A DNA stretch of 51,700 nucleotides, from assembly GCA_964400575.1 (NCBI GenBank), contig CAYNVA010000379.1, positions 1 to 51,700 of the forward strand, in the 5' to 3' direction. The notes beneath the pieces are model-generated. The model did not search any database and had not been told where the DNA came from. It saw only the letters and a list, made by a program, of their open reading frames with translations. Origin of the DNA: an uncultured Thermodesulfobacteriota bacterium (GTDB lineage: Bacteria; Desulfobacterota; WTBG01; CAIYCZ01; CAIRTM01). The translations under genes and the position numbers were made by a program. Positions 1-51,700 of this stretch are shown piece after piece; within the stretch, counting starts at the first letter, position 1; the number at the start of each line of letters is the position of its first letter.

Positions 1-782
1 AGGGCGTAACATTTAAATCCCATATCGACGGCTCGGTCTTCACCTTCACGCCCGAGAGCGTGGTGAAGCTGCAGGAAGGCTTTGGCGTTGACATCATGAT
101 GCAGCTTGACGAATGCCCGCCCGCCACCGCCGACAAGGAGCTGATCAGCCGCGCCGTGAGCCGCAGCCTGCTCTGGGCTGAGCGCTCGCGGGAGGCCTGG
201 TCGCGAGGGCAGTCGTCTCTGTTTGGCATTGTGCAGGGGGGCCTGCATGCAGACCTGCGCCTGCAGAGCGCCGAGGGCCTTATCGGGCTTGATTTGCCGG
301 GCTACGGGCTTGGAGGATTTTCAGTCGGCGAGGACATGACGGATGCCTATCCCGTGATTGAGCTGGCGGCGCAGGCCCTGCCCCGTCACAAGCCCCGCTA
401 CCTCATGGGTGTCGGGACCCCTGAGGATATTGTGCGGGCAGTCGGCTATGGCATTGATATGTTCGACTGCGTGCTGCCCACACGCTGCGCCCGCAACGGC
501 CTGTGCTTCTGCTCGCACGGCAAGCTGCGCATTAAGAACGCCTGCTACAAAGACGACTTCACGCCCCTTGACCCGTCCTGCTCCTGCTATGCCTGCCGCA
601 GCTTCACCCGCAGCTATATCCGCCACCTCTACATGGCAGGCGAGATCACGGCCCTCATCCTCATGACCATGCACAACATTACCTACTACCTTGACCTGTG
701 CCGCCGGCTGCGGCAGGCCATACTGCAGGACGGGTACCAGCGGTTTTGCGAAGAGTTTTTCAAAGCCGGCAGGTCGGCGTGA
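1..782 (+). CDS. tgt: queuine tRNA-ribosyltransferase (tRNA-guanine transglycosylase), 5' end outside window
   Basis: The frame of ORF 60..782 is open back to the window start (GVTFKSHIDGS...). Motifs seen: QLDECPP, LFGIVQGG, zinc site CSCYAC...H, and MHNITYY near the C-terminus. Confidence 0.9.
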   Translation, partial: GVTFKSHIDGSVFTFTPESVVKLQEGFGVDIMMQLDECPPATADKELISRAVSRSLLWAERSREAWSRGQSSLFGIVQGGLHADLRLQSAEGLIGLDLPGYGLGGFSVGEDMTDAYPVIELAAQALPRHKPRYLMGVGTPEDIVRAVGYGIDMFDCVLPTRCARNGLCFCSHGKLRIKNACYKDDFTPLDPSCSCYACRSFTRSYIRHLYMAGEITALILMTMHNITYYLDLCRRLRQAILQDGYQRFCEEFFKAGRSA

Positions 783-956
783 CCGTGGCTGAAGCGGCAT
801 AAAAGCTTGTACGGGCTGCTGAAAAAACCCTTTTGAAATCCCAAAAGATGTTTTATACTTCTTTAAGAGTTCAAGGCACGTTTTCCCCGTGAAACCAATT
901 AAAAAACTGCTTGTTTAATACATACAAGATATGAACCTACCATTAAAGGAGTCGTC

Positions 957-1262
957 ATGAGCATTGAAAACCAGGTCGATCAGATACTGTTTGCAGCCAT
1001 TGAAGAGATCAACCAGCAATTGCCGTCCAACCAGACAATCAAGGCCGACAAAAGCACCATGCTTTTCGGCAAGGACGGCGTGCTTGATTCTCTCACACTT
1101 GTGAACCTGATCGTGGCCGCCGAACAGAAAGTGCAGGAAATCCTGAATATAGCCATCACCCTTGCCGACGAGCGGGCCATGTCGCAAAAAAACAGCCCGT
1201 TCAAATCGGTAGAGTCGCTGGCAAGCTACATTGTCGTGCTTGTTAAAGAAAAGACCAACTGA
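957..1262 (+). CDS. acyl carrier protein-like (phosphopantetheine-attachment) protein
   Basis: AAAGGAG lies 6 nt upstream of ATG 957. The 101 aa acidic protein has a GVLDSLTLV motif (DSL serine). Confidence 0.7.
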   Translation: MSIENQVDQILFAAIEEINQQLPSNQTIKADKSTMLFGKDGVLDSLTLVNLIVAAEQKVQEILNIAITLADERAMSQKNSPFKSVESLASYIVVLVKEKTN

Positions 1263-1287
1263 CCCTTCCCAACGAAAGGACACCACC

Positions 1288-1989
1288 ATGAGCAAGCAGG
1301 CCGTGATGCTTATCACCGGCACCCGCAAGGGTATCGGGAGATACCTTGTTGAATATTATATCCAGCGGGGCTGGATAATCTATGGCTGCAGCCGCGAACC
1401 GGCCGACTTCACCTACGATGACTATTATCACTTCTGCCTCAGCGTGTCAGACGAGGATAAGGTGAAGGAGATGTTCGCCGAAATAGGCAGGCGGGAGGGC
1501 CGCCTGGACGTGCTTATCAACAACGCGGGCGTTGCCTCCATGAACCATGTCATTCTTACGCCCCTGTCAACCGTACACCGCGTGCTGAACACCAATGTGG
1601 TCGGGACATTTCTGTTCACCCGCGAAGCATCAAAACTGATGATGAAACGGAAATGGGGCCGCATCGTCAACTTCGCCACCGTGGCCACCGCCATGAAGCT
1701 TCAGGGCGAGGCCATCTACGCATCCTCCAAGGCAGCCATCTGCAGCCTTACCGAAATCATGGCCCGCGAACTCGGGGATCTGGGCATCACGGTCAATGCC
1801 GTGGGGCCTACGCCCACCAAGACCGACTTAATCAAATCCGTGCCCAAGGAGAAGATAGACCGGCTGCTTGAGCAGCAGGCCGTGCACCGGTTCGGCGAGT
1901 TTGCCGATATAACAAATGTCATCGACTTTTTCATCAGGCCCGAAAGCGATTTTATTACCGGGCAGGTCATCTATCTGGGAGGGATTTAA
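1288..1989 (+). CDS. short-chain dehydrogenase/reductase (FabG-like)
   Basis: The internal ATG at 1288 follows AAAGGA and avoids overlap with the ACP gene. Motifs: TGTRKGIG Rossmann motif, NNAG, YASSKAA catalytic YxxxK. Confidence 0.85.
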   Translation: MSKQAVMLITGTRKGIGRYLVEYYIQRGWIIYGCSREPADFTYDDYYHFCLSVSDEDKVKEMFAEIGRREGRLDVLINNAGVASMNHVILTPLSTVHRVLNTNVVGTFLFTREASKLMMKRKWGRIVNFATVATAMKLQGEAIYASSKAAICSLTEIMARELGDLGITVNAVGPTPTKTDLIKSVPKEKIDRLLEQQAVHRFGEFADITNVIDFFIRPESDFITGQVIYLGGI

Positions 1990-1993
1990 GGCC

Positions 1994-3355
1994 ATGCAGA
2001 TTGATTTTTTACTGGATGTTTTTAAGGAAAACCCCGCTGCCGAGGCCATGGTCTGGAAAAACACGACGGTCAGCTATGCCTGGCTGCTTGAGCGGTTCAA
2101 TGCCTGGGGCGTCGACCTTGAAACAAAAAACGTCAAACCCGGCACCGTGGTCGTCATTCTCGGGGATTATTCGCCCAGCTCCATCGCCCTGCTGCTTGCG
2201 CTCATTCAGAAATGCTGCATCGTTATTCCCCTGACCGTGCAGAACGAAACAAAGCGCAACGACTATATCGAGGTGGGCATGTCGGAGGCCTGCTTCACCT
2301 TTGATGCCGACGACAATGCGGCCTTTACAACATTCCCCCGCAGGGCCGAGCATGAACACTATGGGTACCTGCGCGACAAAGGCCACCCGGGCCTTGTGCT
2401 TTTTTCATCAGGCTCAACAGGGGCGGGCAAGGCGGCGGTGCACGACTTTGCGCGGCTGCTGGAGAAATACAAGGTGCGGCGGCAGAATCTGCGCACGCTC
2501 ACCTTTCTGCTCTACGATCATATCGGCGGCGTGGACACCATGTTCTACTCACTGAGCAACGGCTCATGCATCATCACGGTGCAGGACCGCCTGCCCGATA
2601 CGGTCTGCAAAGCCATACAGGACCACAAGGTGGATGTGCTGCCCGTGTCCCCCAGCTTTTTAAACATGCTCATCCTGAGCGAAGCCTACAAGCGCTACGA
2701 TCTGGGGTCGCTCAAGTACATCACCTACGGCGCCGAGGTCATGCCCGAGACAACCCTGAAAAAATGCGTCGAGCTTTTCCCGGGCGTGACGCTGCTGCAG
2801 AAATTCGGCACCACCGAGGTCGGAACGCTACGGTCCAAGTCAAAGTCAAACGAGTCGACCTGGGTAAAAATCGGCGGAGAGGGCTACCAGACACGCGTGG
2901 TAGAGGGCATTCTGCACATTAAGGCCCAGTCGGCAATACTGGGCTATCTCAATGCCCCCAGCCCCTTCACCGAGGACGGCTGGTTCATCACCAATGACCT
3001 GGTGGAGGTCGACGGCGAGTACATGCGGATACTGGGGCGCAAGCAGGAAGTCATCAATGTGGGCGGCGAGAAGGTAAACCCTGCCGAGGTCGAGAATGTT
3101 ATCTATGAACTTGATAATGTCAACGAAGTGTCCATATTCGGGGAGCACAATGCAATACTCGGGAATATCATCTGCGCCAAGGTTTCCATGGTCGATGCCG
3201 GCCAGGATAAGAAGGCTTTTGTGAACCAGATCAAGGCCCACTGCGCCTCAAAGCTTGAGCGCTACAAAGTGCCGGTGAAAATCGAGGTGGTCGACTACCG
3301 GCTGCACAGCGACCGCTTCAAAAAAATGCGGCTTACGCTGGGAACCAGCACCTGA
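1994..3355 (+). CDS. AMP-dependent synthetase/ligase (acyl-CoA or acyl-ACP ligase family)
   Basis: ATG 1994 lies 4 nt after the SDR stop. Motifs: FSSGSTGAGK adenylation motif, FGTTEVG, GWFITNDL, and a C-terminal YKVPVK lysine. Confidence 0.85.
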   Translation: MQIDFLLDVFKENPAAEAMVWKNTTVSYAWLLERFNAWGVDLETKNVKPGTVVVILGDYSPSSIALLLALIQKCCIVIPLTVQNETKRNDYIEVGMSEACFTFDADDNAAFTTFPRRAEHEHYGYLRDKGHPGLVLFSSGSTGAGKAAVHDFARLLEKYKVRRQNLRTLTFLLYDHIGGVDTMFYSLSNGSCIITVQDRLPDTVCKAIQDHKVDVLPVSPSFLNMLILSEAYKRYDLGSLKYITYGAEVMPETTLKKCVELFPGVTLLQKFGTTEVGTLRSKSKSNESTWVKIGGEGYQTRVVEGILHIKAQSAILGYLNAPSPFTEDGWFITNDLVEVDGEYMRILGRKQEVINVGGEKVNPAEVENVIYELDNVNEVSIFGEHNAILGNIICAKVSMVDAGQDKKAFVNQIKAHCASKLERYKVPVKIEVVDYRLHSDRFKKMRLTLGTST

Positions 3356-3382
3356 GGGCCGCAGCAGTCTGGGGCTGTTGAC

Positions 3383-3424
3383 TCCCGCGCAGGCACCGCA
3401 CCGCTTGCAGCGGGATTTTTTTTG
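3383..3424 (+). terminator. putative rho-independent terminator after the ligase gene
   Basis: The tcccgc...ccgcttgcagcggga hairpin is followed by a run of 9 T. Confidence 0.5.
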
Positions 3425-3561
3425 AAAGGGCTCCGGCATGACGGAAATCCGCAGGATCGGGTATCGGAAAACGATCCAAGAAAATTGTGCGGCACATACC
3501 GCTGCGCAGGTGAGCCTCTGCAGGTGTGCCGATCAAGGGCTTATCAATAAACCCCTCCGTG

Positions 3562-4386
3562 CTACAGCAGGTATTTTCCCGGCTCCGCGCAGATGCGCTC
3601 AAGGCTCTGGCCGAGGCGGAAGGCATTGATGCCGTAGGCGATTCGGTGATCGCCAAACAGGTTAAGGTGCATGGTTTCGCGGCTGCTCAATGCGCCGTCG
3701 GCAGCCACATATGGCTGTTTCCCAACGACGCTGGTATGAATCCGTATCGGCAGCTTCGTCCGCCAGATGAGCGGCTTTATAAATACGAAATTTGAGCGGT
3801 CTCCATAGTCGTGGTGCGAAAGCACGATATTTGAAACGATGCCGTTGCGGAACCCGACTTCATAGGCCATTTTTTCGGGTATAAGGCAATAGAGCCGCAG
3901 CTGAAAAAAAAGCCGCTGCGCCAGCTGCAGCAGGCGTTTCTTCGGCAGGGAGTTTTTGCGTGTCGCCTCCACCATTTTGAGGATTAATTCCCCCTGAATG
4001 TCTGCAAGCGTTTTGAGGTGCGGGTTCTCAAGGATGATGGATGTTACGGCAAGCTCCCGGCCGGGAAGCATGAAATTATTTGAAATAGAGATACCCTCCA
4101 TCTCGTAAACATGCCTTCCGAGCACAATGCGGTTAAAAACCCGGTTTTCATTGATCGCAAGGGCCAGCACTTTATTGAGCACATGCGTGAAGGTGATTTT
4201 GCGGTTAAATCGCTCAGAGGCCTGCTGCGCCAGTTCAAGGCATGGCCCTATATCAAGCGTGTAGGCGATGCCGAAAAACGGATCGGGTGAGCCCGCATGC
4301 AGGCTGATGGTGTCAAGGATCAGGTCGCCGAGCTCCTGCGGGGGGACTCGCCGCATGTGCAGTTCTTTTTTTGCAAAAGTCCTCAT
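3562..4386 (-). CDS. stand-alone 2-oxoacid dehydrogenase E2-type (CAT-fold) acyltransferase, paralog 1
   Basis: 274 aa. The C-terminal GDHRIAYGINAFRL matches the DHRxxDG catalytic-His region of E2 cores. No lipoyl or subunit-binding domain is present. It is a clear paralog of 4759..5583. Confidence 0.7.
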   Translation of the reverse strand: MRTFAKKELHMRRVPPQELGDLILDTISLHAGSPDPFFGIAYTLDIGPCLELAQQASERFNRKITFTHVLNKVLALAINENRVFNRIVLGRHVYEMEGISISNNFMLPGRELAVTSIILENPHLKTLADIQGELILKMVEATRKNSLPKKRLLQLAQRLFFQLRLYCLIPEKMAYEVGFRNGIVSNIVLSHHDYGDRSNFVFIKPLIWRTKLPIRIHTSVVGKQPYVAADGALSSRETMHLNLFGDHRIAYGINAFRLGQSLERICAEPGKYLL

Positions 4387-4758
4387 TGCAGCACCGTATG
4401 CATACTATTGCTTTAAATGCCTCTTGGCCAAAATCTGTGCGGCATAAACGATAGAAGTCGGAATTCAGGAGTCAGAATCCAGAAGTCAGAGGTCAGAGGT
4501 CGAAATCCAAAATTCAAAATCAAAAATCCAGAAGTCCGGCTTCTTTTCTAAAGGACCTTAAACGTAATAAAGACGACTGAAAACACCCTAAGAGCTTGTT
4601 TTAAAAGTATAAAATGATCACGCGTAGGGTGGATTAAGCCCGTTTTTATGGGTGGAACCGCTTCGCTTGTTCCACCCTGCCAGCGCTCTGCGCCCTTATT
4701 GGAGTCATACTTCAGGGCGAATCCACCAAAAACATGCCTTTTAACACACGCTCTAAGA

Positions 4759-5583
4759 CTACAGCAGATACTTCTCCGGGTTGGCGCACAGTCTGCGCAG
4801 GCTCTGTCCCAGCCGGTAAGCATCAACACCGTTGGTAACGCGGTGATCGCCGATAACGGTCAGGTTCAGGGTTTCACGAATCACCACGGCACGGCTTGCG
4901 TCGACAAACGGCTGGGGGCCCATGGCGCAGGCATGTATGCGCAGGCCCCCTTTGATGACCGAAACGATCGGCTTGACAGCAAAAAATCCTGCAGGCCCGC
5001 CGTAGTCATGATTGGAAAGAACGATATTTGAAAGAATGCCGTTTTTAAATGCCACGGTAAAGGAAAGCTTTTCACTGACCAGCCGGTTGATGCCGAGCCT
5101 GAAATAGAGCCGCGGCATGACGCGTGCCAGCCTGCTTTTGCGGCGGGCATGCTCCCTGGTTTTTTCCACCATCTTCAGGATGGATTCCTGTTGAATCTCG
5201 GCAAGCGTCTTGCGATGCGGATTATCAAAGATAATATAGGTGAGAACCTGCTGCTTTCCCGGCAGCATGAAGGCATTGGAAAGGTAAATGCCCTCAATCT
5301 GGTAGACGCTGCGCCCCAGCACCACCTGGTTGTAGGCGGGGTTTTCGTCGATGGCCATGGCGACCAGCTTATTGAGCACATGGGCAAAAGTAATTTTGCG
5401 GCCATAGCGCTCGGAAGCCTCCTGGCACAGGGCAAGACACGGCTCCATATCAAGCGGGTAGACGACCCCGGCGGTAGGGTCGCAGGAGCGGGCAAGCGCG
5501 CTCATGATGTCGAGCCTCAAATCGCCGAGCTCCTGCGGCGAAAGCCTGCGCATGCGCAGTTCTTTTTTTGCGGGTGATTGCAT
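4759..5583 (-). CDS. stand-alone E2-type (CAT-fold) acyltransferase, paralog 2
   Basis: 274 aa, colinear with 3562..4386 from the N-terminus (AKKELxMRRxxPQELGDL) to the C-terminus (GDHRVTNGVDAYRLGQSL). Confidence 0.7.
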   Translation of the reverse strand: MQSPAKKELRMRRLSPQELGDLRLDIMSALARSCDPTAGVVYPLDMEPCLALCQEASERYGRKITFAHVLNKLVAMAIDENPAYNQVVLGRSVYQIEGIYLSNAFMLPGKQQVLTYIIFDNPHRKTLAEIQQESILKMVEKTREHARRKSRLARVMPRLYFRLGINRLVSEKLSFTVAFKNGILSNIVLSNHDYGGPAGFFAVKPIVSVIKGGLRIHACAMGPQPFVDASRAVVIRETLNLTVIGDHRVTNGVDAYRLGQSLRRLCANPEKYLL

Positions 5584-5692
5584 TGCTGCACCGTATCCTG
5601 TGGTTGTAGATTCTCCTTAACACAAAAAGAGCTTTAAATCCACTGCATCCCCGACTTTAAAAGCTGCATGACGGGCACATGCTGGTGGGCAG

Positions 5693-6622
5693 TCATGTAC
5701 TGATAAATGTTCGCCATCCCGCGAGGAGCGCTCCGGGCCGCAGCTCAAGGGCGCCCACAGCCTCGGCAACGGGCGTGAATCCGCAGTGGCTGCAGAGAAC
5801 CGTTCCGCGGCTTTTTGCGTAGCAGCCCTGCGTGATCGTGCCGTCGGGGTCGACGTTTATGAGAATATCCTCGCGGCAGGTCCAGGTATTGCCGATCATG
5901 GCGCGCAGCCTGCCGGTTGAATTCAAAATGGGATACCCCTGCCGCTTGAGTGCAATGGCGGTTTGCATGGCTTCACGACGCTCGGATTCCGTAAGCCCGA
6001 GTTTTTCCTCGCCCTGCCCGTAGGGGTAAAAAAACTGCAGGGTCAGTCCGCGCACGGAAGCAATCCCTGCCAGCAGGTCCAGAAGCCCTTTGAGTTCAAG
6101 CCGGTTTTCGCGGTTGATGGTATGGTGGACGAGAATTTTGCCATGCCGCGTCTTCTCAAGATTGTGCCTGATGCGGGCAAAGGAGGAGCTGCGCAGCCGG
6201 TCATGGGTTTCGGGAAGCCCGTCAATGCTCACCCAGACAACATGGGCGGGCAGGTCAAGGTCCAGGGTGCCGTTGGTGGTTACGGCAACTCGCAGAAAAA
6301 GTTTTTTCGCAAGCTCAATGAGATCATGCACCCTGCGGTCGCCATCGCGCCACAGCAGCGGCTCGCCCCCTTCGAAAACAATCATGCGGCAGCCCGACAG
6401 GGAAAGCTCATGCAGGCAGCGGGCTGCAGTGTCCCAGCCCATATGTCCGCCCGGCTCCTCGGCACGCTGATGGAAGGGGCAGGCCCGGCAGGCAAGGTTG
6501 CAGCGATAGGTGAGCTTGAAACTTGCAAGCAGGGGTACTGGCTGCCCGAGTATCCGGGTGCGCAGAAAAAAATCGGCGAGGTTTATCATCCAGTGCATAA
6601 CCGAAGCGCTTTGCGCACACAT
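5693..6622 (-). CDS. radical SAM protein with C-terminal Cys cluster (SPASM/twitch-like)
   Basis: Motifs: CNLACRACPF (CxxxCxxC), GGEPLL, and C-terminal CYAKSRGTVLCSHCG. The start is uncertain; alternative ATGs are at 6598 and 6589. Confidence 0.8.
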   Translation of the reverse strand: MCAQSASVMHWMINLADFFLRTRILGQPVPLLASFKLTYRCNLACRACPFHQRAEEPGGHMGWDTAARCLHELSLSGCRMIVFEGGEPLLWRDGDRRVHDLIELAKKLFLRVAVTTNGTLDLDLPAHVVWVSIDGLPETHDRLRSSSFARIRHNLEKTRHGKILVHHTINRENRLELKGLLDLLAGIASVRGLTLQFFYPYGQGEEKLGLTESERREAMQTAIALKRQGYPILNSTGRLRAMIGNTWTCREDILINVDPDGTITQGCYAKSRGTVLCSHCGFTPVAEAVGALELRPGALLAGWRTFIST

Positions 6623-6745
6623 ACGTCAGGGGAGAAAACGGCCGGCCAGTGCATTTTCAAAACAGCATGTCTCCGGCGCACAATAAAAAAAGCGCCTGAA
6701 GGCTGTACCGCCCGTCAGGCGCACATGCAGGCCGGCAACAGGGTG

Positions 6746-6970
6746 TCAGCCCTTGTCCTGCGGCGGCTCGGCCGGAGGCTTATCCTCGCCCCGCAGCTTT
6801 TTTTCAAAGGTGTTGAGCAGGTCTGCGGTTTTGGCGCGCAGACTCTCTGTGGTGATTCCCAGCTCTTCAATCTTATTTTTCATTTCATCGATGGAGCCCC
6901 CGCTTCGCTGATAGGCAATGCAGGCCACAATGAGCGCTGCAATAGAAATAAAAAGCGACACGTAATTCAT
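6746..6970 (-). CDS. small membrane-anchored coiled-coil protein, unknown function
   Basis: 74 aa with an N-terminal TM helix followed by a charged helical tail. It lies directly downstream of the LapA-like gene. Confidence 0.5.
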   Translation of the reverse strand: MNYVSLFISIAALIVACIAYQRSGGSIDEMKNKIEELGITTESLRAKTADLLNTFEKKLRGEDKPPAEPPQDKG

Positions 6971-6998
6971 GATGATACCCCCTGCAAAAAAATGGTTT

Positions 6999-7253
6999 TT
7001 AGTGTGCCTCAGGCAACGATGCCCCGGGCATGCCCGGGCATTTTTCCCTGCGGTTTTTTCGCCGGTTATTTAAATATGAAAGAAACAACCCGATGACAAT
7101 GCCGGAAAAAAGAGCTGAAAGAAGCATCAGCGAAACAGACATGGAAACGGTCCACATAAGAAACCGCACATCCGCAACCACCGTATTCTGAAACGTGAAT
7201 AGAGCGACAAGGGCTAAAAGTATCAATATGCAGATGATTTTAAAGCTGTTCAT
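6999..7253 (-). CDS. LapA-domain (DUF1049-like) inner membrane protein
   Basis: 84 aa with two TM helices followed by a basic NNRRKNRR tail, which is the LapA-family architecture. Confidence 0.55.
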   Translation of the reverse strand: MNSFKIICILILLALVALFTFQNTVVADVRFLMWTVSMSVSLMLLSALFSGIVIGLFLSYLNNRRKNRREKCPGMPGASLPEAH

Positions 7254-7339
7254 GATTTTTCGCGCCTTGAGTTTTTTAACACTTTAATAAAATATAATCT
7301 ATTACATGCAGATTGCAACACCTTTTGTTGCGCCCGTGC

Positions 7340-7879
7340 TCAGAAATCATCCCCCCGTATATCCAGGAAAAAAAAACCAGTGACAAAATCAAGCATTTCA
7401 TAAATCTCCAGTGCAGGATAGATACCGACCACGCCCGCCTGCACTTCTAACCCGAGTTCCAGGGGGTCCACCACGGGAGCACAAGGACCCTGGTTGGTTA
7501 GATCAACAACGCTTACCTTCACGCCGCCGTGGTTTTCAATGCCGAAGGGCCAGGGAATGCCCCACCCTTTGCCGCGGCTGCCCCGAAGGCCTGCATATAC
7601 CGTAGCATGACTGCCGACAAACACATCGGCAAACTCCGTAGCCCGGGCGCCGGCCGACAAACCGGGGCCAACGCGAACGCGCAGTCGCACTATATCCAGC
7701 AGGTCAAAAATCCTGTTGGGGATATAAAAGACAATGGGCTGCACGATTCCCGTAAGACCCATGGCCAGAGGCTGCTTTACACCTTTTTGCTCTGATGATG
7801 GAGCGCGGGCTGTTTCCGCCTCCGCAGTGGCAGCACACAACAACACCGCTGCCAGAACACAAACTGCTGCACATTTCAT
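7340..7879 (-). CDS. exported hypothetical protein
   Basis: Signal peptide MKCAAVCVLAAVLLCAATAEA. No family recognised. Confidence 0.55.
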   Translation of the reverse strand: MKCAAVCVLAAVLLCAATAEAETARAPSSEQKGVKQPLAMGLTGIVQPIVFYIPNRIFDLLDIVRLRVRVGPGLSAGARATEFADVFVGSHATVYAGLRGSRGKGWGIPWPFGIENHGGVKVSVVDLTNQGPCAPVVDPLELGLEVQAGVVGIYPALEIYEMLDFVTGFFFLDIRGDDF

Positions 7880-7925
7880 ATCTGTGTCTCCTTATGCCTG
7901 CAATCCATTGAGCTGTGCTTTTTGG

Positions 7926-8083
7926 CTAGCAGGCTGTTGAAAAACGCCCATCTGCTTCGTTGCGCTCATCCTGCTTCACTGCAGCGTACGAAAAGTACGC
8001 CTCATTTCGCATGATTTCGCGCGCCTTGCATCTGAGCATTTTTGAACAGCCCGTATGGATTGACTTTTTCAACAACCTGCTAG
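7926..8083. repeat. MITE-like element bounded by 19 bp inverted repeats
   Basis: ctagcaggctgttgaaaaa (7926-7944) pairs with tttttcaacaacctgctag (8065-8083) with 1 mismatch. The element is intergenic. Confidence 0.5.
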
Positions 8084-8267
8084 AGCAATTTACCTACATG
8101 CTCCCGTGCTCCACCCGTTCAACCACAACAAAGCTTGAGTATCCCGGCCAGCAAGGCATTTTTCCGGCATGCGCTCAAAGTGGATTATTTCTTTCAGGAA
8201 ACCAGAGAGAGAACCGGCCTGACAGACACCGGCACGGTAGCTGCCGCGCCACCGGTTCGGCAGGCTC

Positions 8268-8630
8268 CTACATTATGGAAGCTCGATCAATTTCTTTTCG
8301 GAATCGATCCACTATTTTTTTTATTTTTCGGGAATTTTCATCAGACATGTTGACGAATTGAATGCCCATGCCCTTGGGCATGGAAGCTTTTTTGCTGCCC
8401 TTGACAAAAGCCCAGACCACTCTGCCGTCAACCTCAATCTCTTCAGTCTCTTCCGGAAGCCGCATGCGCAGCAGAACTGGCGAATCAAGCGGCAGCGGAT
8501 TATCTGTGCGAATAAAAAGTCCGCCATTGGTAATATTGGGCATATAGACCTTTATAAAAGATCCATATTCCTTGAACATGATCTCGATGCGGACCGGTTC
8601 AGAACTATCGCCTTTTTTATTTTCTGCCAT
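8268..8630 (-). CDS. PilZ domain protein
   Basis: 120 aa. The layout (...GGLFIRT...V.LRMRLP...GRVVW...GMGIQF) is typical of PilZ/TIGR02266-type domains. Confidence 0.7.
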   Translation of the reverse strand: MAENKKGDSSEPVRIEIMFKEYGSFIKVYMPNITNGGLFIRTDNPLPLDSPVLLRMRLPEETEEIEVDGRVVWAFVKGSKKASMPKGMGIQFVNMSDENSRKIKKIVDRFRKEIDRASIM

Positions 8631-8740
8631 ATGCCCTCCCTTTATTTGACAGTAAAATAATAAATAAATTTAATAATTCTGTCAATTTTTTTATAAAATG
8701 CTTACGGCCGGATAAAATGCGCTTGCGTTTTTGCCTGATG

Positions 8741-10462
8741 TCACAGGCCCATAAGCTCAGAATAGTCTTGCAGAAGCAGCGTATCGGCCGATTTGATCCG
8801 CTGGGCGCGCATTTTGATACAATGCTCCCGGCCGGCAATAAAAAGGCTGGCCATCTTCAGCTTGCGCGAAGAAGCCCCTGACTGCAGCAGCAGCAGATAG
8901 CCCATGGTAATATCGCAGGCCATGTCGACCAGGTCCCGGCTGCACAGATCCATGCGCTGAGCGTCCGCGGCCGCGTTGAGCACTTCGACCGACTGCTGCA
9001 GAAGCTCACGGCTGTGCTGCAAACGTTTGGCAAGAGCGGCCTGGGGCTTGTCAAACTGCGCTGCGGCAAGTTCCTCGAAATACTTTTCCATGGTGCCGCT
9101 CAGTATGCCGCGAAATGCGCTCATGATCTGCAGCTGCGAGGTGCCCTCATAGATGGTCGTGATGCGGGCGTCGCGGTAATATTTTTCAACGGGATAGTCG
9201 CGCATATAGCCGCTGCCGCCAAGCACCTGCATGGCCGTGCTGGTGACGCGGATACTCATCTCGGAGCAGTAGTATTTGTCAAGGGAGGTCAGCAGCATCA
9301 GGCTGCGCTCATAGCGTTTGGCATCCTTTTTGAGCTGTTTTTTCTCATCAGCTGCAAGCCCGGAAGCTGCAAGCCGCTTGGCGGTGCCCAGTGCCAGATC
9401 CATGACCCGGGCGGTCTCATAGGTAAGGCTGCGCGCGGCTTCAATCTCCATCTGCATGTCCACAAGCATCGCGGCAACGGCAGGCAGCTGCTCGATGCGC
9501 CGGCCATACTGCTTGCGCACGCGGGCATATGCCAGGGCCTCGGAGAATGCGGCCTGCGCAATCCCGACGGCCTGGGCGGCTGTGGCAAGCCGCGCGCCGT
9601 TTAAGAGCGAGAGCGCGTAGGTCATCAGGCCCCGCTGCCGATCGCCGATAATAAAGCCTGGCGCGTCATGAAAGACAAGCTCGCAGGTCGGGGAGCTGTG
9701 AATGCCCAGCTTGTCCTCGATCCTGCGCACGGTTATGGCGGGGCCGGCCTCGCACAGGAAAAGGCTCAGGCCGAGGCCGTCGGTCGTGCCCTCTTCGGAC
9801 CGGGCAAGCACCAGCAGCACCTCTGCGCCGCCATTGGTGATGAACCGTTTGACGCCGTTTAAGCGCCACGAGCCGTCGGGCTGCTCTGCGGCCCGCATTT
9901 TTACATTCTGCAGATCACTGCCGGCCTCTTCTTCGGTGAGGGCCATGGCTCCCGTGACCCTGCCCCGGGCAAACAGCGGCAGATATTTCTCTTTCAGCTC
10001 CTGGCAGGCAAATGTTTCGATGATGCCCGCAATGCCCTGAAGCCCGAAAATATTCTGCAGTCCCGCGTCGGCCCGCGAGATGATCTCAACCAAGATGGTG
10101 AAAATGAAGGTCGGCAGGTTCAGCCCGCCATAGCAGCGCGAGATGCAGCAGCCCATGAGCTCAGCCTGCGTGAGCGCCTGCACGCACCGGACAAGGGCCG
10201 GGCTGTACGCGGTCGCGCCGCTGCGGATCGTGGTATGCTCATCGTCAAGGGACTTGCTCAAGGGCGCCACGATCCGGGCCGCCATATCGCCTGCCAGGCA
10301 GAGCACCCGGCGGTAGTTGTCACGGGCGTCGGCAAGGTCGGCAGGAGCATAGTCAAAGCGGTCATGCTCGCGGAAGCCGTCTTCATACCATGAGATAATG
10401 ACGTCGAGATCCGTGTTTTCGAAAATGAAGGCGAGATCCTGGTTGTCGGTAAAAAAGTTCAT
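8741..10462 (-). CDS. acyl-CoA dehydrogenase (long form with C-terminal extension)
   Basis: 573 aa with ACAD N-terminal, middle and C-terminal motifs (TEEEAGSD, GxKxFITNG, YEGTSQLQ). It sits directly downstream of etfBA. Confidence 0.85.
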   Translation of the reverse strand: MNFFTDNQDLAFIFENTDLDVIISWYEDGFREHDRFDYAPADLADARDNYRRVLCLAGDMAARIVAPLSKSLDDEHTTIRSGATAYSPALVRCVQALTQAELMGCCISRCYGGLNLPTFIFTILVEIISRADAGLQNIFGLQGIAGIIETFACQELKEKYLPLFARGRVTGAMALTEEEAGSDLQNVKMRAAEQPDGSWRLNGVKRFITNGGAEVLLVLARSEEGTTDGLGLSLFLCEAGPAITVRRIEDKLGIHSSPTCELVFHDAPGFIIGDRQRGLMTYALSLLNGARLATAAQAVGIAQAAFSEALAYARVRKQYGRRIEQLPAVAAMLVDMQMEIEAARSLTYETARVMDLALGTAKRLAASGLAADEKKQLKKDAKRYERSLMLLTSLDKYYCSEMSIRVTSTAMQVLGGSGYMRDYPVEKYYRDARITTIYEGTSQLQIMSAFRGILSGTMEKYFEELAAAQFDKPQAALAKRLQHSRELLQQSVEVLNAAADAQRMDLCSRDLVDMACDITMGYLLLLQSGASSRKLKMASLFIAGREHCIKMRAQRIKSADTLLLQDYSELMGL

Positions 10463-10469
10463 GGCGTTT

Positions 10470-11513
10470 TCAGTGGCTCAGGTGCCTGTAGGTGTTTAAT
10501 AGTTTCGGAACGACGTCTTTCACATCGCCGATGATGCCGTAGTGGGCAACGCTGAAAATGGGCGCGTCGGGATCGGTATTGACGGCGATAATTTTGCCCG
10601 ACTCCTGCATGCCTGCCAGATGCTGCACCGCACCCGATATGCCGCAGGCGATATAGAGCTTGGGCCGGACGCTTATGCCGGTCTGGCCAACCTGATACTC
10701 GTGGCCGATGAAGCCCGCATCGACGGCTGCGCGCGTGGCTGCCACCTCGCCCCCGAACGCATGGGCCAGCTGCCGCAGCAGATCGAAGTTTTCCTTCGTG
10801 CCCATGCCCGCGCCCCCTGCCACGATAATGCCGGCGGCTTTGAGATTTACTGTGCGCTGGGTCAGTATGCGCTTGAGCACCGTGGTCTTGATGTCACCCT
10901 CCTGCACGTCGGGCGGGATGTGCATAATATCGCCCCGTGACGAGCGCACGGGCTGGGGCATCTTCATAATGCCTTCACGGATGGTTGCCATCTGGGGCCG
11001 CGTTTCAGGGCTGACGATGGTTGCAATAATATTGCCGCCCCAGGCCGGGCGGATCTGCAGCAGAATATTTGTATACTCCTGCCTGGTTTTGTGGTCGATG
11101 TAGGAGCCGATCTTCAAATCGGTGCAGTCAGCGGTGAGCCCCACGCGCAGGGCTGATGCGATGCGGGGCGCAAGGTCCCGGCCCTGCGGCGTTGCGGCCG
11201 TGAGAAAAATAGCAGGGCGCTTGCTGCGGATGAGCTTGCACAGGGCCTTGGCATAAATCGCCGAGGAATACGGTTCAAGATGGCGGGACTGCAGCACATA
11301 GACCTTCTGGGCTCCGTACATGAGCACCTTTTCGGCAAGCACATCCACTTTGTCACCCGCAAGCACGCCCGCAACGCTCACCTTGAGCACAGCGGCAAGC
11401 TCACAGGCTTTGCCGAGCACTTCAAGGGATGGCTCAATAACGTCCCTGCCCTGATGCTGAATATAGACCCAAACTTCGCCGTCCTGCTCCATGGGATATG
11501 CTCTGTCAGTCAA
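10470..11513 (-). CDS. etfA: electron transfer flavoprotein alpha subunit
   Basis: 347 aa with the C-terminal FAD-binding region (GISGAVQHLAGM, IIAVNTDPDAPIF). Confidence 0.9.
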   Translation of the reverse strand: MTDRAYPMEQDGEVWVYIQHQGRDVIEPSLEVLGKACELAAVLKVSVAGVLAGDKVDVLAEKVLMYGAQKVYVLQSRHLEPYSSAIYAKALCKLIRSKRPAIFLTAATPQGRDLAPRIASALRVGLTADCTDLKIGSYIDHKTRQEYTNILLQIRPAWGGNIIATIVSPETRPQMATIREGIMKMPQPVRSSRGDIMHIPPDVQEGDIKTTVLKRILTQRTVNLKAAGIIVAGGAGMGTKENFDLLRQLAHAFGGEVAATRAAVDAGFIGHEYQVGQTGISVRPKLYIACGISGAVQHLAGMQESGKIIAVNTDPDAPIFSVAHYGIIGDVKDVVPKLLNTYRHLSH

Positions 11514-12366
11514 AGGTATAGTCTGCTATAAGTTCTTCAAGCAGCAGCCGTATGCCGTCATCACCCGGATCGATCTTTTTAAAATCCCTGCCCGTGAGCA
11601 CCACGCTCTCAATTTTCTGTACGCGCGTAGGAGAGCCTGCAAGCCCGCACATCGGGGCATCCACGCCGATGGTCCGGGCGCTCCATTCTTCAATAAGCAG
11701 CCCGCGGCAGGCAAGCTCGCCCGGGGCTGCGCCGGGGGCAAGCTCCGAAGGCGTCCTGGCGTTTTTAAAGCGCATGATCCGCTTTGCTGAAAACGGTCGC
11801 GGCATGTTGGCTGTGCAGCTTACGGTCAGCAGCACCGGGAGCTTTGATTCGGCAAGCTCGCGCCCATCCTCGACTTCGCGCCAGCAGGAGCATTTCAGGT
11901 CATCCACCTGATCGATCTGGTCGACATAGGTTATCTGGTTCATATCGAGCTTTTCAGCCACCTGCGGCCCGACCTGGGCCGTATTGCCGTCGATGGCCTG
12001 ACGGCCGCACAGGACGAGATCGACCGCCCCCAGATGCCTGATGGCCTGGCTGAGAACATAGGATGTTGCAAGGGTATCGGAGCCTGCAAAAATCCGGTCG
12101 GTGAGCAGGATTGCGCGGTCTGCGCCCATGTAGAGCGCCTCGCGAAGCACCTCGGCGGCATGGGCCGGCCCCATGGTGAGCACCGTGACCGAAGCGCCGC
12201 AGCGGTCCTTAAGATCAAGGGCCATTTCAAGGGCGTTCATGTCCTCGGGGTTGAAAACCGCGGGCAGGGCCGAGCGGTTCAGCGTGCCGTCATCCTTCAT
12301 GGCATGCGTGGAAACAGCCGTTGTGTCGGGCACCTGTTTGATAAGTACAGCAATGCTGAGCGGCAT
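11506..12366 (-). CDS. etfB: electron transfer flavoprotein beta subunit
   Basis: The N-terminus IAVLIKQVPDT and NPEDMNALEMAL are typical EtfB motifs. It overlaps the etfA start by 8 nt. Confidence 0.9.
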   Translation of the reverse strand: MPLSIAVLIKQVPDTTAVSTHAMKDDGTLNRSALPAVFNPEDMNALEMALDLKDRCGASVTVLTMGPAHAAEVLREALYMGADRAILLTDRIFAGSDTLATSYVLSQAIRHLGAVDLVLCGRQAIDGNTAQVGPQVAEKLDMNQITYVDQIDQVDDLKCSCWREVEDGRELAESKLPVLLTVSCTANMPRPFSAKRIMRFKNARTPSELAPGAAPGELACRGLLIEEWSARTIGVDAPMCGLAGSPTRVQKIESVVLTGRDFKKIDPGDDGIRLLLEELIADYTFD

Positions 12367-12448
12367 ATATAATAAGCAGTGAATAATTTAAAATTGTTGC
12401 TCAGTATAGGCATTGCACAATTGCCTGTCAATACTTAAACCAATGATG

Positions 12449-12572
12449 TTTAATCGCACCGCTCGCTTTTTTGCCCGGACGCCCCGGCCCACAACTTGCG
12501 GCTGATTTTATATTGACACACAATCCCCCTCAGCCTATATTCGCCCCGGCTCAAAGCGGGTTCCTGTCAATT
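12449..12572 (+). repeat. promoter-bearing interspersed repeat, copy 1
   Basis: Aligns along its length with 18076-18199 and, as reverse complement, with copies 3-6. Confidence 0.85.
12513..12541 (+). promoter_or_regulatory. consensus sigma70-type promoter inside repeat copy 1
   Basis: TTGACA (12513-18), 17 nt spacer, TATATT (12536-41). Confidence 0.65.
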
Positions 12573-12662
12573 CTCATCATGTCGCCCTTCCTTATATGCT
12601 TCGCCTGAAGGCGCGGCGGGTTCAACCTTGCCAGTGCGCAGCGCTCAGTTCTGCATAACACA

Positions 12663-12780
12663 ATAAAGGGGGCTGAACAGCTATTCACCCTGAGGTATCC
12701 AAGGGCGACCGGCATTGGCTCATGCTTCGATACCTCAGGGTGAACCGTAAAAGAAGCACCGGAGAAACCGGCCCCTTTAT
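12663..12780. other. nested hairpin element
   Basis: The outer arms are ataaagggggc and gcccctttat. The inner stem is a perfect 16 bp pairing, ttcaccctgaggtatc (12684-99) with gatacctcagggtgaa (12729-44). Confidence 0.6.
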
Positions 12781-12794
12781 CGTATGATGTTGTA

Positions 12795-13499
12795 CTAAGG
12801 TGCTTTATAGTCGATCATCTCAATGTAGCGCTTCGGTGTGCCGGGAGGGCCTTCGGGCCCCTTGTACATGACCATATAGTGCGGTGGTTTGACGGTGTAC
12901 CACAATTCAAGCTCCGGCAGAATGGTGGCAAAGAATCCATCAATTCCAAATTCAAGTTTGTAGCATTCTATATCGCTACCGTTAATTTTGACTCGTTCCC
13001 GATCTTTATTCCTGACGCAAAGGTTGAATTTCCCCCCCCCGCTCCCGCCGTAATACCTGATGCTGATTTTATTTTTTGATTCAAAAGGAAATCCCCTTAA
13101 TAAATGCGTTAAAGCAACAAAGTGGGGTACTGTAACAGCATCATCCCTGGTGTTAGGTTTCGTGTCCCTGATAATGAGTTTGGAGTCCAGGGTCGCAGCG
13201 TCATATTTTTGGATGGTGTGGACAGAGGATACCGTCATATCCTTTCTGTCAATACGAATATAAGTATCCAACGCCGGCGACCGGGAAGAAATTTCGTATA
13301 AGGTCTTTTGCCCCTCGCTGATTAAGATAATTTGTTCCTCCATGATTATGGTTTTGCCTTCGCTCTGGCTTCTGTATGTAATTGTTTCACCGTTGGGTAT
13401 CTCAGGGTCAAGAAACTGAAAGCCCGCCCAACTGATATCACCGATGAGCGCCGGCAGGAAAGCCATCCAGAAGACAAACAGTGTTGAGCGAAAATTCAT
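12795..13499 (-). CDS. exported hypothetical protein
   Basis: ATG 13499 is preceded by AAGGTGG. A hydrophobic signal-like N-terminus is present. The gene looks AT-rich. Confidence 0.6.
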   Translation of the reverse strand: MNFRSTLFVFWMAFLPALIGDISWAGFQFLDPEIPNGETITYRSQSEGKTIIMEEQIILISEGQKTLYEISSRSPALDTYIRIDRKDMTVSSVHTIQKYDAATLDSKLIIRDTKPNTRDDAVTVPHFVALTHLLRGFPFESKNKISIRYYGGSGGGKFNLCVRNKDRERVKINGSDIECYKLEFGIDGFFATILPELELWYTVKPPHYMVMYKGPEGPPGTPKRYIEMIDYKAP

Positions 13500-13540
13500 A
13501 GTAACGACCACCTTCATACAGCATATCCAAAAGACGATAT

Positions 13541-15913
13541 TCAGTTAATTATATCCGGCTGTTCATGCACGATGATTTCTCCCTTATATCCGTCGACTGC
13601 AACGATGGTACCGTCAATCAGGGAACATGCTCCGTCAATAGAAGTGATGGCAGGGATTTTATATTCACGGGCGAGAATGGAACAGTGGGAAAGAATGCCG
13701 CCCGCTTCAGAAATGATCGCGCCAGCTTTAGCAAACAAGGGCGCCAGCCCTATATCTGAATAAGGTATTACGAGAATATCACCCTGATGCATTTTTATAT
13801 GTTCCTTGATGCCGTTAACGACTTTCACGCGCCCGCAATAATATCCACGAGATGTGGCGATGCCTTTAAAAGAGCTTTTTTTCGAAAGTCCAGCAGGAGG
13901 TTCCTGGTCGCCGTAAATAATATTCGGTAGTTCTATATTTTTATATTGGGCGATTTCCTGTTTGCGCCTGGCAATTGCCTTTATGTGCGAGTCGCTAAAA
14001 ACACCCGAATATGCGATTTCTTTAATTTCATCAAAAAACAGAAGGAAAATGTCCTCTGTTGTTTCAATATATCCTTTTTGTTTATATAAAACGCCCATAT
14101 TCAAAAACAAATTTCTTAACAGACCATAACTATAGGTATAAAGATAACTGACCGCTTCCTTATATCTTCTGTTTCTTTGAACCTTTTTAAGGGTTATGTG
14201 CAGCAGCCATTTTTTGAAAAAGGGGACATGTTTCAGGATATCGATATCCTGATGGGTCGATTGGTTCATTTGATTTTCATAGTTCGCTACAATGTGCAAT
14301 ATTAAAGCCGGGGTCTCCCGCCAGGGCGGGCAGGAGAAGTCATTGCCACTGTCGCTGACATGTCCAAACCGTTCCAAAAAACCGGCCATCTCAGCTTTGA
14401 AACCGTCAATACCTTGTAACGGTAAAAAATCATTGTATGAGATCTTTTTTATTTTCTCTTGCTGTACGGGGCTGAGTTTTCTAAATTGTTTATGCAGCCT
14501 GTGCAAATGCATGGTGGGGTCAAAATTTTCCAGATCTTTTGCGTCCCCAACCCTCGCCAGAGCTTCAGCATCAAACCCTTGTTGAGCAAGCAGGGTTCTG
14601 AGCAGATAGGTGAACACATACAGAATGAGCGGTGTTACAAGGTAGTAATAGCTGATCTCTGCGGTCAGCTTTAATAAGCCTTCAATTTTTTTCAATAGTT
14701 GTTTTTCAGTCAACCGGGCAGGATCAGCGGTACCGAAGCCCTTAATTTTAACTTCCATTTCTTTTAAAAAAGGATCCAGCTTTCTGGAAAATCTTATTTT
14801 GTCCAAAATGAATAAAAATACTCGCGGCACGAATATAAGGGACCGCAGTCCCGGCCGGTAGTACAGCTTTTTCGAACGATCCATGTCACCGCTGAAAAGC
14901 GTATGTAATGTTTTATTTGAAAACCCAAGCTGTTTGAAAATACTTTCGATCACACCGGTATTAAAGTACGCTCGATAATAAAATGCTTTTGCCAGACGAA
15001 GGGCATCAAGGTCATTGGGACCGAGCATCTCAGTCAGCATTGCAATCCAGGCGCCGTTAATCAGGGGGATGTTAATCGACCAGACGAGCGGCTTGATGAT
15101 GCCGGGTAGAAACTCCTTTGAAAAATTATTTGTGTAGACATTAACTGACTGCACTACGGTTATTTCTCGCAATTGCAGCCAGTATAACTCCTGACCATTA
15201 AAGCACCATTCGAGATCAAGGGGTTTCCCATAGCGCCGTGAGATCTTTTTTGACTGTCTGACCAGCCGAGCAATAACTTTTCTGGATAGTATGTTTCTGC
15301 CGGGTTCTTCCACATACTCATCCTGATCGATAATCCAGCGAAAAGGGGTTCTGCCGCTCTGAAAAAGTCCTTCACCATTATCCTTGACGGCCTCAATAAT
15401 CGTTTCATTATGGCCGGTCACCGGGTTTCTGGTAAAGACGACTCCGGCGAAAACTGCTGTAACCATCTCCTGAATGATGACAGCCATCAGAAAATCGTTT
15501 GATTGTGCGCCCGTTTTATTGATATAGGACCGAACCTGCTCCGAATCCGCTTTTTGCCAGACAGTTTCGATGGCATTCATGACAGCATCGACGCCCTGTA
15601 CATTCAGCACAGTTGTGAAAAGGCCCGCGTAGGAATACTGGCTGTTGTCCTCGCGGTTCGATGAAGAACGGACAGCAAAGGTTTTATTATTGTTTGCTAT
15701 TGGAAATAGCGCGTCGCGAACCGCTTTTTTGGTTTCATCGGGATGGGATAAAAAGTTTTTATACGCCTCCCAGGTGCAGATATATGTCTCAGGGATGCTG
15801 CACTGAGAATCGCGGAGAAAAAGAAGCGAACGGGCTTTGTTGCCGATTGGGGAATTGCTGGAGCAATCGCTCAGTTTGACAATATACTCAAGTGCCATAA
15901 GCCATTCCATCAA
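13541..15913 (-). CDS. PEP-utilising enzyme family phosphotransferase (PpsA / rifampicin-phosphotransferase-like architecture)
   Basis: 790 aa. It has an N-terminal PEP/pyruvate-binding ATP-grasp region and a C-terminal swivel domain with GGILSHCSILAREYKIPAI (phospho-His). Confidence 0.75.
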   Translation of the reverse strand: MMEWLMALEYIVKLSDCSSNSPIGNKARSLLFLRDSQCSIPETYICTWEAYKNFLSHPDETKKAVRDALFPIANNNKTFAVRSSSNREDNSQYSYAGLFTTVLNVQGVDAVMNAIETVWQKADSEQVRSYINKTGAQSNDFLMAVIIQEMVTAVFAGVVFTRNPVTGHNETIIEAVKDNGEGLFQSGRTPFRWIIDQDEYVEEPGRNILSRKVIARLVRQSKKISRRYGKPLDLEWCFNGQELYWLQLREITVVQSVNVYTNNFSKEFLPGIIKPLVWSINIPLINGAWIAMLTEMLGPNDLDALRLAKAFYYRAYFNTGVIESIFKQLGFSNKTLHTLFSGDMDRSKKLYYRPGLRSLIFVPRVFLFILDKIRFSRKLDPFLKEMEVKIKGFGTADPARLTEKQLLKKIEGLLKLTAEISYYYLVTPLILYVFTYLLRTLLAQQGFDAEALARVGDAKDLENFDPTMHLHRLHKQFRKLSPVQQEKIKKISYNDFLPLQGIDGFKAEMAGFLERFGHVSDSGNDFSCPPWRETPALILHIVANYENQMNQSTHQDIDILKHVPFFKKWLLHITLKKVQRNRRYKEAVSYLYTYSYGLLRNLFLNMGVLYKQKGYIETTEDIFLLFFDEIKEIAYSGVFSDSHIKAIARRKQEIAQYKNIELPNIIYGDQEPPAGLSKKSSFKGIATSRGYYCGRVKVVNGIKEHIKMHQGDILVIPYSDIGLAPLFAKAGAIISEAGGILSHCSILAREYKIPAITSIDGACSLIDGTIVAVDGYKGEIIVHEQPDIIN

Positions 15914-16151
15914 TTTTATTAATCGTCTGTGATAAAGTATAAATCAAATACAGGTCCTAAGTGTGCCCGGCTTTTCCCCGACCGTAAAGATTTTGCTGCA
16001 TGGCGGCCATAGTATGCTTAACAACAAGAACCACAGGACAATTGCAGAGACAAACTAATTATAAAACGCACCTGTCACAACGGCCGAACCGTCAAAAACC
16101 CCTGTGCGGGTCAGCCGGCAGGGCTCTATGTTCAAGCAGAAAATAAAACGA

Positions 16152-16820
16152 TCAAACCGGGAAAAATATTCGGGAAATCTTTTTAAAACTTCCCATTAAC
16201 GCCTTTTTGTTTAATGGATCGCTGTTAAAAATTTGATAATAGTTATAGTCATCAAGCTTCAATCTGTTGTTTATAAAAATTGTCAGACTTAAAAATAGGC
16301 AGAAGGTTGTAAAGTAAACATCGTTTTCGACGAGGTGAAATATAACCGGCAACAATAAGATGGGTATCGTTTTTATTTTAGGATTGTTTTTTGAGATAAA
16401 AACAACAGCAGCCCATACGACGAGTAATAGCATACATGCATAAGGCGACAGAATCAGCAGGCTCCAGACGGCCACCGTAGTTCCCTTACCCCCTTTGCCT
16501 TTGAGAAAGATTGAAAAACTGGTGCCCAAAAACGCAAGATATACAAATAGCAGTGTTACGTTCAGATTGCCCTCAAATACATATTTAGCGGTCAGAATGG
16601 GAAAGACAGCCTTGGTTATTTCCCCTCCTACCGTAAAAATTCCAACGGCCATGCCACCCGCTTTAAACGCATTGGTGACGCCGATATTGCCGGTGCCTTC
16701 TTTGGCCAGGTTTCTTTTTTTGAACAGCCAGGTGGCGATGCATGCATAGGGCAGAGCGCCATAGAGATATGCCGCAATTGCAAAAAGTGTTAATTGCAGG
16801 TAGTCCAAATTGGTCCTCAT
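16152..16820 (-). CDS. PlsY-family (glycerol-3-phosphate acyltransferase-like) membrane protein
   Basis: GTGNIGVTNAFKAGG and KGGKGTT motifs in a polytopic membrane protein. The internal ATG 16820 is chosen as start. Confidence 0.65.
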   Translation of the reverse strand: MRTNLDYLQLTLFAIAAYLYGALPYACIATWLFKKRNLAKEGTGNIGVTNAFKAGGMAVGIFTVGGEITKAVFPILTAKYVFEGNLNVTLLFVYLAFLGTSFSIFLKGKGGKGTTVAVWSLLILSPYACMLLLVVWAAVVFISKNNPKIKTIPILLLPVIFHLVENDVYFTTFCLFLSLTIFINNRLKLDDYNYYQIFNSDPLNKKALMGSFKKISRIFFPV

Positions 16821-16931
16821 AAGTAAAGTCAAAACCACCTGCACAGCCGGGGGTGGCCTGTTCTCGGTCTGAAAGGGGGCCAATCAAAGACACAGAGCGT
16901 TTGCATTGCCTATTCCGGGAAAAAACAAAAA

Positions 16932-17639
16932 TTATTTTTTGGTGCGAATGCCGCACAGCTGTTTCCAAAACAGGACAACCATCGCAACAATTAAAAAAGC
17001 AACGACTGACAAAACAATTATATCCTTTGAAACACCTTTTTCCAAAACAATTTTAAATTGATCACCGACGACCGTCATGATTATCACAGAGGGTGCGATA
17101 CCGATAATGGTTCCCGCAGCATATTTCATGAAGGGTATATGAAAAGCCCCCGCAAGAAGATTGGTCACGGTATAGGGCGCTGCCGGCAGGAGTCGCGAAA
17201 AAACAATGGCCAGGAAGCTATGCCGTGAAAGTATTTGTCTGACCTTGTGCAGTCGATTGCCCTGCAGGACAGCAATTGTTTTTTGGTTAAAATAATATCC
17301 CAGCATATATAAAACCGTCGCATTGACAAACAAGGCAATCAAAGAATAGCAAAAACCCTCTGCGGGTCCAAAGACAAAAGCTGTTGCGGGAATGAGAATG
17401 ACAATCGGGAACGCAACAAGCCCGCTAATGGTATATACGAAGACAACTGCCAGACACGCCCGCAGGCGTGAATCAAAAAAAAGGGATGAAGATAAAATAT
17501 TTTCTATGTCGATCAGCTTTCCCAGTGGGGTGAAACGCCAGGCAAAGGAGAGGAGGATAAGCATGAGTATCATGAATACCCATAGAATCAACCGAACTTT
17601 CGTTGCCAGCGAGCTTTCTTTTTCCAACAATGCTTTCAT
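16932..17639 (-). CDS. TVP38/TMEM64 (DedA-related) family membrane protein
   Basis: 235 aa polytopic protein with FRLLPAAPYTVTNLLAG-type motifs. Confidence 0.65.
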   Translation of the reverse strand: MKALLEKESSLATKVRLILWVFMILMLILLSFAWRFTPLGKLIDIENILSSSLFFDSRLRACLAVVFVYTISGLVAFPIVILIPATAFVFGPAEGFCYSLIALFVNATVLYMLGYYFNQKTIAVLQGNRLHKVRQILSRHSFLAIVFSRLLPAAPYTVTNLLAGAFHIPFMKYAAGTIIGIAPSVIIMTVVGDQFKIVLEKGVSKDIIVLSVVAFLIVAMVVLFWKQLCGIRTKK

Positions 17640-18039
17640 TTGGATTTTTTAAAAAACTCTCGTAGCTGAGAGCACGGTTTGTCTGAATGCACCGGTTTGC
17701 TCACGGAATTTTCCATTTCGATTTGCATCGGTTATTCCGCGGCATAAAAACAGAATTCTCCGAAACTCCGGGCCAGAGCATTTCTCAAAAAAATACCGTC
17801 ATAATTCTGATGAACTTTTGGTGAGAACAGCCCGCGGGGTTCAAGCTATGATCCTCAGAATTCTATATGGACGAGCTTTTCCCCTCATATGACTGCGCCG
17901 ACCCTGATTATCCCTTTGAAGCCTCTCTGTGATTTGAAAAATCAGGCTTCCCGTGAGGGGTGCATACAAAAACAGCTCTCAAAAAAACCAATCTTATCTA
18001 CCGGGATGCCCCGCCTTGTAGGCGGGGAGCATCACCTAT

Positions 18040-18199
18040 CGCCACACTATCAGACGATGCAGCGCGCCACAACTTTTTAATCGCATCGCTCGCTTTTTTG
18101 CCCGGACGCCCCGGCCCATATCCTGTGGCTGATTTTATATTGACACACAATCCCCCTCAGCCTATATTCGCCCCAGCTCAAAGCGGGTTCCTGTCAATT
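18040..18199 (+). repeat. promoter-bearing interspersed repeat, copy 2 (long form)
   Basis: 18076-18199 is nearly identical to copy 1. 18040-18075 matches the extra segment (ccacaNatcagac...) seen in copies 5 and 6. Confidence 0.85.
18140..18168 (+). promoter_or_regulatory. consensus sigma70-type promoter inside repeat copy 2
   Basis: TTGACA (18140-45), N17, TATATT (18163-68). It faces the ORF starting at 18232. Confidence 0.65.
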
Positions 18200-18231
18200 G
18201 CCAAAACAACTCCTGCAATGAAAGGATACGC

Positions 18232-19023
18232 ATGGGAATTTTTTTCGTCTGCAGTGCAGCTTTCTTATGTTTGCTCCTCCTCGCGGCCATTTTATATGTG
18301 CGTACAGTACGGTCAGCGGCACAGTCCCTGTACGAACGTTACAACCGTTATGCGCGGCAGGTATTCTCAGAACACTTTGTTTTGCAGCCGGACCGGGTCA
18401 GGCCGGAATACCGCACGCTTCATCCGTGGAAAGCCCTCAAGCTGATTAGGATTGCCGTTGAACCCTGTCGCTCAGACAGATTCAGAAGAATCGGCATTGT
18501 CGATGCTACCCTGGGGTTTGCGGGAAAGATGTTTACTCTGTGTATCCAGCCTGACTACGGCTATAATCTGCCGGTCTTTGATCTTGAGGTTATCATTATG
18601 GGAAGCAGGCGGATTTTTGTCATCGAGTTTATTGATGCTGCCGGTGTATCCGACGATTATAAAGACCTGTGCTACGGCCGGATGAGGGCATTGAAGCTCC
18701 GGAGCCCAAAGCTTCAGGAGTTGCCCGTGACCCGGTGGTACCGGGATGTAGTTCCGGATTTCAGCATCCATGCCCGGGCACACTCCGATCAGGATGAGGA
18801 GCTTTTTACCCTCTTTCAGCACTATCTTGATGCCTATGTGGATATGGCGAAGCATGCCCCGCCAGCAAGCCAAGAAGTCCGGGCTCAGCTGCGCAGGGGC
18901 ATGGTGTGGTATACCGATACGCTTATAGAAAAAGGCGGCCCTGCCACAGATGTTTTCAAAATGCTTTTAGGAACGGAAGGAATGAAAGAGTATGTCAGAA
19001 CGGTCATGTTTTCCATTGACTGA
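18232..19023 (+). CDS. membrane-anchored hypothetical protein, possibly ferredoxin-dependent bilin reductase-like
   Basis: N-terminal TM helix. YNLPVFDLEVIIMG...FIDAAGV and the C-terminal LLGTEGMKEYVRTVMF resemble, from memory, the PiFGxDxV...DLxP and FGxEWxExYxxxxxF motifs of FDBRs. AAAGGA lies upstream of the ATG. Confidence 0.4.
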   Translation: MGIFFVCSAAFLCLLLLAAILYVRTVRSAAQSLYERYNRYARQVFSEHFVLQPDRVRPEYRTLHPWKALKLIRIAVEPCRSDRFRRIGIVDATLGFAGKMFTLCIQPDYGYNLPVFDLEVIIMGSRRIFVIEFIDAAGVSDDYKDLCYGRMRALKLRSPKLQELPVTRWYRDVVPDFSIHARAHSDQDEELFTLFQHYLDAYVDMAKHAPPASQEVRAQLRRGMVWYTDTLIEKGGPATDVFKMLLGTEGMKEYVRTVMFSID

Positions 19024-19193
19024 ACCGGCTCTGATCATCCTGCTGCCTGGGGGGGTTCAGGCATGGCAGGCCGCAACTTCAGGCATCCTCCAAAATCAAA
19101 ATAATCAGGCAACACCCCCCTTGCCCCTAATTTTCCAATACCTCAAACAGCTGATGATCGGGTAATTTTTTTCCGATTGTGCCCGACCCCGGA

Positions 19194-19222
19194 TTGACGC
19201 CCGCCGACGCGACTGGTAGAAT
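19194..19222 (+). promoter_or_regulatory. sigma70-type promoter
   Basis: TTGACG (19194-99), 17 nt spacer, TAGAAT (19217-22). It ends 26 nt upstream of ATG 19249. Confidence 0.55.
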
Positions 19223-19248
19223 GACCGCATTTTAAAGAGTAGAAAAAA

Positions 19249-20211
19249 ATGCCCGGGTATCAAAAACTCCTGCAAACAGGCGAGCTTGACCGGCGCGCTG
19301 AAGCGCTCACGGCGCTTGCCGCTGCCTGCAGGCTCTGCCCGTGGCGCTGCGGCATTAACAGGCTCAGGGGCGAAAGGGGCCGCTGCAAAGCCGGTCCTTC
19401 GGTGCGTGTTGCAAAGGCCCTTGCCCATTTCGGGGAGGAGCCCGTCATAACAGGCTCTCGTGGCTCAGGCACTGTTTTTTTTGCGCACTGCAACCTCCTG
19501 TGCTGCTTCTGCCAGAACTGGCAGATCAGCCACGAGGGGCTGGGCACGGACATGACCGTTGAGCAGCTTGCAGCCCTCATGTACATGCTTCAGCAGCAGG
19601 GCTGCCACAACATAAATCTTGTGTCAGCCGCGCATTTCATGCCCTGGGTCGTGCAGGCCCTTGGCCTGGCAGCGGCCCGGGGGCTGACGCTTCCGGTTGT
19701 GTACAACTCAAACGGGTATGAAGATGTTGAGATGCTCGGGCTTCTGGATGGCATAGTGGATATCTATCTGCCCGATGCCAAATACGGGGATGACGGCTGC
19801 GCTGAAAAATATTCGGCAGCCCGCAGCTATCATGAGGTTAATTTTGCAGCCCTTGACGAGATGTTCCGGCAGGCGGGCTACCTCGAGCTGGATGACGCGG
19901 GAATCGCCCGCAAAGGGCTTATCGTGCGGCACCTCGTGCTGCCCGCCGCTCTGGCAGAAACCGAGGCCATACTGCGCAGGCTCAAACACCATTTCGGCCG
20001 CTATCTCAGCATAAGCCTTATGGGCCAGTACCGGCCCTGCTACCGGGCCGATTGCTTCACGGAGCTTCAGGCGCAGACCCCGCCGCAGGAGTATGCCGCA
20101 GCTGTTGCCATGTTTGAAGAGCTTGGTTTTGAAAACGGCTGGACGCAGCAGCACGACGGGCTTGACGGCAGCTTCGTGCCCGATTTCAGAAAGAAGGATT
20201 CATGGCGTTGA
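19249..20211 (+). CDS. radical SAM protein, PflX-like (pyruvate formate-lyase activase homolog)
   Basis: N-terminal CRLCPWRCGINR..G..G.C motif plus the CNLLCCFCQN radical SAM cluster. Confidence 0.75.
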   Translation: MPGYQKLLQTGELDRRAEALTALAAACRLCPWRCGINRLRGERGRCKAGPSVRVAKALAHFGEEPVITGSRGSGTVFFAHCNLLCCFCQNWQISHEGLGTDMTVEQLAALMYMLQQQGCHNINLVSAAHFMPWVVQALGLAAARGLTLPVVYNSNGYEDVEMLGLLDGIVDIYLPDAKYGDDGCAEKYSAARSYHEVNFAALDEMFRQAGYLELDDAGIARKGLIVRHLVLPAALAETEAILRRLKHHFGRYLSISLMGQYRPCYRADCFTELQAQTPPQEYAAAVAMFEELGFENGWTQQHDGLDGSFVPDFRKKDSWR

Positions 20212-20287
20212 ATTGGTAACCGCTCAGATACGGCAGAGCTCAAAAAATACGGCTATTTTCTCAGTGCTTCTGTGGTAAAGGATTGCC

Positions 20288-21607
20288 ATGCAAAAAATAT
20301 TTCTCTTAAGTCTTGGCTGCGCCAAAAATCTCGTGGACAGTGAAGTGATGCTGGGCGTGCTTGACCGCGCAGGATTTGCCCTGACAGCGGACCGGGATGC
20401 AGCCGAGATCATTATTGTCAATACCTGCGCCTTCATCGAGGACTCCACCCGTGAGGCAATCAGCACCATCCTTGATGTTGCCCGGTGCAAGCAGACCGGC
20501 TGCTGCCGCCATCTGGTCGTCTGCGGCTGCCTGCCCCAGCGCTACAAAGACGGGCTGCCTGCGGAGCTGCCCGAGGTTGATCTGTTTCTGGGCACCGGCG
20601 AATTTGACCGCATCGATAAACACCTGCACAGGCTCATTGCAGGCAGGCAGACGCCGCGCCTGTACAGCAGCCGCCCAACGCTGCTCATGGGCGCCGCAAC
20701 GCCCCGCGCAGTATCAACGCCTGCGGGCAGCGCCTATCTGAAAATTGCCGAAGGCTGCTCGCATCGCTGCACGTACTGCACCATACCCCTGATACGCGGG
20801 CCGTACCGGGCCCGGTCGCAGCGCTCCATCCTTCAGGAGGCACAGTATCTGGCAGGCCAGGGTGTTAAAGAAATAAATCTCATCGCGCAGGACACGACGC
20901 GCTACGATGATCTTGCGGGCCTGCTGCGCCGGCTTGCCCGCATCAACGGCATAGCCTGGCTGCGGCTCCTGTACGGGCATCCTGCAAGCCTGAACCCCGA
21001 GGTGCTGGCCGTAATGGCCGGTGAGGAGAAAATATGCCGCTATCTTGACCTGCCGCTGCAGCATATCGCCGATCCGGTACTCAAGCGCATGGGCCGGAAA
21101 GTGACCCGCACGCAGACCGAAAAGCTTCTTGCGTGCATGCGCGGCCTTGTGCCTGATATCGCGCTGCGAACGACTTTCATCGTGGGGTTTCCAGGCGAGA
21201 CGAATGCAGATTTCGAGCAGCTTATGGAGTTTGCGGGGCAGGCCCGCTTTGACCACCTTGGCGCGTTCATGTACAGCGATGAGGACGGCACGCCTGCAGC
21301 CCGGCTCCCGCACAAAGTGCCTGAGGCGGTAAAGCGCCAACGCCGCCACCGCCTCATGAGCTTGCAGCGGCTCATATCGCGGGAAAAGCTTGCGGCCTGC
21401 AAGGGAAAAGAGCTTGCCGTGCTGGTTGAAGGCCCCGCAGCAAACAGCCGGTATGCTGTGCAGGCGCGCACCGGGTTTCAGGCGCCCGAGGTCGATGGCG
21501 TGGTGCTGCTGCAGGAGCCGCTCCCGGCAGGCTCCATGGCGCGGGTAAAAATAACACGGGCCCTCACCTATGATTTAGCAGGCAAAACCGTTTGCCATGA
21601 TGCGTGA
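20288..21607 (+). CDS. rimO: ribosomal protein S12 methylthiotransferase
   Basis: UPF0004 N-terminal domain (LGCAKNLVDSE), CSHRCTYC radical SAM motif and a C-terminal TRAM domain, about 440 aa. Confidence 0.8.
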   Translation: MQKIFLLSLGCAKNLVDSEVMLGVLDRAGFALTADRDAAEIIIVNTCAFIEDSTREAISTILDVARCKQTGCCRHLVVCGCLPQRYKDGLPAELPEVDLFLGTGEFDRIDKHLHRLIAGRQTPRLYSSRPTLLMGAATPRAVSTPAGSAYLKIAEGCSHRCTYCTIPLIRGPYRARSQRSILQEAQYLAGQGVKEINLIAQDTTRYDDLAGLLRRLARINGIAWLRLLYGHPASLNPEVLAVMAGEEKICRYLDLPLQHIADPVLKRMGRKVTRTQTEKLLACMRGLVPDIALRTTFIVGFPGETNADFEQLMEFAGQARFDHLGAFMYSDEDGTPAARLPHKVPEAVKRQRRHRLMSLQRLISREKLAACKGKELAVLVEGPAANSRYAVQARTGFQAPEVDGVVLLQEPLPAGSMARVKITRALTYDLAGKTVCHDA

Positions 21608-21661
21608 ATATGCTAGTATGCACGCTTGTTTAAAAAGCACTGCATAAAAAGGAGCAGCCTC

Positions 21662-23359
21662 GTGTCAGCACCACCAAAGACAATTATTATCGGCCTTGAC
21701 GGCGGCACATTCACCGTTCTGAAGCCCCTTATGGACAAGGGCTTATTGCCCACCCTGAAGAAAATTGCCGACAACGGCGTGTGGGGAGAGCTTGAAAGCA
21801 CCATACCGCCGCTCACCGGGCCGGCCTGGGCCAGTTTCCAGACAGGTGTTAACCCCGGCCGCCACGGCCTGTACGATTTTGTGGTCATGGACTCCCGCAC
21901 GGGCAAGGAGTCGCCCATCAATCACAGCCTCATCAGTGGCCGCTCGTTCTGGCAGTACGCAAGCGATGCGGGTAGAACCTGCCTGATTCTGAATGTTCCG
22001 GTCACCTATCCGCCCACACCGGTCAAGGGAGCGCTCATCACGGACTTTCTCACGCCGTCGGGCAAACGCAACTTCATGCAGCCCCTTGACCTTGTGGAGG
22101 AAATCGAGAAAAAATTCGGCCCCTATCCGCTCAATATGCATGTGCCGGCATTTGCGCCCAACCTCTCGGACGCCAATACCGAGGAGTTTCTCAAGGAGCT
22201 CAACGAGGTGATGGCCTACAAGTTCAATGTTGCCCACTATCTGCAGGACAAGTACGACTCAGACCTCATGGTGCTGCATGTATATGAGACCGACCGGCTG
22301 CAGCATGAACTGTGGCATTATTTTAACCGGGACCACCGGCAGTTCACGAAAGAAAAAAACGACGCATTCTACGACAAAATCATTCTGTTCTATCAGCATG
22401 TCGACAGCCAGATTGCACGCCTCATCGACCATATTGGCCATGACAGCAATGTAATCATCATATCGGATCACGGCTTCGGGCCGTCAAACTGGCTTGTTGA
22501 CATCAATGCCGTTTTCCTGAAAGCCGGGCTCATCACCATCAAAAAAAACATGCTCTCGCAGCTTCGGTACCTGCTCTGGAAATGCGGCATAACATTTGAG
22601 CTTGCCTTCCGCCTGTTCGTCAAGCCCGCACTCAGATATTTCTGGAAGTTTTATAAAGACACGGCCTATGACGATTTTCTGCAGTTCATCACCAAGGGGT
22701 CCATGAAGGCGCTTCTCAGTGAGTCCGACATCGACTGGAAGCGCACCAAGGCCGTGGGCAAATACTTCAACGGCGCCATCTTCGTCAATCGCAAAGGCGT
22801 GCTGCCCCAGGGGTGGCTTGAGAATGAGCAGGAAATAGCGGCTGTGCGGCGCGAGATAGAGACCATTCTGGCGGGGCTGCGCAACCCCGCAACCGGCGAG
22901 CTGGTGGGCGGCAGGCTCATCCCCCAGCAGCAGGCTTTTTCTGGTGAATTTGCACACCTCTGTCCCGACTTCACCTATCTTCCCAATGACAATGGCTACC
23001 GCGCCGGCACCATGATGGGCTTCTGTTCCAACAAGAGCGTCGCGACAAATTTCATCCAGCCGGGCAACCATACGCTCATGGGCATACTGATGGCCTGCGG
23101 CCCGGCGTTCGCCACAGGCAAAAAAGTTGCCGGCGCCCGGTTCATGGACATCGGCCCGACGACCCTGCACGTGATGGGCCACAAGGTGCCCGGCGGGCTT
23201 GACGGCAGGGTGCTCACGGAGTTGTTCTCGGACGGGTTTGCCGCATCCCGGCCGGTTCAATACCTGGAAACCCGTGCGAGCAGCAGGCAGGACAATACCT
23301 ACTCCGAGGACGACCAGCAGAATGTCGTGGAAAAGCTTAAGGGGCTTGGGTATTTATGA
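21662..23359 (+). CDS. alkaline phosphatase / nucleotide pyrophosphatase-phosphodiesterase family protein
   Basis: GTG 21662 lies 7 nt after AAGGAG (21649-54). Motifs: IIIGLDGGTF, TIPPLTGPAW, IIISDHGF metal-site motifs. Confidence 0.7.
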   Translation: MSAPPKTIIIGLDGGTFTVLKPLMDKGLLPTLKKIADNGVWGELESTIPPLTGPAWASFQTGVNPGRHGLYDFVVMDSRTGKESPINHSLISGRSFWQYASDAGRTCLILNVPVTYPPTPVKGALITDFLTPSGKRNFMQPLDLVEEIEKKFGPYPLNMHVPAFAPNLSDANTEEFLKELNEVMAYKFNVAHYLQDKYDSDLMVLHVYETDRLQHELWHYFNRDHRQFTKEKNDAFYDKIILFYQHVDSQIARLIDHIGHDSNVIIISDHGFGPSNWLVDINAVFLKAGLITIKKNMLSQLRYLLWKCGITFELAFRLFVKPALRYFWKFYKDTAYDDFLQFITKGSMKALLSESDIDWKRTKAVGKYFNGAIFVNRKGVLPQGWLENEQEIAAVRREIETILAGLRNPATGELVGGRLIPQQQAFSGEFAHLCPDFTYLPNDNGYRAGTMMGFCSNKSVATNFIQPGNHTLMGILMACGPAFATGKKVAGARFMDIGPTTLHVMGHKVPGGLDGRVLTELFSDGFAASRPVQYLETRASSRQDNTYSEDDQQNVVEKLKGLGYL

Positions 23360-23509
23360 TTATTGGTAGCGACTCAGGTATCGAGGGTTCAGAAGTCAAA
23401 ATTGTTTATTGTTCCTTGTTGATCGTTGATCGTTGATTGTTAACGATAAACGATAAATAATTTTAAACTTTGAACCTTGAACAGTTGCGATTATTGAAAG
23501 GATGCAGGC

Positions 23510-23989
23510 ATGCAGGCAAAAACAGTTAAGGAAAGCTCGGTTGTCACCTCCATCGTCATGATGCCCGAAGACGCCAATCCGGCGGGCAATGTGCATGGCG
23601 GCGTTATTATGAAAAATGTGGATACCACGGCCGGCGTTGCGGCCTTCCGGCATACGCGGTGCAATTCGGTGACAGCCTCCATCGACCGGCTGATATTTCT
23701 TTATCCCGTGTTTGTGGGCGACCTGCTCACCCTCAGGGCAAGCCTCAATATGGCCGGCCGGACATCCATGGAAATCGGCGTGCGCGTTGAAGCCGAAAAT
23801 CTGCTCAGCGGCGAGGTGCGGCACACGGCATCGGCCTACCTCACCTTTGTAGCCCTTGATAAAAGCGGTCGGCCAACCGAAATTCCATCCCTCATTCTTG
23901 AAACCGATGAGGAGAAGCGCCGCAACCGGCAGGCCCTTGCCCGGCGAGCAACACGGCTTGCCGAACGCGACCGCGAGGCAAAGCACTGA
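23510..23989 (+). CDS. acyl-CoA thioesterase (hotdog fold, YciA-like)
   Basis: MPEDANPAGNVHGGVIMK motif, 159 aa. Confidence 0.8.
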   Translation: MQAKTVKESSVVTSIVMMPEDANPAGNVHGGVIMKNVDTTAGVAAFRHTRCNSVTASIDRLIFLYPVFVGDLLTLRASLNMAGRTSMEIGVRVEAENLLSGEVRHTASAYLTFVALDKSGRPTEIPSLILETDEEKRRNRQALARRATRLAERDREAKH

Positions 23990-24061
23990 TGCGGGCACAC
24001 AGGGCGCAGCCTTGCGTCCCTCCCCGCCAGCGGCATGACCGCACGCATGCCTATGCAGAGG
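23967..24061 (+). repeat. direct repeat A (thioesterase 3' end plus downstream sequence)
   Basis: Aligns by eye with 25347-25441: gcgaccgcgaggcaaag...ctgatgcgggcacac...ccctccccgccagcggcatgaccg. Confidence 0.8.
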
Positions 24062-24097
24062 CTGAGTACGGTGCCCCATAAACAAGGGAGCACTCCA

Positions 24098-25249
24098 TCA
24101 TGATGGAAACTCGCCCGGTTTCAGTTGAAGCAGGAACTCCTCGCAGGGCACGCACAGGATACCCTCACGCAAAAGTCGCTCCTTCCCACGATACAGCAGC
24201 CAGCGGCGGCTTTCCGGGAAGTCTTCGCCGAAGTTTTTAAGTCCGCGCAGATGCTCCTGCCGCACCTGGTCGGAGTTCTTCACTTCCAGCGCGTGTAAGC
24301 CGCCCTCTCCATAGACCACGAAATCCACCTCCACTTTCGAACGTGTCTGCCAGTAATACAATTGATAATTGCCGCCAGAATACTCACACCACGCCCGAAG
24401 GTGTTGGGCAACCAGACTCTCCAGCGCAGCGCCATCGATCTCCGACGGAGCATCCAGTGGGCCGGACGGACGGTTGGCGCGGAAAACGCCGGCATCAAAA
24501 AAGAAAAACTTCGGATGCGCTGCCAGTTCGCGCTGCGCCCGCCGGGTGAAAACCGGCGCCCGAAAAGCCAGCAAAAGATCCTCGAGTATTTCCAGATAGC
24601 CCTCCACCGTCTTGCGGTTTACGTGGCACTCCCGGGCAACGTTGGCCAGGTTGAGCACGGCCCCCTGCGAAAAGCTGATGGCTTCAAGGAAACGGGAAAA
24701 GTTTCCGATATTGCGCACCAACCCTTCCATCTGCACTTCTTCCCGCAAATAGAGACCGCTATATGCGCGCAGGATTTCCTCGGGCGCCTTGCCCCCACGC
24801 ACGATCGGCAGCATGCCGAGGCGCAATGCCTCCTCCAGGTTGAATTGTGGGCCGAGTTCGGCGGCCATGAAGGGATACAGCGTCTTTTGCGCTGCCCGCC
24901 CGCCTAAAAGATTCACACCGCCGCGGCGAAGCTTGCGGGCGCTTGAGCCAGTGAATATAAATTGCACACCCCGCTTTTCCTCGATCATCAGATGGACGAC
25001 TTCCAGCAACACCGGCAGCTTTTGCACTTCATCGACGACCACTTGCAGGACGTCAGGCCGGGCCCCGATCAACTCCCGCAGACGCTCGGGTCGTGCAGAT
25101 AGCGATCGTAGCGTTTCCGGCTCCAGCAGATCTACCCGGAGCGCCTGTGGAAAAAGCCTCTGGGTTAACCAGGTCTTGCCTGTGCCGCGCGGACCCAACA
25201 GGAAGAAGTGGTCAGCAGGAGGTGTGAAAAATCGTGGTATTGATTCCAT
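24098..25249 (-). CDS. AAA family ATPase (COG1373 / DUF4143-type)
   Basis: The internal ATG 25249 gives MESIPRFF..LLGPRGTGKTW (Walker A) and VVDEVQ (Walker B). The upstream part of the listed ORF runs through the duplicated repeat and is probably not coding. Confidence 0.75.
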   Translation of the reverse strand: MESIPRFFTPPADHFFLLGPRGTGKTWLTQRLFPQALRVDLLEPETLRSLSARPERLRELIGARPDVLQVVVDEVQKLPVLLEVVHLMIEEKRGVQFIFTGSSARKLRRGGVNLLGGRAAQKTLYPFMAAELGPQFNLEEALRLGMLPIVRGGKAPEEILRAYSGLYLREEVQMEGLVRNIGNFSRFLEAISFSQGAVLNLANVARECHVNRKTVEGYLEILEDLLLAFRAPVFTRRAQRELAAHPKFFFFDAGVFRANRPSGPLDAPSEIDGAALESLVAQHLRAWCEYSGGNYQLYYWQTRSKVEVDFVVYGEGGLHALEVKNSDQVRQEHLRGLKNFGEDFPESRRWLLYRGKERLLREGILCVPCEEFLLQLKPGEFPS

Positions 25250-25346
25250 TTTGCGCCTCAAAATAGCATAAGCGGTGCTATTTTTATAGGATATTTTTCC
25301 AAAGTTGGCAACTGAAAAATTAGCAATTATGAATCTTCGTTTTTTG

Positions 25347-25441
25347 GCGACCGCGAGGCAAAGAAGTACTGATGCGGGCACACGGAGCGAAGCCTTTCGG
25401 CCCTCCCCGCCAGCGGCATGACCGTGCGCATGATACAGGGG
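25347..25441 (+). repeat. direct repeat B (diverged second copy of the thioesterase 3' end)
   Basis: See 23967-24061. It retains an in-frame ...DREAKKY-stop. Confidence 0.8.
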
Positions 25442-25783
25442 CAATATTGGAGAAGCCAAAACCGAGTTCAATATTATCACGTAATGTGGACTTTTTTCCG
25501 ATTTACTTCTACCACCATATATAGAAACTTCTGAGCCATTCTTGTGCTAATAGTGATAGTTGGCTCATCTGCCATATGCCCCCATGTAACACCCTTCATC
25601 TTGAGCTGAACTAATTTCAAGTCATTACACTTACAGCAAATTCAGATAAATTCAGGCCAAAAATCAGAGTTTCCCTGATTGAATAAAATTAAGGATGGGT
25701 CTACATTAATACATAGTGAGGGCTGTTTTAATATTAGTTATAGGTGCAGGAGCAGCATCTTTGCATAGAAGGGGGGATACTCA

Positions 25784-26890
25784 ATGGCCTCTATAAAGAA
25801 AATGCCAAAGAAAATATTAGAGTTGTCTGTTCTCTGTTTTTCACTACTTTTGGTTGTGGCGGTACCAGCATATACTGTTGAATATGAATACACCGAACTG
25901 CTGCCGCCGGGTTGGAATAAGGTAATAATTACTGGCATTAATGATGATGGAGTAGTGGTCGGTTTTGGTGATATTGGAACGGGTGCCGAGGTCTTAGACC
26001 AAAGGGGATTTATTTATAACAATGGCAAATACACTGAGTTGCTGCCGCCGGGCTGGGCTAATGCAAAGGCTATGGGTATCAATAACCGTAATGAGGTGGT
26101 TGGTCAGGGATTTTTGAGTAATAATTACGTGTTGGATAGTCCAGACGATTACCGTGGATTCATCTATAAGGACGGAATATACACGGAGGTATATCCGCCT
26201 TGGCCTGATCTTGGTTTAGTTTCCATTCTTGGGATCACTGACAACGGGGAGGTGGTTGGTACTATGACGGCATGGTCCCCCCAACCTCTTTTTTATGATC
26301 GAGGGTTCATCTACTGGCAAGGTGAGTACAGGGGTTTTATTAGAAAACCCATATGGATGATCGGATCGCCAGATTTTAAAAGCATCAATAACAACTGTGC
26401 GGTAGTGGGGGAGGGGCAGATTTTTTTCTGGCCTTATTCTCCTTTAAATACACGTTGGGGATTTATTTACCGTGGAGGTATATACACTTGGTTGCTGCCA
26501 CCAGGCCGCTGGTATTCAATTGCTTATGGCATAAATGATCAAGGGGCAGTAGTAGGTAGTGCAGGTAACCCATACTCAGGTAAAGTCACTAAAGGGTTTA
26601 TTTACCAATATGGTATATACATTTGGGTATTGCCCCCCGGATGGATCTCCGCCGAGGCGTATGCTATCAATAACAACGGGGCAGTGGTAGGTAGGGGCCT
26701 AGATGGTACTGGTATAATTAAGTTATTCGTTTACAGCAATGGTACATACACCGAGTTGCTGCCGCCGTGTGTAGGTGTGGGGTATCTACAACACAGTGCT
26801 ATCAACAACAACGGGGCAGTGGTATTCTCGACGGATGACCCGTACGATAATTGCACAACAGCATTCATTGCTGTACCAAAAAGTAATTGA
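25784..26890 (+). CDS. secreted repeat protein (HAF-type extracellular repeat-like, probable beta-propeller)
   Basis: Signal peptide, then about 8 repeats of GFIYxxGxYTxLLPPGWxxAxAxGINNxGxVVG. The gene looks AT-rich. Confidence 0.6.
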   Translation: MASIKKMPKKILELSVLCFSLLLVVAVPAYTVEYEYTELLPPGWNKVIITGINDDGVVVGFGDIGTGAEVLDQRGFIYNNGKYTELLPPGWANAKAMGINNRNEVVGQGFLSNNYVLDSPDDYRGFIYKDGIYTEVYPPWPDLGLVSILGITDNGEVVGTMTAWSPQPLFYDRGFIYWQGEYRGFIRKPIWMIGSPDFKSINNNCAVVGEGQIFFWPYSPLNTRWGFIYRGGIYTWLLPPGRWYSIAYGINDQGAVVGSAGNPYSGKVTKGFIYQYGIYIWVLPPGWISAEAYAINNNGAVVGRGLDGTGIIKLFVYSNGTYTELLPPCVGVGYLQHSAINNNGAVVFSTDDPYDNCTTAFIAVPKSN

Positions 26891-27241
26891 TTCAGATGGA
26901 TATGGTACAGGGAAGATACAAGTGATAGCTCCAACCATTAAAGTGCAATCCCTAAACGCATAATGATCAAGGATAACTACCGGTTTGCCGTCTATGGTAG
27001 CTGAAATTATACATAGTGGATGAATGTTCGTAGTAATAAGTCCTGAAAACTGACGAGCCAAGCGAACATGGCGGGACGAGGTATAAAAACGGATTATCTG
27101 CAATTGTCCGAAGGGCAAGAAGTGTCACAACATCTTGTGCCTGTGCCTGCCTACCTAAAACTCCACATTACGGCTCTCTACACGTAACAAAATGATAATT
27201 GACAAGCAGAGGTAAGGTGTCATTATCCATCTGATTTTTCT

Positions 27242-28372
27242 ATGGAAATAGAAAAGGAGATGGAAATGCTGCCTATAAACGTTCAATGCCTACCAATCAA
27301 CATTACTGCATCAAATCTTAGCCAACGGCTAAACAGCCAACCCGGCGCGTCTTCAGCAGGTCCGTTAGGACTACCGTCGGAACCAACTCTTGAGCATAAA
27401 CATCCTGCCATAGACTTCGAACAACAGAAGAGGCATCGTTGTTTAGAGCGGCTGCTGCTGCATTTGGGCCAGAGTGACCTGCCAGAAAAAGAGGTTGTTA
27501 AGCTGTACCTGCAACACAAATACCGTCAGCAGTGCCGTGCCAGTACACTCCAGTTAGTCTATACATCGATTAAGTTTTTCCTGCGTTTTATACAGCAAAA
27601 AGGCAAGACAACCCTGCAGGAGGTCACCCGTCAGGATGTAGAGGCCTTTATTGAGGTACAGCAGGACCGTGGGTCCAAGATTACCACGGTAGGACTTCGA
27701 CTTATGACGCTCAATACATTTTTTCGATTTTTGGTTGATGAAGGCCGGATGCAGGAGAAGGTGCTGTCACACAAGATTCGGCTGAAGCTTCCGGATGTGC
27801 TGCCGCGGGCCATAGATCCTGAATGCTTAAAACGGTTGACCGGTTCTATCTCCCATGTCAGAGACCGTGCACTGATCCTGCTTTTGTTGCGTACCGGGAT
27901 GCGGATCGGGGAGTTGCTCGATACCAGAGTGCAGGATATTGTCATGTCGGAGAAGAAGATTTTGATTTATGAAGCCCGCAAGACCGGCATCGGGCGGGTG
28001 GTGTACTTTAGCGACGATGCCCTGCAGGCCCTTGAGCAGTGGCTGCACAAGCGGGATGCCACCCAGCCGTTTTTGTTTTACAGCAAACAAAACCCCAGGC
28101 TTACCTATGCCGCAGCCCGTAGTGTTTTTATGAAGCATGTGCGCAAGGCAGGTTTGCCCAGCCAGGGTTATACGCTGCATCGGCTGCGCCACAGTTTTGC
28201 CAGCGAACTTCTTAATGCTGGCATGCGGCTGGAGTGCCTCCAGCCGCTTCTGGGACACACGCACATTGAAATGACCCGGCGCTATGCCCGGCTCACGGAC
28301 AAAAGTCGCGAAGAGGAATACTTCCGTGCCATGGCCATCATTGAGCAGGAGGGCATCGATGGACATTACTAA
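27242..28372 (+). CDS. tyrosine recombinase/integrase (XerC/D-like), first of pair
   Basis: An N-terminal SAM-like domain and a catalytic domain with R (LLLRTGMRIGE), HRLRHSFA, LGH and the RRY tyrosine. Confidence 0.85.
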   Translation: MEIEKEMEMLPINVQCLPINITASNLSQRLNSQPGASSAGPLGLPSEPTLEHKHPAIDFEQQKRHRCLERLLLHLGQSDLPEKEVVKLYLQHKYRQQCRASTLQLVYTSIKFFLRFIQQKGKTTLQEVTRQDVEAFIEVQQDRGSKITTVGLRLMTLNTFFRFLVDEGRMQEKVLSHKIRLKLPDVLPRAIDPECLKRLTGSISHVRDRALILLLLRTGMRIGELLDTRVQDIVMSEKKILIYEARKTGIGRVVYFSDDALQALEQWLHKRDATQPFLFYSKQNPRLTYAAARSVFMKHVRKAGLPSQGYTLHRLRHSFASELLNAGMRLECLQPLLGHTHIEMTRRYARLTDKSREEEYFRAMAIIEQEGIDGHY

Positions 28373-29246
28373 TGCAATCATAGATTACCGGCGTCATTTG
28401 AAGCGGCGCAACTGCTCGGCTCACACAATCAAGAGCTACATGAACATGCTGAAGCAGTTTGTCCTGTGGATTGACGTACCCCTTGAGCAGGCAACACGAG
28501 ATAAGCTGATAGACTATGTGGATTATCTTATCAGCAAAAAAGCAAAGCCCAAAACCATCAACTGTCACATCAGCTGCGTGCGTGCTTTTTATGAGTATCT
28601 TGAACGAGAAGAAGCACTGAAGGTGGCAAACCCAGTGCGCAAGGGGTACAGTATGCGATTGCCGCGACCGTTGCCGCGGTTTCTTAATGATGATCAAGTG
28701 GTAAAGCTCTTTGAGGTTATCAAGACACGCCGGGATCGGGCGATGTTTATGCTGATGCTCAGAACCGGTTTGCGGGTTGAAGAGGTATCCCGGTTAACTC
28801 TGGGAGCCGTTGACCTGAAGGGCAACAAAATATTTGTACATCAGGGCAAAGGCGGCAAGGATCGCGTTGTGTATATCAGCTCGGATGCACACCAGGCACT
28901 GGTTGAGTATCTGAGCCACCGGCCGGCGACGCGCTCCAAAGGCCTGTTTCTGGTTGAGAAGGGCACATGCCGGGGCAGCCCCATCTCGGTACGGGGGATT
29001 CAAAAACGGATTGAGTATTACAGTAGCAAGGCCGGGTTGAAAGTATCCTGTCACCAGTTGCGTCACACCATGGCTACCCAGCTTCTCAATGCTGATACGG
29101 GTCTGTCAACTATACAGGACCTGCTGGGCCACGAACTGATTGCAACGACACAGCGCTACTGCCGGGTATGCAATCTGAAAGTGCAGCGGGACTATCACCG
29201 GGCTATGGAGGTTGTTATGCAGAGAACACTGCCTCTGCGGCAATAA
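28359..29246 (+). CDS. tyrosine recombinase/integrase (XerC/D-like), second of pair
   Basis: ATG 28359 follows AGGAGGG and overlaps the first gene by 14 nt. Motifs: LMLRTGLRVEE, HQLRHTMA, LGH, QRY. Confidence 0.85.
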   Translation: MDITNAIIDYRRHLKRRNCSAHTIKSYMNMLKQFVLWIDVPLEQATRDKLIDYVDYLISKKAKPKTINCHISCVRAFYEYLEREEALKVANPVRKGYSMRLPRPLPRFLNDDQVVKLFEVIKTRRDRAMFMLMLRTGLRVEEVSRLTLGAVDLKGNKIFVHQGKGGKDRVVYISSDAHQALVEYLSHRPATRSKGLFLVEKGTCRGSPISVRGIQKRIEYYSSKAGLKVSCHQLRHTMATQLLNADTGLSTIQDLLGHELIATTQRYCRVCNLKVQRDYHRAMEVVMQRTLPLRQ

Positions 29247-29484
29247 CCCTGTCAGGTTACGGGCACTAACAATAGTGAATATTAGATGAAACAGTCTTGA
29301 AATAGAAAAAAAACTAAACTATAAAAAAAATGTAACCAACCATACTACCTTAGAAAAATCAGCTTTGTTACGTGTAGCGGCTCTCAATATGCACAATTTC
29401 AATACGGATAAGAGAGGGCATACCTGCCGTCCTGGGGGCTATGTTTTTCAACTTCCCAGTTGTGTATAGTCTCTCTAAGGAGGT

Positions 29485-30045
29485 TTACTCTGTCAGCAGG
29501 GTCTCAAAATCCGCCTTGTTCTGAGGATAGACCGTCTCGACGATAACCATCGCAGAGAGGAGCAGGCTGCGGGGGTTGCCGATGAAGTCTGTGATCATGT
29601 CAGAGACAATGGCCTTATATCGTTCGTAGGGCAGTGAGGTCTTCTCGATTATAGCAAAGATGTCTTCCGGATCCTGCTTGTAGAACCGTTCGAGCTTGAG
29701 TTTTATCAGCTCCTCCGGTGTTACCGAGTTCACCACCAGTGCCTTGCCGCGAAAAAGAACGACCTTCGGGGCATGCAGGAAGTCCACGGTTGAAGAGATG
29801 GTAACGATATCGACCGGAATACCCTTGCCTGAACATGCCTGCCGAAACGCAGCCGCATCTCCAACATTGGCGATGTCAATATCGGCCGTCGAACGATCGC
29901 GGATGCCCTGGAGTATGATTGAGGCCCCGCCGATCGCCGTGACGGAGATCTTCCTTTTTTTCTTCACCAGCAGAGCGTCGATCTGTGCCAGAATCCTGAG
30001 CAGGTCTTCGCGCGTCACCGCGCTTTCGTGTTTTGTCTTCCTCAT
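29485..30045 (-). CDS. minimal nucleotidyltransferase-fold protein (MNT/AbiEii-like, possible toxin)
   Basis: The AIGGASIILQGIRDRSTADIDI motif matches the GS-x-R-x-T-DxD nucleotidyltransferase signature. 186 aa. Confidence 0.5.
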   Translation of the reverse strand: MRKTKHESAVTREDLLRILAQIDALLVKKKRKISVTAIGGASIILQGIRDRSTADIDIANVGDAAAFRQACSGKGIPVDIVTISSTVDFLHAPKVVLFRGKALVVNSVTPEELIKLKLERFYKQDPEDIFAIIEKTSLPYERYKAIVSDMITDFIGNPRSLLLSAMVIVETVYPQNKADFETLLTE

Positions 30046-30467
30046 GCTGCCTTCCTGGTGCGCCTTGGGATGCGGTCGCGATAAAAACGCAGCTGAGAGA
30101 GCAAAAGCTGCGACAAAACAACCGGCCTCGTCATCTGCCAGTCCCCGAGAAAGATGAATTCCTGAGCCTCGGGGCTTGCTTCATCCAGAAATCGCACGTC
30201 ACCCAGAAGCGCGCGAAAAAAAGCAGCTCGCTCCTCGATGAGCGAGTGCATCCGAGCATCTTCAAGGAGCTTTATGCGCTGACACTCCAGCAGAGGCAAA
30301 GCCTTTTCAGTCAGCTCGTAAAAAAGGCGTCCGCTCCTGTAAGCCTTTCGGGCGAAGCCCCGACGGATAAGCTGACCCAACGCCGCACAGTCATTTTTTA
30401 CAGCCTCCCGGTGCAGCACTCCGTGGCAGGCGAAACGCCTGATAATGTTTTTATATGATACATTCAT
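30042..30467 (-). CDS. putative winged-helix regulator / antitoxin partner
   Basis: 141 aa. Its stop overlaps the downstream start by 4 nt (ATGA). A palindrome lies just upstream. Confidence 0.4.
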   Translation of the reverse strand: MNVSYKNIIRRFACHGVLHREAVKNDCAALGQLIRRGFARKAYRSGRLFYELTEKALPLLECQRIKLLEDARMHSLIEERAAFFRALLGDVRFLDEASPEAQEFIFLGDWQMTRPVVLSQLLLSQLRFYRDRIPRRTRKAA

Positions 30468-30493
30468 AACTCTAATATAGGTTGTTAAATATC

Positions 30494-30521
30494 TTAAGTC
30501 AACTTATTATAGTTAACTTAA
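30494..30521. promoter_or_regulatory. palindromic operator candidate
   Basis: ttaagtcaact-tattat-agttaacttaa (11 bp arms, 1 mismatch), 27 nt upstream of the 30467 start. Confidence 0.4.
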
Positions 30522-30623
30522 TAAAAAGAAAAAAGGGGGGGGCAGTAGTCGTATCTTCAATAGTCAAGGTTTTGGTGAAAGTCCGCATGGGTGCATATGC
30601 AGAGGCTTGGCAGCCCGGAGCAC

Positions 30624-31547
30624 TCACGCTTCCGGATATGTCTTGAAGTAATGCCCCAGAAGATCCCGGCGGCCGATAATGCCCACCACCCGGTGACGCG
30701 CGTCCACCACGGGAATGCTGCGCAGCTTGCGTGTCTGCAGCAGGCGTATTGCCTTATCGATCGTGCAGTTTTCAGGCACGCTCACTACCTCCATGGTGGC
30801 AACCTCCCGTACCCGCCGGTGCAGATTTGATTTAAAGATCAGGTCTGTCTGCGAAATAATGCCCACAAGCCTTTTGCCATCGCTGACCACCGGCAGCACA
30901 TCCACGGCATTGTCCAGAAGAAGCTGCACAGCCTGCCTGCAGGAATCATCGGCATGCACGGTTATAACAGTGCGGTTCATCGCCTCTGCGACTTTGATAT
31001 TGGCCGTGGGATGATAGCGTTTCAGTTCCAGAATCATTTCAACCTGCGGGCTGTCGGTAAAGGTCAGAAGCTCAAAACCGCACTTGTTGTAGAGATGGAG
31101 TGCTATGAAATTGGTCTTGTCCACGGACAGCCAGATTTTTGCAAAGCCGAGCTCATACCCCAGCTGGATGACGCAGCGCATCATCTGCGTGCCGATGCCG
31201 CTTTTCTGAAACGGACGTGCCACGACGATAAGCAGCTCGCATACCTTTTTCTGCATGGGAAACAGCACCGCATGACCGATCACCTGCCCGTCAAATGAGA
31301 GGGCAATAAGGCTTATGGTGCCTGTGGTGATCCGGTGCACCCATGCGACGCACTCGTTGTCATCCACGGGCGGCACGCCGCCGATAGATCCTCGCGGGCT
31401 GTAGGCACGATACATCTGCGAGAGCGACTTTAAAAACTGCGGCTCAAAGGTGCGTACGATGACCGGGCCGCCCTTTTTGTCGAGAAAGACATTGGGCGAT
31501 CGCAGGATGGTCGAGTTGTGTATGTCCGGCAAAGGCTTTGGTTCCAT
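30624..31547 (-). CDS. GNAT acetyltransferase fused to a CBS-pair domain
   Basis: The N-terminal half has the QKSGIGTQMM acetyl-CoA motif. The C-terminal half has two CBS repeats (VLPVVSDGKRLVGIISQTDL, IPVVDARHRVVGIIGRRDL). Confidence 0.75.
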   Translation of the reverse strand: MEPKPLPDIHNSTILRSPNVFLDKKGGPVIVRTFEPQFLKSLSQMYRAYSPRGSIGGVPPVDDNECVAWVHRITTGTISLIALSFDGQVIGHAVLFPMQKKVCELLIVVARPFQKSGIGTQMMRCVIQLGYELGFAKIWLSVDKTNFIALHLYNKCGFELLTFTDSPQVEMILELKRYHPTANIKVAEAMNRTVITVHADDSCRQAVQLLLDNAVDVLPVVSDGKRLVGIISQTDLIFKSNLHRRVREVATMEVVSVPENCTIDKAIRLLQTRKLRSIPVVDARHRVVGIIGRRDLLGHYFKTYPEA

Positions 31548-31641
31548 GGCTATGCCCGCAAAAAAAGCCGGGGATTGTGTCCTCAGCTTTTAGTGTAGCA
31601 CAGAAAATGGTGCAAGGGGCAGGAGTACTGACGCTGCTGTG

Positions 31642-32136
31642 TCAGCTGCCGCAGCCGCCGCAGCATGAGCCGCAGCTCGGCGCGCAGGCGTCCGTGTCGG
31701 GCTTAAGCCCGGTCTCGGCTATGCTGATGTCGAACTCGAGTGTTTTGCCCGCCAGCGGATGATTGCAGTCCATCTTGACGGTTTGCTCGCCTACGGCAAC
31801 CACCGTGGCGGGCACCGGATTGCCGGCATTGTCCTGCAGATATATCTGCATGCCTTCATCGACCTCCATGCCCTCAGGCACATTGGCCCGCGGAAAATCA
31901 AACAGAAAGTCGTCGCTGCGCTCACCATAGGCATGCTCAGGCGCAATGGTAACCGTTTTTTTATCGCCCTGGGCCATGCCCACCACCGCTGCGTCAAAGC
32001 CCGGTATCATCTGCCCTGCGCCAACGGTGAATTTCAGCGGCGAACGGCCTTCCGACGAATCGAAAATATCACCACCGGCCAGCCTCCCGGTATAATGCAC
32101 GGATATGGTGTCGCCTTTTTGTACGATAGTTGCCAT
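31642..32136 (-). CDS. slyD: FKBP-type peptidyl-prolyl isomerase, SlyD-like with Cys/Gly-rich tail
   Basis: ATG 32136 is preceded by AAGGAG. Motifs: VHYTGRL..G..FDSS and an IF-domain insert. The tail is CAPSCGSCCGGCGS. Confidence 0.8.
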   Translation of the reverse strand: MATIVQKGDTISVHYTGRLAGGDIFDSSEGRSPLKFTVGAGQMIPGFDAAVVGMAQGDKKTVTIAPEHAYGERSDDFLFDFPRANVPEGMEVDEGMQIYLQDNAGNPVPATVVAVGEQTVKMDCNHPLAGKTLEFDISIAETGLKPDTDACAPSCGSCCGGCGS

Positions 32137-32395
32137 GTGTTTCTCCTTCATAATAATCATAATAAGTGTATCTGCCTCTGCCGATGCATCATGGGCATGC
32201 CGCAGAGCAGCGCTGCGGGTAATCGAAAAAATTTCCAGCGGGGATCCTGACAAACCGGGAAAAGTGGGGGGTGCGCGGATACCAGCAAGACACTATAATG
32301 ACTTAAAGCAAACGGTGCGGCCCAATGCCGCTTTATGCTTAAATATGACAGATTACCCGATAATGTCAAGAGCAGATGCGGCATTTCAGCGTGCA

Positions 32396-33268
32396 TTACC
32401 GGCAAAGGCCAGTATTTTCAGCAGGTTTTTGGGGTACAAGCTGGAACAGGATTATACCGTCCCACTGCGAAACCGGGAATCCGGCCTTGAGATAATTTTT
32501 TTCCATAATAACCCCGCGCTTGATCGATGCATGATACAGATCCCCATCTATCAGCAGGCCTTCATGGCCGACGATGAGACCCTGATCCCAGTTTGCTTTT
32601 TTCACGAATGCGATGCCCAGCACCCGGGGAAGCGGGGCAAGCATCTGCGGGGTAAAGCCCCTGCGGGGTATATAAGAGAACACCACCTTTTTCGTCCACA
32701 GGCCCAGCCGGTCGCCAAACAGCAGTGAGCCGTCTTTTTTGCGGTTCAGCTCAAGCTCGATTCGGCGAAGCCACTGTGGGTCGTGTACATACGCACCCGT
32801 AATTTCGGCAAAGTATTTATTGGCCGGGTCGGTGATGCGGTCTTCGGTAAAATGATAGCGCTCTGCAAAGCCGACCGTGCCGCCGCGGTAGTGCAGCAGG
32901 CGCATATGCTCCCGGGCCTCAGCTGTGCAGCGGCTGCCCGCAAAAGCCTCGATATACAAAATATACATGGTGCAGTTGGTGGCGCGGTAGGGAAGCCAGT
33001 CCGCGATTTCACTGGTGAGCGGATCGGCGACATAGGGCGCGCCCAGGTACAGCTGCGCCAGGGCCTTCACCCTGTCGTCAAATACCGGGAACCGGCGGTG
33101 CAGTTCAGGCAGCAAAGCATCCAGCTCCTTGTCCGTGCACCGCTGCACCCGTACCTGCTGCAGAAGCCCGTCAGCGGAAAAACCCCGGAGCTGTGCTGCA
33201 TCAAAACACCATGCCGCCGGGCACAAGTACAGCAGCAGACAGGCTGCTGCGGCAGTCACACGCTTCAT
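32396..33268 (-). CDS. exported hypothetical protein (possibly DUF1460/amidase-like fold)
   Basis: Strong TAAGGAGG RBS and a signal peptide. LYLGAPYVADPL resembles DUF1460 from memory only. Confidence 0.5.
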   Translation of the reverse strand: MKRVTAAAACLLLYLCPAAWCFDAAQLRGFSADGLLQQVRVQRCTDKELDALLPELHRRFPVFDDRVKALAQLYLGAPYVADPLTSEIADWLPYRATNCTMYILYIEAFAGSRCTAEAREHMRLLHYRGGTVGFAERYHFTEDRITDPANKYFAEITGAYVHDPQWLRRIELELNRKKDGSLLFGDRLGLWTKKVVFSYIPRRGFTPQMLAPLPRVLGIAFVKKANWDQGLIVGHEGLLIDGDLYHASIKRGVIMEKNYLKAGFPVSQWDGIILFQLVPQKPAENTGLCR

Positions 33269-33287
33269 ATCTCCTCCTTATGTGGCA

Positions 33288-33499
33288 CTCAACTTGACTG
33301 ACTTTCAATAAGGCATAAATAATTTAAATAGTTGCTCTGTGTAGCCAGCGCTCTCACAAGGGTAGGGAGAGCCGCAAGGGCTGAGCGAATGAAGGCGTAT
33401 GCATAAAATAAGAGCTTCTGTTATGAGCACGTAGCCCGCAGCAAGCGACCTGCCCTTGTGAGCGTATGCAACGTATTTTAAAAAATCAGTCAAGTTGAG
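33288..33499. repeat. intergenic element bounded by 14 bp perfect inverted repeats with nested inner stem
   Basis: ctcaacttgactga (33288-301) pairs with tcagtcaagttgag (33486-99). The inner arms are ctcacaaggg and cccttgtgag. Confidence 0.5.
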
Positions 33500-33604
33500 C
33501 AGGCTACTACTATGCCATATTCCCCGGATGAAGTCATTGCCTGCTTGTGCAGAACATTTTAAACAAAGCATCATACGGGCAACAGGTAAAAATCCGGGCG
33601 CGTG

Positions 33605-34735
33605 TCAGGCTTTTCCGCCCAGTGAGCGGCGCGTGAAGGCAAACACTGCGCAGTAGAGCAGGGCAGCCACGGCAAAGAGGCTTTTAGGAATGCTTATATG
33701 CATGATGAGGGCGGGCAGAAAGGGGCCTGCGATACTGCCAAGGCCGTAGCAGAACGCGGTCATGGCATTACCGCGGGGCAGCTCGGCTGCGGACAGCACA
33801 TCGGCAAGCAGTCCCACAGCCAGCGGATACAGCACGCCGACGGCAGCTCCGCCAAGGGCCAGCACCGCGGTCAGGTACATGGTAGGAGGCATGAGCGTGA
33901 CGACAAAAAAACTCGCGGCGCCAAGTCCGTAGGTGATAAGCAGCACTTTTTTAAGGCCGATGCGGTCTCCGAGCATGCCCATGAGCGGCGCAAACCCGCC
34001 ATGGCCGAACATGAAGAAAAACAGCAGCACGCTTGTCTGCATTTCGGTGAACCCATCGCGCAGGGCATACACGGGGATAAGCGCGATCAGCGCCCCTTCC
34101 ATGAAGCCCGCCATAAGCATGGCAACAACCGACAGGCGTATGCGGCGTATGAAGTTAAAATCAAGCTTGTAGTGCTGCGGTGTTTCGGGCATGGCCGGAA
34201 TGGCGCGGTACATGACCCCTGCCATAACAAGGGAAACAATGCCCGCCACGAAAAACGGCAGTCCGCGGCCGAACTGCAGCAGCCACAGCCCCGCAGGACC
34301 GAGCATGAGGCTCAAGGAAAAGGCGAAACCATACAGGCCCAGGTTGCGGCCACGGTTTTTATCGGTGCTCACGCGGTTGATAAGGGTTTCGCAGGAAATG
34401 AATGTGAGGGCGAAGAATACTCCCATCACAAACCGCAGCACAAACCACATGGGCAGGCTGAAGAGCATGCCCATGGCCGCAATGGAAAAGGCCGACACAG
34501 CAAGCCCAGTGGCGAGCGTGCGCCGGATGCCAAACAGCTCGATGCAGCGACCGGCAAGGGGCGAGCCAAGGGCAATGCCTGCAAACATGGCTGTAGCCGT
34601 AAGGCCGATAAGCGGCGTTGCCACATGCAGCTCTTCGAGAATAACCGACGAGACGGGCAACACCACGCCGAAGCCGAAGCCCGTTGCAAATGTTGCAAGC
34701 AGCACAAAGGGCAGCTGAGTGCCGGCGGGGCGCAT
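33605..34735 (-). CDS. MFS transporter
   Basis: 376 aa, about 12 TM helices, with a GRRxxxxxG-like loop (LFGIRRTLATG). Confidence 0.75.
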   Translation of the reverse strand: MRPAGTQLPFVLLATFATGFGFGVVLPVSSVILEELHVATPLIGLTATAMFAGIALGSPLAGRCIELFGIRRTLATGLAVSAFSIAAMGMLFSLPMWFVLRFVMGVFFALTFISCETLINRVSTDKNRGRNLGLYGFAFSLSLMLGPAGLWLLQFGRGLPFFVAGIVSLVMAGVMYRAIPAMPETPQHYKLDFNFIRRIRLSVVAMLMAGFMEGALIALIPVYALRDGFTEMQTSVLLFFFMFGHGGFAPLMGMLGDRIGLKKVLLITYGLGAASFFVVTLMPPTMYLTAVLALGGAAVGVLYPLAVGLLADVLSAAELPRGNAMTAFCYGLGSIAGPFLPALIMHISIPKSLFAVAALLYCAVFAFTRRSLGGKA

Positions 34736-34741
34736 GGCTTC

Positions 34742-35104
34742 TTACGGCGCAAATTCTGTTTTTGAGACCGCCTCTGATTTCACGCGGTCCAGCAGCTCGG
34801 CAAGCACGGGCTTGACATTTTCTCGTATATCCCCTGCTACGACGATGAACAGCAGATCATCGCCCGGCTTGAGCCGGCCCTGGCATGCTTCAATCAGCAC
34901 GCGGTGAATACCTGGCTTGTTTTCATATTCGGCGCGCAGCTGCTCGATGCGCCTGCGGTCGGGCCGCACCTCGATTTCGGCCACGGCAGCGCCGTCCTTG
35001 CGCGACCAGCCGCGCACCACGCCGTTATGCACCAGTATCATGCCCACTTTTTCGGAAAATCCGGGCTCCTGCTTCAGCTGCGCAATGGTTTTGCTGATAT
35101 CCAT
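34742..35104 (-). CDS. MoaE-fold (molybdopterin synthase large subunit-like) protein
   Basis: 120 aa. VHNGVVRG... and ...GDDLLFIVVAGDIRENV..LLDRVKSEA..KTE align with the MoaE pattern, but the usual AHR motif is replaced by GDIR. Confidence 0.45.
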   Translation of the reverse strand: MDISKTIAQLKQEPGFSEKVGMILVHNGVVRGWSRKDGAAVAEIEVRPDRRRIEQLRAEYENKPGIHRVLIEACQGRLKPGDDLLFIVVAGDIRENVKPVLAELLDRVKSEAVSKTEFAP

Positions 35105-35270
35105 AGATCTCCTTTATGGCTGCTATCTGTTGAAACACCTGCTACAATAAACAAGTACGGGAAACTTGACAACCTCTAATATGCAGCTTCCGGCAAGATT
35201 GCTTTTGACATGGATATTGAGCCTGTCCTATACTTTTCCCGGCAGAGACAAACGAAAGATTAAAGCTGCC

Positions 35271-35687
35271 ATGAAAAAATACGAGCTTTTTGATCACACG
35301 GCAGACATGGGCCTGCGCGTGTACGGCTCGAGCCTTGCCGGCCTTTTTGAGAATGCCGGTTTTGCTCTGTTTGACGTGCTGACCGATACGGCCCGTGTGA
35401 AGCCGCGGCAGACGCGACACTTCGAGCTGCGGCGCGACAATGTGGAAGAGCTGCTGGTGGAATGGCTCGGCAGCCTGCTGTATGCCTTTGATACAGGGGG
35501 GCTTCTGTTTAGCCGATTTTGCGTCGAGCATATTGACGATCTCTGGCTTGTGGCAACCGCGAGCGGCGAGCCCTTTGAGCCGGGCTGTCACGAAATAAAA
35601 ACCAGGCTGAAGGCGGTGACCTATCACGGTCTGTCGATCAGGCAGGAAAACGGCCTGTGGCAGGCAACCGTGGTGATGGATGTGTGA
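35271..35687 (+). CDS. archease
   Basis: The start MKKYELFDHTADMGLRVYG contains the hallmark DHTAD motif. The internal ATG 35271 is chosen. Confidence 0.85.
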   Translation: MKKYELFDHTADMGLRVYGSSLAGLFENAGFALFDVLTDTARVKPRQTRHFELRRDNVEELLVEWLGSLLYAFDTGGLLFSRFCVEHIDDLWLVATASGEPFEPGCHEIKTRLKAVTYHGLSIRQENGLWQATVVMDV

Positions 35688-35740
35688 TGCAGGCAGGGCG
35701 AGGCTGAAGGCTCTGCACTACATAACAGGACGCAGGAACT

Positions 35741-38425
35741 ATGACGCAGGATCACAAAAAACCAGGGGACCAGCTTACAGAACATATTGGCTCCATTCGC
35801 GACCGCGTGGCCGAGCTTGAGGCCCGCGACAATCAGCCGCAGATCACGCAGGCGCTGCAGCATGCTGAGCCGGATTACCGCCTTATCGTGCAGAGCGTCA
35901 ACAGCATCATCCTGTGCATGGACATGGACGGCACCGTGCTGTTCATAAACGATTTCGCCCTGGGGTTTTTCGGCTACCGCGCAGACGAGCTGCTCGGGAA
36001 AAACGTTGTCGGCACCATCGTCCCCCAAACCGACACTGCGGGCCGCGATCTCGCAGCCATGATCAGCGACATCGGCAGGCATCCCGAGCAGTACGTCAAA
36101 AATGAAAACGAAAACATCTGCCGCAGCGGCCGCCGTGTCTGGGTGTCCTGGACCAATAAGGCCGTGTATAGCCCCGAGGGCGAGTTGCGGGAGATACTCT
36201 GCGTCGGCAGCGACAGCACGGCCAGGCGCCGGGCGGAAAAAGCTCTTGAACAGCGCACCAGGGAACTTGACGAACGCGTTAAGGAGCTCAACTGCCTGTA
36301 CGATATTTCACGGCTTCTGAACCAGACCGATGCCGGTTTCGATCAGATCATGCAGGCTGTGGCCAGGCTGCTGCCCGGCGGCTTCACGTGGGCAGATATG
36401 GCCTGCGCCAGGGTGACGATAGGCGCCCGGGAATTTGTCTCCGAGCGCTATCAGGAGACCAGCTGGCGGTTTGTGTGCCCCATCGCTGCAGGCGGCATGC
36501 GCCGGGGCTCAATGACGATCAACTACCTGCAGAAAATTTTCCTTGAAGACGGGGAAGAGCTTTTTTCTGTTGAGGAAAAAAACCTCGTCAGCGCCATCGC
36601 AGAGATGGTCGGGCATTTTGTTGCGCGGTGGGAAACAGAGCAGGCTCTCAGTGAAAGCGAGCTTAAATATAAAACCCTTTTTGAAAGCCTGCCGCAAAAA
36701 ATATTTTACAAGGATGCGGCCTCTGTCTACATCTCCTGCAACAGCAAGTATGCCGCCGAACTGGGCATAACCCCGGATGCCATAACAGGCAAGACCGACC
36801 ATGATTTTTACCCTGAAGACCTGGCCGATAAGTACCGGCAGGACGACCGCCGCATTATCGAAACGGGCAATATGCTCGACATGGAAGAAACCAGCATGCG
36901 CGACGGCCGGGAGATCGACATTCATACCATTAAAACGCCGGTCTGCGACGAAAGCGGCAGGCGCATCGGCATACTGGGCATTTTCCGGGACATCACCGAG
37001 CGCAAGCGCATGGAGCGTGAAAAGCTGCTCATTGAATCGACCCTTCAGTGCAATCAGGCTGAGCTCAGTCAAAAAAACGAAATCAGCGAATTGCTGCTGA
37101 GCACCCGCGATCTGCATGAAATACTGCATATGATTCTTATTGCCGCCACAGCCAATATCGCCCTGGGCTTCAACCGTGCATTTCTTTTTCTCATGAAAGA
37201 AGATGAAAATTTTTTGCAGGGCATGGTAGCCACCGGCGCTCTTACCCTTGATGAGGCCTACGAGACCTGGGGGCGCATGGCTCAGGAGCCCCAAACACTT
37301 ACCGAGCTTTTTCAATCCCACAAACGTGATATCTCCGACCATGATGCAGCCATCACGAGCCTTGTGCGGCAGATAAAAATTCCGCTCACCGCCCAGGACA
37401 GCATCTTCACCCGTGCCGTGTTCCGGCAGCAGTCATTCAATATGCTGCACACCGGCGACCTGTGCGTATTTGACCGCAGCGTGCTCGGGTGCCTGGGGGG
37501 CGTGCCGTTCGTACTTGTGCCGCTCATCTCCCGCGGCCGCACACTGGGCGTGCTCATCGCCGATAATTTCGTCACAGGCAAAACCATCGGGCAGGATGAT
37601 GTGGTGCGGCTGGGGGCTTTTGCCAATCACGCCAGCCTGGCCATAGAAAACTCACGCCTGTATGAACGCCTGAAAGAAAAAGTCGGTGAGCTCAGCCGGG
37701 CCAACGAAGAGCTGAGCGCCAACCGCGACAAGCTGATACGCTATGAACGGCTGTCGGTGGTTGGCGAAATGGCTGCAAAAATAGCCCATGATATCCGCAA
37801 CCCCATGACCGCCATCGGCGGATTCGCGCGGCGCATGCTTAAAAAAAATATGGGCGACGGCATCAGCGGCAATTACCTGCAGATTATTGTCCAGGAGGTG
37901 GACCGCCTGGAAAAAATACTCGGGGATATTTTAAGCTTCAGCAAGCCTTCTGCACCGCAGTTCAGGGCAACTGACCTTAACCGGCTTATCAGCGAGACCT
38001 ATGCGATGATGGCCCTTGAACTGGAACAGCATCAGGTACAGGTCGTGAAACAATTTGGCCCCGGCGTTCCGTCCATGCTGCTTGACAGGGACCAGATGGA
38101 GCGTGTCCTGATCAACCTGATTAAAAACGCCATCGAGGCCATGCCCGGCGGCGGCACTCTTACCGCAACAACCACCCTGCAGGGACAGTGGGTGCGGATT
38201 GAAACTGCCGATACGGGCCAGGGTATAGCCGACGAGGATATTGACAGAATATTCGAGCCGTTCTTTACCAGCAAAGCCACGGGCTCGGGGCTCGGGCTAA
38301 CGCTTGCAGCGCAGATCATCAGCAGCCACGGCGGCTCCATGGATGTTTTCCGTCATGAACCCTGCGGCACCGCGGTCATTATCCATATGCCGATTCTGAG
38401 ATCTGCCGGGAGAGAGCCTTTGTAA
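35741..38425 (+). CDS. sensor histidine kinase (PAS-PAS-GAF-HisKA-HATPase)
   Basis: Two PAS-like regions, a GAF-like middle region, the H-box AHDIRNPMTAIGG, the N-box NLIKNAIEA, and G-boxes DTGQGI and GSGLGL. Confidence 0.85.
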   Translation: MTQDHKKPGDQLTEHIGSIRDRVAELEARDNQPQITQALQHAEPDYRLIVQSVNSIILCMDMDGTVLFINDFALGFFGYRADELLGKNVVGTIVPQTDTAGRDLAAMISDIGRHPEQYVKNENENICRSGRRVWVSWTNKAVYSPEGELREILCVGSDSTARRRAEKALEQRTRELDERVKELNCLYDISRLLNQTDAGFDQIMQAVARLLPGGFTWADMACARVTIGAREFVSERYQETSWRFVCPIAAGGMRRGSMTINYLQKIFLEDGEELFSVEEKNLVSAIAEMVGHFVARWETEQALSESELKYKTLFESLPQKIFYKDAASVYISCNSKYAAELGITPDAITGKTDHDFYPEDLADKYRQDDRRIIETGNMLDMEETSMRDGREIDIHTIKTPVCDESGRRIGILGIFRDITERKRMEREKLLIESTLQCNQAELSQKNEISELLLSTRDLHEILHMILIAATANIALGFNRAFLFLMKEDENFLQGMVATGALTLDEAYETWGRMAQEPQTLTELFQSHKRDISDHDAAITSLVRQIKIPLTAQDSIFTRAVFRQQSFNMLHTGDLCVFDRSVLGCLGGVPFVLVPLISRGRTLGVLIADNFVTGKTIGQDDVVRLGAFANHASLAIENSRLYERLKEKVGELSRANEELSANRDKLIRYERLSVVGEMAAKIAHDIRNPMTAIGGFARRMLKKNMGDGISGNYLQIIVQEVDRLEKILGDILSFSKPSAPQFRATDLNRLISETYAMMALELEQHQVQVVKQFGPGVPSMLLDRDQMERVLINLIKNAIEAMPGGGTLTATTTLQGQWVRIETADTGQGIADEDIDRIFEPFFTSKATGSGLGLTLAAQIISSHGGSMDVFRHEPCGTAVIIHMPILRSAGREPL

Positions 38426-38592
38426 ATATTCCGGTGCAGAGTGTGGTCCGGCCTGGAATTCCGGGGCCTGCCGGGGCAATTCTCCGGTATTATTTTTCTT
38501 GAAATTTTTTTTTTTTGGATATACACCATAATTATATATCCACAGAGAAAACAAAATCATCCCACCACTAATCACACATAAGGAGAGTTTCT

Positions 38593-38886
38593 ATGGCAGA
38601 CAGAGCAAAACCCATTACCAAGGCGCAGCTGGTTGGCGAGCTGGCCGAAAAAATCGGTGCCACCAAAAAAGATGTGGGCGGCTTTTTTGACACGCTGTCG
38701 GACATTGCCTGCAAGGAAACAAAGAAAAAGGGAGAATTTACATTGCCCGGCTTTGGCAAACTGGTTCTGGCAAAGCGCAAGGCGCGCATCGGCAGAAATC
38801 CCGCCACAGGCGAAGAGATCAAAATTAAGGCCAAAACGGTCGTAAGGTTCCGCGTGGCCAAAGCCTGTAAGGACGCCATCCTTTAG
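38593..38886 (+). CDS. hup: HU/IHF-family DNA-binding protein
   Basis: 97 aa. GFGKLVLAKRKARIGRNPATGEEIKI is the HU beta-arm signature. Confidence 0.9.
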   Translation: MADRAKPITKAQLVGELAEKIGATKKDVGGFFDTLSDIACKETKKKGEFTLPGFGKLVLAKRKARIGRNPATGEEIKIKAKTVVRFRVAKACKDAIL

Positions 38887-38917
38887 CCCGAAAAATAACG
38901 GGCTGACCGAGGCACAA

Positions 38918-38956
38918 TAAAAAAGGCAGCGCCGGTAGAGGCGCTGCCTTTTTTTA
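38918..38956. terminator. bidirectional rho-independent terminator (hup and K/A-rich gene A)
   Basis: An A-run, then ggcagcgcc-ggtaga-ggcgctgcc, then a T-run. Confidence 0.75.
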
Positions 38957-38969
38957 TGAAAAAATACTT

Positions 38970-39074
38970 TTACTTTTTCTTTGTTGCGCAGCCGGCTTTT
39001 TTAGCTGTGCAGCATGCTGCTTTCTTTTTTGGTGCTGCCTTTTTAGCTGGTGCTGCCTTTTTTGTTGCCGCCAT
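38970..39074 (-). CDS. 34 aa Lys/Ala/Pro-rich basic peptide (histone H1 tail-like), copy A
   Basis: My translation is MAATKKAAPAKKAAPKKKAACCTAKKAGCATKKK-stop. AGGAGG lies 5 nt upstream and a terminator lies downstream. It is below the ORF-track length cutoff. Confidence 0.65.
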   Translation of the reverse strand: MAATKKAAPAKKAAPKKKAACCTAKKAGCATKKK

Positions 39075-39180
39075 CATATCCTCCTATAAGGGTTAGTGGT
39101 GTTGTTTGCCCGACCTTTGTCAGGGATGTAAAGAAGAATCATTGATGCTCTACGGTCTTCTGTTGTTTTCTGCTGTATTC

Positions 39181-39218
39181 AAAAAAGGCAGGGTCGTTTG
39201 AACGACCCTGCCTTTTTT
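39181..39218. terminator. rho-independent terminator after K/A-rich gene B
   Basis: aaaaaa-ggcagggtcg-tttgaa-cgaccctgcc-tttttt. Confidence 0.7.
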
Positions 39219-39236
39219 GTTAAAAACAAGAGGCGG

Positions 39237-39341
39237 TTATTTTTTCTTCGGTGCTGCTTTTTTCTTCGGTGCTGCTTTTTTCGCTGCTGCCTTCTTCGGT
39301 GCTGCTTTCTTTTTTGGTGCTGCTTTCTTTGGTGTCGCCAT
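39237..39341 (-). CDS. 34 aa Lys/Ala/Pro-rich basic peptide (histone H1 tail-like), copy B
   Basis: My translation is MATPKKAAPKKKAAPKKAAAKKAAPKKKAAPKKK-stop. AGGAG lies 6 nt upstream. The leader is conserved with copy A. Confidence 0.65.
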   Translation of the reverse strand: MATPKKAAPKKKAAPKKAAAKKAAPKKKAAPKKK

Positions 39342-39446
39342 CGTATTCTCCTATAAGTTTGGTGGTGTTTTTTGTTTTGCTATTGTCAGCTATATGAAGA
39401 AGAATGCCTGATGCTCTACGGCCTTCTGTTGTTTTCAGAATTTTTC

Positions 39447-39485
39447 AAAAAAGGCAGGATCGTTCAGACGACCCTGCCTTCTTTG
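39447..39485. terminator. rho-independent terminator-like hairpin after K/A-rich unit C
   Basis: aaaaaaggcaggatcg-ttcaga-cgaccctgcctt, followed by ctttg. Confidence 0.55.
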
Positions 39486-39502
39486 TAAAAAAACAGATTC
39501 AG

Positions 39503-39577
39503 TTATTTCTTCTTAGCTGCCTTTTTCGGTGCAGCCTTCTTGGTTGCCTTCTTTGCAGGAGCTTTCTTAGTTGCGAT
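39503..39577 (-). pseudogene. third K/A-rich unit with ATC in place of the ATG (degenerate copy or non-canonical start)
   Basis: The frame reads (I)ATKKAPAKKATKKAAPKKAAKKK-stop. The position aligned with the ATG of A and B is ATC, and the RBS is weakened (aggaaagggg). Confidence 0.35.
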
Positions 39578-39865
39578 CGTTTTCCCCTTTCCTATTGATT
39601 TGGGTTTTGGTGGTTTTCCTCCGGATTGCCGGAGGTGTAAAAAAAGGGAGAATGCCTGTATTTTTATAACACTGTCAAAGATCTTCCTTTTATAGTTCTA
39701 TTCGGCTGCTTTTTGCGTAACTTTACAACAAAATGACGGAGAAGCAAATAAAAAAATCGCATTAAACGAAAAAAAATTCAAAACCCCCTGCTTCATGGTG
39801 AAAAAAAGCAAAACAAAACCCCCTTTTTTGGGCAAAAAGGGGGTTTTTCAAGGTATTTGAGAAAG

Positions 39866-40720
39866 TTACTTTTTCTTCTTGAGTTCTTCCTCAACCATTT
39901 GCGAGAAAACCTCTATTGACCGGCCTTTTGGGGCAATACCGTTGATATATATTGTCGGCACAGCCCGGACTCGCGCCTGTCGGCTCGCCTGCAGGTCCTG
40001 CTGCATGATGTCCTTCACCGTGGCCCCCGCTATATCTTTCTCGAACTTCTGCATATCCGCGCCCGCAGCCTGCACATGCTTGCGGATTGTTTCGTCGTTG
40101 AGCGTGCTGAAGTTGGTGAAAAAAAGTTCGGTAACCTTTTCATACTTATTCTGCTGGGCAGCGGCAAGCGCTGCAAGAGAGGCCTTCTCAGCAAATTTAT
40201 GCATGGGAAGGGGGTAGTGCTTGATCACAAGCCTCACATCATTGGGATATTTTTTCAGCAGCTCCTGCAGCAGGGGATATATCTTGGCGCAGTAGGGGCA
40301 CTGATAATCAACGAATGCCGTCACCGTCACCGGTGCCTTCATAGCGCCGATAACGGGTGATTTGCCGACTTCTATAGTGTTAATCAAAGCATATTGAATG
40401 ACCGCAATTTGTGGCGCATCCTGAGCCGTGAGATAGAAGGTCGATTCATCGGGAGACAGGGCAATACGGGAATAGGCTTTCGTCAGCGGGATACTGTCAG
40501 TTACTTTTGCTTCCGGCACCGAATAGACCATGATGCTTTTCTTGCCCAGAATATATACCGTTGAGCCGTCACGGGATAGTGTGATATCCTTGGCAATGTC
40601 TTCAATCTGAATGTCCTTGAGCATGTCAAACTTGATCTTGGCATCTGCCCGCGGGGCAGTAGAGACTATCGCGCACAGAGCGCACAGAATCGCACACAGG
40701 AACCGGATTTGTTTTTTCAT
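39866..40720 (-). CDS. periplasmic DsbA-family thiol:disulfide oxidoreductase with N-terminal beta-repeat region
   Basis: Signal peptide, CPYC active site and AAGGAG RBS. Confidence 0.7.
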   Translation of the reverse strand: MKKQIRFLCAILCALCAIVSTAPRADAKIKFDMLKDIQIEDIAKDITLSRDGSTVYILGKKSIMVYSVPEAKVTDSIPLTKAYSRIALSPDESTFYLTAQDAPQIAVIQYALINTIEVGKSPVIGAMKAPVTVTAFVDYQCPYCAKIYPLLQELLKKYPNDVRLVIKHYPLPMHKFAEKASLAALAAAQQNKYEKVTELFFTNFSTLNDETIRKHVQAAGADMQKFEKDIAGATVKDIMQQDLQASRQARVRAVPTIYINGIAPKGRSIEVFSQMVEEELKKKK

Positions 40721-40805
40721 GAACGCTTTCTCCTTAATAATGGTTATTACAATAACTGCCTGTACTGATAATTAAATGATTTTGTCGACCAAAGCAAGTG
40801 TTATC

Positions 40806-41750
40806 ATGCGCTGTTGTGCGGTACTGGTGCTGCTGGTATGCGGCGCAGGGTATGCCGACTGCGCTCCGCCAGTGAAGCCATTGCGCAATCAGCGGGAGCA
40901 TTACCCGCATGTCATTCGCATGGATGAACTGCTGGCTCATGCCCAGAATATGGCCCCTGCAGGCGTCAGCCGGCGGCATGATACATCCGGGCCGCTGCCC
41001 GACTATCTTGAGGCTCTGCTTGCCGACGGCAGGCTTTCAATCGGCCTTGGCATCGGCACGGAAGACCTCGGGTCAGTACGGGTGCCTGCTCAGCATGAAC
41101 AGCGAACCATCAGGCGGCAGATGCGCATCTGCGGCAGGCCAGTGCTTGTGGAAGCCCGGCTCATCCTGACGCGGGAAGAATTCAAGCAGGGGCTTGCGGA
41201 GTGCGAAATTCTTTTCGTTACGTCACATTCACGCTTCGGCGCAGGCCCCGTTTTCCTGCTCGACGGCAAGGCATACCCCTTTCAGATGCAGACAACGCCG
41301 GGCTACGAAATTATCATGCCCGATGATGAAATCTGCGGCTATCCGGGCAGGGTAAAAAGGCGATTTTACAATAAAGGCAAAAACAAAAGCTACACGGTGT
41401 TTGAGCCTGACGGCTCCGATCTTGATACAGCACGGCCCCTGCACGCCTATCAGCTGCTGGTGCTTTCAACCTGCACGAGCCTGAAGCATTTCCGTGACGA
41501 GATACAATCTTTTCGCTCCATCTACCCCACCACCGCCATTTTTACCACGCGGGCAGCCTGCATGGACACGGGCATGAACATTTTCATGCGCATGCTTGCG
41601 GCAATCTTCCAGGCCCGCCCGCTTCCCGACATTGTGTCGGCCATGAATCAGGAGTACCTGGATGTTGCCGCCCGGCAGGTGCGCAAAGGGTCTGCCTCAT
41701 GGAAGGCAGTTGAGAAAATGTATACCCTGGGGATACATACATTGCCGTAG
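40806..41750 (+). CDS. exported hypothetical protein
   Basis: The internal ATG 40806 gives MRCCAVLVLLVCGAGYADC, a signal or lipoprotein-like N-terminus. No family recognised. Confidence 0.5.
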   Translation: MRCCAVLVLLVCGAGYADCAPPVKPLRNQREHYPHVIRMDELLAHAQNMAPAGVSRRHDTSGPLPDYLEALLADGRLSIGLGIGTEDLGSVRVPAQHEQRTIRRQMRICGRPVLVEARLILTREEFKQGLAECEILFVTSHSRFGAGPVFLLDGKAYPFQMQTTPGYEIIMPDDEICGYPGRVKRRFYNKGKNKSYTVFEPDGSDLDTARPLHAYQLLVLSTCTSLKHFRDEIQSFRSIYPTTAIFTTRAACMDTGMNIFMRMLAAIFQARPLPDIVSAMNQEYLDVAARQVRKGSASWKAVEKMYTLGIHTLP

Positions 41751-41757
41751 GCATTAA

Positions 41758-41890
41758 CTGATAGGAACTTGCTACGGGATGGGTTGAATATAAGAACGAG
41801 GGCGATTGTGTGTCAAGATTAATGTCGGCGCAAGATATGGGATGAGGTTTTTGGGGCGGCCTGCGATGAGGTGTTATGTCAACCGGCAAA
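41758..41890 (-). repeat. promoter-bearing interspersed repeat, copy 3
   Basis: ctgataggaacttgctacgggatggg...gattgtgtgtcaa core. Relative to copy 5 it has an internal deletion of about 45 bp. Confidence 0.8.
41787..41816 (-). promoter_or_regulatory. sigma70-type promoter inside repeat copy 3
   Basis: On the minus strand: TTGACA (41816-11), then TTATAT at N17 or TATATT at N18. It points into the convergent gene 40806..41750. Confidence 0.5.
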
Positions 41891-41892
41891 GT

Positions 41893-42183
41893 CTATCTAT
41901 TTTTCCAATAGTTCGGATCGCGGCGCAGATGCATAACCGCCATAATGACGATTCTGCCCGGCTGTTTTCGGAACAGGACACCGAAGGGAAACGTCTTGGT
42001 GAGGCACCGGCAAACGTCAAGCTCGACGATTGGGTACAGGTGGGGGTTTAGGTTGATGCGATTGACTGCGTCCTGAACCGAAGCCAGAAACCGTCTGCCA
42101 AGGCCAGGTTGCTGCCCTTCATAGTATGCCGCAGCCGCTATCATTTCAGATTCGGCATCGGGATGAAACTTTACGGTCTTCAT
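41893..42183 (-). CDS. RelE/ParE-family type II toxin
   Basis: The internal ATG 42183 gives MKTVKFHPDAESEMIAAAAYYE...IMAVMHLRRDPNYW, typical of ParE-like toxins. Confidence 0.75.
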   Translation of the reverse strand: MKTVKFHPDAESEMIAAAAYYEGQQPGLGRRFLASVQDAVNRINLNPHLYPIVELDVCRCLTKTFPFGVLFRKQPGRIVIMAVMHLRRDPNYWKNR

Positions 42184-42410
42184 GCGAGCGCTGCGTATGC
42201 CTTGGCGAAAACGGCTCCGGCAGCGCGAAGCTTTACTGCACCCCGGTCCATCTCCGCACAGCGTCGACGAATTTCCTTCTTCCATTTCACCGACGGAGGG
42301 GGGGCGTCAGGCACATCAAGACTCTCTATCAATTTCTCGGCCACAAACGCCCGCAGCGCCGGAGGAAGTCCCATTGCGTCCGCCATGACCTTTTCTGCTG
42401 TTGGCGCCAT
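42180..42410 (-). CDS. addiction-module antitoxin (putative, TIGR02574-like)
   Basis: 76 aa. There is a 4 nt ATGA overlap with the toxin start, and AAGGAG lies upstream. Confidence 0.6.
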   Translation of the reverse strand: MAPTAEKVMADAMGLPPALRAFVAEKLIESLDVPDAPPPSVKWKKEIRRRCAEMDRGAVKLRAAGAVFAKAYAALA

Positions 42411-42428
42411 AATTTTACTCCTTACTGA

Positions 42429-42559
42429 CTGATAGGAACTGATAGGAACTTGCTACGGGATGGGCAGAATATAGAACGAGGGCGATTGTGTGTCAATCTA
42501 AATATGGACGCAAGATATGGGCAGGGGCGTCCGGGCAAAAAATCCGCGGCGTGATTAAA
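42429..42559 (-). repeat. promoter-bearing interspersed repeat, copy 4
   Basis: It has the same core as the other copies. A terminal 10 bp tandem duplication, ctgataggaa x2, occupies 42429-48. Confidence 0.85.
42468..42496 (-). promoter_or_regulatory. consensus sigma70-type promoter inside repeat copy 4
   Basis: On the minus strand: TTGACA (42496-91), N17, TATATT (42473-68). It lies about 58 nt upstream of the antitoxin ATG. Confidence 0.65.
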
Positions 42560-42704
42560 TATCTTGCAGCTCGGCGGGCGGTTTGATCTTCGGCGGCGGT
42601 CGTTTTTGCATTTCCCACAGCCCCAGGTGCTGCAATATGTGTTTTACTACTTCGGGCTGATCTATGACGCTGATGAACATAGCACGGGCTAACGAATCAA
42701 AAGC
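42555..42704 (-). pseudogene. 3' relic of a transposase gene (C-terminus recalls IS91/Y2-type transposases)
   Basis: My translation is AFDSLARAMFISVIDQPEVVKHILQHLGLWEMQKRPPPKIKPPAELQDI-stop. An upstream in-frame stop is present. The stop codon sits inside the gattaaa end of repeat copy 4. Confidence 0.45.
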
Positions 42705-42870
42705 TCACCTGTGCAACGGCTATAAAAAAAAGAAAAATACTCTAGAGGCAATATGCAATAAATTCAGGCCATGATATTTTCAAGGCTATATCATGCAGTG
42801 TGTACCTTTATTACAAAAGCCTGGCCACTGCATATAGTGACCAGGCTTTTATGTTGCTCCAGTTTCAGGT

Positions 42871-45138
42871 TTACTCTTTTCCCACCATCGGGGCAATCGC
42901 TTCAAGAACACTTCTGACTGCAAGCCGAAGCGCCGGGCTGCGCTCAAAGGCGGCATTGATACTTCCGGCATTATTGTAATACGTGCTGATAATTTTTCGG
43001 CCAACCGTGCTTTGGACAAGTGAGCTGTCCCGAAAATCTCGCAAATTTTCAAGCCTCGGATTGTCCTCACCCAGAACCTTTTGCGCGGGGCATGGGCCGG
43101 CAGGAAGAACACCGATGTTTTTTTCATAGGCATTATCGGCCTCATTGCTCTCGGCGATGCTATTGGCGCTGTCAGCCCTCAAAGTGATCGTATGGGAGCC
43201 GGCGCTGAGTTCGCCCAGGGAGTAGTCCTGGATCGCAACATAATAACCTCTCTGCACAGAATCGGAGCGCCACCTTTTGACCTCAACATTATCCACCAGG
43301 AGGGAATAATCGAAAGCTGTCGTGATATCCGCCGCACTGTCATTCAGAACAGCCCAGTCCACATAGATGGTATCTGTGGTCGATAAATTTGCGTCATCAG
43401 TATTCGTGCCGGTTGTCCTGGACACTACAACGGGCGCGGACCAGCCGGAGGGCTGGTATGGCGCCAGATTCGGCATGGCGGCTGTGGTTGTCGTGGTGCT
43501 TGGCTGGACGGTTGTGGTTGCCCCCTCAGTAGCGGACATCGTCGCAAACATCGTCGGGCCTGAATCACTTATTGCGGTTACGCTCACGCCGCTTGCTGAG
43601 CCGCTCCAAAGGCTGCTGGCAGGTGAGGAGCTGTCTCCAAATGATCTGTTATTGGCGGAGCCGGGGTAGGCGTCCGCCTCATTGCCTGCATTGATTTTTT
43701 GCTCCAGCTCCCATAGGTTGTCGGCCTGCATGAGCGCCACATGATAATGCGTTGATGCGCAGCTTGGAGAACCTACGGGAAAGCATTCATTTGTATTTGT
43801 TGCGTGCCCCCATGGATCTAATATGCTTTCGTCAATATGCCATATCAGGAGCCCTGCGCCGGGCAGGCCAGCGTCAAAGCCTGTTTTCTGCCGGTTTTCA
43901 ACCAGAAAATACTCTCCTCCTGCCGATTGGCTGCCGCTGAGCAGCTGGTAGACATCATCACTTGTCTCCGCCTGCTGGATAGGCTCATTGGCCAGGGTGC
44001 CCGTAACAAGCGTCGGCGTTATCCAGCCAAGGGCGTATTTGCTCCATGCGTCCATATGGGAAGGGCTGTCGCCGCCAGTCGTCACATAGCACCAGCAACC
44101 GCCTGCCATAATGCTCCAGACGCCAACGCCGTGGGAGCTGCCATCCGTATCATAGAGATCGGGCAGCCCCAGTGAATGGCCGTATTCATGGGCAAAAACG
44201 CCCAGGGTGCTCATGATGGTTCCGTTGTACAGTTCGGGCATGATGATATACGCGTTTACCATCACACCGTCATCTGTCATATACGCTCCCCCGTCGCTGC
44301 AGCCAGCGCTATAGGCGTAATCAAGGGTATACGAGTGCGACCAGATATCATAGGTGTTTCGGGAAACTTCTTCGCCAATGCCCTGGTGCACGATGGCCAC
44401 CTGGTCGACATAGCCGTCAAGATCCTGGTCATAGGGCGCAAAATCAAACCCTGCGGCATCCGCGGCGATGACTGCCTCGCGCACGAGCGTTCCTACCCAC
44501 CTGTCATTCTGCTTATTATAATTTTCGCCATAGTAATCATGCGGTTTGGCCGCGGTATACCAGCCGGCCACCCCGCCGGGACCCGAGGACACGGAAAACT
44601 TACCGTACGACATTTCCTGGTAATAATCCTGCAAGCTGTATGTAGAGCTGCCAAAAAAAAGTCCGTCGAAATCCGACGCATTGTACGTGGTGAAGGTATC
44701 GCTGAAATTAATCAGAATGACGACAAGGTTTGCCGTGCCTGTCGGCGACACGGCCTTCCGAGGAAAATTTTCACCCTGCCACTGAATAAGCTGACTGTCT
44801 CGGGGGATAAAATGCCGTTCGATGCGCTTGCCCAGGCCTGCGGGTGGCGGTTCAATGCCCACCGTTCCGCCCATAAGAAATGGCCTGCCGGCAGCATCCT
44901 GAGTAATATACTTCCATTCGCCGGTTTTTTCATCACGCCGGATTGCATACCCGTCCTTTGTTTCCAAGCCGCTCCTGTGCTCATCGCCCCATTGAAACAC
45001 CTTGATAACCGTGCCATCGGGCTGAACAAGCGAATGCTCTATAGGCGCCGCAGGCATTGCCCAGGCGTGCCGACACAGGCCCGTGATACAGAAAAAGAAC
45101 AGCATAAAAAAAATACTGGCTGCAAAACGTTTATTCAT
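42871..45138 (-). CDS. secreted M6-family (immune inhibitor A-like) metalloprotease with CARDB-like C-terminal region
   Basis: Signal peptide, HEYGHSLGLPDLYD zinc motif, Thr-rich linker and a CARDB-like segment (NLAPY...NEADN). Confidence 0.75.
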   Translation of the reverse strand: MNKRFAASIFFMLFFFCITGLCRHAWAMPAAPIEHSLVQPDGTVIKVFQWGDEHRSGLETKDGYAIRRDEKTGEWKYITQDAAGRPFLMGGTVGIEPPPAGLGKRIERHFIPRDSQLIQWQGENFPRKAVSPTGTANLVVILINFSDTFTTYNASDFDGLFFGSSTYSLQDYYQEMSYGKFSVSSGPGGVAGWYTAAKPHDYYGENYNKQNDRWVGTLVREAVIAADAAGFDFAPYDQDLDGYVDQVAIVHQGIGEEVSRNTYDIWSHSYTLDYAYSAGCSDGGAYMTDDGVMVNAYIIMPELYNGTIMSTLGVFAHEYGHSLGLPDLYDTDGSSHGVGVWSIMAGGCWCYVTTGGDSPSHMDAWSKYALGWITPTLVTGTLANEPIQQAETSDDVYQLLSGSQSAGGEYFLVENRQKTGFDAGLPGAGLLIWHIDESILDPWGHATNTNECFPVGSPSCASTHYHVALMQADNLWELEQKINAGNEADAYPGSANNRSFGDSSSPASSLWSGSASGVSVTAISDSGPTMFATMSATEGATTTVQPSTTTTTAAMPNLAPYQPSGWSAPVVVSRTTGTNTDDANLSTTDTIYVDWAVLNDSAADITTAFDYSLLVDNVEVKRWRSDSVQRGYYVAIQDYSLGELSAGSHTITLRADSANSIAESNEADNAYEKNIGVLPAGPCPAQKVLGEDNPRLENLRDFRDSSLVQSTVGRKIISTYYNNAGSINAAFERSPALRLAVRSVLEAIAPMVGKE

Positions 45139-45405
45139 GAATCACTCTTACCGCAAGCGGAGTCAAAATACACCCCTGTTTTTGTATTAATTTCGTCCCG
45201 GCCGCGCTCTTTTTTTGAGCGACAAACTTAATCTAGTTTTACATATCAGACCGCTTGCCGCGTCACAAGATATTTCATCCACGGATATTCTCTTTCATAT
45301 TAAGCTAACCCGGATTATTCATGATGTTACATCAAAGCCAGTGCATGCGGGTGGCTACACATCAACAGCGTTTTTCTGTTTCGCGCATGCCTAGCACACC
45401 AACAA

Positions 45406-45598
45406 CTGATAGGAACTTGCTACGGGATGGAACTTGCTACGGGATGGGTTGAATATAGAACGAGGGCGATTGTGTGTCAAGATTAATGTCGGCGCAAGAT
45501 GTTGGATGGGGTTTTGGGTGCGGCCTGCGATTTAGAAATAAAAAATCTTGGGGCGCGGCGGGCGCCTCTGATATGTGGTGTTATGTAAACCCGAAAGG
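45406..45598 (-). repeat. promoter-bearing interspersed repeat, copy 5 (long form)
   Basis: It has the core plus the extended segment. A 17 bp tandem duplication, aacttgctacgggatgg x2, occupies 45414-47. Confidence 0.85.
45452..45480 (-). promoter_or_regulatory. consensus sigma70-type promoter inside repeat copy 5
   Basis: On the minus strand: TTGACA (45480-75), N17, TATATT (45457-52). It faces the protease gene. Confidence 0.6.
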
Positions 45599-45610
45599 AA
45601 AGATAAAAAG

Positions 45611-46438
45611 CTATTTCGTCTTGCGCCAGAAAACACCTGTCCAATCAATTTTTTTGATTTCATCATTAATTCCATTTGCCTTACGATAATCCAGAACGGC
45701 TTTATTACATGCAGGATAGCATCCGTAATCATCGACAATCACGTAGCCGCCGATGGAAAGTTTTGGATATAAATTCACCAAACTGTCCATGGTCGACTCG
45801 TAGAGATCTCCGTCGATCCGCAGCACAGCCAATTGATGAATTGGAGCCTTTGGCAAGGTATCTTTAAACCACCCTTTCAAAAAAACCACCTGACTGTCTA
45901 AAAGGTTGAAAGCTTCAAAATTAGCTTTGGTTTTTTCAATCGGACAAGTCATAGATGTATCTTGATACAAATTCATCCCTTTATCTTGAGGAAATTTATG
46001 CAAATCAGGTTTTGGACAACCTTCGAATGAGTCGGCTACATACACTTTCCGGTCATGGACGCCATACGCTTTCAGAATACCTCTCATAAAAATTGTCGCG
46101 CCGCCTCTCCACGCGCCGCATTCGATAAGATCGCCAGGAATCTTTCTCGAAAGAACATCCTCAACACAAAATTGAATATTATCCAGTCTTTTAATGCCGA
46201 TACATGTCATGGCAGTTGGAGGCGAGTCGTGCCCTTCTAACCTGGCCTGCGAATTCATCGGGGGTTTTTCCTCAGTTCCATATATCCAATTTGTTAAACT
46301 TTTCTTCATCAAGTCAAAGTATAAATCTTTAACATTCACTGCTTCAGAGTATTCGCTGGCAATGGCATTTCTATCTTCACAATAGCCATTAGAAGCAAAC
46401 AGAAAGATCATCGCCACCACAGCCGTTATTTTTCTCAT
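45611..46438 (-). CDS. TylF/macrocin O-methyltransferase-family SAM-dependent methyltransferase with N-terminal signal peptide
   Basis: GDLIECGAWRGGATIFMRG and LRIDGDLYEST motifs. The N-terminus is MRKITAVVAMIFLFASNGYC. AAGGAG RBS. Confidence 0.75.
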   Translation of the reverse strand: MRKITAVVAMIFLFASNGYCEDRNAIASEYSEAVNVKDLYFDLMKKSLTNWIYGTEEKPPMNSQARLEGHDSPPTAMTCIGIKRLDNIQFCVEDVLSRKIPGDLIECGAWRGGATIFMRGILKAYGVHDRKVYVADSFEGCPKPDLHKFPQDKGMNLYQDTSMTCPIEKTKANFEAFNLLDSQVVFLKGWFKDTLPKAPIHQLAVLRIDGDLYESTMDSLVNLYPKLSIGGYVIVDDYGCYPACNKAVLDYRKANGINDEIKKIDWTGVFWRKTK

Positions 46439-46507
46439 ATGTACTCCTTATAAGATCTCTCGTTTTTTTCAATTGCCTATTTCAGGTCTCAAACGTACAT
46501 TTAATTA

Positions 46508-46677
46508 TTGATAGGAACTCGCTTTGGGATGGGCAGAATATAAATTAAGGGCGGTTGTGTGTCAATACAAGGTTTGCCGCAAGATATGGGCAGGGCCGGT
46601 CGGGCCAAAAATAAGCGGCGTGATTAAATATCTTGCGGCGCGGCGGGCGGTCTGATATGTGGGTCAACCCGGAAGGC
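46508..46677 (-). repeat. promoter-bearing interspersed repeat, copy 6 (long form)
   Basis: ttgataggaactcgctttgggatgggcag...gtgtgtcaat...gtgattaaatatcttgc...tctgatatgtggg. Confidence 0.85.
46537..46565 (-). promoter_or_regulatory. consensus sigma70-type promoter inside repeat copy 6
   Basis: On the minus strand: TTGACA (46565-60), N17, TATATT (46542-37). It lies about 100 nt upstream of the methyltransferase ATG. Confidence 0.65.
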
Positions 46678-46962
46678 TGTTTTTGTGCGCACCTTGACCA
46701 TTCCGAAGGGGCTAAAAATTCCGTAGGGGTTTTAAATTTTAAACCCCTACAATCAAATATAGGCTTCAAAGGGGTAATCGGGATCGGAGGCCAGAATGAC
46801 GGGTGGTGAAAACCCTGCAAAACGCAAGCCCCTTTAACCTCAATCCTCTCCCCCTCGAAGGCGAGGAAATTTTTTGCTTAATTCACAGTATTGGGGACTA
46901 TGGGGAGGGAGCCTAACTGATAATTTTAAATGTTATAAACTCCGACTAGATTTCTTAATATA

Positions 46963-46994
46963 TTAGCCCCGTGTCAGCTGCCGGTACTTGATGC
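46963..46994 (-). repeat. 32 bp duplicate of the ettA 3' end
   Basis: ttagccccgtgtcagctgccggtacttgatgc matches 49696-49727 with 1 mismatch. Confidence 0.85.
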
Positions 46995-47408
46995 CCACGC
47001 GGCCGCTGCTGGTCGCCTCGACCGCAGCCCTCGCGCCCGGACCGACCACGTCGATGACGGGCATGCTGTAGGCCTCGCGCAGCTGCTCGGTTGCCACGGC
47101 CGACGCGGTATTGCAGGCAATCACCAGCAGATTGATATCCTGCCTGTTCAAAAATTCCGTGTTGGCGCGGGCGTATTTCTGTACGGTCTGAGCCGAGCGC
47201 GTGCCGTAGGGCACCCCGCGGTATCGCCCAGATACTTTATCGTCTCAAGAGGAAGCCGCTGCCGGATTTCGCGCAGGACCGTCAGGCCCCCGATGCCGGA
47301 GTCGAAAATGCCAATTGCCTGTTGAGAATGCGCTGCCAAGATGCTACTGCCGTGCCTGATACTTTTGGGACGAATCAGCAGTGCAGGCAACAGAGGCACT
47401 AAAGTCAA
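46995..47408 (-). pseudogene. murI: glutamate racemase remnant (frameshifted and 3'-truncated)
   Basis: [14 protein letters not shown]...YLGDTA is followed by a 1 nt loss near 47218-47222. The frame resumes as [10 protein letters not shown]...LLVIACNTAS...VIDVV and then runs into the ettA-derived tail at 46994. Confidence 0.75.
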
Positions 47409-47546
47409 GAGAGAAGCACAGACAGACGCGTAAAAACGGCTGTTATGCCGATTGGTCCGGGTGGCGGGATGTTAGTGCGGCTGAGGATCTGTACACGCAT
47501 CGTCCCGGCCAGGCGATGACGACCGTGCAGCGTCTTTGCCCGGGGT

Positions 47547-47592
47547 TTAAAATAAAAGCAGGCAGAGAGCCTGGCGGCCTGTCTGCCTGCTT
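47547..47592 (-). terminator. rho-independent terminator after 47665..48507
   Basis: On the minus strand, an aagcaggcaga / tctgcctgctt stem is followed by TTTTATTTT. Confidence 0.6.
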
Positions 47593-47664
47593 TGCGTATG
47601 CTGCATATGCCCGGTACCCATTTATCTGCCATGCGAGACGAAGGGTCTACAGGCAAAAAATCTG

Positions 47665-48507
47665 CTATGGCAGCACTTTGAAAAAATAACTACTTGAACT
47701 CGTTGTCTGTCCGGCACAATCTCTTATTGCAAACGTAAACATATACAGTTCACCGATCTGCAGGTTTTTAATCGGCAGTCCGGTATAGGCAGACCCCTGA
47801 TCGGCGTCAGCGACAACAGGGAGATTCTTCCTTTCTCCGTTGGGGATTTTTATGTATGAGGCTGTGTGCGTAGGATCGTTTTCACATATTCCATAATCAT
47901 CGCTGAAAGTCCACAGCACGTTAACATTTTGTCTGAGGGTGGTTGGATTTGTATATTGTCGCGACAGCATCGGCCACCCACCGGCTGCCACCCACGGACC
48001 GCCCGTAATTACCGGAGGCTTATCAATCACGACCACAAAAAAGTATGTCGGTGACTCCTTTGTCTGGCCGGCACAATCTTTTATTTGAAAGCTGAAAGAA
48101 TACGTGCTTCCGTTCTGCAGATTTTCAATCGGCAGTTCGGTATAGGCATACCCCTGATCGGCGTCAGCGACAACAGGGAGATTAATCGTGTTACCGTATG
48201 GAAATTTCTTATAATTTGCTTTGTGCGTAGGATCATTATTGCAGCATCCATAGTCATTGCTGAAAGTCCACAGCACGTTAACATTTTGCGTGAGTCGGGT
48301 TGGATTTGTATAGGATTGCGATAGCGCAGGCCACGAACCGGCTGCCACCCACGGACCGCCGGTAATTTCAACGCAGGAATCAGCCCCATCGTTAACAAGG
48401 TCCACCTGTGAGGCGTTTGCGTTTTGATACATAAGGACGGATCCGAACAACAACAATAATAATGTAAACCAAAAATTTTTCATGCCGTGCTCCTTTGTTG
48501 GTTTCAT
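47665..48507 (-). CDS. secreted protein with two tandem ~110 aa repeats, unknown function
   Basis: Signal peptide. ITGGPWVAAGxWPxLSxxYTNPTxLxQNVNVLWTFSxDYG...DPTH...LPVVADADQG...DCAGQT occurs twice. Confidence 0.65.
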   Translation of the reverse strand: MKPTKEHGMKNFWFTLLLLLFGSVLMYQNANASQVDLVNDGADSCVEITGGPWVAAGSWPALSQSYTNPTRLTQNVNVLWTFSNDYGCCNNDPTHKANYKKFPYGNTINLPVVADADQGYAYTELPIENLQNGSTYSFSFQIKDCAGQTKESPTYFFVVVIDKPPVITGGPWVAAGGWPMLSRQYTNPTTLRQNVNVLWTFSDDYGICENDPTHTASYIKIPNGERKNLPVVADADQGSAYTGLPIKNLQIGELYMFTFAIRDCAGQTTSSSSYFFKVLP

Positions 48508-48852
48508 GGTTTGTGTGCGAAAATAATTCGTCAGTTATTAGCTAAACCAATTGTTATGCAGGCTACGGTATCATCCTCCTTTCTATGTTCTTCTTTTAAA
48601 CTGCCTGTGTGCATGGCGGATAAGCAATCGTCAACAGGCCACAGCCCTGTTAAGAACCTGTCTAAATAGCTATTATTGTTTTAAAATGTTATTTTTTATA
48701 AATATAGTTGTCTATAAACAAGCTATATGTTGCACATCCATATCAAGATGCATGCCGGTTGCCCGCACAAGGTGTGTAATTATTTTAGAAAAGAATTTTC
48801 AAGCAGTTGCAGTTTGAGGCGGGAAGCACTCAGAAAACAAACCCAGCGGGCA

Positions 48853-48892
48853 ATGTGTAACAGTTACACGCGCCATGTGTAACCTGTTACAC
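48853..48892. promoter_or_regulatory. pair of near-identical palindromic sites (candidate regulator/enhancer-binding sites)
   Basis: atGTGTAAC-a-GTTACAC (48853-69) and atGTGTAAC-ct-GTTACAC (48875-92). Confidence 0.4.
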
Positions 48893-49247
48893 CGGAGAGA
48901 GCTTACCGGCACGTATCAGCCGGTAGCGTTCAGAATCAGGTAAACGGTTGAGCAGAACCTATCGTGGGGGGATGGGAGGAGAGCAGTTCAGAGGGTACAA
49001 ACAAAAGCCGAACCAGCCAGAGCATTTAACGAAATCCTGTAGCCGGTTGGTCATTTCGAATCCGCTGACGGCGGATGAGCAATCTTTAAAGATCTCTCCC
49101 TGCAGTCGAGATGACAGGAAAAGAATAGTCTACAGTAAAAAGTTACATGCTCCGGCCCGGCGCTCACTGGTGAGCAGGCAGATTGAAAAAGCGATGCCGC
49201 GCCCTGCACAGGGCATTCTCGCAGCCGGGCAAAGGCTGCCTGCAGAT

Positions 49248-49616
49248 TCACGACTGCTCGTTCCGCGCGGCTTTGTCCTTTTTTATTTTCCTGTAGACGG
49301 TCTGGCGGCTGACGCCCAGCAGCCGGGCGGCCCCGGCCTTATTGCCCCCGGTTTTGTCGAGCGTGGCGCTGATGTCCTGCTGCTGCGCGGCCTGCGCAAG
49401 GTAGGCGGGAAGGTGCTCGGCGGCAATGACGCTGTCGCGGCACAGCACGAATGCATGCTCTATGACGTGCTTGAGCTCGCGTATATTGCCCGGCCAGAAG
49501 TGGTTCAGCAGCACCGCGAGCACCTCGTCGGTAACGCCCCCAATGTTCTTTTTGAATGCCGCGTTGTAGGTTGCGCAGTTGGTAGCGACTGCCGTAGCAG
49601 GATCGGGATGTCTCAA
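49248..49616 (-). pseudogene. C-terminal remnant of a sigma54-dependent (NtrC/Fis-type) transcriptional activator
   Basis: Only WPGNIRELKHVIEHA and the Fis-type HTH (AARLLGVSRQTVYRKI) are present. No AAA+ core lies upstream. Confidence 0.6.
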
Positions 49617-49695
49617 GGCCGGCCGATACGTTCAAGCGTTTTTATATCGGCGGCAGGCATTGGAAAGCCCGGGTTCAGCCGTGCAGGCAGGGGCC

Positions 49696-49727
49696 TTAGC
49701 CCCGTGTCAGCTGCCGGTATTTGATGC
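49696..49727 (-). repeat. native ettA 3' end, partner of the 46963-46994 duplicate
   Basis: See 46963-46994. Confidence 0.85.
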
Positions 49728-51381
49728 GGTGCGGATCTGAAGCTGCAGCGCCCAGGCGCTGTTTTTTGTGCTCCTCGTATTCGGTGTAATTACCGTCATA
49801 AAAATAGACCTGGCTTTCGCCTTCGAAGGCCAGAATATGCGTGGCGATGCGGTCCAGAAACCAGCGGTCATGGCTGATGACCAGCACGCAGCCCGCGAAA
49901 TTTTCAAGCGCCTCCTCAAGGGCCCGCATCGTATTTACGTCAAGATCATTGGTCGGCTCATCCAGCAGCAGTACATTGGCCTCTTCTTTCATCATGCGCG
50001 CCAGGTGCACGCGGTTGCGCTCGCCGCCCGACAGCAGCCCCAGCTTTTTCTGCTGGTCTGTGCCGGAAAAATTAAACTTGGCCACATAGGCCCGCGAATT
50101 GACCTCGCGCGTGCCGAGCTTTATCATGTCAGAGCCCTCTGATATCATTTCCCAGATCGATTTATCCGGGTCGAGCACGTCGCGGCTCTGGTCGACATAG
50201 GCCAGCTTCACAGTATCGCCAAGCCGGATGGTTCCCGCGTCGGGCTGCTCCTGGCCTGTTATCATACGAAACAGGGTTGTCTTGCCCGCGCCGTTGGGCC
50301 CGATGATGCCCACGGTAGCGCCCGGCGGCAGGAGAAACGACACATTTTCAACCAGCAGACGGTCGCCGTAGCCCTTGCTCACATCCTTGCACTCGATGAC
50401 CACATCGCCAAGGCGCGGTCCGGGCGGGATATAGATTTCAAGGTCCCGGCCCTGCTTTTCAGCGTCTTGGCTGAGCAGATTTTCATAGGATTGAATGCGC
50501 GCCTTGGACTTGGCATGCCTGCCTTTGGGGCTCATGCGAATCCATTCAAGCTCGCGCTCAAGGGTCTTCTGCCGGCTGCTCTCGCTTTTTTCCTCCTGCG
50601 CAAGCCGCTTCTGCTTTTGATCAAGCCATGAGGAATAATTGCCTTTCCAGGGAATGCCCTGGCCCCGGTCAAGCTCAAGAATCCATTCGGCCACATTGTC
50701 CAGAAAATAGCGGTCATGGGTAACGGCGATAATGGTGCCCTCGTAGCGCTGCAGGTGATGCTCGAGCCAGGCCACGGTTTCGGCGTCGAGATGGTTGGTG
50801 GGCTCGTCCAGCAGCAGGATATCGGGTTTCTGCAGCAGCAGCCTGCACAGGGCCACCCGCCGCCGCTCGCCGCCCGAAAGGATTTTTACGGGCATGTCGC
50901 CAGCGGGGCACCGCAGGGCATCCATGGCCATTTCCAGGCGCGAATCAAGATCCCAGGCATTCAGGGCGTCGATTTTCTCCTGTACCACACCCTGACGCTC
51001 GATGAGCTTATTCATCTCATCATCGCTCATGGGCTCTGCGAATTTTTCGCTGATTTCGTTGTATTCTTTAACGCAATCAACAGCCTCCTGCACGCCTTCC
51101 TCCACCACCTCGCGCACGGTTTTTTCATTGTCCACAAGGGGCTCCTGCTCGAGATAGCCGATGGTGTAGCCCGCCGACAGGGTGATTTCGCCATTATACT
51201 CTTTGTCGACACTGGCAAGAATTTTCAGCAGCGTGCTTTTGCCCGATCCATTGAGGCCGAGCACGCCGATCTTTGCTCCGTAGAAATAGGAAAGATAAAT
51301 ATTTTTAAGGATCGGCTTCTGGTGGTAGAATTTGCTCACGCCGATCATGGAATAGATAATCTTATTGCCTTCTGTAGCCAT
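49696..51381 (-). CDS. ettA: energy-dependent translational throttle ABC-F ATPase
   Basis: ATG 51381 is preceded by GGAGG. MATEGNKIIYSMIGVSKFY..ILKNI..GAKIGVLGLNGSGKST. Two ABC cassettes (LSGGERRRV, LSGGERNRV), about 561 aa. Confidence 0.9.
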   Translation of the reverse strand: MATEGNKIIYSMIGVSKFYHQKPILKNIYLSYFYGAKIGVLGLNGSGKSTLLKILASVDKEYNGEITLSAGYTIGYLEQEPLVDNEKTVREVVEEGVQEAVDCVKEYNEISEKFAEPMSDDEMNKLIERQGVVQEKIDALNAWDLDSRLEMAMDALRCPAGDMPVKILSGGERRRVALCRLLLQKPDILLLDEPTNHLDAETVAWLEHHLQRYEGTIIAVTHDRYFLDNVAEWILELDRGQGIPWKGNYSSWLDQKQKRLAQEEKSESSRQKTLERELEWIRMSPKGRHAKSKARIQSYENLLSQDAEKQGRDLEIYIPPGPRLGDVVIECKDVSKGYGDRLLVENVSFLLPPGATVGIIGPNGAGKTTLFRMITGQEQPDAGTIRLGDTVKLAYVDQSRDVLDPDKSIWEMISEGSDMIKLGTREVNSRAYVAKFNFSGTDQQKKLGLLSGGERNRVHLARMMKEEANVLLLDEPTNDLDVNTMRALEEALENFAGCVLVISHDRWFLDRIATHILAFEGESQVYFYDGNYTEYEEHKKQRLGAAASDPHRIKYRQLTRG

Positions 51382-51631
51382 GCTGAAAAAACCTCCGGTA
51401 AATTTGCTGGTAAAGAATTGCAGTGCTCTCGTGCGCAAGCAAACTACTGCAAAAAGCCCTTTCGCGCAAGATACTTTTCACCGACGGAGTATATGAAGCC
51501 GCAGAAACAAAGAACTGCGGCACTGTGAGGGGCGGCGCTGGACAAGGAAACGGTTGAGGCGACATGGTCTGCTCAAGGCGGTTGCAACAAATCCTTGTAT
51601 GCATTGTTTTATACAGCACAGACGGTCGTGC

Positions 51632-51659
51632 TTGACACAACCCCTATTATTTATATACT
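51632..51659 (+). promoter_or_regulatory. sigma70-type promoter for a gene starting at the window edge
   Basis: TTGACA (51632-37), N16, TATACT (51654-59). AAGGAG at 51681-86 and ATG at 51694 follow, and the ORF continues beyond the window. Confidence 0.5.
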
Positions 51660-51700
51660 ATGTTCAAACAACTTTGCACAAAGGAGAAAAGAGATGAAAA

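Follow-up and report, generated by a model that had tools for sequence, protein, structure and literature searches.

The 51,700-nt stretch of DNA analysed here (the window), from an uncultured Thermodesulfobacteriota bacterium, carries six copies (c1–c6) of a repeat whose most constant part resembles a consensus promoter, which raises the question of what this repeat is and why its promoter-like part is so well kept. A pattern scan for TTGACA-N16–18-TATATT gives exactly six matches in the window; the chance expectation is 0.03 sites, and shuffled windows never reach six. The spacer is 17 nt long in five of the copies, and one extra T in copy 3 gives N18 for TATATT, so the description of the family in the initial annotation stands in these respects. 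The same family, with a repeat length of 125–220 nt, was recovered independently by a repeat search (families D3, D6, D7, D8 and I1–I8) and by nhmmer (Table 1). The six-copy alignment contains the invariant runs TTGACACACAA and TATATTC at a mean column identity of 57% overall, and within its terminal 89 columns all 12 hexamer columns are invariant, compared with 38 of the 77 others. The conserved block reaches ~35 nt beyond the −10 hexamer, to a fixed end ...GTTCCTAT, and in the other direction the repeat runs 100–150 nt upstream of the −35 hexamer at 75–95% identity. Repeats c1 and c2 are 95% identical in direct orientation, and c4 and c6 are close relatives. As stated previously, c2, c4, c5 and c6 face co-oriented ORFs, and c1 and c3 face convergent genes. 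Searches of the window against Rfam (at gathering thresholds) and for tRNAs gave no matches, and blastn with the repeat gave no match among the PLSDB plasmids.

Table 1. Positions of the six repeat copies, their parts and the neighbouring genes in the window.
Feature	Position	Strand	Promoter	nhmmer extent	Description
Copy 1	12432–12571	+	12513–12541	12432–12582	5′-truncated oriIS-end relic, ~125–140 nt of end left; IS terminus ...CCTGT at 12567; CAAT 12568–12571; faces convergent gene 12795–13517
Segment between copies 1 and 2	12572–17797				~5.2 kb; low GC (40–47%)
Copy 2	17798–18198	+	18140–18168	18058–18208	Transposase C-terminal remnant, then complete non-coding end; terminus 18194; CAAT 18195–18198
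Copy 2 transposase remnant	17798–17932				tblastn match to reference aa 417–463, ending DPDYPFEASL-stop
Fe_bilin_red-like ORF	18232–19023				Co-oriented with copy 2; start 63 nt past −10
Copy 3	41757–41910	−	41787–41816	41749–41903	Relic with internal deletion and extra T in spacer (N18); terminus ...CCTAT at 41761; CAGT 41760–41757; 5′ side abuts ParE stop codon; faces convergent gene 40776–41750
Toxin–antitoxin pair	41893–42410	−			Between copies 4 and 3; antitoxin 42180–42410 (Unstab_antitox), ParE-like toxin 41893–42285
Copy 4	42428–42680	−	42468–42496	42428–42590	Transposase remnant joined by internal deletion to non-coding end 42428–42590; terminal TTCCTATCAG present twice; antitoxin RBS and ATG after copy end, 57 nt past −10
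Copy 4 transposase remnant	42606–42674				Reference aa 405–427, 100% identical
M6 (immune inhibitor A-like) metallopeptidase gene	42871–45138	−			Between copies 5 and 4; start 313 nt past copy 5 −10
Inverted partial copy	45241–45279	+			Inner part of IS end (reference positions 4577–4615), between copy 5 and peptidase gene
Copy 5	45404–45605	−	45452–45480	45429–45578	Relic starting ~20 nt past TylF stop codon; 17-nt tandem duplication near terminus; CAGT 45408–45405
TylF-type O-methyltransferase gene	45611–46438	−			Low-GC region (44%), between copies 6 and 5; start 98 nt past copy 6 −10
Copy 6	46507–46787	−	46537–46565	46496–46664	Last 12 transposase codons 46751–46787, then complete non-coding end; terminus 46511; CAAT 46510–46507
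Copy 6 hairpin	46721–46752				Terminator-like; belongs to transposase gene

The initial annotation had missed the transposase fragments upstream of c2, c4 and c6, the inverted partial copy and the extension of the conserved block past the −10. The stretch 12413–12436 had been considered as a seventh, internally deleted remnant; this reading was dropped because the promoter scan finds there a minus-strand TTGACA-N17-TATACT facing the etf operon, which is probably the operon's own promoter.

To what the repeat belongs is seen in a related MAG contig (L016; CAIWCT010000265.1), which carries a full-length reference element. Its 445/463-aa ORF at 3120/3174–4511 matches the Pfam families Y2_Tnp (3.4e-21) and Zn_Tnp_IS91 (1.5e-19), scores 183 bits against NCBIfam NF033538 'IS91 family transposase' (cut-off 125) and shows the HCH and YYGYY motifs in its translation. 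In tblastn comparisons with annotated ISCR1, ISCR2/ISVsa3 and IS91, the transposase aligns over 87–94% of its length at 24–27% identity (E 1e-31 to 1e-35). The repeat lies directly after this ORF: L016 4540–4729 matches c6 at 86% identity (E 2e-59), all other copies also match, and for copy 1 the match is between L016 4605–4724 and the region 12445–12565. L016 is the sole full-length element in the genome collection that links this exact end sub-family to a transposase, and metagenome loci add more. Transposase C-terminal fragments are located directly upstream of c2, c4 and c6, as well as of copies at four other loci (L003, L007, L012 and L022), always in the same orientation. The window itself holds no intact element; all six copies are 5′-truncated relics that keep the outer end, while the inner (transposase) side is cut at different points and C-terminal transposase codons are still present in three of them. 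A search of the window for the left-end (terIS) palindrome gave a chance-level match only, with no intact or left-end copy. The identity of the repeats, their position after a transposase gene, the transposase family, the common end motif and the promoter-like conservation pattern are established. We conclude, with a probability of about 0.82, that the six repeats are the oriIS-side right ends of IS91-family rolling-circle insertion sequences, each with a predicted, near-consensus outward promoter. The earlier proposal of an IS-derived sequence is thereby specified, and that of a self-contained portable promoter cassette is replaced by a transposon end that is also a rolling-circle origin and survives in the window as 5′-truncated relics.

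The right end has a fixed order of parts, and in the intact element it extends ~220 nt after the transposase stop. A terminator-like hairpin is followed by an inverted repeat (GCAAGAT...ATCTTGC), the outward promoter TTGACA-N17-TATAnT, a conserved ~26 nt ending in ...GTTCCTAT and finally the tetranucleotide CAAN or CAGT (complementary strand NTTG or ACTG). The flanks of ~60 distinct ends diverge right after CTAT and CAAN/CAGT, without a visible target duplication. This divergence served to place the putative cleavage point and target tetranucleotide, whose opposite-strand form NTTG/ACTG is similar to the CTTG of IS91. Members of the IS91 family carry oriIS after tnpA, use a target tetranucleotide (CTTG or GTTC) beside oriIS without target duplication and show one-ended transposition (PMC13181058). 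The left ends of 12 full-length relatives have a common palindrome, TATAACA..TGTTATA, ~40–60 nt before the ATG; they are unrelated in sequence to the right ends, which share the promoter block and the terminal motif. The terminal TTCCTAT is common to the annotated ISCR1 end (...ACTTCCTATACCC), a second ISCR-like element next to rmtC and a relative in Trichlorobacter lovleyi.

Dispersed intergenic repeats that are able to supply promoter elements to neighbouring genes are also represented by the Correia elements of Neisseria, which move as fixed units bounded by terminal inverted repeats and TA target duplications. The present copies, being short, dispersed, intergenic and promoter-bearing, could be taken for a comparable non-autonomous, MITE-like miniature element moving as a unit. 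However, the alignments show neither terminal inverted repeats nor target-site duplications of TA or other kind. The outer end is constant among the copies and the inner end varies from 7 nt to >500 nt; since these inner boundaries are unlike and reach into the transposase coding region, the copies do not form a unit of fixed extent. A miniature element is thus very unlikely, although an oriIS end alone could in principle be mobilized in trans by one-ended transposition, and would be non-autonomous in that sense.

With the repeats read as IS91-family right ends, the constancy of the promoter-like block can be followed in related elements. With its N17 spacer and 11 of 12 consensus positions, the promoter outscores every other site in the two regions scanned. 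A scan of the genome contigs gave 22 loci; its pattern forced the promoter, so these loci are unfit for a conservation test, and a protein-based metagenome sample was used instead. Its 80 loci were picked by the transposase alone (63–92% identity) and are therefore blind to the promoter. Where the downstream sequence was long enough, the same end is found in the closest relatives and is matched by 52 loci in total. Over 20 lineages that are <88% alike, the −35 hexamer is 100% conserved, the next 5 nt 92%, the remaining spacer 58% and the −10 hexamer (TATAnT, with the variants TATATT, TATAGT, TATACT and TATAAA) 92%; the first 14 nt past the −10 show 64%, the terminal 20 nt 81% and the flank 40%. 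The spacer keeps its length of 17 nt and little of its sequence. A cultured relative, T. lovleyi pIAE1 (54.6% identity), has TTGACG-N18-TATACA at the same place. In sigma-70 promoters the fifth position of the −10 is weakly constrained. Judged from these alignments, the pattern of fixed hexamers and spacing with a free spacer sequence is the one expected of a sigma-70 promoter.

The initial annotation had placed the promoter under selection, and in this promoter-blind sample such selection is supported at the level of the IS family. The support does not extend to individual relics being kept by the host: of four further relics found without requiring a promoter, three have a mutated hexamer (TTGATA in L012, TGTATT in L008 and TTAACA/TATACA in L013). 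Because the six window copies come from at least three IS sub-lineages, their shared hexamers are inherited from functional ISs.

The promoter also lies within the terminal ~66 nt, the region needed for origin function in IS91, of which the last 82 bp suffice (PMC13181058); the conservation may therefore be due in part, for instance at the CACAA after the −35, to recognition by the transposase rather than by RNA polymerase. This leads to an alternative in which the TTGACA...TATAnT block is a part of the rolling-circle origin, either a recognition site of the HUH transposase or a hairpin element, and a promoter only by resemblance. Besides its location, the alternative draws on conservation that exceeds the hexamers (TTGACAYACAA) and on the pairing of TTGACA with the terminal TATCAA/TGTCAA, which places the −10 in the loop of an imperfect palindrome; 80% of the cells pair, compared with 30–40% in slid controls. 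However, the palindrome shows no covariation (observed equals shuffles), RNAalifold predicts no structure, and whole-copy folds are no more stable than shuffles (z −2.6 to +1.7). The fixed hexamers and 17-nt spacing, the free spacer and the variation of the −10 mainly at its fifth position are also as predicted for a sigma-70 promoter, and the ISCR1 promoters at the equivalent place are experimentally active (PMC6218425). We regard a mere resemblance as possible but unlikely; the promoter and origin roles could coexist.

The promoter is flanked by short boxes, CGCCCCGGC occurring twice in c1 and CTGCCCAT twice in c4 and c6. These exist as previously described, whereas their co-variation within the window rests on about two independent cases, since c1 and c2 are near-identical and c4 and c6 closely related. 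Across 36 distinct elements, the boxes match at 5.2/11 within an element and at 4.5/11 in cross pairs (permutation p 0.002, with relatedness uncontrolled). They are better read as repeated sub-terminal origin motifs than as host-regulator sites, and would probably be recognition sites of the transposase.

The two related boxes, together with the genes beyond the ends, are also what a host regulon would display, with the copies as promoters or operators upstream of co-controlled genes and the boxes as regulator sites. By mechanical ORF calls, a co-oriented ORF starts <350 nt from the −10 in four of the six window copies and in ~18 of 26 evaluable copies in other MAGs. On the other hand, the repeat is continuous with the 3′ end of the transposase gene in at least eight places, and its similarity extends far upstream of the −35. 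With convergent genes opposite two of the six window promoters, a downstream gene cannot be served by every copy. Genes located downstream of copies comprise toxin–antitoxin pairs, methyltransferases, a peptidase, a DNA-alkylation repair protein, a phosphotriesterase, a glycosyltransferase and an ABC permease; no shared functional theme was found among them in the window and the other MAGs. Finally, copies sit at contig ends and break assemblies, as mobile repeats do. A regulon is therefore highly improbable.

The IS91-family ends also form arrays. Copies stand head-to-tail and enclose foreign-looking genes (c1–island–c2 and the c6–c5–c4–c3 array), and neighbouring copies are co-oriented in 17 of 20 pairs. 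The segment between c1 and c2 encodes, on the minus strand, four genes (DUF3108-like, PEP-utilising/PPDK_N enzyme, PlsY and DedA/VTT protein) and is read as cargo sandwiched between two oriIS ends. When the TylF protein was looked up elsewhere, the arrangement seen around its gene in the window recurred in two JGI metagenome contigs and in two Logan contigs of ~1 kb, and neither an empty site nor another context turned up. Tandem partial copies sharing the terminus follow 17 of 67 distinct ends, compared with 4.8% of control windows; the micro-duplications reported earlier at the outer end of c4 and in c5 are both present.

The part between 41.7 and 46.7 kb, with four repeats in the same orientation and one gene or toxin–antitoxin pair between each, resembles an integron-like cassette array in which the repeats would be attC-type sites; they abut upstream stop codons and the cargo is low in GC. 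However, the repeats contain no long imperfect attC hairpin and no R″/R′ core pair, and folds of each copy on either strand are not stable as a whole, contrary to what an attC-like hairpin or a structured RNA gene would show. The window's only two tyrosine recombinases (27242–29246) are separated from the array by 13 kb, and their scores on the integron-integrase model, 76 and 106 bits, fall far below its cut-off of 265. Since IS91-family ends already account for the repeats, an integron is barely conceivable. A closer counterpart is given by the ISCR28–sul4-type sandwiches, in which, as cited in PMC12772301, a gene lies between two ends of the same orientation, one of them from a truncated element. 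The present case differs in that as many as four ends follow one another while the whole 51.7 kb lacks an intact transposase, and in that the cargo consists of housekeeping-like or toxin–antitoxin genes rather than resistance genes.

Outward promoters in IS91/ISCR oriIS ends have already been described (PMC6218425), and the present elements extend this known kind. The 232-bp oriIS region of ISCR1 contains two outward promoters that raise downstream expression 13–15 fold, and a co-oriented gene lies downstream of 84% of ISCR1 copies (PMC6218425). Both systems have an IS91-type transposase (the reference transposase aligns with that of ISCR1 over 94% of its length), a non-coding oriIS region of ~220–230 bp downstream of the transposase gene, sigma-70-type promoters (here predicted from sequence) that point outward from the last ~75 nt, a terminal TTCCTAT and co-oriented genes commonly beyond the end (PMC6218425). 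However, transposase identity is only ~25%. ISCR1 has two weak promoters, PCR1-1 and PCR1-2 (TAAACG-N17-TAAGAT and TTCGGA-N18-TTTATA), in contrast to the single near-consensus one (11/12) here, and its end reads ...TTCCTATACCC instead of ...TTCCTAT followed by CAAN. The hosts are also different, being uncultured anaerobic Deltaproteobacteria (Syntrophobacteraceae-like MAGs) rather than Gammaproteobacteria, and the cargo here is not antibiotic resistance genes. With IS91, IS801 and IS1294 the elements have in common an HUH/Y2 transposase whose N-terminal domain is zinc-binding, ends that are unlike each other, an apparent lack of target duplication, and copies with a constant ori end, such as one-ended or aberrant events yield; the conserved tetranucleotide beside oriIS is CTTG or GTTC there (PMC13181058) and, as read from flank divergence, NTTG or ACTG on the equivalent strand here. 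Their sub-terminal palindromes have other sequences, PMC13181058 reports no outward consensus promoter for those elements, and the IS91-family literature cited does not mention the terminus-sharing tandem partial copies ('stutter') that are frequent here.

These features can be combined into a proposed mechanism. By analogy with the POUT promoters of ISCR1, the outward promoter would transcribe whatever adjoins the end, which in the window would be the bilin-reductase-like gene, the antitoxin/ParE pair, the M6 peptidase and the TylF methyltransferase. A constant outer end with variable inner ends, which like the head-to-tail arrays is an indirect sign of rolling-circle or one-ended transposition, could be left when rolling-circle transposition beginning at the origin ends prematurely, or when a one-ended event captures neighbouring DNA. 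Since an end keeps the preferred target tetranucleotide, new units may insert beside an existing end, and head-to-tail arrays that sandwich cargo genes would result. A more speculative idea, which we consider doubtful, is that the outward promoter is itself a working part of the rolling-circle origin and is kept across distant IS91/ISCR lineages for that reason. The −10 ends ~26 nt before the inferred nick site; transcription starting ~20 nt before the nick might open the duplex, so that the HUH transposase, which is single-strand-specific, reaches its cleavage site. If so, the activation of neighbouring genes and the head-to-tail arrays of genes and origins would be by-products.

In terms of annotation, the repeat is explained as an ordinary relic of a mobile element, and the 'consensus promoters' of this genome are best kept out of the list of host regulatory sites and not counted as evidence of a regulon. 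An environmental IS91-family clade in anaerobic Deltaproteobacteria/Thermodesulfobacteriota of sediments and digesters keeps a predicted strong outward promoter in its origin end, where it is far better conserved than the surrounding DNA, and this extends the picture obtained for ISCR1 beyond clinical Gammaproteobacteria. How this transposase starts and stops may have left a useful trace in the frequent tandem partial copies beside the terminus. If the promoters are active, each insertion or relic would switch on the adjoining DNA, and arrays of relics would act as small expression platforms for acquired genes.

The pattern TTGACA-N16-18-TATATT matches the window at six sites (c1 to c6), compared with 0.03 expected from shuffles, which confirms the sites claimed in the initial annotation. 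These are the top sigma-70 matches (11 of 12 positions) in both scanned regions. The repeat family around them was recovered independently by a repeat search and by an nhmmer profile (see the table), and the six-copy alignment shows the invariant runs TTGACACACAA and TATATTC against a mean column identity of 57%. At least three sub-lineages are present among the copies (c1 with c2, c3 with c5, and c4 with c6). The micro-duplications at the ends and the positions of the copies relative to neighbouring ORFs also agree with the earlier description. Neither Rfam families nor tRNA genes were found in the window. An additional minus-strand sigma-70 match, which faces an etfB–etfA–acyl-CoA dehydrogenase operon, is probably that operon's own promoter and lies outside the repeat family.

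Coordinates of the repeat copies and of other features in the window
Feature	Position	Strand	Remark
c1	12432-12582	+	nhmmer extent
c2	18058-18208	+	nhmmer extent
c3	41749-41903	-	nhmmer extent
c4	42428-42590	-	nhmmer extent
c5	45429-45578	-	nhmmer extent
c6	46496-46664	-	nhmmer extent
Transposase fragment	17798-17929		aa 417-463 (tblastn)
Transposase fragment	42606-42674		aa 405-427, 100% identical (tblastn)
Last transposase codons	46751-46787		DPDYPFEA.., recognisable by repeat/blastn comparison
Additional sigma-70 match	12403-12431	-	TTGACA-N17-TATACT, 11/12
Stutter array	42428-42448		
64-nt block	42682-42745		
murI	46963-47408	-	Asp_Glu_race
Tyrosine recombinase genes	27242-28372, 28284-29246	+	Phage_integrase and SAM-like N-terminal domains
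69-nt direct repeat	23981-24049, 25364-25432		88% identical
ATPase gene	24098-25480	-	AAA_14/DUF4143
25-nt related piece	6168-6192		
Repeat-protein ORF	25784-26890	+	weak DUF3466 match
T-rich region	39000-39540	+	GGTGCTGC TTTTTT...
162-nt duplication	39093-39254, 39359-39520		
45-nt palindromes	39180-39224, 39441-39485		
300-nt tandem duplication	47681-48337		76% identical, spacing 357
ORF with this duplication	47665-48507	-	weak Big_13 match

The family turned up in a promoter-core scan with one genome per species: at least eight uncultured 'Deltaproteobacteria'/Syntrophobacteraceae MAGs have it, and the copies often lie at contig ends. When the MAG loci (L numbers, also used for metagenome loci) were compared with the window by blastn, more common blocks were seen just upstream of c2, c4 and c6. 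One of these blocks reads ...VIDQPEVVKHILQHLGLWEMQKRPPPKIK, the sequence with which a complete ORF of 463 aa ends in L016 (CAIWCT010000265.1). This ORF matches Pfam Zn_Tnp_IS91 and Y2_Tnp, passes NCBIfam NF033538 'IS91 family transposase' (183 bits; cut-off 125) and is 24–27% identical to the annotated ISCR1, ISCR2/ISVsa3 and IS91 transposases over 87–94% of the length. The repeat corresponds to the ~220 nt after its stop codon, with c6 showing 86% identity to L016 4540-4729; in L003, L007, L012 and L022, too, the repeat comes after a 3' fragment of the transposase gene. Because the repeat follows the transposase stop and fragments of the gene precede copies in the window, the six copies are identified as 5'-truncated right ends (oriIS) of an IS91-family element. 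The window has no intact element, and the left-end palindrome of full-length relatives was searched for in the window and not found. The core idea of the initial annotation, an IS-derived sequence bearing a promoter, holds, and its source is the IS91-family oriIS end. A MITE was rejected, since inverted termini, duplications and a fixed length are all lacking.

In IS91-family elements, oriIS lies after tnpA and adjoins the target tetranucleotide CTTG or GTTC, the target is not duplicated, failure to terminate is common (one-ended transposition) and the final 82 bp are enough for origin function (PMC13181058). The flanks of ~60 distinct ends of the present family diverge directly after ...TTCCTAT plus CAAN or CAGT (NTTG or ACTG on the opposite strand), and no target duplication was seen at these ends. 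The annotated end of ISCR1 (...ACTTCCTATACCC) has the same terminal TTCCTAT, and so do another ISCR-like end and an element of Trichlorobacter lovleyi that is 55% identical and occupies 15 sites on pIAE1. The left (terIS) and right ends of full-length relatives are unrelated in sequence, and the left ends carry a palindrome, TATAACA..TGTTATA, over a plausible transposase promoter. In L023-L033 this palindrome is perfect (TATAACA-NN-TGTTATA), lies ~40–60 nt before the transposase ATG and overlaps a promoter-like TTGCAT-N16-TATAyT; this palindrome may serve as the terIS hairpin and also as an operator of the transposase gene.

Relics, the copies cut off on the transposase (5') side, have a constant outer end and continuously variable inner boundaries. 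Very short partial copies with the same terminus follow it in tandem at 17 of 67 distinct ends, compared with 4.8% of control windows: 10 nt at c4, a 17-nt duplication at c5, 88 nt and ~14 nt in L008, about a dozen 7–10-nt units in L024, and 30–35-nt units in L040, L085 and L099. Stutter arrays of the last 4–10 nt of the IS end (TATCAGT, ATCAAT or TCAAT units, up to ~12 in a row) occur directly after the terminus in the window, in L024 (~1690-1790) and in L057, L058, L088 and L092. Repeated cutting and rejoining of the origin may have left them as a footprint, and no mention of them was found in the IS91 literature examined.

Neighbouring copies have the same orientation in 17 of 20 pairs. The 95%-identical c1 and c2 flank a 5.2-kb low-GC segment, and the c6-c5-c4-c3 array flanks a low-GC methyltransferase gene, a peptidase gene and a toxin–antitoxin pair and adjoins a truncated murI. 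The window arrangement resembles the oriIS 'sandwich' described for ISCR28 (cited in PMC12772301). Transposition would start at the origin and end early or late, and a new unit would insert beside an existing end, which keeps its target; the arrangement could also result from homologous recombination between ends. Because no empty site was recovered in a look-up of TylF protein contexts, we can only infer that the relic arrays arose by origin-started transposition and insertion beside existing ends. The glutamate racemase gene murI is frameshifted and cut after ~150 codons beside the array start, a disruption that may be due to the c6-c3 array or to its predecessor. The window and L007 (2302-2365) share a 64-nt block (80% identity), in both cases downstream of the gene after the IS end; this gene encodes an M6 peptidase in the window and a metallophosphatase-like protein in L007.

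The promoter-core scan forces the promoter and is thus unfit for testing promoter conservation; the test sample consisted of 80 metagenome loci picked by transposase protein alone (63–92% identity) and examined past the stop codon. Among loci for which this stretch was available, the closest relatives carry the repeat's end, and 52 loci match in all. Averaged over 20 lineages that are less than 88% alike, conservation is 1.00 for the -35 hexamer, 0.92 for the next 5 nt, 0.58 for the remaining spacer, 0.92 for the -10 hexamer, 0.64 for the first 14 transcribed nt, 0.81 for the terminal 20 nt and 0.40 for the flank. The hexamers have not decayed as fast as the rest, the comparison proposed in the initial annotation. 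Spacer length is held at 17, with few at 18, and the -10 hexamer (TATATT, TATAGT, TATACT or TATAAA) varies mostly in the fifth nucleotide. In the T. lovleyi element the corresponding sequence is TTGACG-N18-TATACA. Such a pattern is what purifying selection on a sigma-70 promoter should produce. The proposed selection for promoter function is visible at the level of the IS lineage and gives no support for the host keeping single relics as promoters: the six copies come from several sub-lineages, therefore their common hexamers are inherited, and three of four additional relics, found by profile and not by pattern, have a hexamer change.

A serious rival, which we consider improbable, is that the conserved block serves the origin and not RNA polymerase. 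In favour of this rival, the block sits in the last ~66 nt, conservation includes the CACAA that follows the -35 hexamer, and pairing of TTGACA with the terminal TATCAA is possible; however, this helix shows no covariation, and a free spacer sequence at fixed length suits a promoter better. Promoter and origin roles may coexist. Both flanking boxes of the initial annotation exist; their co-variation is slight, with 5.2 of 11 positions matching within and 4.5 between the 36 distinct elements (p 0.002, without control for relatedness). The boxes have a CCCAYA core in common, and the upstream one lies inside a small palindrome (CCACATCTTGTGG in the more distant clade); we infer that they are repeated sub-terminal origin motifs.

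An attC-like or structured-RNA nature was rejected, as the repeat folds no better than shuffles. For attC, the window's only tyrosine recombinases are 13 kb off and score under the XerC/D cut-offs and well under those for integron integrases. These adjacent, overlapping genes probably belong to another mobile element that has nothing to do with the repeat. The low-GC stretch adjoining them encodes a repeat protein with 129–150-nt periodic repeats (families D5, D11, D16 and D17). Elsewhere, a 69-nt direct repeat, with a related 25-nt piece, brackets an ATPase gene. The T-rich region contains 15–18-nt periodic repeats, which would encode Lys/Ala-rich repeats on the minus strand, and each copy of its 162-nt duplication contains a strong palindrome that looks like a bidirectional terminator. 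The 300-nt tandem duplication is a domain repeated within a secreted-looking protein.

In ISCR1, two outward promoters within the 232-bp oriIS region increase the expression of genes beyond it 13–15 fold, and a co-oriented gene lies downstream of 84% of its copies (PMC6218425). In the present family, a co-oriented ORF starts within 350 nt of four of the six window copies and ~18 of 26 evaluable copies elsewhere. The downstream products have no common function: they comprise antitoxins (Unstab_antitox, VapB, HicB-like), methyltransferases, the M6 peptidase, a DNA-alkylation repair protein, a phosphotriesterase, a glycosyltransferase and an ABC permease. Control of a regulon was rejected, since these genes are unrelated and the repeat is contiguous with the coding sequence of the transposase. 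In c6, as in the full-length relatives L023 and L024, the transposase stop and the promoter are separated by a terminator-like hairpin, which suggests that outward transcription forms a unit of its own. Functional coupling of the promoter to origin firing seems quite improbable. The element is of a known kind, that of IS91/ISCR-type oriIS ends with outward promoters, and what is new here is an environmental and unusually consensus-like member.

Follow-up and report, generated by a model that had tools for sequence, protein, structure and literature searches.

A strain-variable gene module between direct IS91-family terminal repeats in an uncultured Thermodesulfobacteriota bacterium, probably a horizontally acquired cargo cassette

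Within the 51,700-nt stretch of DNA analysed here (the window), from an uncultured Thermodesulfobacteriota bacterium, two direct repeats enclose an AT-rich block of ~5.6 kb with four minus-strand genes. The variable unit measures 5,627 bp (one repeat plus positions 12573-18075), and we conclude with good confidence that it is a horizontally acquired, strain-variable cargo cassette, the ends of which are direct copies of an IS91-family oriIS-side terminal region. Close strains are without exactly this block and keep a single repeat; the block therefore enters or leaves at the repeats. For uncultured sediment bacteria, the gain or loss of a gene block can here be mapped precisely to a repeat, with both alleles documented. 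The case also joins IS91/ISCR-type gene capture, "mobile promoters" of unexplained origin, and strain-level cassette turnover, phenomena that are usually described separately.

Copy 1 of the repeat (12449-12572, plus strand) is a 5'-truncated oriIS-side end, cut off at 12446-12449 against the etf promoter; copy 2 (18046-18199, plus strand) is full-length, and the part that it shares with copy 1 is 18076-18199. The preliminary description of this locus took the two to be near-identical and in the same orientation, and this is indeed the case: they are direct, and 118 of 124 bases match, in identical runs of 10, 32, 1, 1, 2, 48, and 24 nt. Together they form the closest pair in a dispersed family, other members of which are 70-84% identical to them, and the ~30 nt by which copy 2 reaches further 5' (from ~18046) are in register with that family.

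On the left, the conserved flank carries the minus-strand etf operon promoter (12403-12431; TTGACA-17-TATACT), and homology with congeners and with an empty-site strain reaches ~12443-12448. On the right, copy 2 faces a plus-strand gene for a ferredoxin-dependent, membrane-anchored bilin-reductase-like protein of 263 aa (18232-19023), followed by a conserved radical SAM gene (19249-20211, plus strand). The latter directly adjoins etfB in other genera, with 140-330 nt between the two genes in at least eight genomes, and the module breaks up this adjacency. The bilin-reductase-like gene is found in occupied and empty alleles alike; it is missing from the ancestral etfB/radical SAM junction, and congeners offer no close orthologue of it (best, 38-40%). 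Thus, while the proposal of an acquired segment stands for the four-gene module, its limits were drawn too narrowly: relative to other genera the inserted material spans 12.37-19.25 kb and therefore includes the putatively repeat-driven bilin-reductase-like gene, though this lies outside the bracket. A candidate degenerate third repeat left of copy 1, CCTGTCAAT at 12424-12443, was rejected, as it is the -35 box with which the minus-strand etf promoter begins its match to the sigma-70 consensus and is also kept in the congener G003.

Sequence comparison identifies the promoter repeat as the oriIS-side end of an IS91-family rolling-circle element, decayed in this genome. In the congener G004, an intact 463-aa ORF with Zn_Tnp_IS91 and Y2_Tnp Pfam domains lies directly upstream of the repeat, with ~90-130 nt between the transposase stop and the repeat start, and in G015 a 461-aa open frame similar to the G004 transposase occupies the same upstream position. 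Window positions 17855-18199 are collinear with the 3' end of the intact G004 element, a comparison that identifies 17882-17932 (plus strand) as a transposase remnant, i.e., the last ~16 codons (PSYDCADPDYPFEASL) and the stop. The "parent IS" postulated at the outset is thus real, an IS91-family element of which a transposase-gene remnant abuts copy 2. In this 90%-complete assembly, tblastn with the congener transposase returned only remnants of at most 62 aa. The repeat itself is present ~58 times in this genome and 39-72 times in congeners, mostly as solo ends upstream of unrelated genes. Bases 3' of the conserved end CCTATCA(A/G) differ among copies. No target duplication was seen, consistent with the IS91 family. 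A GTTC/CTTG tetranucleotide was not found adjacent to the oriIS end, which makes a canonical choice of target less certain but leaves the case for homology as it was. We also considered an element ending before its internal GTTC, such that a resident GTTC would be the IS91 target; comparison of the junction on contig C367 with congeners places GTTCCTATCA inside the element and speaks against this. Nor is the repeat a MITE, as it has no terminal inverted repeats and its ends are direct-repeat-like, with CATATCAGA at the 5' end and CCTATCAGT at the 3' end. As for a known RNA family, an Rfam search of the whole window at gathering thresholds gave no match, and relaxing the search over 12380-12850 brought up nothing but chance miRNA-like matches on the palindrome.

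The family is built from an imperfect palindrome, a predicted outward promoter of the sigma-70 consensus type, and a conserved ~30-nt leader. The predicted promoter of copy 1 comprises TTGACA (12513-12518), a 17-nt spacer, and TATATT (12536-12541), with a leader (...AAAGCGGGTTCCTGTCAATT) after it; that of copy 2 comprises TTGACA (18140-18145) and TATATT (18163-18168), directed toward the gene at 18232. Both copies score 11/12 in silico against the sigma-70 consensus, and the repeat would be expected to act as a promoter. A co-oriented ORF lies within 300 nt of 34 of the 35 copies scored, the exception being copy 1, which is thus an orphan promoter. The genes downstream are heterogeneous, with mutually unrelated products that include a protease, methyltransferases, an MFS transporter, a sensor kinase, and a toxin-antitoxin pair. 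Many repeat pairs, moreover, are at least 80% identical over 57-124 nt; mobile promoters are delimited by at least 80% identity over at least 50 nt in front of non-paralogous genes. Upstream of the -35 box, most copies carry a conserved inverted pair (CGCAAGATAT ... ATATCTTGCG), degenerate in copies 1 and 2. By eye, its stem spans ~10 bp and does not enclose the promoter, such that readings of it as attC-like or as an invertible promoter were set aside. Should the solo ends prove to be active promoters, a single IS-derived expression signal would serve ~40-70 genes per genome in this genus, giving newly acquired genes a route to expression.

The preliminary description proposed a search of relatives for exactly this interval, expecting a single repeat at the empty site, and such sites were found. 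Two conspecific metagenome contigs, L057 (JGI 3300032397) and L060 (ENA ERZ27248036, a k141 contig), carry etfB, the etf promoter, one repeat, and the bilin-reductase-like gene, without the module; these are short (2.9 and 4.4 kb) and may share a sample of origin. Their identity to the window is 98.1% in both flanks, over 2.2-3.5 kb on the left and 0.85-0.94 kb on the right. The copies share no exact run longer than 48 nt and one of the assemblies used k=141, which makes a chimera from repeat collapse unlikely. The junction is the same in both assemblies and is marked by a 5-nt deletion and two substitutions, private variants found in neither window copy. The occupied allele was recovered from the window, from L020/SRR12667042, and from L067, which represent at least three strain backgrounds; the contigs of the third strain stop inside copy 2, short of the right-hand junction. 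Between these strains, module divergence is 0-0.23% vs 0.2-1.8% for the flanks. L067 differs from the window at 11 of 604 nt in the etfB flank and at 8 of 3,834 nt in repeat plus cargo (Fisher p = 7e-6), with the switch in divergence falling between 12394 and 12455, i.e., at the left edge of copy 1. For L020, all 20 mismatches to the window fall outside the repeat-to-repeat interval of 5,751 nt (p = 5e-4). On these divergences, the cargo is estimated to be younger than its flanks.

The cargo is foreign in composition and patchy in phylogenetic distribution. Module genes were said to be AT-richer than their surroundings, and the GC values agree: 0.424-0.458 for the module vs 0.594-0.611 for the flanking acd/etfA/etfB and radical-SAM/rimO genes. 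Relative to 2477 long ORFs of the genome (mean, 0.537; sd, 0.048), these lie at the 2.5th-6.5th and the 92nd-97.5th percentiles, respectively. Within the unit, low GC is limited to the four genes, the spacers having values of 0.54 (12573-12794) and 0.47 (17640-18075). Further low-GC patches occur in the window at 25-27.5, 38.5-40, 45-46.5, and 48-49 kb. The dikinase of the module has no homologue in four congeners, and a scan of the genome collection with it gave no match. The nearest homologues of the module are in a low-GC sister genus, g6 (homologous loci in G009 and G014; GC, 0.31-0.50), where the dikinase is 65% and 54% identical to its counterparts, against 40-44% for all others. Empty sites, absence of the dikinase from congeners, sister-genus relatives, the interrupted adjacency, and low module divergence together support the original suggestion that the segment was acquired as a unit.

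The left spacer (12573-12794), part of the variable unit, is unique: it has no other copy in the genome and no Rfam match. It contains a long hairpin (12684-12703/12725-12744, 95% complementary) and, for the module, a terminator-like hairpin on the minus strand (12772-12758). On the right, 17640-18075 contains no sigma-70-like promoter for the module itself. A MITE-like dispersed repeat fragment at 17768-17849 (~45 copies, 72-76% identity) appears to be one half of a 178-nt element bounded by GAGCATTTTTC terminal inverted repeats, and a ~58-nt element with a GC hairpin (CCCCGCCTTGTAGGCGGGG) at 17977-18035 is inserted into the IS 3' end. The latter has ~20 copies here at 88-98% identity, and occurs at 95-97% in congeners and 89-91% in another genus. 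Since the spacers carry such host-typical repeats, the immediate donor was probably closely related to the host, and distinct from the low-GC source in which the cargo originated.

As to the recombination mechanism and its polarity (gain or loss), we infer the following. A resident solo end beside the etf promoter would drive the bilin-reductase-like gene, and the cargo would have arrived attached to a second, fuller copy still bearing the transposase 3' remnant. The locus would then switch between an occupied form (repeat-cargo-repeat) and an empty form (one repeat) through recombination in or at the 124-nt repeats. The most likely route would be RecA-type homologous recombination with a crossover in the first ~42 nt, either by Campbell-type entry of a circle or by deletion between direct repeats. 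RecA recombination between short direct repeats yields deletion or Campbell-type integration, and as in such events what separates the two alleles is precisely one repeat and the interval; at 32 and 48 nt, the two longest runs of identity are above the minimal processing segment reported for E. coli. In the empty allele, the single repeat resembles copy 2 at positions 43-51 and copy 1 at position 100, with private changes in addition. This pattern fits insertion or deletion if the crossover fell in positions 1-42 and one further mutation, or a later micro-conversion, occurred; at the diagnostic repeat positions, each polarity requires one extra change.

Alternatively, the occupied allele could stem from IS91-type rolling-circle or one-ended transposition, not from homologous recombination. 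Replication would have begun at the oriIS end now at 18199 and run through a since-deleted transposase gene and then the module, after which the HUH transposase would have inserted the product at the nick site of a resident solo oriIS end, with the empty allele a later deletion between the two ends. We regard such a joint as possible, if rather unlikely. The repeat is itself an IS91-family oriIS-side end, copy 2 retains the transposase 3' remnant, and the 3' edge of the duplication is the 3' edge of the element; yet no terIS is recognisable, 12573-12794, tried in that role, being unlike both IS left ends examined (those of G004 and of contig C207), and no GTTC/CTTG follows the element end, the internal GTTC belonging to the element. 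IS91-family elements are noted for one-ended transposition and single-stranded circular intermediates and leave no target duplication (PMC13181058), and intact transposase genes of congeners could act in trans, but this genome, at 90% completeness, has no intact transposase, and the young, near-identical occupied alleles are already without the transposase gene. On contig C207, N- and C-terminal transposase remnants 6.1 kb apart suggest cargo inside an IS shell. The copy-2-like state of the empty repeat at 43-51, however, would be expected only if the empty allele were a secondary deletion.

Two further explanations fare worse. Resident genes might lie by chance between two independent solo ends that gene conversion has made alike, with the empty contigs being assembly collapses across the repeat. 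These contigs are indeed short, the 4-base difference cluster of copy 1 looks like micro-conversion from another copy, and two neighbouring copies in the window (41793-41867 and 45457-45531) are also unusually alike, at 93%; but the junction shared by two assemblies, one at a k longer than the repeat, with its private variants, the foreign composition of a module whose dikinase the congeners lack, and a module divergence in L067 8-fold below that of the flanks make this highly improbable. A composite transposon or an integrase-type genomic island, with its own transposase or recombinase or as an integron-like cassette, would likewise account for direct repeats at both ends, foreign composition, and strain variability. 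Gene content already contradicts it, as the unit has just four ORFs of at least 200 aa and no transposase, integrase, or recombinase; the flanks are IS ends of 124-155 nt with a transposase remnant of ~50 nt, not complete IS copies, neither terminal inverted repeats nor a short target duplication were seen at the bracketed unit, and the window has no tRNA gene. We consider this origin scarcely credible.

Beyond the homologous exchange that we favour at this locus, solo oriIS-side ends may be more than promoter-donating IS scars, namely working parts of an HUH-transposase-driven cassette system, although we hold this to be speculative and doubtful. DNA between two direct ends would be mobilisable, with rolling-circle replication starting at one end and terminating at the next, and each resident end would offer both an insertion site and a ready-made strong promoter. 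Several observations would fit, including the present polymorphism; the C367 block and the synteny break described next also speak for our main reading. On C367, a 2.2-kb block between two such ends stands in place of a 175-nt intergenic region that is free of the repeat in congeners. Arrays of end-gene units occur at 41.7-46.6 kb in the window and several times in congeners, with orphan ends at array edges, and synteny with congeners stops exactly at the orphan copy 41757-41850. Every contig recovered for the 41.7-46.6 kb array had the same arrangement, without intraspecific variation. If true, such a system would be a functional analogue of integrons without integrase or attC, class-wide in sediment Thermodesulfobacteriota.

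The accepted model for ISCR1 contexts is capture by rolling circle, with homologous recombination as the next step, and the direct repeats that bracket cargo are duplicated 3'-CS. The present family resembles ISCR1/IS91 of complex class 1 integrons in that a Y2 HUH transposase gene (Zn_Tnp_IS91 plus Y2_Tnp) is followed by a terminal region with a candidate palindrome and a predicted outward promoter, heterogeneous genes lie downstream of the end in promoter orientation, and cargo is held between direct repeats of shared sequence; its solo ends resemble the POUT promoters which that literature describes together with oriIS/terIS and one-ended transposition (PMC6218425, PMC13181058). It differs in that (i) dozens of solo oriIS-side ends occur per genome, across a whole class of uncultured Thermodesulfobacteriota, (ii) the promoter is a near-perfect TTGACA-17-TATATT with a conserved leader after it, (iii) the bracketing repeats are the IS ends themselves, (iv) the cargo points against the promoters, (v) no GTTC/CTTG target is seen beside the end, and (vi) the cargo comprises genes of presumed lipid-related role, not resistance genes. 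Putative mobile promoters were defined as similar sequences of at least 50 nt upstream of non-homologous genes (Matus-Garcia, Nijveen and van Passel 2012; PMC3575422); these are common to several genera, families, and orders, and for most families the mobilising mechanism was left open (PMC3575422). The repeat described here is likewise highly similar, at least 50 nt long, located before non-homologous genes within a genome, and common to several genera, families, and orders. Unlike in that survey, its source is an IS91-family end, and one pair of copies is tied to a presence/absence polymorphism.

The four minus-strand genes are present as named in the preliminary description. A VTT/DedA (TVP38-like) membrane protein (16932-17639) is followed by a PlsY-like membrane protein (16152-16883), a good Pfam family-level match to PF02660; it is not PlsY proper, with 79 bits for TIGR00023 vs an equivalog cutoff of 137. 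The PEP-utilising enzyme is a 790-aa dikinase (13541-15913) with PPDK_N (ATP-grasp), Rph_4th, and PEP-utilizers His swivel domains, i.e., a rifampin-phosphotransferase/PEP-synthase-like architecture without the PEP/pyruvate TIM-barrel domain. The last gene encodes an anchored or exported protein of 240 aa (12795-13517) whose N-terminus forms a hydrophobic anchor and whose match to DUF3108 is weak (E 0.004) and does not reach the Pfam cutoff; it is 68% identical to a G009 gene in the same position after the dikinase. A lipid-related role of the cargo would be consistent with these assignments. Compared with rifampin phosphotransferase (RPH) and PEP synthase-like dikinases (PMC4844700), the cargo enzyme shares the ATP-grasp, the substrate-binding region (Rph_4th), and the C-terminal His swivel domain. 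It differs in falling far below every NCBIfam equivalog cutoff and in its PlsY-like membrane partner, to which its homologues are fused in other taxa. The PlsY-like protein, RPH-like dikinase, and DUF3108-like protein form a conserved trio, which may represent an uncharacterised membrane-lipid pathway and is fused in some lineages.

Two direct, nearly identical repeats of 124 nt each (copy 1, 12449-12572; copy 2, 18076-18199; 118/124 bases the same) enclose four minus-strand genes, as the preliminary description had stated. These encode a VTT/DedA protein (16932-17639), a PlsY-like protein (16152-16883), a 790-aa enzyme that combines PPDK_N, Rph_4th, and PEP-utilizers swivel domains (13541-15913; hereafter the dikinase), and a 240-aa anchored protein that weakly matches DUF3108 (12795-13517). 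The AT-richness ascribed to this module was borne out by measurement: its genes (GC 0.424-0.458) lie at the 2.5th-6.5th percentile of the 2,477 long ORFs (mean gene GC 0.537) in an assembly of 3.74 Mb and 657 contigs, versus the 92nd-97.5th percentile for the flanking genes (acd-etfA-etfB to the left, the radical-SAM gene and rimO to the right). Low GC is restricted to the coding part of the module, with spacer 17640-18075 at 0.47 and spacer 12573-12794 at 0.54. The latter spacer, 222 nt long and unique, contains an extended hairpin that is almost perfectly paired (12684-12744; MFE z-score -2.9); it matched no Rfam family, and no copy was found elsewhere in its own genome or in relatives.

Acquisition of the module as a unit, also proposed earlier, is upheld by its genomic context and by the relationships of its genes. 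Since the radical SAM gene lies next to etfB, divergently oriented, in at least eight genomes, representing other genera of the family and order (with an intergenic region of 140 nt in G005), all of ~12.37-19.25 kb is an insertion interrupting this junction, including a bilin-reductase-like gene located outside the bracket. No dikinase homologue was found in the four congeners (76-87% complete) at E <= 1e-20. The closest homologues are in g6, a low-GC sister genus (G014, 65% aa and 73% nt identity; G009, 54%), in loci of GC 0.31-0.50 where PlsY-like, dikinase, and 245-aa genes are contiguous, with the 245-aa protein displaying 68% identity to the 240-aa protein of the window. Remaining homologues are 40-44% identical, a partial second copy in the window's own genome among them, and a search of 5.8 billion proteins with the dikinase returned none above 67% identity outside its own cluster. 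Many ~1000-aa fusions of PlsY-like and dikinase domains were recovered in that search; the PlsY-like plus dikinase set (13541-16883) is a conserved but uncharacterised pathway that, judged from its domains, is probably lipid-related.

Fusions of PlsY-like and RPH-like dikinase domains span many metagenomic lineages (P0027, P0053, and others), one of them labelled Bathyarchaeia; in G009, a tight PlsY-like, dikinase, and DUF3108-like trio adjoins WYL, TspO, and CIA30 genes. The partial paralogue (own-genome contig C495, 624-2165; 44% identity) covers query residues 271-784 only, resembles the "order-wide" type, and may be either a native copy or bin contamination. The bilin-reductase-like protein (18232-19023) is a membrane-anchored, Fe_bilin_red-like member of a paralogous family, with matches in 30/41 related genomes (1-7 per genome, mostly 3-7); the window copy has 38-40% identity to the best congener copies versus 46-48% to those from more distant genera, and neither a heme oxygenase nor a phytochrome gene was noticed nearby. 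In congener G003 (L013, G003:C25), a short ORF that looks like the N-terminal helix-turn-helix part of a transposase/integrase lies just beyond the etf promoter (2370-2480), at the junction where copy 1 starts in the window; this spot thus appears to have been hit independently within the genus.

The repeats themselves belong to a dispersed family. By BLAST and a sequence-only Infernal model (from 28 copies), it has ~58 members in the window's genome and 39-72 in the four congeners; other genomes within the same taxonomic family and order carry 0-35, and those from other families of the class carry up to 31. Four parts make up the consensus: the inverted pair CGCAAGATAT...ATATCTTGCG, an A/T-rich stretch, TTGACA-17 nt-TATATT (the spacer being conserved), and the leader CCCATCCCAAAGCGAGTTCCTATCA(A/G)T. 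Within 12.2-19.3 kb, the top three sigma-70 matches, all at 11/12, are copy 1, copy 2, and the etf promoter. When only copies with core and leader are counted, 34/35 are followed within 300 nt by a co-oriented ORF, the products being unrelated (M6 proteases, methyltransferases, an MFS transporter, a hybrid sensor kinase, an antitoxin, a lytic transglycosylase, a fatty-acid isomerase-like protein, and others). Copy 1 is the sole exception and faces the 3' end of the module; as a predicted orphan promoter, it would transcribe 12573-12794 and then run antisense into that 3' end. A published catalogue of putative mobile promoters comprises families of near-identical sequences upstream of unrelated genes, their source not known (PMC3575422), and functional outward promoters in the oriIS region of ISCR1 drive variable downstream genes (PMC6218425).

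Approximately 12 copies are preceded by a conserved stretch encoding ...PSYD.ADPDYPFEA.L*, with longer upstream fragments encoding ...CPQCQGAMKIISFIDQPEVVKNILQHLGLWE.... In congener G004, this stretch forms the C-terminus of an intact 463-aa ORF, the Zn_Tnp_IS91 and Y2_Tnp domains of which mark it as an IS91-family rolling-circle transposase, and the repeat starts ~90-130 nt past its stop codon; a 461-aa open frame in G015 is arranged likewise. Positions 17855-18199 of the window are collinear with the 3' end of the G004 element, containing the last transposase codons (17882-17932) and the 3' untranslated stretch, then a small ~58-nt element that has inserted at 17977-18035, and finally copy 2. 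Given the intact transposase upstream in G004 and this collinearity, what had been described as a promoter repeat is, by sequence, the oriIS-side end of an IS91-family element, mostly surviving as solo ends. Such elements have distinct oriIS and terIS ends, generate no target duplication, and can undergo one-ended transposition (PMC13181058). In the window's own genome, the search for an intact IS91-family transposase yielded remnants only.

An empty site with a single repeat, as anticipated in the preliminary description, is present on two contigs, possibly from one and the same sample. The first, L057 (Ga0315287_10126162; 2,937 nt), came from a metagenome scan with the bilin-reductase-like protein; it carries etfA, etfB, the etf promoter, a single repeat, and the bilin-reductase-like gene in that order, with 98.1% identity to the window over 10368-12572 and over 18085-18935. 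The second, L060 (ENA, ERZ27248036, k141_150344; 4,356 nt), is from a separate assembly and has an identical junction. Relative to both window copies, the single repeat has private features, namely a 5-nt deletion, TTGACACCC, and CAATCGCCC. Repeat collapse is an unlikely artefact here, as copies 1 and 2 share exact runs of at most 48 nt and one assembly used k=141. The occupied allele was encountered in four places: the window, L020 (JGI Ga0393267_0000525; 99.89% identity to the window), SRR12667042 (in which contigs break within the repeats, at the sole polymorphic site), and L067 (JGI Ga0393262_0009391).

Occupied and empty alleles are distinguished by precisely one repeat and the interval, which places the joint within or at the repeats. 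At repeat positions 43-51, the empty allele matches copy 2 (ATATCCTGTGG), copy 1 instead having ACAACTTGCGG, which recurs in another member of the family; at position 100, the empty allele matches copy 1 (G), and copy 2 has an A. Both Campbell-type insertion and repeat-to-repeat deletion fit this pattern, each given one additional change and a crossover within positions 1-42. We favour homologous recombination at the repeats as having made the joint, with the unit of cargo plus IS 3' end likely to have originated by IS91-type capture. A joint made purely by transposase at the 3' nick site would be compatible only if the empty allele were a secondary deletion; against it, an intact transposase, a recognisable terIS, and a canonical target tetranucleotide are all lacking.

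Comparison of carriers bears on the age of the module. L020 and the window differ at 20 sites, none within 11131-19663, i.e., 0 in the 5,751-nt repeat-to-repeat interval versus 20 in the 12,208 nt outside (p = 5e-4). For L067, the etfB flank differs at 11/604 sites (the last at 12394), 6 of these 11 differences being common to the empty-site strain; copy 1 and the adjacent spacer show none, and the module 8/3,488 (Fisher p = 7e-6 for repeat plus cargo against the flank). Module and copy 1 are thus far more recent than the split between the chromosomal backgrounds in which they sit, with the left edge of copy 1 bounding the young block. Such low divergence is consistent with the cassette having spread recently through the population. 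Import of empty-type DNA into the flank could also account for the block, provided that the imported tract was forced to stop at the repeat.

Variable DNA lies at or near IS ends at other loci too. On own-genome contig C367, a 2.2-kb block (11961-14177) replaces the 175-nt, terminator-containing, repeat-free intergenic region of congeners G001 and G002; it comprises an 80-aa transposase remnant plus end, 1.4 kb of cargo, and a 23-aa remnant plus end, its right edge falling exactly at the element's 3' end. Congener synteny in the window breaks off at 41756, flush with an orphan copy at 41757-41850. Variable stretches on C320 are close to, not flush with, IS ends. These few loci are suggestive of a general part for IS ends in cassette turnover.

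The orphan copy, facing a conserved convergent gene, is the last of four minus-strand IS ends in an array (41757-46656) that putatively drive its genes, which encode a TylF-type methyltransferase, an M6 metalloprotease, and a ParE/antitoxin pair; two copies (41793-41867 and 45457-45531) are 93% identical, and a transposase C-terminal remnant lies at 42606-42674. On C207 (2341-9948), N-terminal (aa 1-55) and C-terminal (aa 402-463) transposase remnants share a strand, separated by 6.1 kb and followed by an IS end downstream, an arrangement that may represent cargo within an IS shell.

Between the module and copy 2 lies a patchwork of small repeats typical of the host, suggesting that the immediate donor was a close relative and not the original low-GC source. 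The ~58-nt element at 17977-18035 carries the hairpin CCCCGCCTTGTAGGCGGGG and has ~20 copies in its own genome (88-98% identity), with matches in congeners G002 and G003 (95-97%) and at several sites in another genus (G009; 89-91%); this conservation across genomes suggests a recently active miniature element. The sequence at 17768-17849 belongs to a repeat of ~45 copies and resembles one half of a 178-nt element whose terminal inverted repeats read GAGCATTTTTC. In L020, a strain 99.9% identical to the window, an extra full 178-nt copy (L020 17959-18138) is present at window position ~5657, and this MITE thus varies between strains.

Follow-up and report, generated by a model that had tools for sequence, protein, structure and literature searches.

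The 2.2 kb element described here is intact, recently mobile and free of cargo apart from two tyrosine recombinase genes, and it is one of a large family, apparently undescribed, whose members insert at a matching 7-base sequence. Its length between the outer ends of the termini is 2200 bp, which becomes 2207 bp when the core is counted, and it lies within the window, i.e., the whole 51.7 kb stretch of DNA that was analysed. We estimate the probability at roughly 85% that it is an intact, autonomous, insertion-sequence-like element, moved by site-specific recombination through tyrosine recombinases and not by a DDE transposase. The reading of an earlier note on this DNA, that of a two-recombinase self-mobile element, is supported by multicopy relatives, by the same borders elsewhere, and by empty sites. 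By gene content, the element is different from the RIT, Tn554, SE (strand-biased circularizing integrative elements) and XerCD systems. Full-text searches of the literature turned up no account of an element with two Xer-like recombinases and these termini, an absence which is not in itself proof.

Termini, Core and Internal Sites

The left terminal inverted repeat, CTACACGTAACAAA, occupies positions 27178–27191 on the forward strand, while the right one lies at 29364–29377 on the reverse strand, where it reads TTTGTTACGTGTAG on the forward strand and is the reverse complement of CTACACGTAACAAA. The inverted termini that had been noticed here are indeed perfect, matching at 14 of 14 positions, and a search of the 51.7 kb window for CTACACGTAACAAA with up to two mismatches returned only these two termini (chance expectation, 0.17). 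The consensus CTRTACGTAAC is found at the left border in about 45 loci, and one contig (L104) breaks off precisely at window position 27178.

The 8-mer CGGCTCTC, which the earlier note had seen flanking the termini, is present at both 27171–27178 and 29378–29385, but its proper unit is 7 bp, not 8. As an 8-mer alone it is not significant, with three copies in the window against about 1.8 expected. In about 40 related complete elements the repeat is 7 bp long and directly abuts both termini, and from this register the core unit here is CGGCTCT; its left, target-side copy is at 27171–27177 and its right copy at 29378–29384, both on the forward strand. The eighth base, C, already belongs to the left terminus as its first base, and on the right it equals the target base by chance.

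Inside the termini lies a second pair of inverted repeats, whose 12-mer CTGATTTTTCTA was recovered, together with its inverted copy, just where it had first been read. The left subterminal repeat (27231–27250, forward strand; 12-mer at 27231–27242) has the promoter on one side and the ribosome-binding site on the other, its 12-mer being 54–65 nt from the tip, and the right one (29343–29362, reverse strand; 12-mer at 29351–29362) directly abuts the right terminus; the pair extends to 20 nt at 85% identity. The position of these repeats is conserved, and, of the 12 subfamily representatives examined, nearly all show covariation between the left and right sequences. A promoter-like site directed toward ORF1, TTGACA-16 nt-CATTAT with an upstream TG, is located at 27199–27226 on the forward strand as a consensus match only, and its TTGAC box is found at the same offset in most subfamilies. 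The subterminal repeat just 3' of this site is probably an accessory or autoregulatory binding site, a putative function.

The Two Recombinases

ORF1 (27266–28372, forward strand) encodes the longer tyrosine recombinase, which has 368 aa when translated from the ATG at 27266 and would have 376 aa with a start at 27242. The former start is the likelier, most close homologs having 368 aa, and AAAGGAG stands at 27253–27259, 6 nt upstream of this ATG. The protein consists of a variable N-terminus, a SAM-like domain and the catalytic domain. ORF2 (28359–29246, forward strand) overlaps ORF1 by 14 nt and encodes a shorter, Xer-like tyrosine recombinase of 295 aa. Among the window ORFs there is no gene between or after the two, so that the overlapping recombinases, each with a complete catalytic set, are confirmed as the sole gene content. 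As a candidate component of a defence system the element was rejected, with no match in PADLOC.

Both proteins match the Pfam Phage_integrase family and a SAM-like N-terminal domain (E-values of 1e-36 and 2e-38), scoring 127 and 132 bits for PF00589, where the cut-off is 27. In 11 family members of each protein, the catalytic R, K, HxxR, H and Y do not vary (in ORF1 these are R213, K239, H305, R308, H331 and Y340), and together with the Pfam matches they bear out the R..HxxR..Y residues first read in both frames. By sequence, the closest proteins are XerA (4a8e; E-values of 2e-28 and 4e-30) and XerD (1a0p), and the alignments to these span the catalytic-domain motifs, which places both proteins in the tyrosine recombinase superfamily. 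The curated models gave the two proteins 155 and 205 bits for XerA (cut-off 220), 143 and 201 for XerC (cut-off 335), and 126 and 170 for XerD (cut-off 330). Judged from sequence, both are generic Xer-like enzymes, no nearer to the RIT proteins than to XerA or XerD. ORF2 is slightly more conserved than ORF1 (mean identity of 61% vs 56%, higher in 61 of 66 pairs), a difference too weak to assign either protein to one of the binding sites.

Relatives across Genomes

Genome bins of Desulfobacterota and Nitrospirota contain relatives of the element at no fewer than 80 loci. An ORF2 homolog directly follows the ORF1 homolog in 75 of the 80, and the remaining five, mostly at truncated contig ends, lack one. 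Homologous proteins number in the thousands, mostly on metagenome contigs of 2–3 kb. The search for further copies that had been suggested returned several genomes with three to five near-identical copies in unrelated surroundings: a Nitrospiraceae genome bin has five copies of 2066 bp, and delta-proteobacterial bins have five of 3283 bp and three of 2374 bp, all with sharp borders, copies 99.5–100% identical, and unrelated flanks. Across about 40 complete loci, the relatives have in common the CTRTACGTAAC termini and a lineage-specific 7-mer. The same inverted termini with an abutting short direct repeat thus border homologous recombinase pairs elsewhere, as they should if the features were real borders, and since this architecture recurs, the features seen in the window are far beyond chance.

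In the variants of 3.3 kb, an optional third ORF was checked and is not a recombinase, and no transposase gene was found inside the elements, save for a secondary IS insertion in one locus (L058). Plasmid-borne relatives are represented by one distant match at 32% identity, and a search of viral contigs for phage-borne relatives found none.

Empty and Occupied Alleles

The empty site predicted from the window, CCACATTACGGCTCTCAATATGCAC, was found as an exact match in five contigs of the same population (L097, L098, L099, L101 and L102). These contigs join window position 27178 to 29378 via a single CGGCTCTC, and their flanks are 99.7–100% identical. Occupied alleles are represented by L100 and L103, the latter of which shares one sample with the empty L097. 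The whole unit is, therefore, precisely present or absent within one natural population. The empty alleles could be ancestral instead of excision products, and hence presence and absence are what we observe, while excision is what we infer. A circular junction was looked for, and none was found in the related loci examined or in viral contigs. In three contigs (L103, L106 and L107) the left flank of the window and the element are followed by a different right flank, which may reflect chimeric assembly, a second copy or a rearrangement.

These alleles, together with the multicopy relatives, already contradict a reading of the segment as part of a resident host recombination system, either Xer-type chromosome dimer resolution or a DNA-inversion switch, in which the inverted repeats would be the sites of the enzymes and nothing would be mobile. 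Such a reading could draw on the JGI annotations, which name the homologs XerC/XerD, on the best curated-model and solved-structure matches, which are XerA, XerC and XerD, and on the flanking inverted repeats, which resemble those of an invertible segment. However, the scores of 126–205 bits are well under the XerC, XerD and XerA cut-offs of 220–335, some genomes hold three to five identical copies, one population shows both precise presence and precise absence of the unit, and the asymmetric 7-bp cores form a direct repeat, an arrangement which leads to excision and not inversion. We regard this possibility as extremely improbable.

The Target Repeat

The element sits in a conserved, repeated target, and for this reason about 50 bp of its left flank looks conserved. 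The left half of the target (27127–27170, forward strand) is a conserved intergenic repeat of about 50 bp, CACAACATCTTGTGCC...AAAACTCCACATTA, which lies outside the element. It is conserved beside the element in two related loci (L001 and L003), is found in 14 metagenome loci without any element, and is kept in the empty-site contigs. The homology to L001 from about position 27127 onward had made this position a candidate for the true left end, which was rejected on the strength of the element-free occurrences and of the empty sites. The right half (29385–29484, forward strand) adjoins the left flank without interruption in the empty-site contigs. Its first bases, CAATATGCAC, match CCACATTA on the left side imperfectly and in inverted orientation, and beyond them the conserved repeat block recurs in degenerate form. 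The target used by this lineage would be the spacer between the arms of an imperfect palindrome, TCCACATTA-CGGCTCT-nAATrTGG, within a repeated intergenic block of about 200 bp.

The family often inserts inside small palindromic repeats in the genomes of sediment bacteria, and unoccupied target palindromes with an identical spacer are present in the same genomes. The orientation of insertion relative to the target is constant, in four of four cases in this lineage and in four of four in the TGTTGTA lineage. Symmetry of the target is modest family-wide (5.0 vs 3.5 of 12 positions) and strong in some lineages only. The target block was also considered as an RNA gene and rejected, as no Rfam family reached threshold and relaxed thresholds gave noise; consensus folding of both strands was weak (-3.6 and -8.3 kcal/mol), and covariation was almost absent beyond the hairpin around the core.

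Behaviour of the 7-mer Core

The 7-mers of the family are lineage-specific, and include CACCTAC, CTTGCCA, TGTTGTA, GTAGGTG and CAGGGTG, among others. In all nine informative loci the right 7-mer is canonical for its lineage and the left one deviates, with no counter-example. When left and right cores of these nine loci are compared, position 6 matches in nine of nine and positions 5 and 7, which with it adjoin the left terminus, in eight of nine each, while the mismatches fall mostly at positions 1–4. The right 7-mer stays the same from copy to copy and even between genomes, CAGGGTG being shared by two bins and CGCGGTG by two others. At one locus (L014) the left 7-mer equals the right at only two of seven positions, from which it follows that identity of the cores is not strictly required and that the target arms may matter.

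The flanking repeat had been left as either a crossover core or a duplicated target. The first of these, as an element-borne core, is favoured by the lineage specificity of the 7-mer, the constancy of its right copy and the confinement of deviation to the left one, and a duplication of the transposase type is disfavoured. Such a duplication would arise if a transposase acting in trans had moved the segment by an ordinary staggered cut, with the recombinases as mere passengers, and DDE transposons are in fact classically recognised by short direct repeats that abut their terminal inverted repeats. Yet staggered cuts in random targets would not yield a 7-mer that is constant within a lineage, different between lineages and imperfect only ever in its left copy. 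In addition, the insertions are orientation-specific and occur at sites already holding the 7-mer, and no element contains a transposase gene, the secondary IS in L058 aside. We consider this explanation to have hardly any likelihood. Likewise, classical DDE insertion sequences differ from the element, which has no gene for a DDE/RNase H-fold transposase and whose flanking 7-mer is lineage-specific and pre-exists in the targets.

Proposed Mechanism and Alternative Routes

In the site-specific recombination that we favour, the two direct 7-bp cores would recombine to release a circle, the junction of which would consist of the right terminus, CGGCTCT and the left terminus, i.e., a loxP/dif-like site in which a 7-bp spacer separates inverted arms of 14 bp. 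Integration of the circle would follow, in one orientation, at sites sharing the 7-mer, such that the 7-mer at the right terminus would travel with the element and the one at the left terminus would be supplied by the target. Under the standard tyrosine-recombinase mechanism, the near confinement of mismatches to positions 1–4 is consistent with a first strand exchange taking place at the core boundary next to the left terminus (positions 5–7). Homology would be tested over the first two to three bases, and wherever the remainder of the core was heterologous, the junction would be resolved by replication.

The same anatomy could serve a strand-biased copy-out/copy-in process like that of the SE elements and probably of Tn554, in which one strand is exchanged per step, the donor is retained at its site, and excision generates no empty site. 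In SEs, the spacer of the circle goes to the recombinase-distal end and the central bases of the target to the proximal end (PMC10214605), and the nine of nine informative loci here follow this very pattern, with the spacer distal and the target bases proximal. Near-identical multicopy families also fit replicative spread, and the empty alleles can be simply ancestral. On the other hand, a travelling spacer of the SE type should change with each hop, since the bases beside the recombinase-proximal end are carried into the circle, whereas the right 7-mer here is stable across copies and genomes; the SE accessory genes tfp and srap are, moreover, absent. On balance, we think such a process somewhat unlikely, at odds of about one in four.

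Within the favoured mechanism, the two recombinases might divide the labour, with one binding the symmetric element termini and the other the lineage-specific palindromic target arms, and a tetramer of two different homodimers joining them, such that the portable 7-bp spacer would be the sole match between the DNAs. This idea is speculative and in our judgement rather doubtful. If it were true, the element would amount to a minimal recombination system, retargetable in nature, the specificity of which could be rewritten by a core swap and the evolution of one protein, and which would spread by colonising whatever palindromic repeat family a host genome offers.

Comparison with Known Systems

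The element shares with the SEs the possession of more than one tyrosine recombinase, a preference for target sites, and short terminal inverted repeats (13–19 bp in SEs), with a 6-bp spacer at the joined ends in the SEs. It differs from them in having two genes in 2.2 kb instead of the four core genes intA, tfp, intB and srap, as well as in its perfect termini, its 7-bp core and its apparently stable travelling spacer. SEs are restricted to Gammaproteobacteria at one or two copies per replicon, whereas the present family is found in Desulfobacterota and Nitrospirota and reaches at least five copies per genome.

Tn554 has three transposition genes, those for TnpA, a 630-aa TnpB and TnpC, along with resistance cargo, a length of about 6.7 kb and imperfect terminal repeats. 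Judged by gene set, the element differs from it in having only the 368-aa and 295-aa recombinases, and neither a long TnpB-like protein nor a conserved ORF of TnpC size was found in the element or the relatives examined. The likeness lies in the two tyrosine recombinases, in site and orientation specificity, and in a short junction core, given that Tn554 transposition needs two tyrosine recombinases, shows strong site and orientation specificity, and leaves a 6–7-bp core at its junctions in place of a true duplication (PMC10214605, PMC3414803).

The RIT elements contain three genes of the distinct families RitA, RitB and RitC in about 3.5 kb with ill-defined ends (PMC3414803). They resemble the element in their adjacent, overlapping tyrosine recombinase genes with little else, in being multicopy in some genomes, and in their flanking inverted repeats. 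However, the window and 75 of the 80 related loci have two recombinase genes, not three, and against the best-matching RitA/RitB/RitC trio, that of pHG1, ORF1 and ORF2 show 24–32% identity and at most 70–79 bits, which is weaker than the archaeal XerA match and no better than general superfamily level. The bipartite modules (BIM) of Cupriavidus, which were also considered, are different, as they pair one recombinase with a non-recombinase protein.

The XerC/XerD-dif, XerA-dif and Cre-loxP systems are like the inferred junction in their inverted arms around an asymmetric spacer of 6–8 bp. They are single-copy housekeeping systems, or serve plasmid and phage resolution, on one fixed site. Here, in contrast, the recombinase pair is carried inside the DNA that is moved, the arms are perfectly symmetric, whereas those for XerC and XerD are distinct, the scores stay under the curated XerC, XerD and XerA cut-offs, and related genomes hold three to five identical copies and not a single one. 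Finally, insertion sequences that target repetitive extragenic palindromes (e.g., the IS110-family ISPpu9, PMC12288879; surveyed in PMC1525189) also insert in an orientation-specific manner into multicopy, small, palindromic intergenic repeats, but they employ DEDD or DDE transposases, some with guide RNAs, in place of tyrosine recombinases, and the sequence shared here is the 7-bp spacer.

Significance

Among bacteria, the classes of smallest self-mobile element are defined almost wholly by DDE, DEDD, HUH and serine transposases, and a very abundant family of about 2 kb with just two tyrosine recombinases would add a class to them. It would also explain many of the genes labelled XerC/XerD in sediment and groundwater bacteria. 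Being compact and clearly delimited, the element could address questions that come from the Tn554, RIT, SE and GInt elements, namely why at least two tyrosine recombinases are needed, which strand is exchanged first, and how a short spacer travels. Recombinases with targets set largely by a 7-bp spacer would also be of practical interest for genome engineering. In hard-to-culture anaerobes, the elements and their target repeats break short-read assemblies and may drive genome rearrangements.

Precise Gain or Loss of the Element

The element is bounded by the terminal inverted repeat CTACACGTAACAAA (27178–27191, + strand) and its exact reverse complement (29364–29377, − strand), the only two matches to this terminus in the window with up to two mismatches allowed, against 0.17 expected. 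The direct repeat CGGCTCTC lies immediately outside both termini, and a subterminal 12-mer, CTGATTTTTCTA, is found at 27231–42 and, inverted, at 29351–62. The inverted termini, flanking 8-mer, subterminal 12-mer and two overlapping reading frames reported in the earlier note are all present as described. Looking up the exact products of the genes that flank the element recovered same-population contigs from several samples. Five of them (L097, L098, L099, L101 and L102), with flanks 99.7–100% identical to the window, join 27178 to 29378 via a single CGGCTCTC and contain, verbatim, the empty site that had been predicted; the segment absent from them measures 2207 bp. Two contigs, L100 and L103, carry the element, another (L104) breaks off exactly at the left terminus, and one sample yields both L097 (empty, 27.6 kb) and L103. 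Together, the empty and occupied contigs show a precise, recent insertion or excision at this locus. No circular junction was found among the collected related loci or viral contigs.

In three assemblies (L103, the same as L105/L108; L106; L107), the left flank of the window and the element are followed by a different right flank, namely an ‘A’-type repeat block and then HGD-D and BcrAD/BadFG genes; the window’s own right flank is found in L100, from a sample shared with one of these assemblies. Such a junction could arise through chimeric assembly across the 2.2 kb repeat, through rearrangement mediated by a recombinase, or from the presence of a second copy. Separately, the window has an insert of ~212 bp at 33282–33505 that two same-population contigs, L097 and L098, lack. 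With its 18-bp terminal inverted repeats (CTCAACTTGACTGACTTT at 33288–33305, inverted partner at 33482–33499) and an internal 14-bp inverted repeat, it resembles a miniature non-autonomous transposable element, polymorphic in the population. The third window copy of CGGCTCTC inside it is probably due to chance.

A Family of Two-Recombinase Elements

Protein searches returned thousands of relatives of the products of ORF1 and ORF2, the longer and shorter recombinase genes, most of them on 2–3 kb contigs, a pattern typical of an assembly-breaking repeat. Scanning species-representative genomes brought up 160 matching stretches; 80 of these loci were retained for analysis, chiefly from Desulfobacterota (Syntrophobacteraceae, Smithella, Syntrophus, Desulfobacterales) and Nitrospirota (Thermodesulfovibrionales, Nitrospiraceae). 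An ORF2 homolog lies directly 3' of the ORF1 homolog in 75 of the 80 loci, and the five loci lacking one are mostly truncated contig ends. The further copies that the earlier note advised seeking occur at three to five per genome in three related long-read bins: five of 2066 bp in a Nitrospiraceae bin (CAVTNL), and five of 3283 bp and three of 2374 bp in two delta-proteobacterial bins (CAVQYC and CAWGGE, respectively). These copies are 99.5–100% identical, with sharp homology ends and unrelated flanks. CTRTACGTAAY ... RTTACGTAYAG borders are found in ~45 loci and an abutting 7-bp repeat in ~40 complete elements, so that homologous recombinase pairs elsewhere do carry the bordering repeats.

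Several variants of this architecture were observed. One of the five Nitrospiraceae copies (L058, ~4790–6010 in the locus) is disrupted by a 1.2 kb insertion which interrupts the second recombinase gene and encodes, on the opposite strand, a 351-aa putative helix-turn-helix transposase; it looks like an insertion sequence nested in the element. In variants of 3.3–3.4 kb, a third conserved ORF of ~400 aa lies downstream of both recombinases (L076:4846–6048, L063:4936–6156; also L066 and L078–L081); its TPR-like matches are weak and sub-threshold, it has no defence-system match, and its role may be that of cargo or of an accessory factor. In two loci (L005:2555–2576, L006:2789–2810), a solo sequence resembling the left terminus (CTRTACGTAAC...) precedes the element’s true left end by 65–190 bp, perhaps as a leftover of previous insertions at the same target.

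The 7-bp Repeat as a Recombination Core

The 7-bp direct repeat lies directly outside the termini of the ~40 complete elements and has a characteristic sequence per lineage, namely CACCTAC, CTTGCCA, TGTTGTA, GTAGGTG, CTCTCCT, CAGGGTG, GAGCGTA, or others. The register set by these relatives confirms the direct repeat of the window but shortens it from the 8 bp first proposed to CGGCTCT; as the base following the right 7-mer is variable among relatives and unoccupied targets, the eighth match is coincidental. Within a genome the right 7-mer is invariant and the left sometimes deviant: in the Nitrospiraceae bin, all right copies read CAGGGTG, and the left ones read CAGGGTG, CTTGGTG (twice), CAGAGTG and GGAGGTG. 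The lineage-typical 7-mer is the right copy in all nine identifiable cases, with no counter-examples, and left/right mismatches in these nine are almost confined to positions 1–4 (matches: position 6, 9/9; positions 5 and 7, 8/9 each). Such a right-invariant, left-deviant pattern is not expected from the staggered cut of a transposase, whereas an element-borne core matched against the target would give it. Hence, where the earlier note offered either a crossover core or a duplicated target, the comparison supports the core and argues against a transposase-type duplication.

The Insertion Target

Homology between the window and L001, a locus whose element is 93% identical, starts ~50 bp left of the terminus, since the flank belongs to a conserved target block, as a metagenome scan indicated. 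The left-flank sequence AAACTCCACAYTACGGCTCT occurs in 14 metagenome loci, and the element follows in none of them. It forms the left half of a ~200-bp conserved intergenic block (window 27127–27177 and 29385–~29500; also L082–L095 and L001:1060–1110), which proceeds into one of two conserved continuations, ‘A’ (TAATGTGGA...CCATTACGTAATTATTCCACATTACCAG...TCTGTCAGATTAA) or ‘B’ (CTAACTGGACAAAACAAAA...ACCAAACGTAACATG, located in the longer loci at the 3' end of a convergently oriented gene). The block is present in many metagenome contigs beside unrelated genes, and its centre is an imperfect palindrome about the core, TCCACATTA-CGGCTCT-nAATrTGG. Neither an Rfam match nor a convincing conserved RNA structure was found for the block; a repeat family, a cassette boundary and a remnant of another element are all candidates. 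Insertion orientation relative to the block is the same in all four available junctions of the window lineage.

The TGTTGTA lineage follows the same pattern: its targets read ACTGGACAnTT-TGTTGTA-AAnTGTCCAGT, and four of seven examined loci show conservation of a further ~45 bp to the left; unoccupied targets of this type lie within the same loci, some with the spacer GAGCGTA, the core of a sister element. Target symmetry is modest over all lineages. At locus L014, the element occupies a palindrome with a spacer that agrees with the element’s core at just two of seven positions, which suggests that the target arms may contribute to recognition. As to the surroundings, the GC content of 25250–27500 is 0.40–0.45 against ~0.58 nearby, and a 368-aa repeat protein with a weak DUF3466 match is encoded at 25784–26890, just left of the element. 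Other secreted-looking repeat proteins adjoin the same target motif in L001 and L084, where two block copies ~1.7 kb apart enclose a secreted repeat-protein gene. To the right lie a DUF6036 nucleotidyltransferase gene and a small upstream ORF, which look like a toxin-antitoxin-type pair.

The Recombinases and Internal Anatomy

ORF1 (27242–28372, + strand) and ORF2 (28359–29246, + strand) overlap by 14 nt; the ATG at 27266 is the more likely start of ORF1, because AAAGGAG precedes it by 6 nt and the majority of close homologs have 368 aa. Pfam models of the tyrosine recombinase catalytic domain and a SAM-like N-terminal domain match both products; archaeal XerA (4a8e) and the XerD of E. coli are closest to them among solved structures. 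The top curated models are XerA, XerC and XerD, with scores far under the family cut-offs. The pair does not constitute a housekeeping Xer system. Curated protein-family libraries hold no model specific to either protein, and source annotations of the homologs read XerC/XerD or generic integrases. At ~30% identity to each other, these proteins are old paralogs; among 11 family members, neither varies in its catalytic Arg, Lys, His-x-x-Arg, His or Tyr. In the ORF1 product, the N-terminal 55–80 residues are poorly conserved and the C-terminal tail past the catalytic Tyr strongly conserved.

In nearly all of 12 subfamily representatives, the subterminal repeat is set 52–70 nt in from the left tip and recurs, inverted, 14–30 nt from the right tip. 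Its sequence varies by subfamily, yet both ends change in concert, which speaks for a protein-binding site. The left copy stands between a promoter-like TTGACA-16-CATTAT (27199–27226), reading into ORF1, and the ORF1 ribosome-binding site; an autoregulatory role is plausible.

Proposed Mechanism

As the two cores are directly oriented, recombination between them would excise the element. The circle junction would consist of right terminus-CGGCTCT-left terminus, that is, 14-bp inverted arms about a 7-bp asymmetric spacer, a layout like that of loxP or dif; integration would be the reversal at a site with the same spacer, whose asymmetry would set the orientation of insertion. Cleavage by tyrosine recombinases falls at one end of the spacer on one strand and at the other end on the other strand, and homology is tested by the first 2–3 swapped bases; heterology deeper in the spacer prevents the second exchange, leaving the junction to be resolved by replication, as in Xer-mediated CTX phage integration. 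A first strand exchange at the core/left-terminus boundary would be consistent with three observations: the right 7-mer invariably comes from the element, the left 7-mer invariably from the target, and positions 5–7 stay identical. A replicative, strand-biased route as in SE elements, which have the same spacer placement (PMC10214605), is a live alternative; SE elements pick up the proximal flank at each hop (PMC10214605), a rule against which the constancy of the travelling 7-mer, both between copies and between genomes, speaks somewhat.

Relation to Known Systems

By gene content, the element falls outside the definitions of RIT (three recombinases), Tn554 (TnpA, a long TnpB and TnpC), and SE and GInt elements (four core genes each), and its two recombinases differ from the one recombinase and unrelated protein of BIM. 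Its proteins share 24–32% identity (≤79 bits) with those of the RIT element of plasmid pHG1, no closer than with Xer proteins. Compared with multi-recombinase elements, it is much smaller, with perfect termini and two Xer-like genes only; its mode of action resembles theirs and that of classical core-site recombination. A full-text literature search of incomplete coverage found no published description of such an element. Within that coverage it is apparently undescribed, but related in kind to known multi-recombinase elements.

Follow-up and report, generated by a model that had tools for sequence, protein, structure and literature searches.

Tandem micro-genes for Lys/Ala/Pro-rich peptides that look like free-standing DNA-condensing tails, beside an HU-family gene of an uncultured deltaproteobacterium

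Results

Organization of the locus

All coordinates given here for units and ORFs refer to the window, that is, the full stretch of 51,700 nt analysed (contig CAYNVA010000379.1, assembly GCA_964400575.1). Positions 38915-39720 of the minus strand hold three tandem units of approximately 266 bp each (units C, B and A in the direction of reading), and every unit consists of a leader, a Shine-Dalgarno (SD) site, a micro-ORF encoding a Lys-, Ala- and Pro-rich (K/A/P) peptide of 24-34 residues, a TAA stop codon and a strong terminator hairpin. Tandem Repeats Finder describes the repeat with a period of 266, 1.9 copies, 78% matches and a score of 641, and internal repeats of 15/18 nt are present within the micro-ORFs. 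These units are the sole K/A/P-rich open frames of the window, and their codon choice differs strongly from that of its ordinary genes (GCA 56% vs. 21%; CCT 51% vs. 15%).

The upstream neighbour, which served as synteny anchor, is a DsbA-like thioredoxin-fold gene on the same strand (39866..40720, minus) with its own terminator (39847-39815). On the other side lies hup (38593..38886, plus), a gene of the HU/IHF (DNABII) family which converges on unit A; beyond it, seen from unit A, lies a histidine kinase gene, also on the plus strand. A sequence-only reading of this DNA had placed the micro-genes next to hup, and the match to PF00216 (E 8e-26) bears this out, although hup is to be regarded as context rather than as a proven part of the system. 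Its product scores under the NCBIfam equivalog cut-offs for HU and for IHF alike, and ends at residue 97 with no tail. The Pfam domains of the neighbours are DsbA-like, HU, PAS/GAF kinase, ParE, M6 peptidase and, approximately 6 kb away, TylF methyltransferase; a Pfam scan of 14 genes around the locus, from 33.6 to 51.4 kb, found no polyphosphate (polyP) or polyhydroxyalkanoate (PHA) gene.

Micro-ORF A (type 3, Cys-bearing; MAATKKAAPAKKAAPKKKAACCTAKKAGCATKKK) spans 38970..39074 on the minus strand and has 34 codons according to the alignment of its orthologues. The ORF list starts it one codon upstream, at ATG 39077, which gives 35 aa, but the conserved ATG is that at 39074. An AGGAGG SD sequence (39080..39085, minus) is located 5 nt ahead of it. 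Micro-ORF B (type 2, Cys-free; MATPKKAAPKKKAAPKKAAAKKAAPKKKAAPKKK) spans 39237..39341 (minus), likewise 34 codons, and contains 15 Lys, with a predicted charge of approximately +14.5; its SD sequence AGGAG (39348..39352, minus) lies 6 nt ahead of the ATG. Re-derivation of coordinates and translations thus reproduced what had been read from the letters for these two ORFs, including their length, the 267 bp between their starts and the AGGAG(G) sites 5-6 nt upstream.

The leader which the two ORFs had been said to share is also present: in the 51.7 kb there are exactly two copies of the block AACAGAAG(R)CCGTAGAGCATCA, at 39164-39143 and 39430-39409, against 0 expected. The copy of unit B (39409..39430, minus; AACAGAAGGCCGTAGAGCATCA) is conserved and its conservation extends downstream through CAGGCATTCTTCTT, while that of unit A (39143..39164, minus) is conserved in related loci. 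In the window and in the related loci the block is restricted to the region upstream of type-2 and type-3 micro-ORFs. A sigma-54 promoter within the block was considered and rejected, the spacing being unsuited.

Folding likewise confirmed that each unit has its own strong hairpin and T-run terminator, as previously proposed, with z-scores between -6.4 and -8.1. The intrinsic terminator of unit C (39441..39485, minus; -30.9 kcal/mol, z -7.4) is a bidirectional hairpin and that of unit B (39180..39219, minus; -31.7 kcal/mol, z -8.1) contains a perfect inverted repeat of 19 bp. The third (38919..38954, both strands; -27.2 kcal/mol, z -6.4), also an inverted repeat and supported by plus-strand terminator matches, is common to ORF A and the convergent hup. 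For each of the three, 0 of 200 shuffled sequences folded into an equally stable structure. All three can be considered bidirectional because an A-run borders each hairpin on one side and a T-run on the other.

Unit C and its upstream region

The third unit had been described as keeping the K/A/P frame and the terminator at 39577-39503 with ATC in place of the start codon, and this description holds. Micro-ORF C (type 1; IATKKAPAKKATKKAAPKKAAKKK; 39503..39577, minus) is preceded by the SD-like sequence GGAAAGGGG (39584..39592, minus), which is invariant across all unit-1 orthologues. These orthologues encode 27-29 aa and all begin with ATG, the ATC being seen in the window alone; relative to them, micro-ORF C has only in-frame deletions. 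Since it has ATC for ATG, unit C of the window is probably barely translated or newly inactivated. The calculated masses of the three products, initiator Met included, are 3404 Da (A), 3511 Da (B) and, were it to start with Met, 2524 Da (C); removal of Met ahead of Ala would lower them by approximately 131 Da.

The intergenic region between the DsbA-like gene and unit C (39578..39865, minus) would comprise the promoter region and the 5′UTR of the first micro-gene. This region of 287 nt is 90-92% identical among the window and two related loci (L001 and L002), compared with 56-66% for the region upstream of hup and 62-80% for the third codon positions of the flanking genes. This comparison shows that the regulatory region upstream of unit C is under constraint. 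Furthermore, such a separate and extraordinarily conserved promoter region and leader implies that the first paralogue is regulated separately. The MFE fold predicts a 5′UTR hairpin at 39618..39635 on the minus strand (CCTCCGG-CAAT-CCGGAGG). At the same site the related locus L098 has another sequence, CCUCCGCA-UUG-UGCGGGG, which also folds as a hairpin. In the alignment of the unit-1 5′UTRs, for which the leaders were folded singly, 6 of the 7 sequences are near-identical and the L098 hairpin is off by one position.

The candidate promoter elements are a perfect TTGACA (39678-39673), a TATAAA (39668-39663) and a CATTCT (39654-39649), all on the minus strand, followed by a pyrimidine tract (CATTCTCCCTTTTTTT / CATTCTTCTT). 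The spacing between TTGACA and CATTCT is 16-19 nt across lineages. A consensus scan of the locus returned no promoter, and the manual assignments of the -10 element conflict with each other (TTGACA-N16-19-CATTCT vs. TATAAA as -10).

Orthologous loci and conservation

The same gene set between the DsbA-like gene and the convergent HU-family gene was found in at least 8 other lineages, whose DsbA-like products are 57-88% identical to that of the window. Each locus contains 1-3 K/A/P micro-ORFs, and hup is retained in all the micro-gene-bearing loci that reach far enough downstream. Loss of frame and ribosome binding site in homologous regions had been named beforehand as what would speak against such genes; both are preserved, and SD, ATG, K/A/P frame, TAA and terminator occur at the equivalent place in L001, L002/L007/L097, L088/L089, L092, L095, L098 and L099/L100. 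These orthologues support the proposal that the micro-genes are free-standing. Within the short-read assemblies, SD, ATG, TAA and terminator are present in every unit, with the ATC of the window as sole exception. The assemblies of L092-L095 carry evident indel errors, their flanking kinase and DsbA-like genes being split or truncated; therefore, frameshifts inside the micro-ORFs of L093-L095 were not scored as pseudogenes.

Because the coding strand is almost free of T, all three sense frames are left largely open, and the case for genes rests on comparative data and not on ORF length. The orthologous peptides range from 24 to 62 aa (34, 44 and 62 aa for those of ORF B) and their length differences amount to whole codons; the gaps include some of 3 and 6 nt, which do not correspond to whole repeat units. 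L088 and L089, two samples of one species, differ by an in-frame polymorphism of 30 nt (10 codons). Nucleotide substitutions fall overwhelmingly at third codon positions, where all of the T's outside Cys codons (46/46) are also found. L001 and L098 encode an identical 29-aa peptide despite 10 nucleotide differences, every one of them synonymous, and a near-identical metagenome contig (L087) departs from the window at only 2 of approximately 330 nt, both changes being synonymous as well. Taken at the level of sequence, this comparison shows that the micro-ORFs are real genes and not chance ORFs.

Three paralogue types are conserved: the first is short and has a promoter region to itself, the middle one is free of Cys, and the last carries a pair of vicinal Cys. 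Copy A is the only Cys-bearing copy within the window, as had been noticed, but this feature is not specific to one genome: in each complete, fully readable locus, one peptide has a CC or CxC pair. L002/L007/L097 and L088/L089 have the C-terminal CCTAKKAGCATKKK of ORF A unchanged, and synonymous sites in the C-terminus of the Cys-type peptide are unusually conserved. The leader architecture recurs with other sequences in L098 and L099. Judged by this orthology, the units are old, conserved paralogue types with different leaders and not the outcome of a recent amplification; hence, of the earlier idea that the peptides were tandem-amplified beside the HU gene, the tandem arrangement and the position next to hup stand, and the amplification as a recent event does not.

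The extent of the linkage with hup was delimited by an HU-anchored metagenome scan, in which a micro-ORF was found in 1 of 80 loci, the 89%-identical L007. No micro-ORF was found near the HU homologues of the 79 other metagenome loci, which are at most 77% identical. With L007 the only one of 80, the association is clade-specific, and the linkage is a convergent adjacency within one clade only. The loci of DsbA-like paralogues (L003-L006 and L090/L091) contain neither hup nor micro-ORFs and are therefore uninformative. Outside the clade, a similar K/A/P micro-ORF of 35 aa was found in an unrelated organism of 37% GC (L101), where it lies beside rplU-rpmA and not beside hup. A search of viral contigs with the pattern M-A-x-x-KKAAP..KKAA gave no free-standing micro-ORF, the matches being longer phage proteins with K/A/P N-termini.

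Assignment of the coding strand

Gene callers either skip the micro-genes or call an antisense "FFGAAFF" shadow ORF, and both the JGI and the NCBI pipelines annotated antisense ORFs at these loci. A codon-position test turned out to be insufficient as proof of the strand, since the wobble positions of the two frames coincide and the antisense frame looks nearly as "synonymous" as the sense frame (amino acid changes of 0 vs. 1, 6 vs. 6 and 3 vs. 5 between the frames). As the substitution pattern alone cannot pick the strand, the assignment rests on the SD, the ATG, the TAA and the non-conserved antisense starts. Indeed, the antisense ATG at 38956 reads ATA in L002/L007, and where the antisense ORF crosses the 5′UTR, indels of 1 nt put the window and L002 out of frame with each other. 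With starts that are not conserved and no SD, the plus-strand FFGAAFF ORFs behave as antisense artefacts, as first suspected. The same features (no SD, unconserved start, extension frame-shifted between relatives), together with the gene order and the neighbours, led us to reject a type I toxin-antitoxin pair consisting of a hydrophobic toxin and an antisense RNA.

Database searches

No family of Pfam, NCBIfam or Rfam claims the micro-genes. We looked up 12 different peptides, 3 from the window and 9 orthologous (13 sequences including two alternative starts), among 15 billion predicted proteins, and the exact look-up returned the true form of none; the sole match was an unnamed 37-aa call of the L100 peptide, extended upstream by 5 codons. 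ORF A had no match with phmmer against 1.84 billion representatives, and the protein homology search with the 58-aa orthologue yielded no homologue. These negatives are silent on distant relatives because, in a local test, the correction for composition bias left only self or near-identical matches significant with a database of this size.

The window peptides do not match PF07382 (HC2) at E ≤ 1; the 62-aa orthologue reaches 15.9 bits (E 0.015) and the 58-aa orthologue 10.1 bits, both far below the gathering score of 40 bits. No Pfam match to linker histone H1/H5 (PF00538) was found, and 24-62 aa leave no space for its globular domain. An N-terminal domain of the AlgP/PhaF type is absent, the K/A/P sequence beginning few residues after the Met, behind a short N-terminus of the M-A-T/A type. 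Nor are the micro-ORFs a fused tail of the HupB/MDP1 type, being encoded on the strand opposite to hup and behind the common terminator. With permissive E-values, Rfam 15 gave nothing at gathering score and its matches were driven by the terminators: the best was RefA9 (38.8 vs. 49 bits), on the terminator of the dsbA-like gene, and those to Thr_leader and L20_leader were also sub-threshold (30 vs. 55 and 33 vs. 58.7 bits).

Discussion

Proposed function and alternative explanations

The explanation which we favour, and to which we would give an even chance, is that the units are independently terminated genes for abundant polycationic micro-proteins which bind and bridge polyanions, be it DNA or others. 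Both in composition and in their periodicity of 5-6 residues, the peptides match known DNA-binding K/A/P modules. The three units are apparently separate transcription units, and their products would be extremely basic and intrinsically disordered, with approximately 35-45% Lys and mostly Ala and Pro in the remainder. Several features of each unit suggest a high output, namely the structured, hairpin-containing 5′ leader, the unpaired spacer rich in A and C, the strong SD, the short ORF that is free of T and uses atypical codons ending in A or T, and the very strong terminator. As free polycations, the peptides would neutralise and bridge polyanions, chromosomal DNA above all, in the manner of H1, Hc2, AlgP/PhaF and the mycobacterial HU tails. 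Next to the gene for an HU-fold protein, they could supply in trans the tail which actinobacterial HU carries in cis. The vicinal Cys pair of the last paralogue may form intermolecular disulfide or metal bridges, making of this peptide a bivalent, switchable and protamine-like cross-linker, and the first paralogue would be controlled independently of the other two.

Other partners and other products have to be weighed against such polyanion-binding micro-proteins. RNA is bound by polycations as readily as DNA, and the translated peptides might act chiefly on RNA or the ribosome rather than on the chromosome, as ribosome-associated micro-proteins, RNA chaperones or condensate scaffolds; monocistronic units with strong SD and terminator and atypical codons are also what is seen in very abundant components of the translation apparatus, and the only K/A/P micro-ORF found outside the clade is situated immediately downstream of the genes for ribosomal proteins L21 and L27. 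This adjacency is one case, however, and a length range of 24-62 aa, variable even within one species, is ill-suited to a fixed rRNA pocket. The known tiny ribosomal proteins (bL36, bS22, bTHX and eL41) are Arg/Lys-rich, not Ala/Pro-repetitive, and are not known to vary in length. We regard this possibility as unlikely. A role in coating or tethering polyP or PHA granules, with the chromosome at most as an anchoring surface, appears distinctly unlikely: although the composition is of the same kind as that of AlgP, which is recovered from polyP granules and whose KPAA-repeat tail, homologous to that of PhaF, is required for even granule spacing (PMC9239181), the proteins AlgP, PhaF and PhaM obtain their granule specificity from a separate N-terminal domain, the micro-peptides are tail only, and the 14 genes around them include none for polyP or PHA.

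That the units are non-coding, either small RNAs in which A/G/C-rich motifs recur or the complement of a genuine hydrophobic FFGAAFF gene, with the K/A/P frame as an incidental feature, is very unlikely. A T-poor coding strand does open frames by composition, the antisense amino acid sequence is nearly as conserved through the common wobble positions, the annotation pipelines called antisense ORFs, the terminators are bidirectional, and the synonymous-site conservation in the Cys-type C-terminus is unusual. Against this, a canonical SD at 5-8 nt and an ATG precede the K/A/P frame in every lineage, even behind an unrelated leader (L099 and unit 3 of L088), the TAA always comes ahead of the terminator, the antisense frame has the defects described above, and no Rfam family reaches its threshold. 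Exported products, either cationic antimicrobial peptides or RiPP precursors with Cys and Thr for thioether rings, are highly improbable. Short paralogous genes in tandem, with Cys and Thr in the last copy, would fit this idea, and histone-derived K/A/P peptides are described as antimicrobial; however, the products are without signal or leader peptide, 2 of the 3 paralogues are without a Cys, Ser or Thr pattern, and modification enzyme, protease-transporter and immunity gene are all absent from the conserved synteny block. RiPP precursors in particular were rejected on gene order and neighbours. Finally, a short codon-biased ORF directly before an intrinsic terminator is the classical layout of an attenuator sensing Lys, Ala or Pro codons, and the weak Thr_leader and L20_leader matches point the same way. 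Such regulatory leader peptides are hardly tenable and close to refuted by gene order, as no structural gene follows on the same strand; moreover, folds of the terminator regions show the terminator hairpin only, with no antiterminator pairing, and the two Rfam scores fall short of their thresholds.

Taking all the features of the polyanion-binding micro-proteins together, a more specific picture can be drawn, which as a whole we consider rather unlikely. A clade of uncultured anaerobic, Desulfobacterota-like deltaproteobacteria would possess protamine-like chromatin built from three peptides of 3-6 kDa, each under its own regulation. Two would be plain K/A/P polycations, and the third would dimerise via its Cys pair, through a disulfide or a metal, giving a switchable DNA-DNA bridging under redox or metal stress. 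The system would be a trans-acting, dosage-tunable equivalent of the actinobacterial HU tail, and similar micro-genes would lie behind antisense shadow annotations in other phyla.

Significance

To our knowledge, bacterial K/A/P "H1-like" sequences have been found only as tails on folded proteins, namely HU, AlgP, PhaF, Ku, Hc2 and HBHA. The products of the previously unannotated micro-genes resemble, in free-standing form, the tails with which histone H1 and mycobacterial HU condense DNA. If this is true, conserved tail-only genes would represent the minimal natural form of the K/A/P module, their peptides of 24-62 aa would permit the study of tail activity without a partner domain, and an environmentally widespread uncultured group would gain a class of nucleoid or polyanion-binding components that has so far gone unrecognised. 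Genes of this kind are systematically missed by gene calls, by the composition correction of HMM searches and through antisense annotation, and trypsin would cut their products to di- to penta-peptides. For the same reasons, genes of this type are probably overlooked elsewhere, one having been found in the unrelated 37%-GC organism.

Comparison with known systems

The tails of mycobacterial HU (HupB/MDP1/Hlp) and Streptomyces HupS resemble the micro-peptides in their Lys/Ala/Pro composition, their PAKK/AKKA-type repeats and their polycationic, disordered nature (PMC10810275, PMC5974015, PMC2932737). The mycobacterial tail bundles DNA duplexes in a length-dependent manner, and its function is linked to that of an HU-fold protein (PMC10810275, PMC5974015, PMC2932737). 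Fused to E. coli HU, it causes compaction, again depending on its length (PMC10810275), while the IDR alone or the N-terminal domain alone of MDP1 has only limited DNA affinity (PMC5974015). Compaction by the mycobacterial HU IDR needed 38-56 or more residues (PMC10810275); therefore, the 24-34-aa peptides of the window may be weak condensers alone. The mycobacterial tail is approximately 100 aa long and covalently fused, whereas the micro-peptides of 24-62 aa are encoded by separate convergent genes with their own terminators, in three paralogue types of which one bears Cys.

Chlamydial Hc2 (hctB), which condenses the nucleoid and whose Lys-rich pentamers vary in number between strains (PMC2848022), shares with the micro-ORFs the short Lys-rich repeats and the variable copy number or length, as seen in the orthologues of ORF B and in the 10-codon difference between L088 and L089. 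It is also the only Pfam resemblance found for the peptides, through the sub-threshold match of the 62-aa orthologue. Unlike them, Hc2 has 165-237 aa and lacks both the Pro-regular AAPKK/APAKK register and the Cys pair. In Pseudomonas and Ralstonia, AlgP (AlgR3) and PhaF/PhaM have KPAA/AAKP tandem repeats with an H1-like composition comparable to that described here, and the repeats form a mutational hot spot; KPAA-repeat peptides bind DNA in vitro and the tail of AlgP is needed for its function (PMC9239181). However, these tails of 150-200 aa are mounted on a folded N-terminal domain, from which the granule or regulatory specificity derives. The PAKKA repeats of M. smegmatis Ku, in turn, modulate DNA binding (PMC3553676).

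The C-terminal domain of eukaryotic H1 and the sperm protamines are polycationic low-complexity sequences (S/TPKK-AKKA-like) that neutralise the charge of DNA, as we propose for the micro-peptides. The latter are without the winged-helix globular domain of H1, and they are Lys/Ala/Pro-rich, whereas protamines are Arg-rich. Protamines are tiny proteins in which Cys residues cross-link separate molecules through disulfides or zinc, and the Cys pair of the micro-peptides could act likewise. ScvA, a protein of approximately 30 aa, is Arg/Gln-rich and encoded by a single gene; by this description it is set apart from the K/A/P-repetitive tandem paralogues reported here. Together with Hq1, ScvA of Coxiella burnetii is enriched in the small-cell variant with its condensed nucleoid, and the two offer a precedent for small basic DNA-binding proteins (PMC4766238).

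Organization of the locus

The micro-gene region is bordered by the DsbA-like gene (39866-40720, minus strand) and the convergent HU/IHF-family gene hup (38593-38886; PF00216). Between them, the minus strand carries three head-to-tail units of about 266 bp each (Tandem Repeats Finder: period 266, score 641), arranged in the order C, B, A along that strand. Units B and A each have a conserved leader block followed by a small hairpin and an A/C-rich spacer; AGGAG(G) then stands 5-6 nt ahead of the ATG of a 34-codon ORF, and TAA and a hairpin terminator close the unit. This leader block, AACAGAAG(R)CCGTAGAGCATCA, occurs twice in the window vs 0 expected, and the unit terminators have predicted folding energies of -27 to -32 kcal/mol (z-scores -6.4 to -8.1). 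The peptides encoded are MATPKKAAPKKKAAPKKAAAKKAAPKKKAAPKKK (B) and MAATKKAAPAKKAAPKKKAACCTAKKAGCATKKK (A), with predicted charges of about +14.5 and +11.5, respectively. Unit C has a leader unlike that of B and A, the Shine-Dalgarno (SD)-like site GGAAAGGGG, a 24-codon Lys/Ala/Pro-rich (K/A/P) frame starting from ATC and its own terminator. The coordinates and sequences assigned to these units by the sequence-only reading were all correct on recheck, including the ATC at the start position of unit C with its frame and terminator retained.

Conservation of the micro-ORFs in related genomes

The coding strand contains almost no T, which leaves each of the three sense frames largely open, so that ORF length proves nothing. 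Homologous loci were therefore gathered in three ways: genomes were scanned with the DsbA-like protein, its homologues were looked up by exact match, and metagenomes were scanned with HU as the anchor. Every locus with this gene order has between one and three K/A/P micro-ORFs, always in the same position. Three are present in L088 and L089 (83% identity to the DsbA-like protein of the window) and in L002 and L097 (75%), while the L007 contig (also 75%) stops after the Cys-type ORF. Two are present in L001 (76%), L092 and L093 (78-79%; the second frame-shifted in L093), L094 and L095 (80-87%, from truncated gene calls; frame-shifted) and L098 (61%; the second cut by the contig end), and a single one in L099 and L100 (57%). 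A further contig (72%), known from gene calls alone, has a 29-aa call at the equivalent position. Examples of the orthologous peptides are MATTKKAAPAKKAAPAKKAAPKKAAAKKK, MATAKKAPAKKAPAKKAAPAKKAACCTAKKAGCATKKK and a 62-aa (APAKK)n form; that of the most distant lineage is MATKKAAPAKKAAPKKCGCAPAKKVVSKAKKK. The expectation that related genomes would carry K/A/P micro-ORFs near hup is thus borne out, the gene order being shared by the lineages just listed. Among the sequences searched, only one clade of uncultured deltaproteobacteria has the hup-linked cluster, with records labelled 'Deltaproteobacteria bacterium' or 'uncultured delta proteobacterium'; DsbA-like homologues carry the labels 'Pseudomonadota bacterium' and 'Desulfobacterota bacterium'. 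A 324-aa protein (40776-41750, plus strand) without Pfam or NCBIfam family is encoded divergently from the DsbA-like gene; its counterparts (calls of 322-357 aa, shorter in indel-prone assemblies, no Pfam matches) are syntenic in most micro-gene loci, L099 and L100 excepted.

Several features indicate that the K/A/P frames are very probably translated. The SD, ATG and TAA are kept around the frame even where the leader is otherwise unrelated (L099; unit 3 of L088), and orthologues differ in length by whole codons, including gaps of 3 and 6 nt that do not equal whole repeat units. Reading frame and ribosome-binding site, on which the sequence-only reading had staked its proposal, are therefore preserved across lineages. 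L088 and L089, whose DsbA-like proteins are identical, show a 30-nt in-frame polymorphism. Substitutions between orthologues fall at third codon positions: the 29-aa peptides of L001 and L098 are identical despite 10 nucleotide differences, all synonymous, and the window differs from the near-identical contig L087 by two nucleotides in about 330, both synonymous and both in ORF A. Outside Cys codons, T's occupy codon position 3 in 46 of 46 cases.

The L088/L089 polymorphism (4391-4525 vs 4391-4495, different samples) is a 10-codon repeat-unit indel. The middle micro-gene (44 vs 34 aa) varies in length at the strain level, as hctB and algP are reported to do. In long-read-style assemblies, whose records bear names of the form contig_NNNNN, frameshifts break the micro-ORFs (L093 4284-4600; L094 3732-4410; L095 4228-4541), and neighbouring genes are broken as well, namely the kinase gene of L092 and the DsbA-like gene of L094 and L095. 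The A-rich runs of the micro-genes appear to be hot spots of assembly indel errors, another reason for missed annotation.

Choice of the coding strand

The plus-strand FFGAAFF ORFs, antisense to the K/A/P frames, were considered as the possible genes. Their translation is almost as conserved as that of the sense frames (0 vs 1, 6 vs 6 and 3 vs 5 amino-acid differences in three comparisons), because the wobble positions are common to both; the substitution pattern consequently cannot choose the strand. However, the SD, ATG and TAA that are conserved are those of the K/A/P frame, and no SD precedes the ORFs on the other strand. Nor is their start kept (ATG 38956 of the window is ATA in L002/L007), and 1-nt indels in the 5′UTR between the window and L002 frame-shift the antisense extension. 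The earlier view of these ORFs as artefacts is supported, and the antisense ORF is very unlikely to be the gene. It is nevertheless the shadow that has been annotated: JGI calls a 46-aa antisense ORF on L087 (1117-1257, plus strand), NCBI lists hypothetical protein NTX06_09800 (P0109), and P0110 is likewise a shadow-type annotation, whereas a collection of 15 billion proteins lacks the K/A/P genes themselves.

Three paralogue types

The micro-genes fall into three types, each conserved orthologously. Type 1 (position of unit C; 24-29 aa) combines the GGAAAGGGG SD with an upstream region of its own; type 2 (middle; 34-62 aa) is Cys-free and missing from two-gene loci; type 3 (last) bears a vicinal Cys pair, ...CCTAKKAGCATKKK or ...(G/A)CCA(A/T)KKK. 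The single micro-gene of L099 has CGC. Orthologous conservation of the types implies that the paralogues are old and individually maintained; the tandem arrangement beside the HU gene noted earlier stands, but it is not a recent amplification. Cys is indeed lacking from type 2, but the pair of copy A recurs in type-3 orthologues and so is not specific to this genome. By analogy with protamine-like disulfide- or metal-linked dimers, the Cys-pair paralogue could dimerise via disulfide or metal. The type-3 C-terminal stretch has unusually conserved synonymous sites between lineages.

The Ala-Ala-Cys-Cys codons at 39009-39020, GCAGCATGCTGC, form a perfect 12-nt palindrome, since TGC (Cys) is the reverse complement of GCA, the dominant Ala codon; more palindromes (GCCGGC, TGCGCA) lie further on. 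The Cys pair may have arisen from local inversion of Ala codons.

All unit C orthologues (at least 8) start with ATG. The window copy, with ATC, keeps SD, frame, stop and terminator and otherwise differs by in-frame deletions only; it is either a gene with very weak initiation, a gene lost very recently or the result of a faulty assembly.

Upstream region, leaders and codon usage

The 287 nt upstream of type 1 (39578-39865) are 90-92% identical among three species, compared with 56-66% for the hup upstream region, 62-80% for third codon positions of the flanking genes and 79-90% for these genes overall. As the substitutions change most amino acids of the small overlapping ORFs, the constraint operates at the DNA/RNA level; possible causes are the architecture of the promoter, a long leader with structure, or a platform for regulators. 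The region contains a perfect TTGACA, a TATAAA and CATTCT as candidate promoter elements, with 16-19 nt between TTGACA and CATTCT among lineages; the spacing arguments conflict, and TATAAA and CATTCT are both candidates for the -10.

All leaders have one layout: a pyrimidine tract is followed by a stable hairpin, then by about 20-30 nt of unpaired A/C-rich sequence, and lastly by the SD. Most minimum-free-energy folds pair the pyrimidine tract with the SD. In L098 (UUCG-loop GC stem; shifted stem in unit 1) and L099 the hairpin persists with a different sequence. Type-1 leader folds have z-scores of -3.2 (window), -2.4 (L098) and -2.8 (L099); type 2 and type 3 folds are not significant. Hypothetically, such predicted SD sequestration might work as a thermometer or a factor-controlled switch, depending on where transcription starts. 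Codon usage differs strongly from that of ordinary genes of the window (GCA 56% vs 21%, CCT 51% vs 15%, ACA 59% vs 20%), which fits selection for unstructured, efficiently translated mRNA.

Other K/A/P sequences

Searching for antisense shadows yielded one independent example, a 35-aa micro-ORF with its own terminator, MAKAAAKKAAPKKAAAPKKAAAKKAAPKKAAAKKK, on an unrelated 37%-GC contig of a different organism (L101 4072-4179, minus strand). It lies about 250 nt downstream of rplU-rpmA (L21/L27), without SD and with no hup nearby, and came to light solely through its shadow, P0111, which the gene caller had predicted. In a lineage with 75% identical HU, hup is paired with a small polycationic protein of another kind: a 59-aa ORF, MASSKLLKKWIAANKK...KKAAPKKKPAKRKAAKKKRR, follows it on the same strand (L036 1427-1606, plus strand), combining an N-terminal half of helical appearance with a K/A/P/R tail and giving nothing significant in Pfam (only DUF6465, E 8.6). 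Six viral contigs (L104, L109, L110, L113, L114, L118) encode a family of 88-92-aa proteins starting MATKKKAAPKKAAKKKPAKKTAKKAVKK... and ending in a non-repetitive C-terminal segment, i.e., K/A/P modules on viral proteins.

Possible function

The window peptides match no Pfam or NCBIfam family, the 62-aa orthologue scores below threshold against the HC2 profile (15.9 vs 40 bits), and the sole PDB match is an H2B tail at chance level. In composition and register (AAPKK / APAKK), the peptides resemble the H1-like tails of bacteria and eukaryotes. In mycobacterial MDP1/HupB, the K/A/P intrinsically disordered region (IDR) cross-links DNA duplexes length-dependently and transfers compaction activity when fused to E. 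coli HU (PMC10810275); KPAA peptides bind DNA, and polyP-granule spacing requires the AlgP tail (PMC9239181); Ku has PAKKA repeats that tune its binding to DNA (PMC3553676); and the repeat number of Hc2 is variable (PMC2848022). From this resemblance and these activities we infer free polycationic micro-proteins; these would neutralise DNA and bridge it, possibly in concert with the HU-fold protein encoded beside them. On the other hand, the MDP1 IDR or N-terminal domain alone binds DNA weakly (PMC5974015), and compaction required 38-56 or more tail residues. The hup linkage is a convergent adjacency in one clade only, and the similar micro-ORF of the 37%-GC organism adjoins rplU-rpmA instead. 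RNA or the ribosome, as well as polyP granules, are live alternatives to DNA as the partner of the peptides.

The literature searched contains no account of bacterial K/A/P micro-proteins that stand alone. The H1-like polycationic module is already known; what is new is that it is encoded alone, in conserved paralogous micro-genes.
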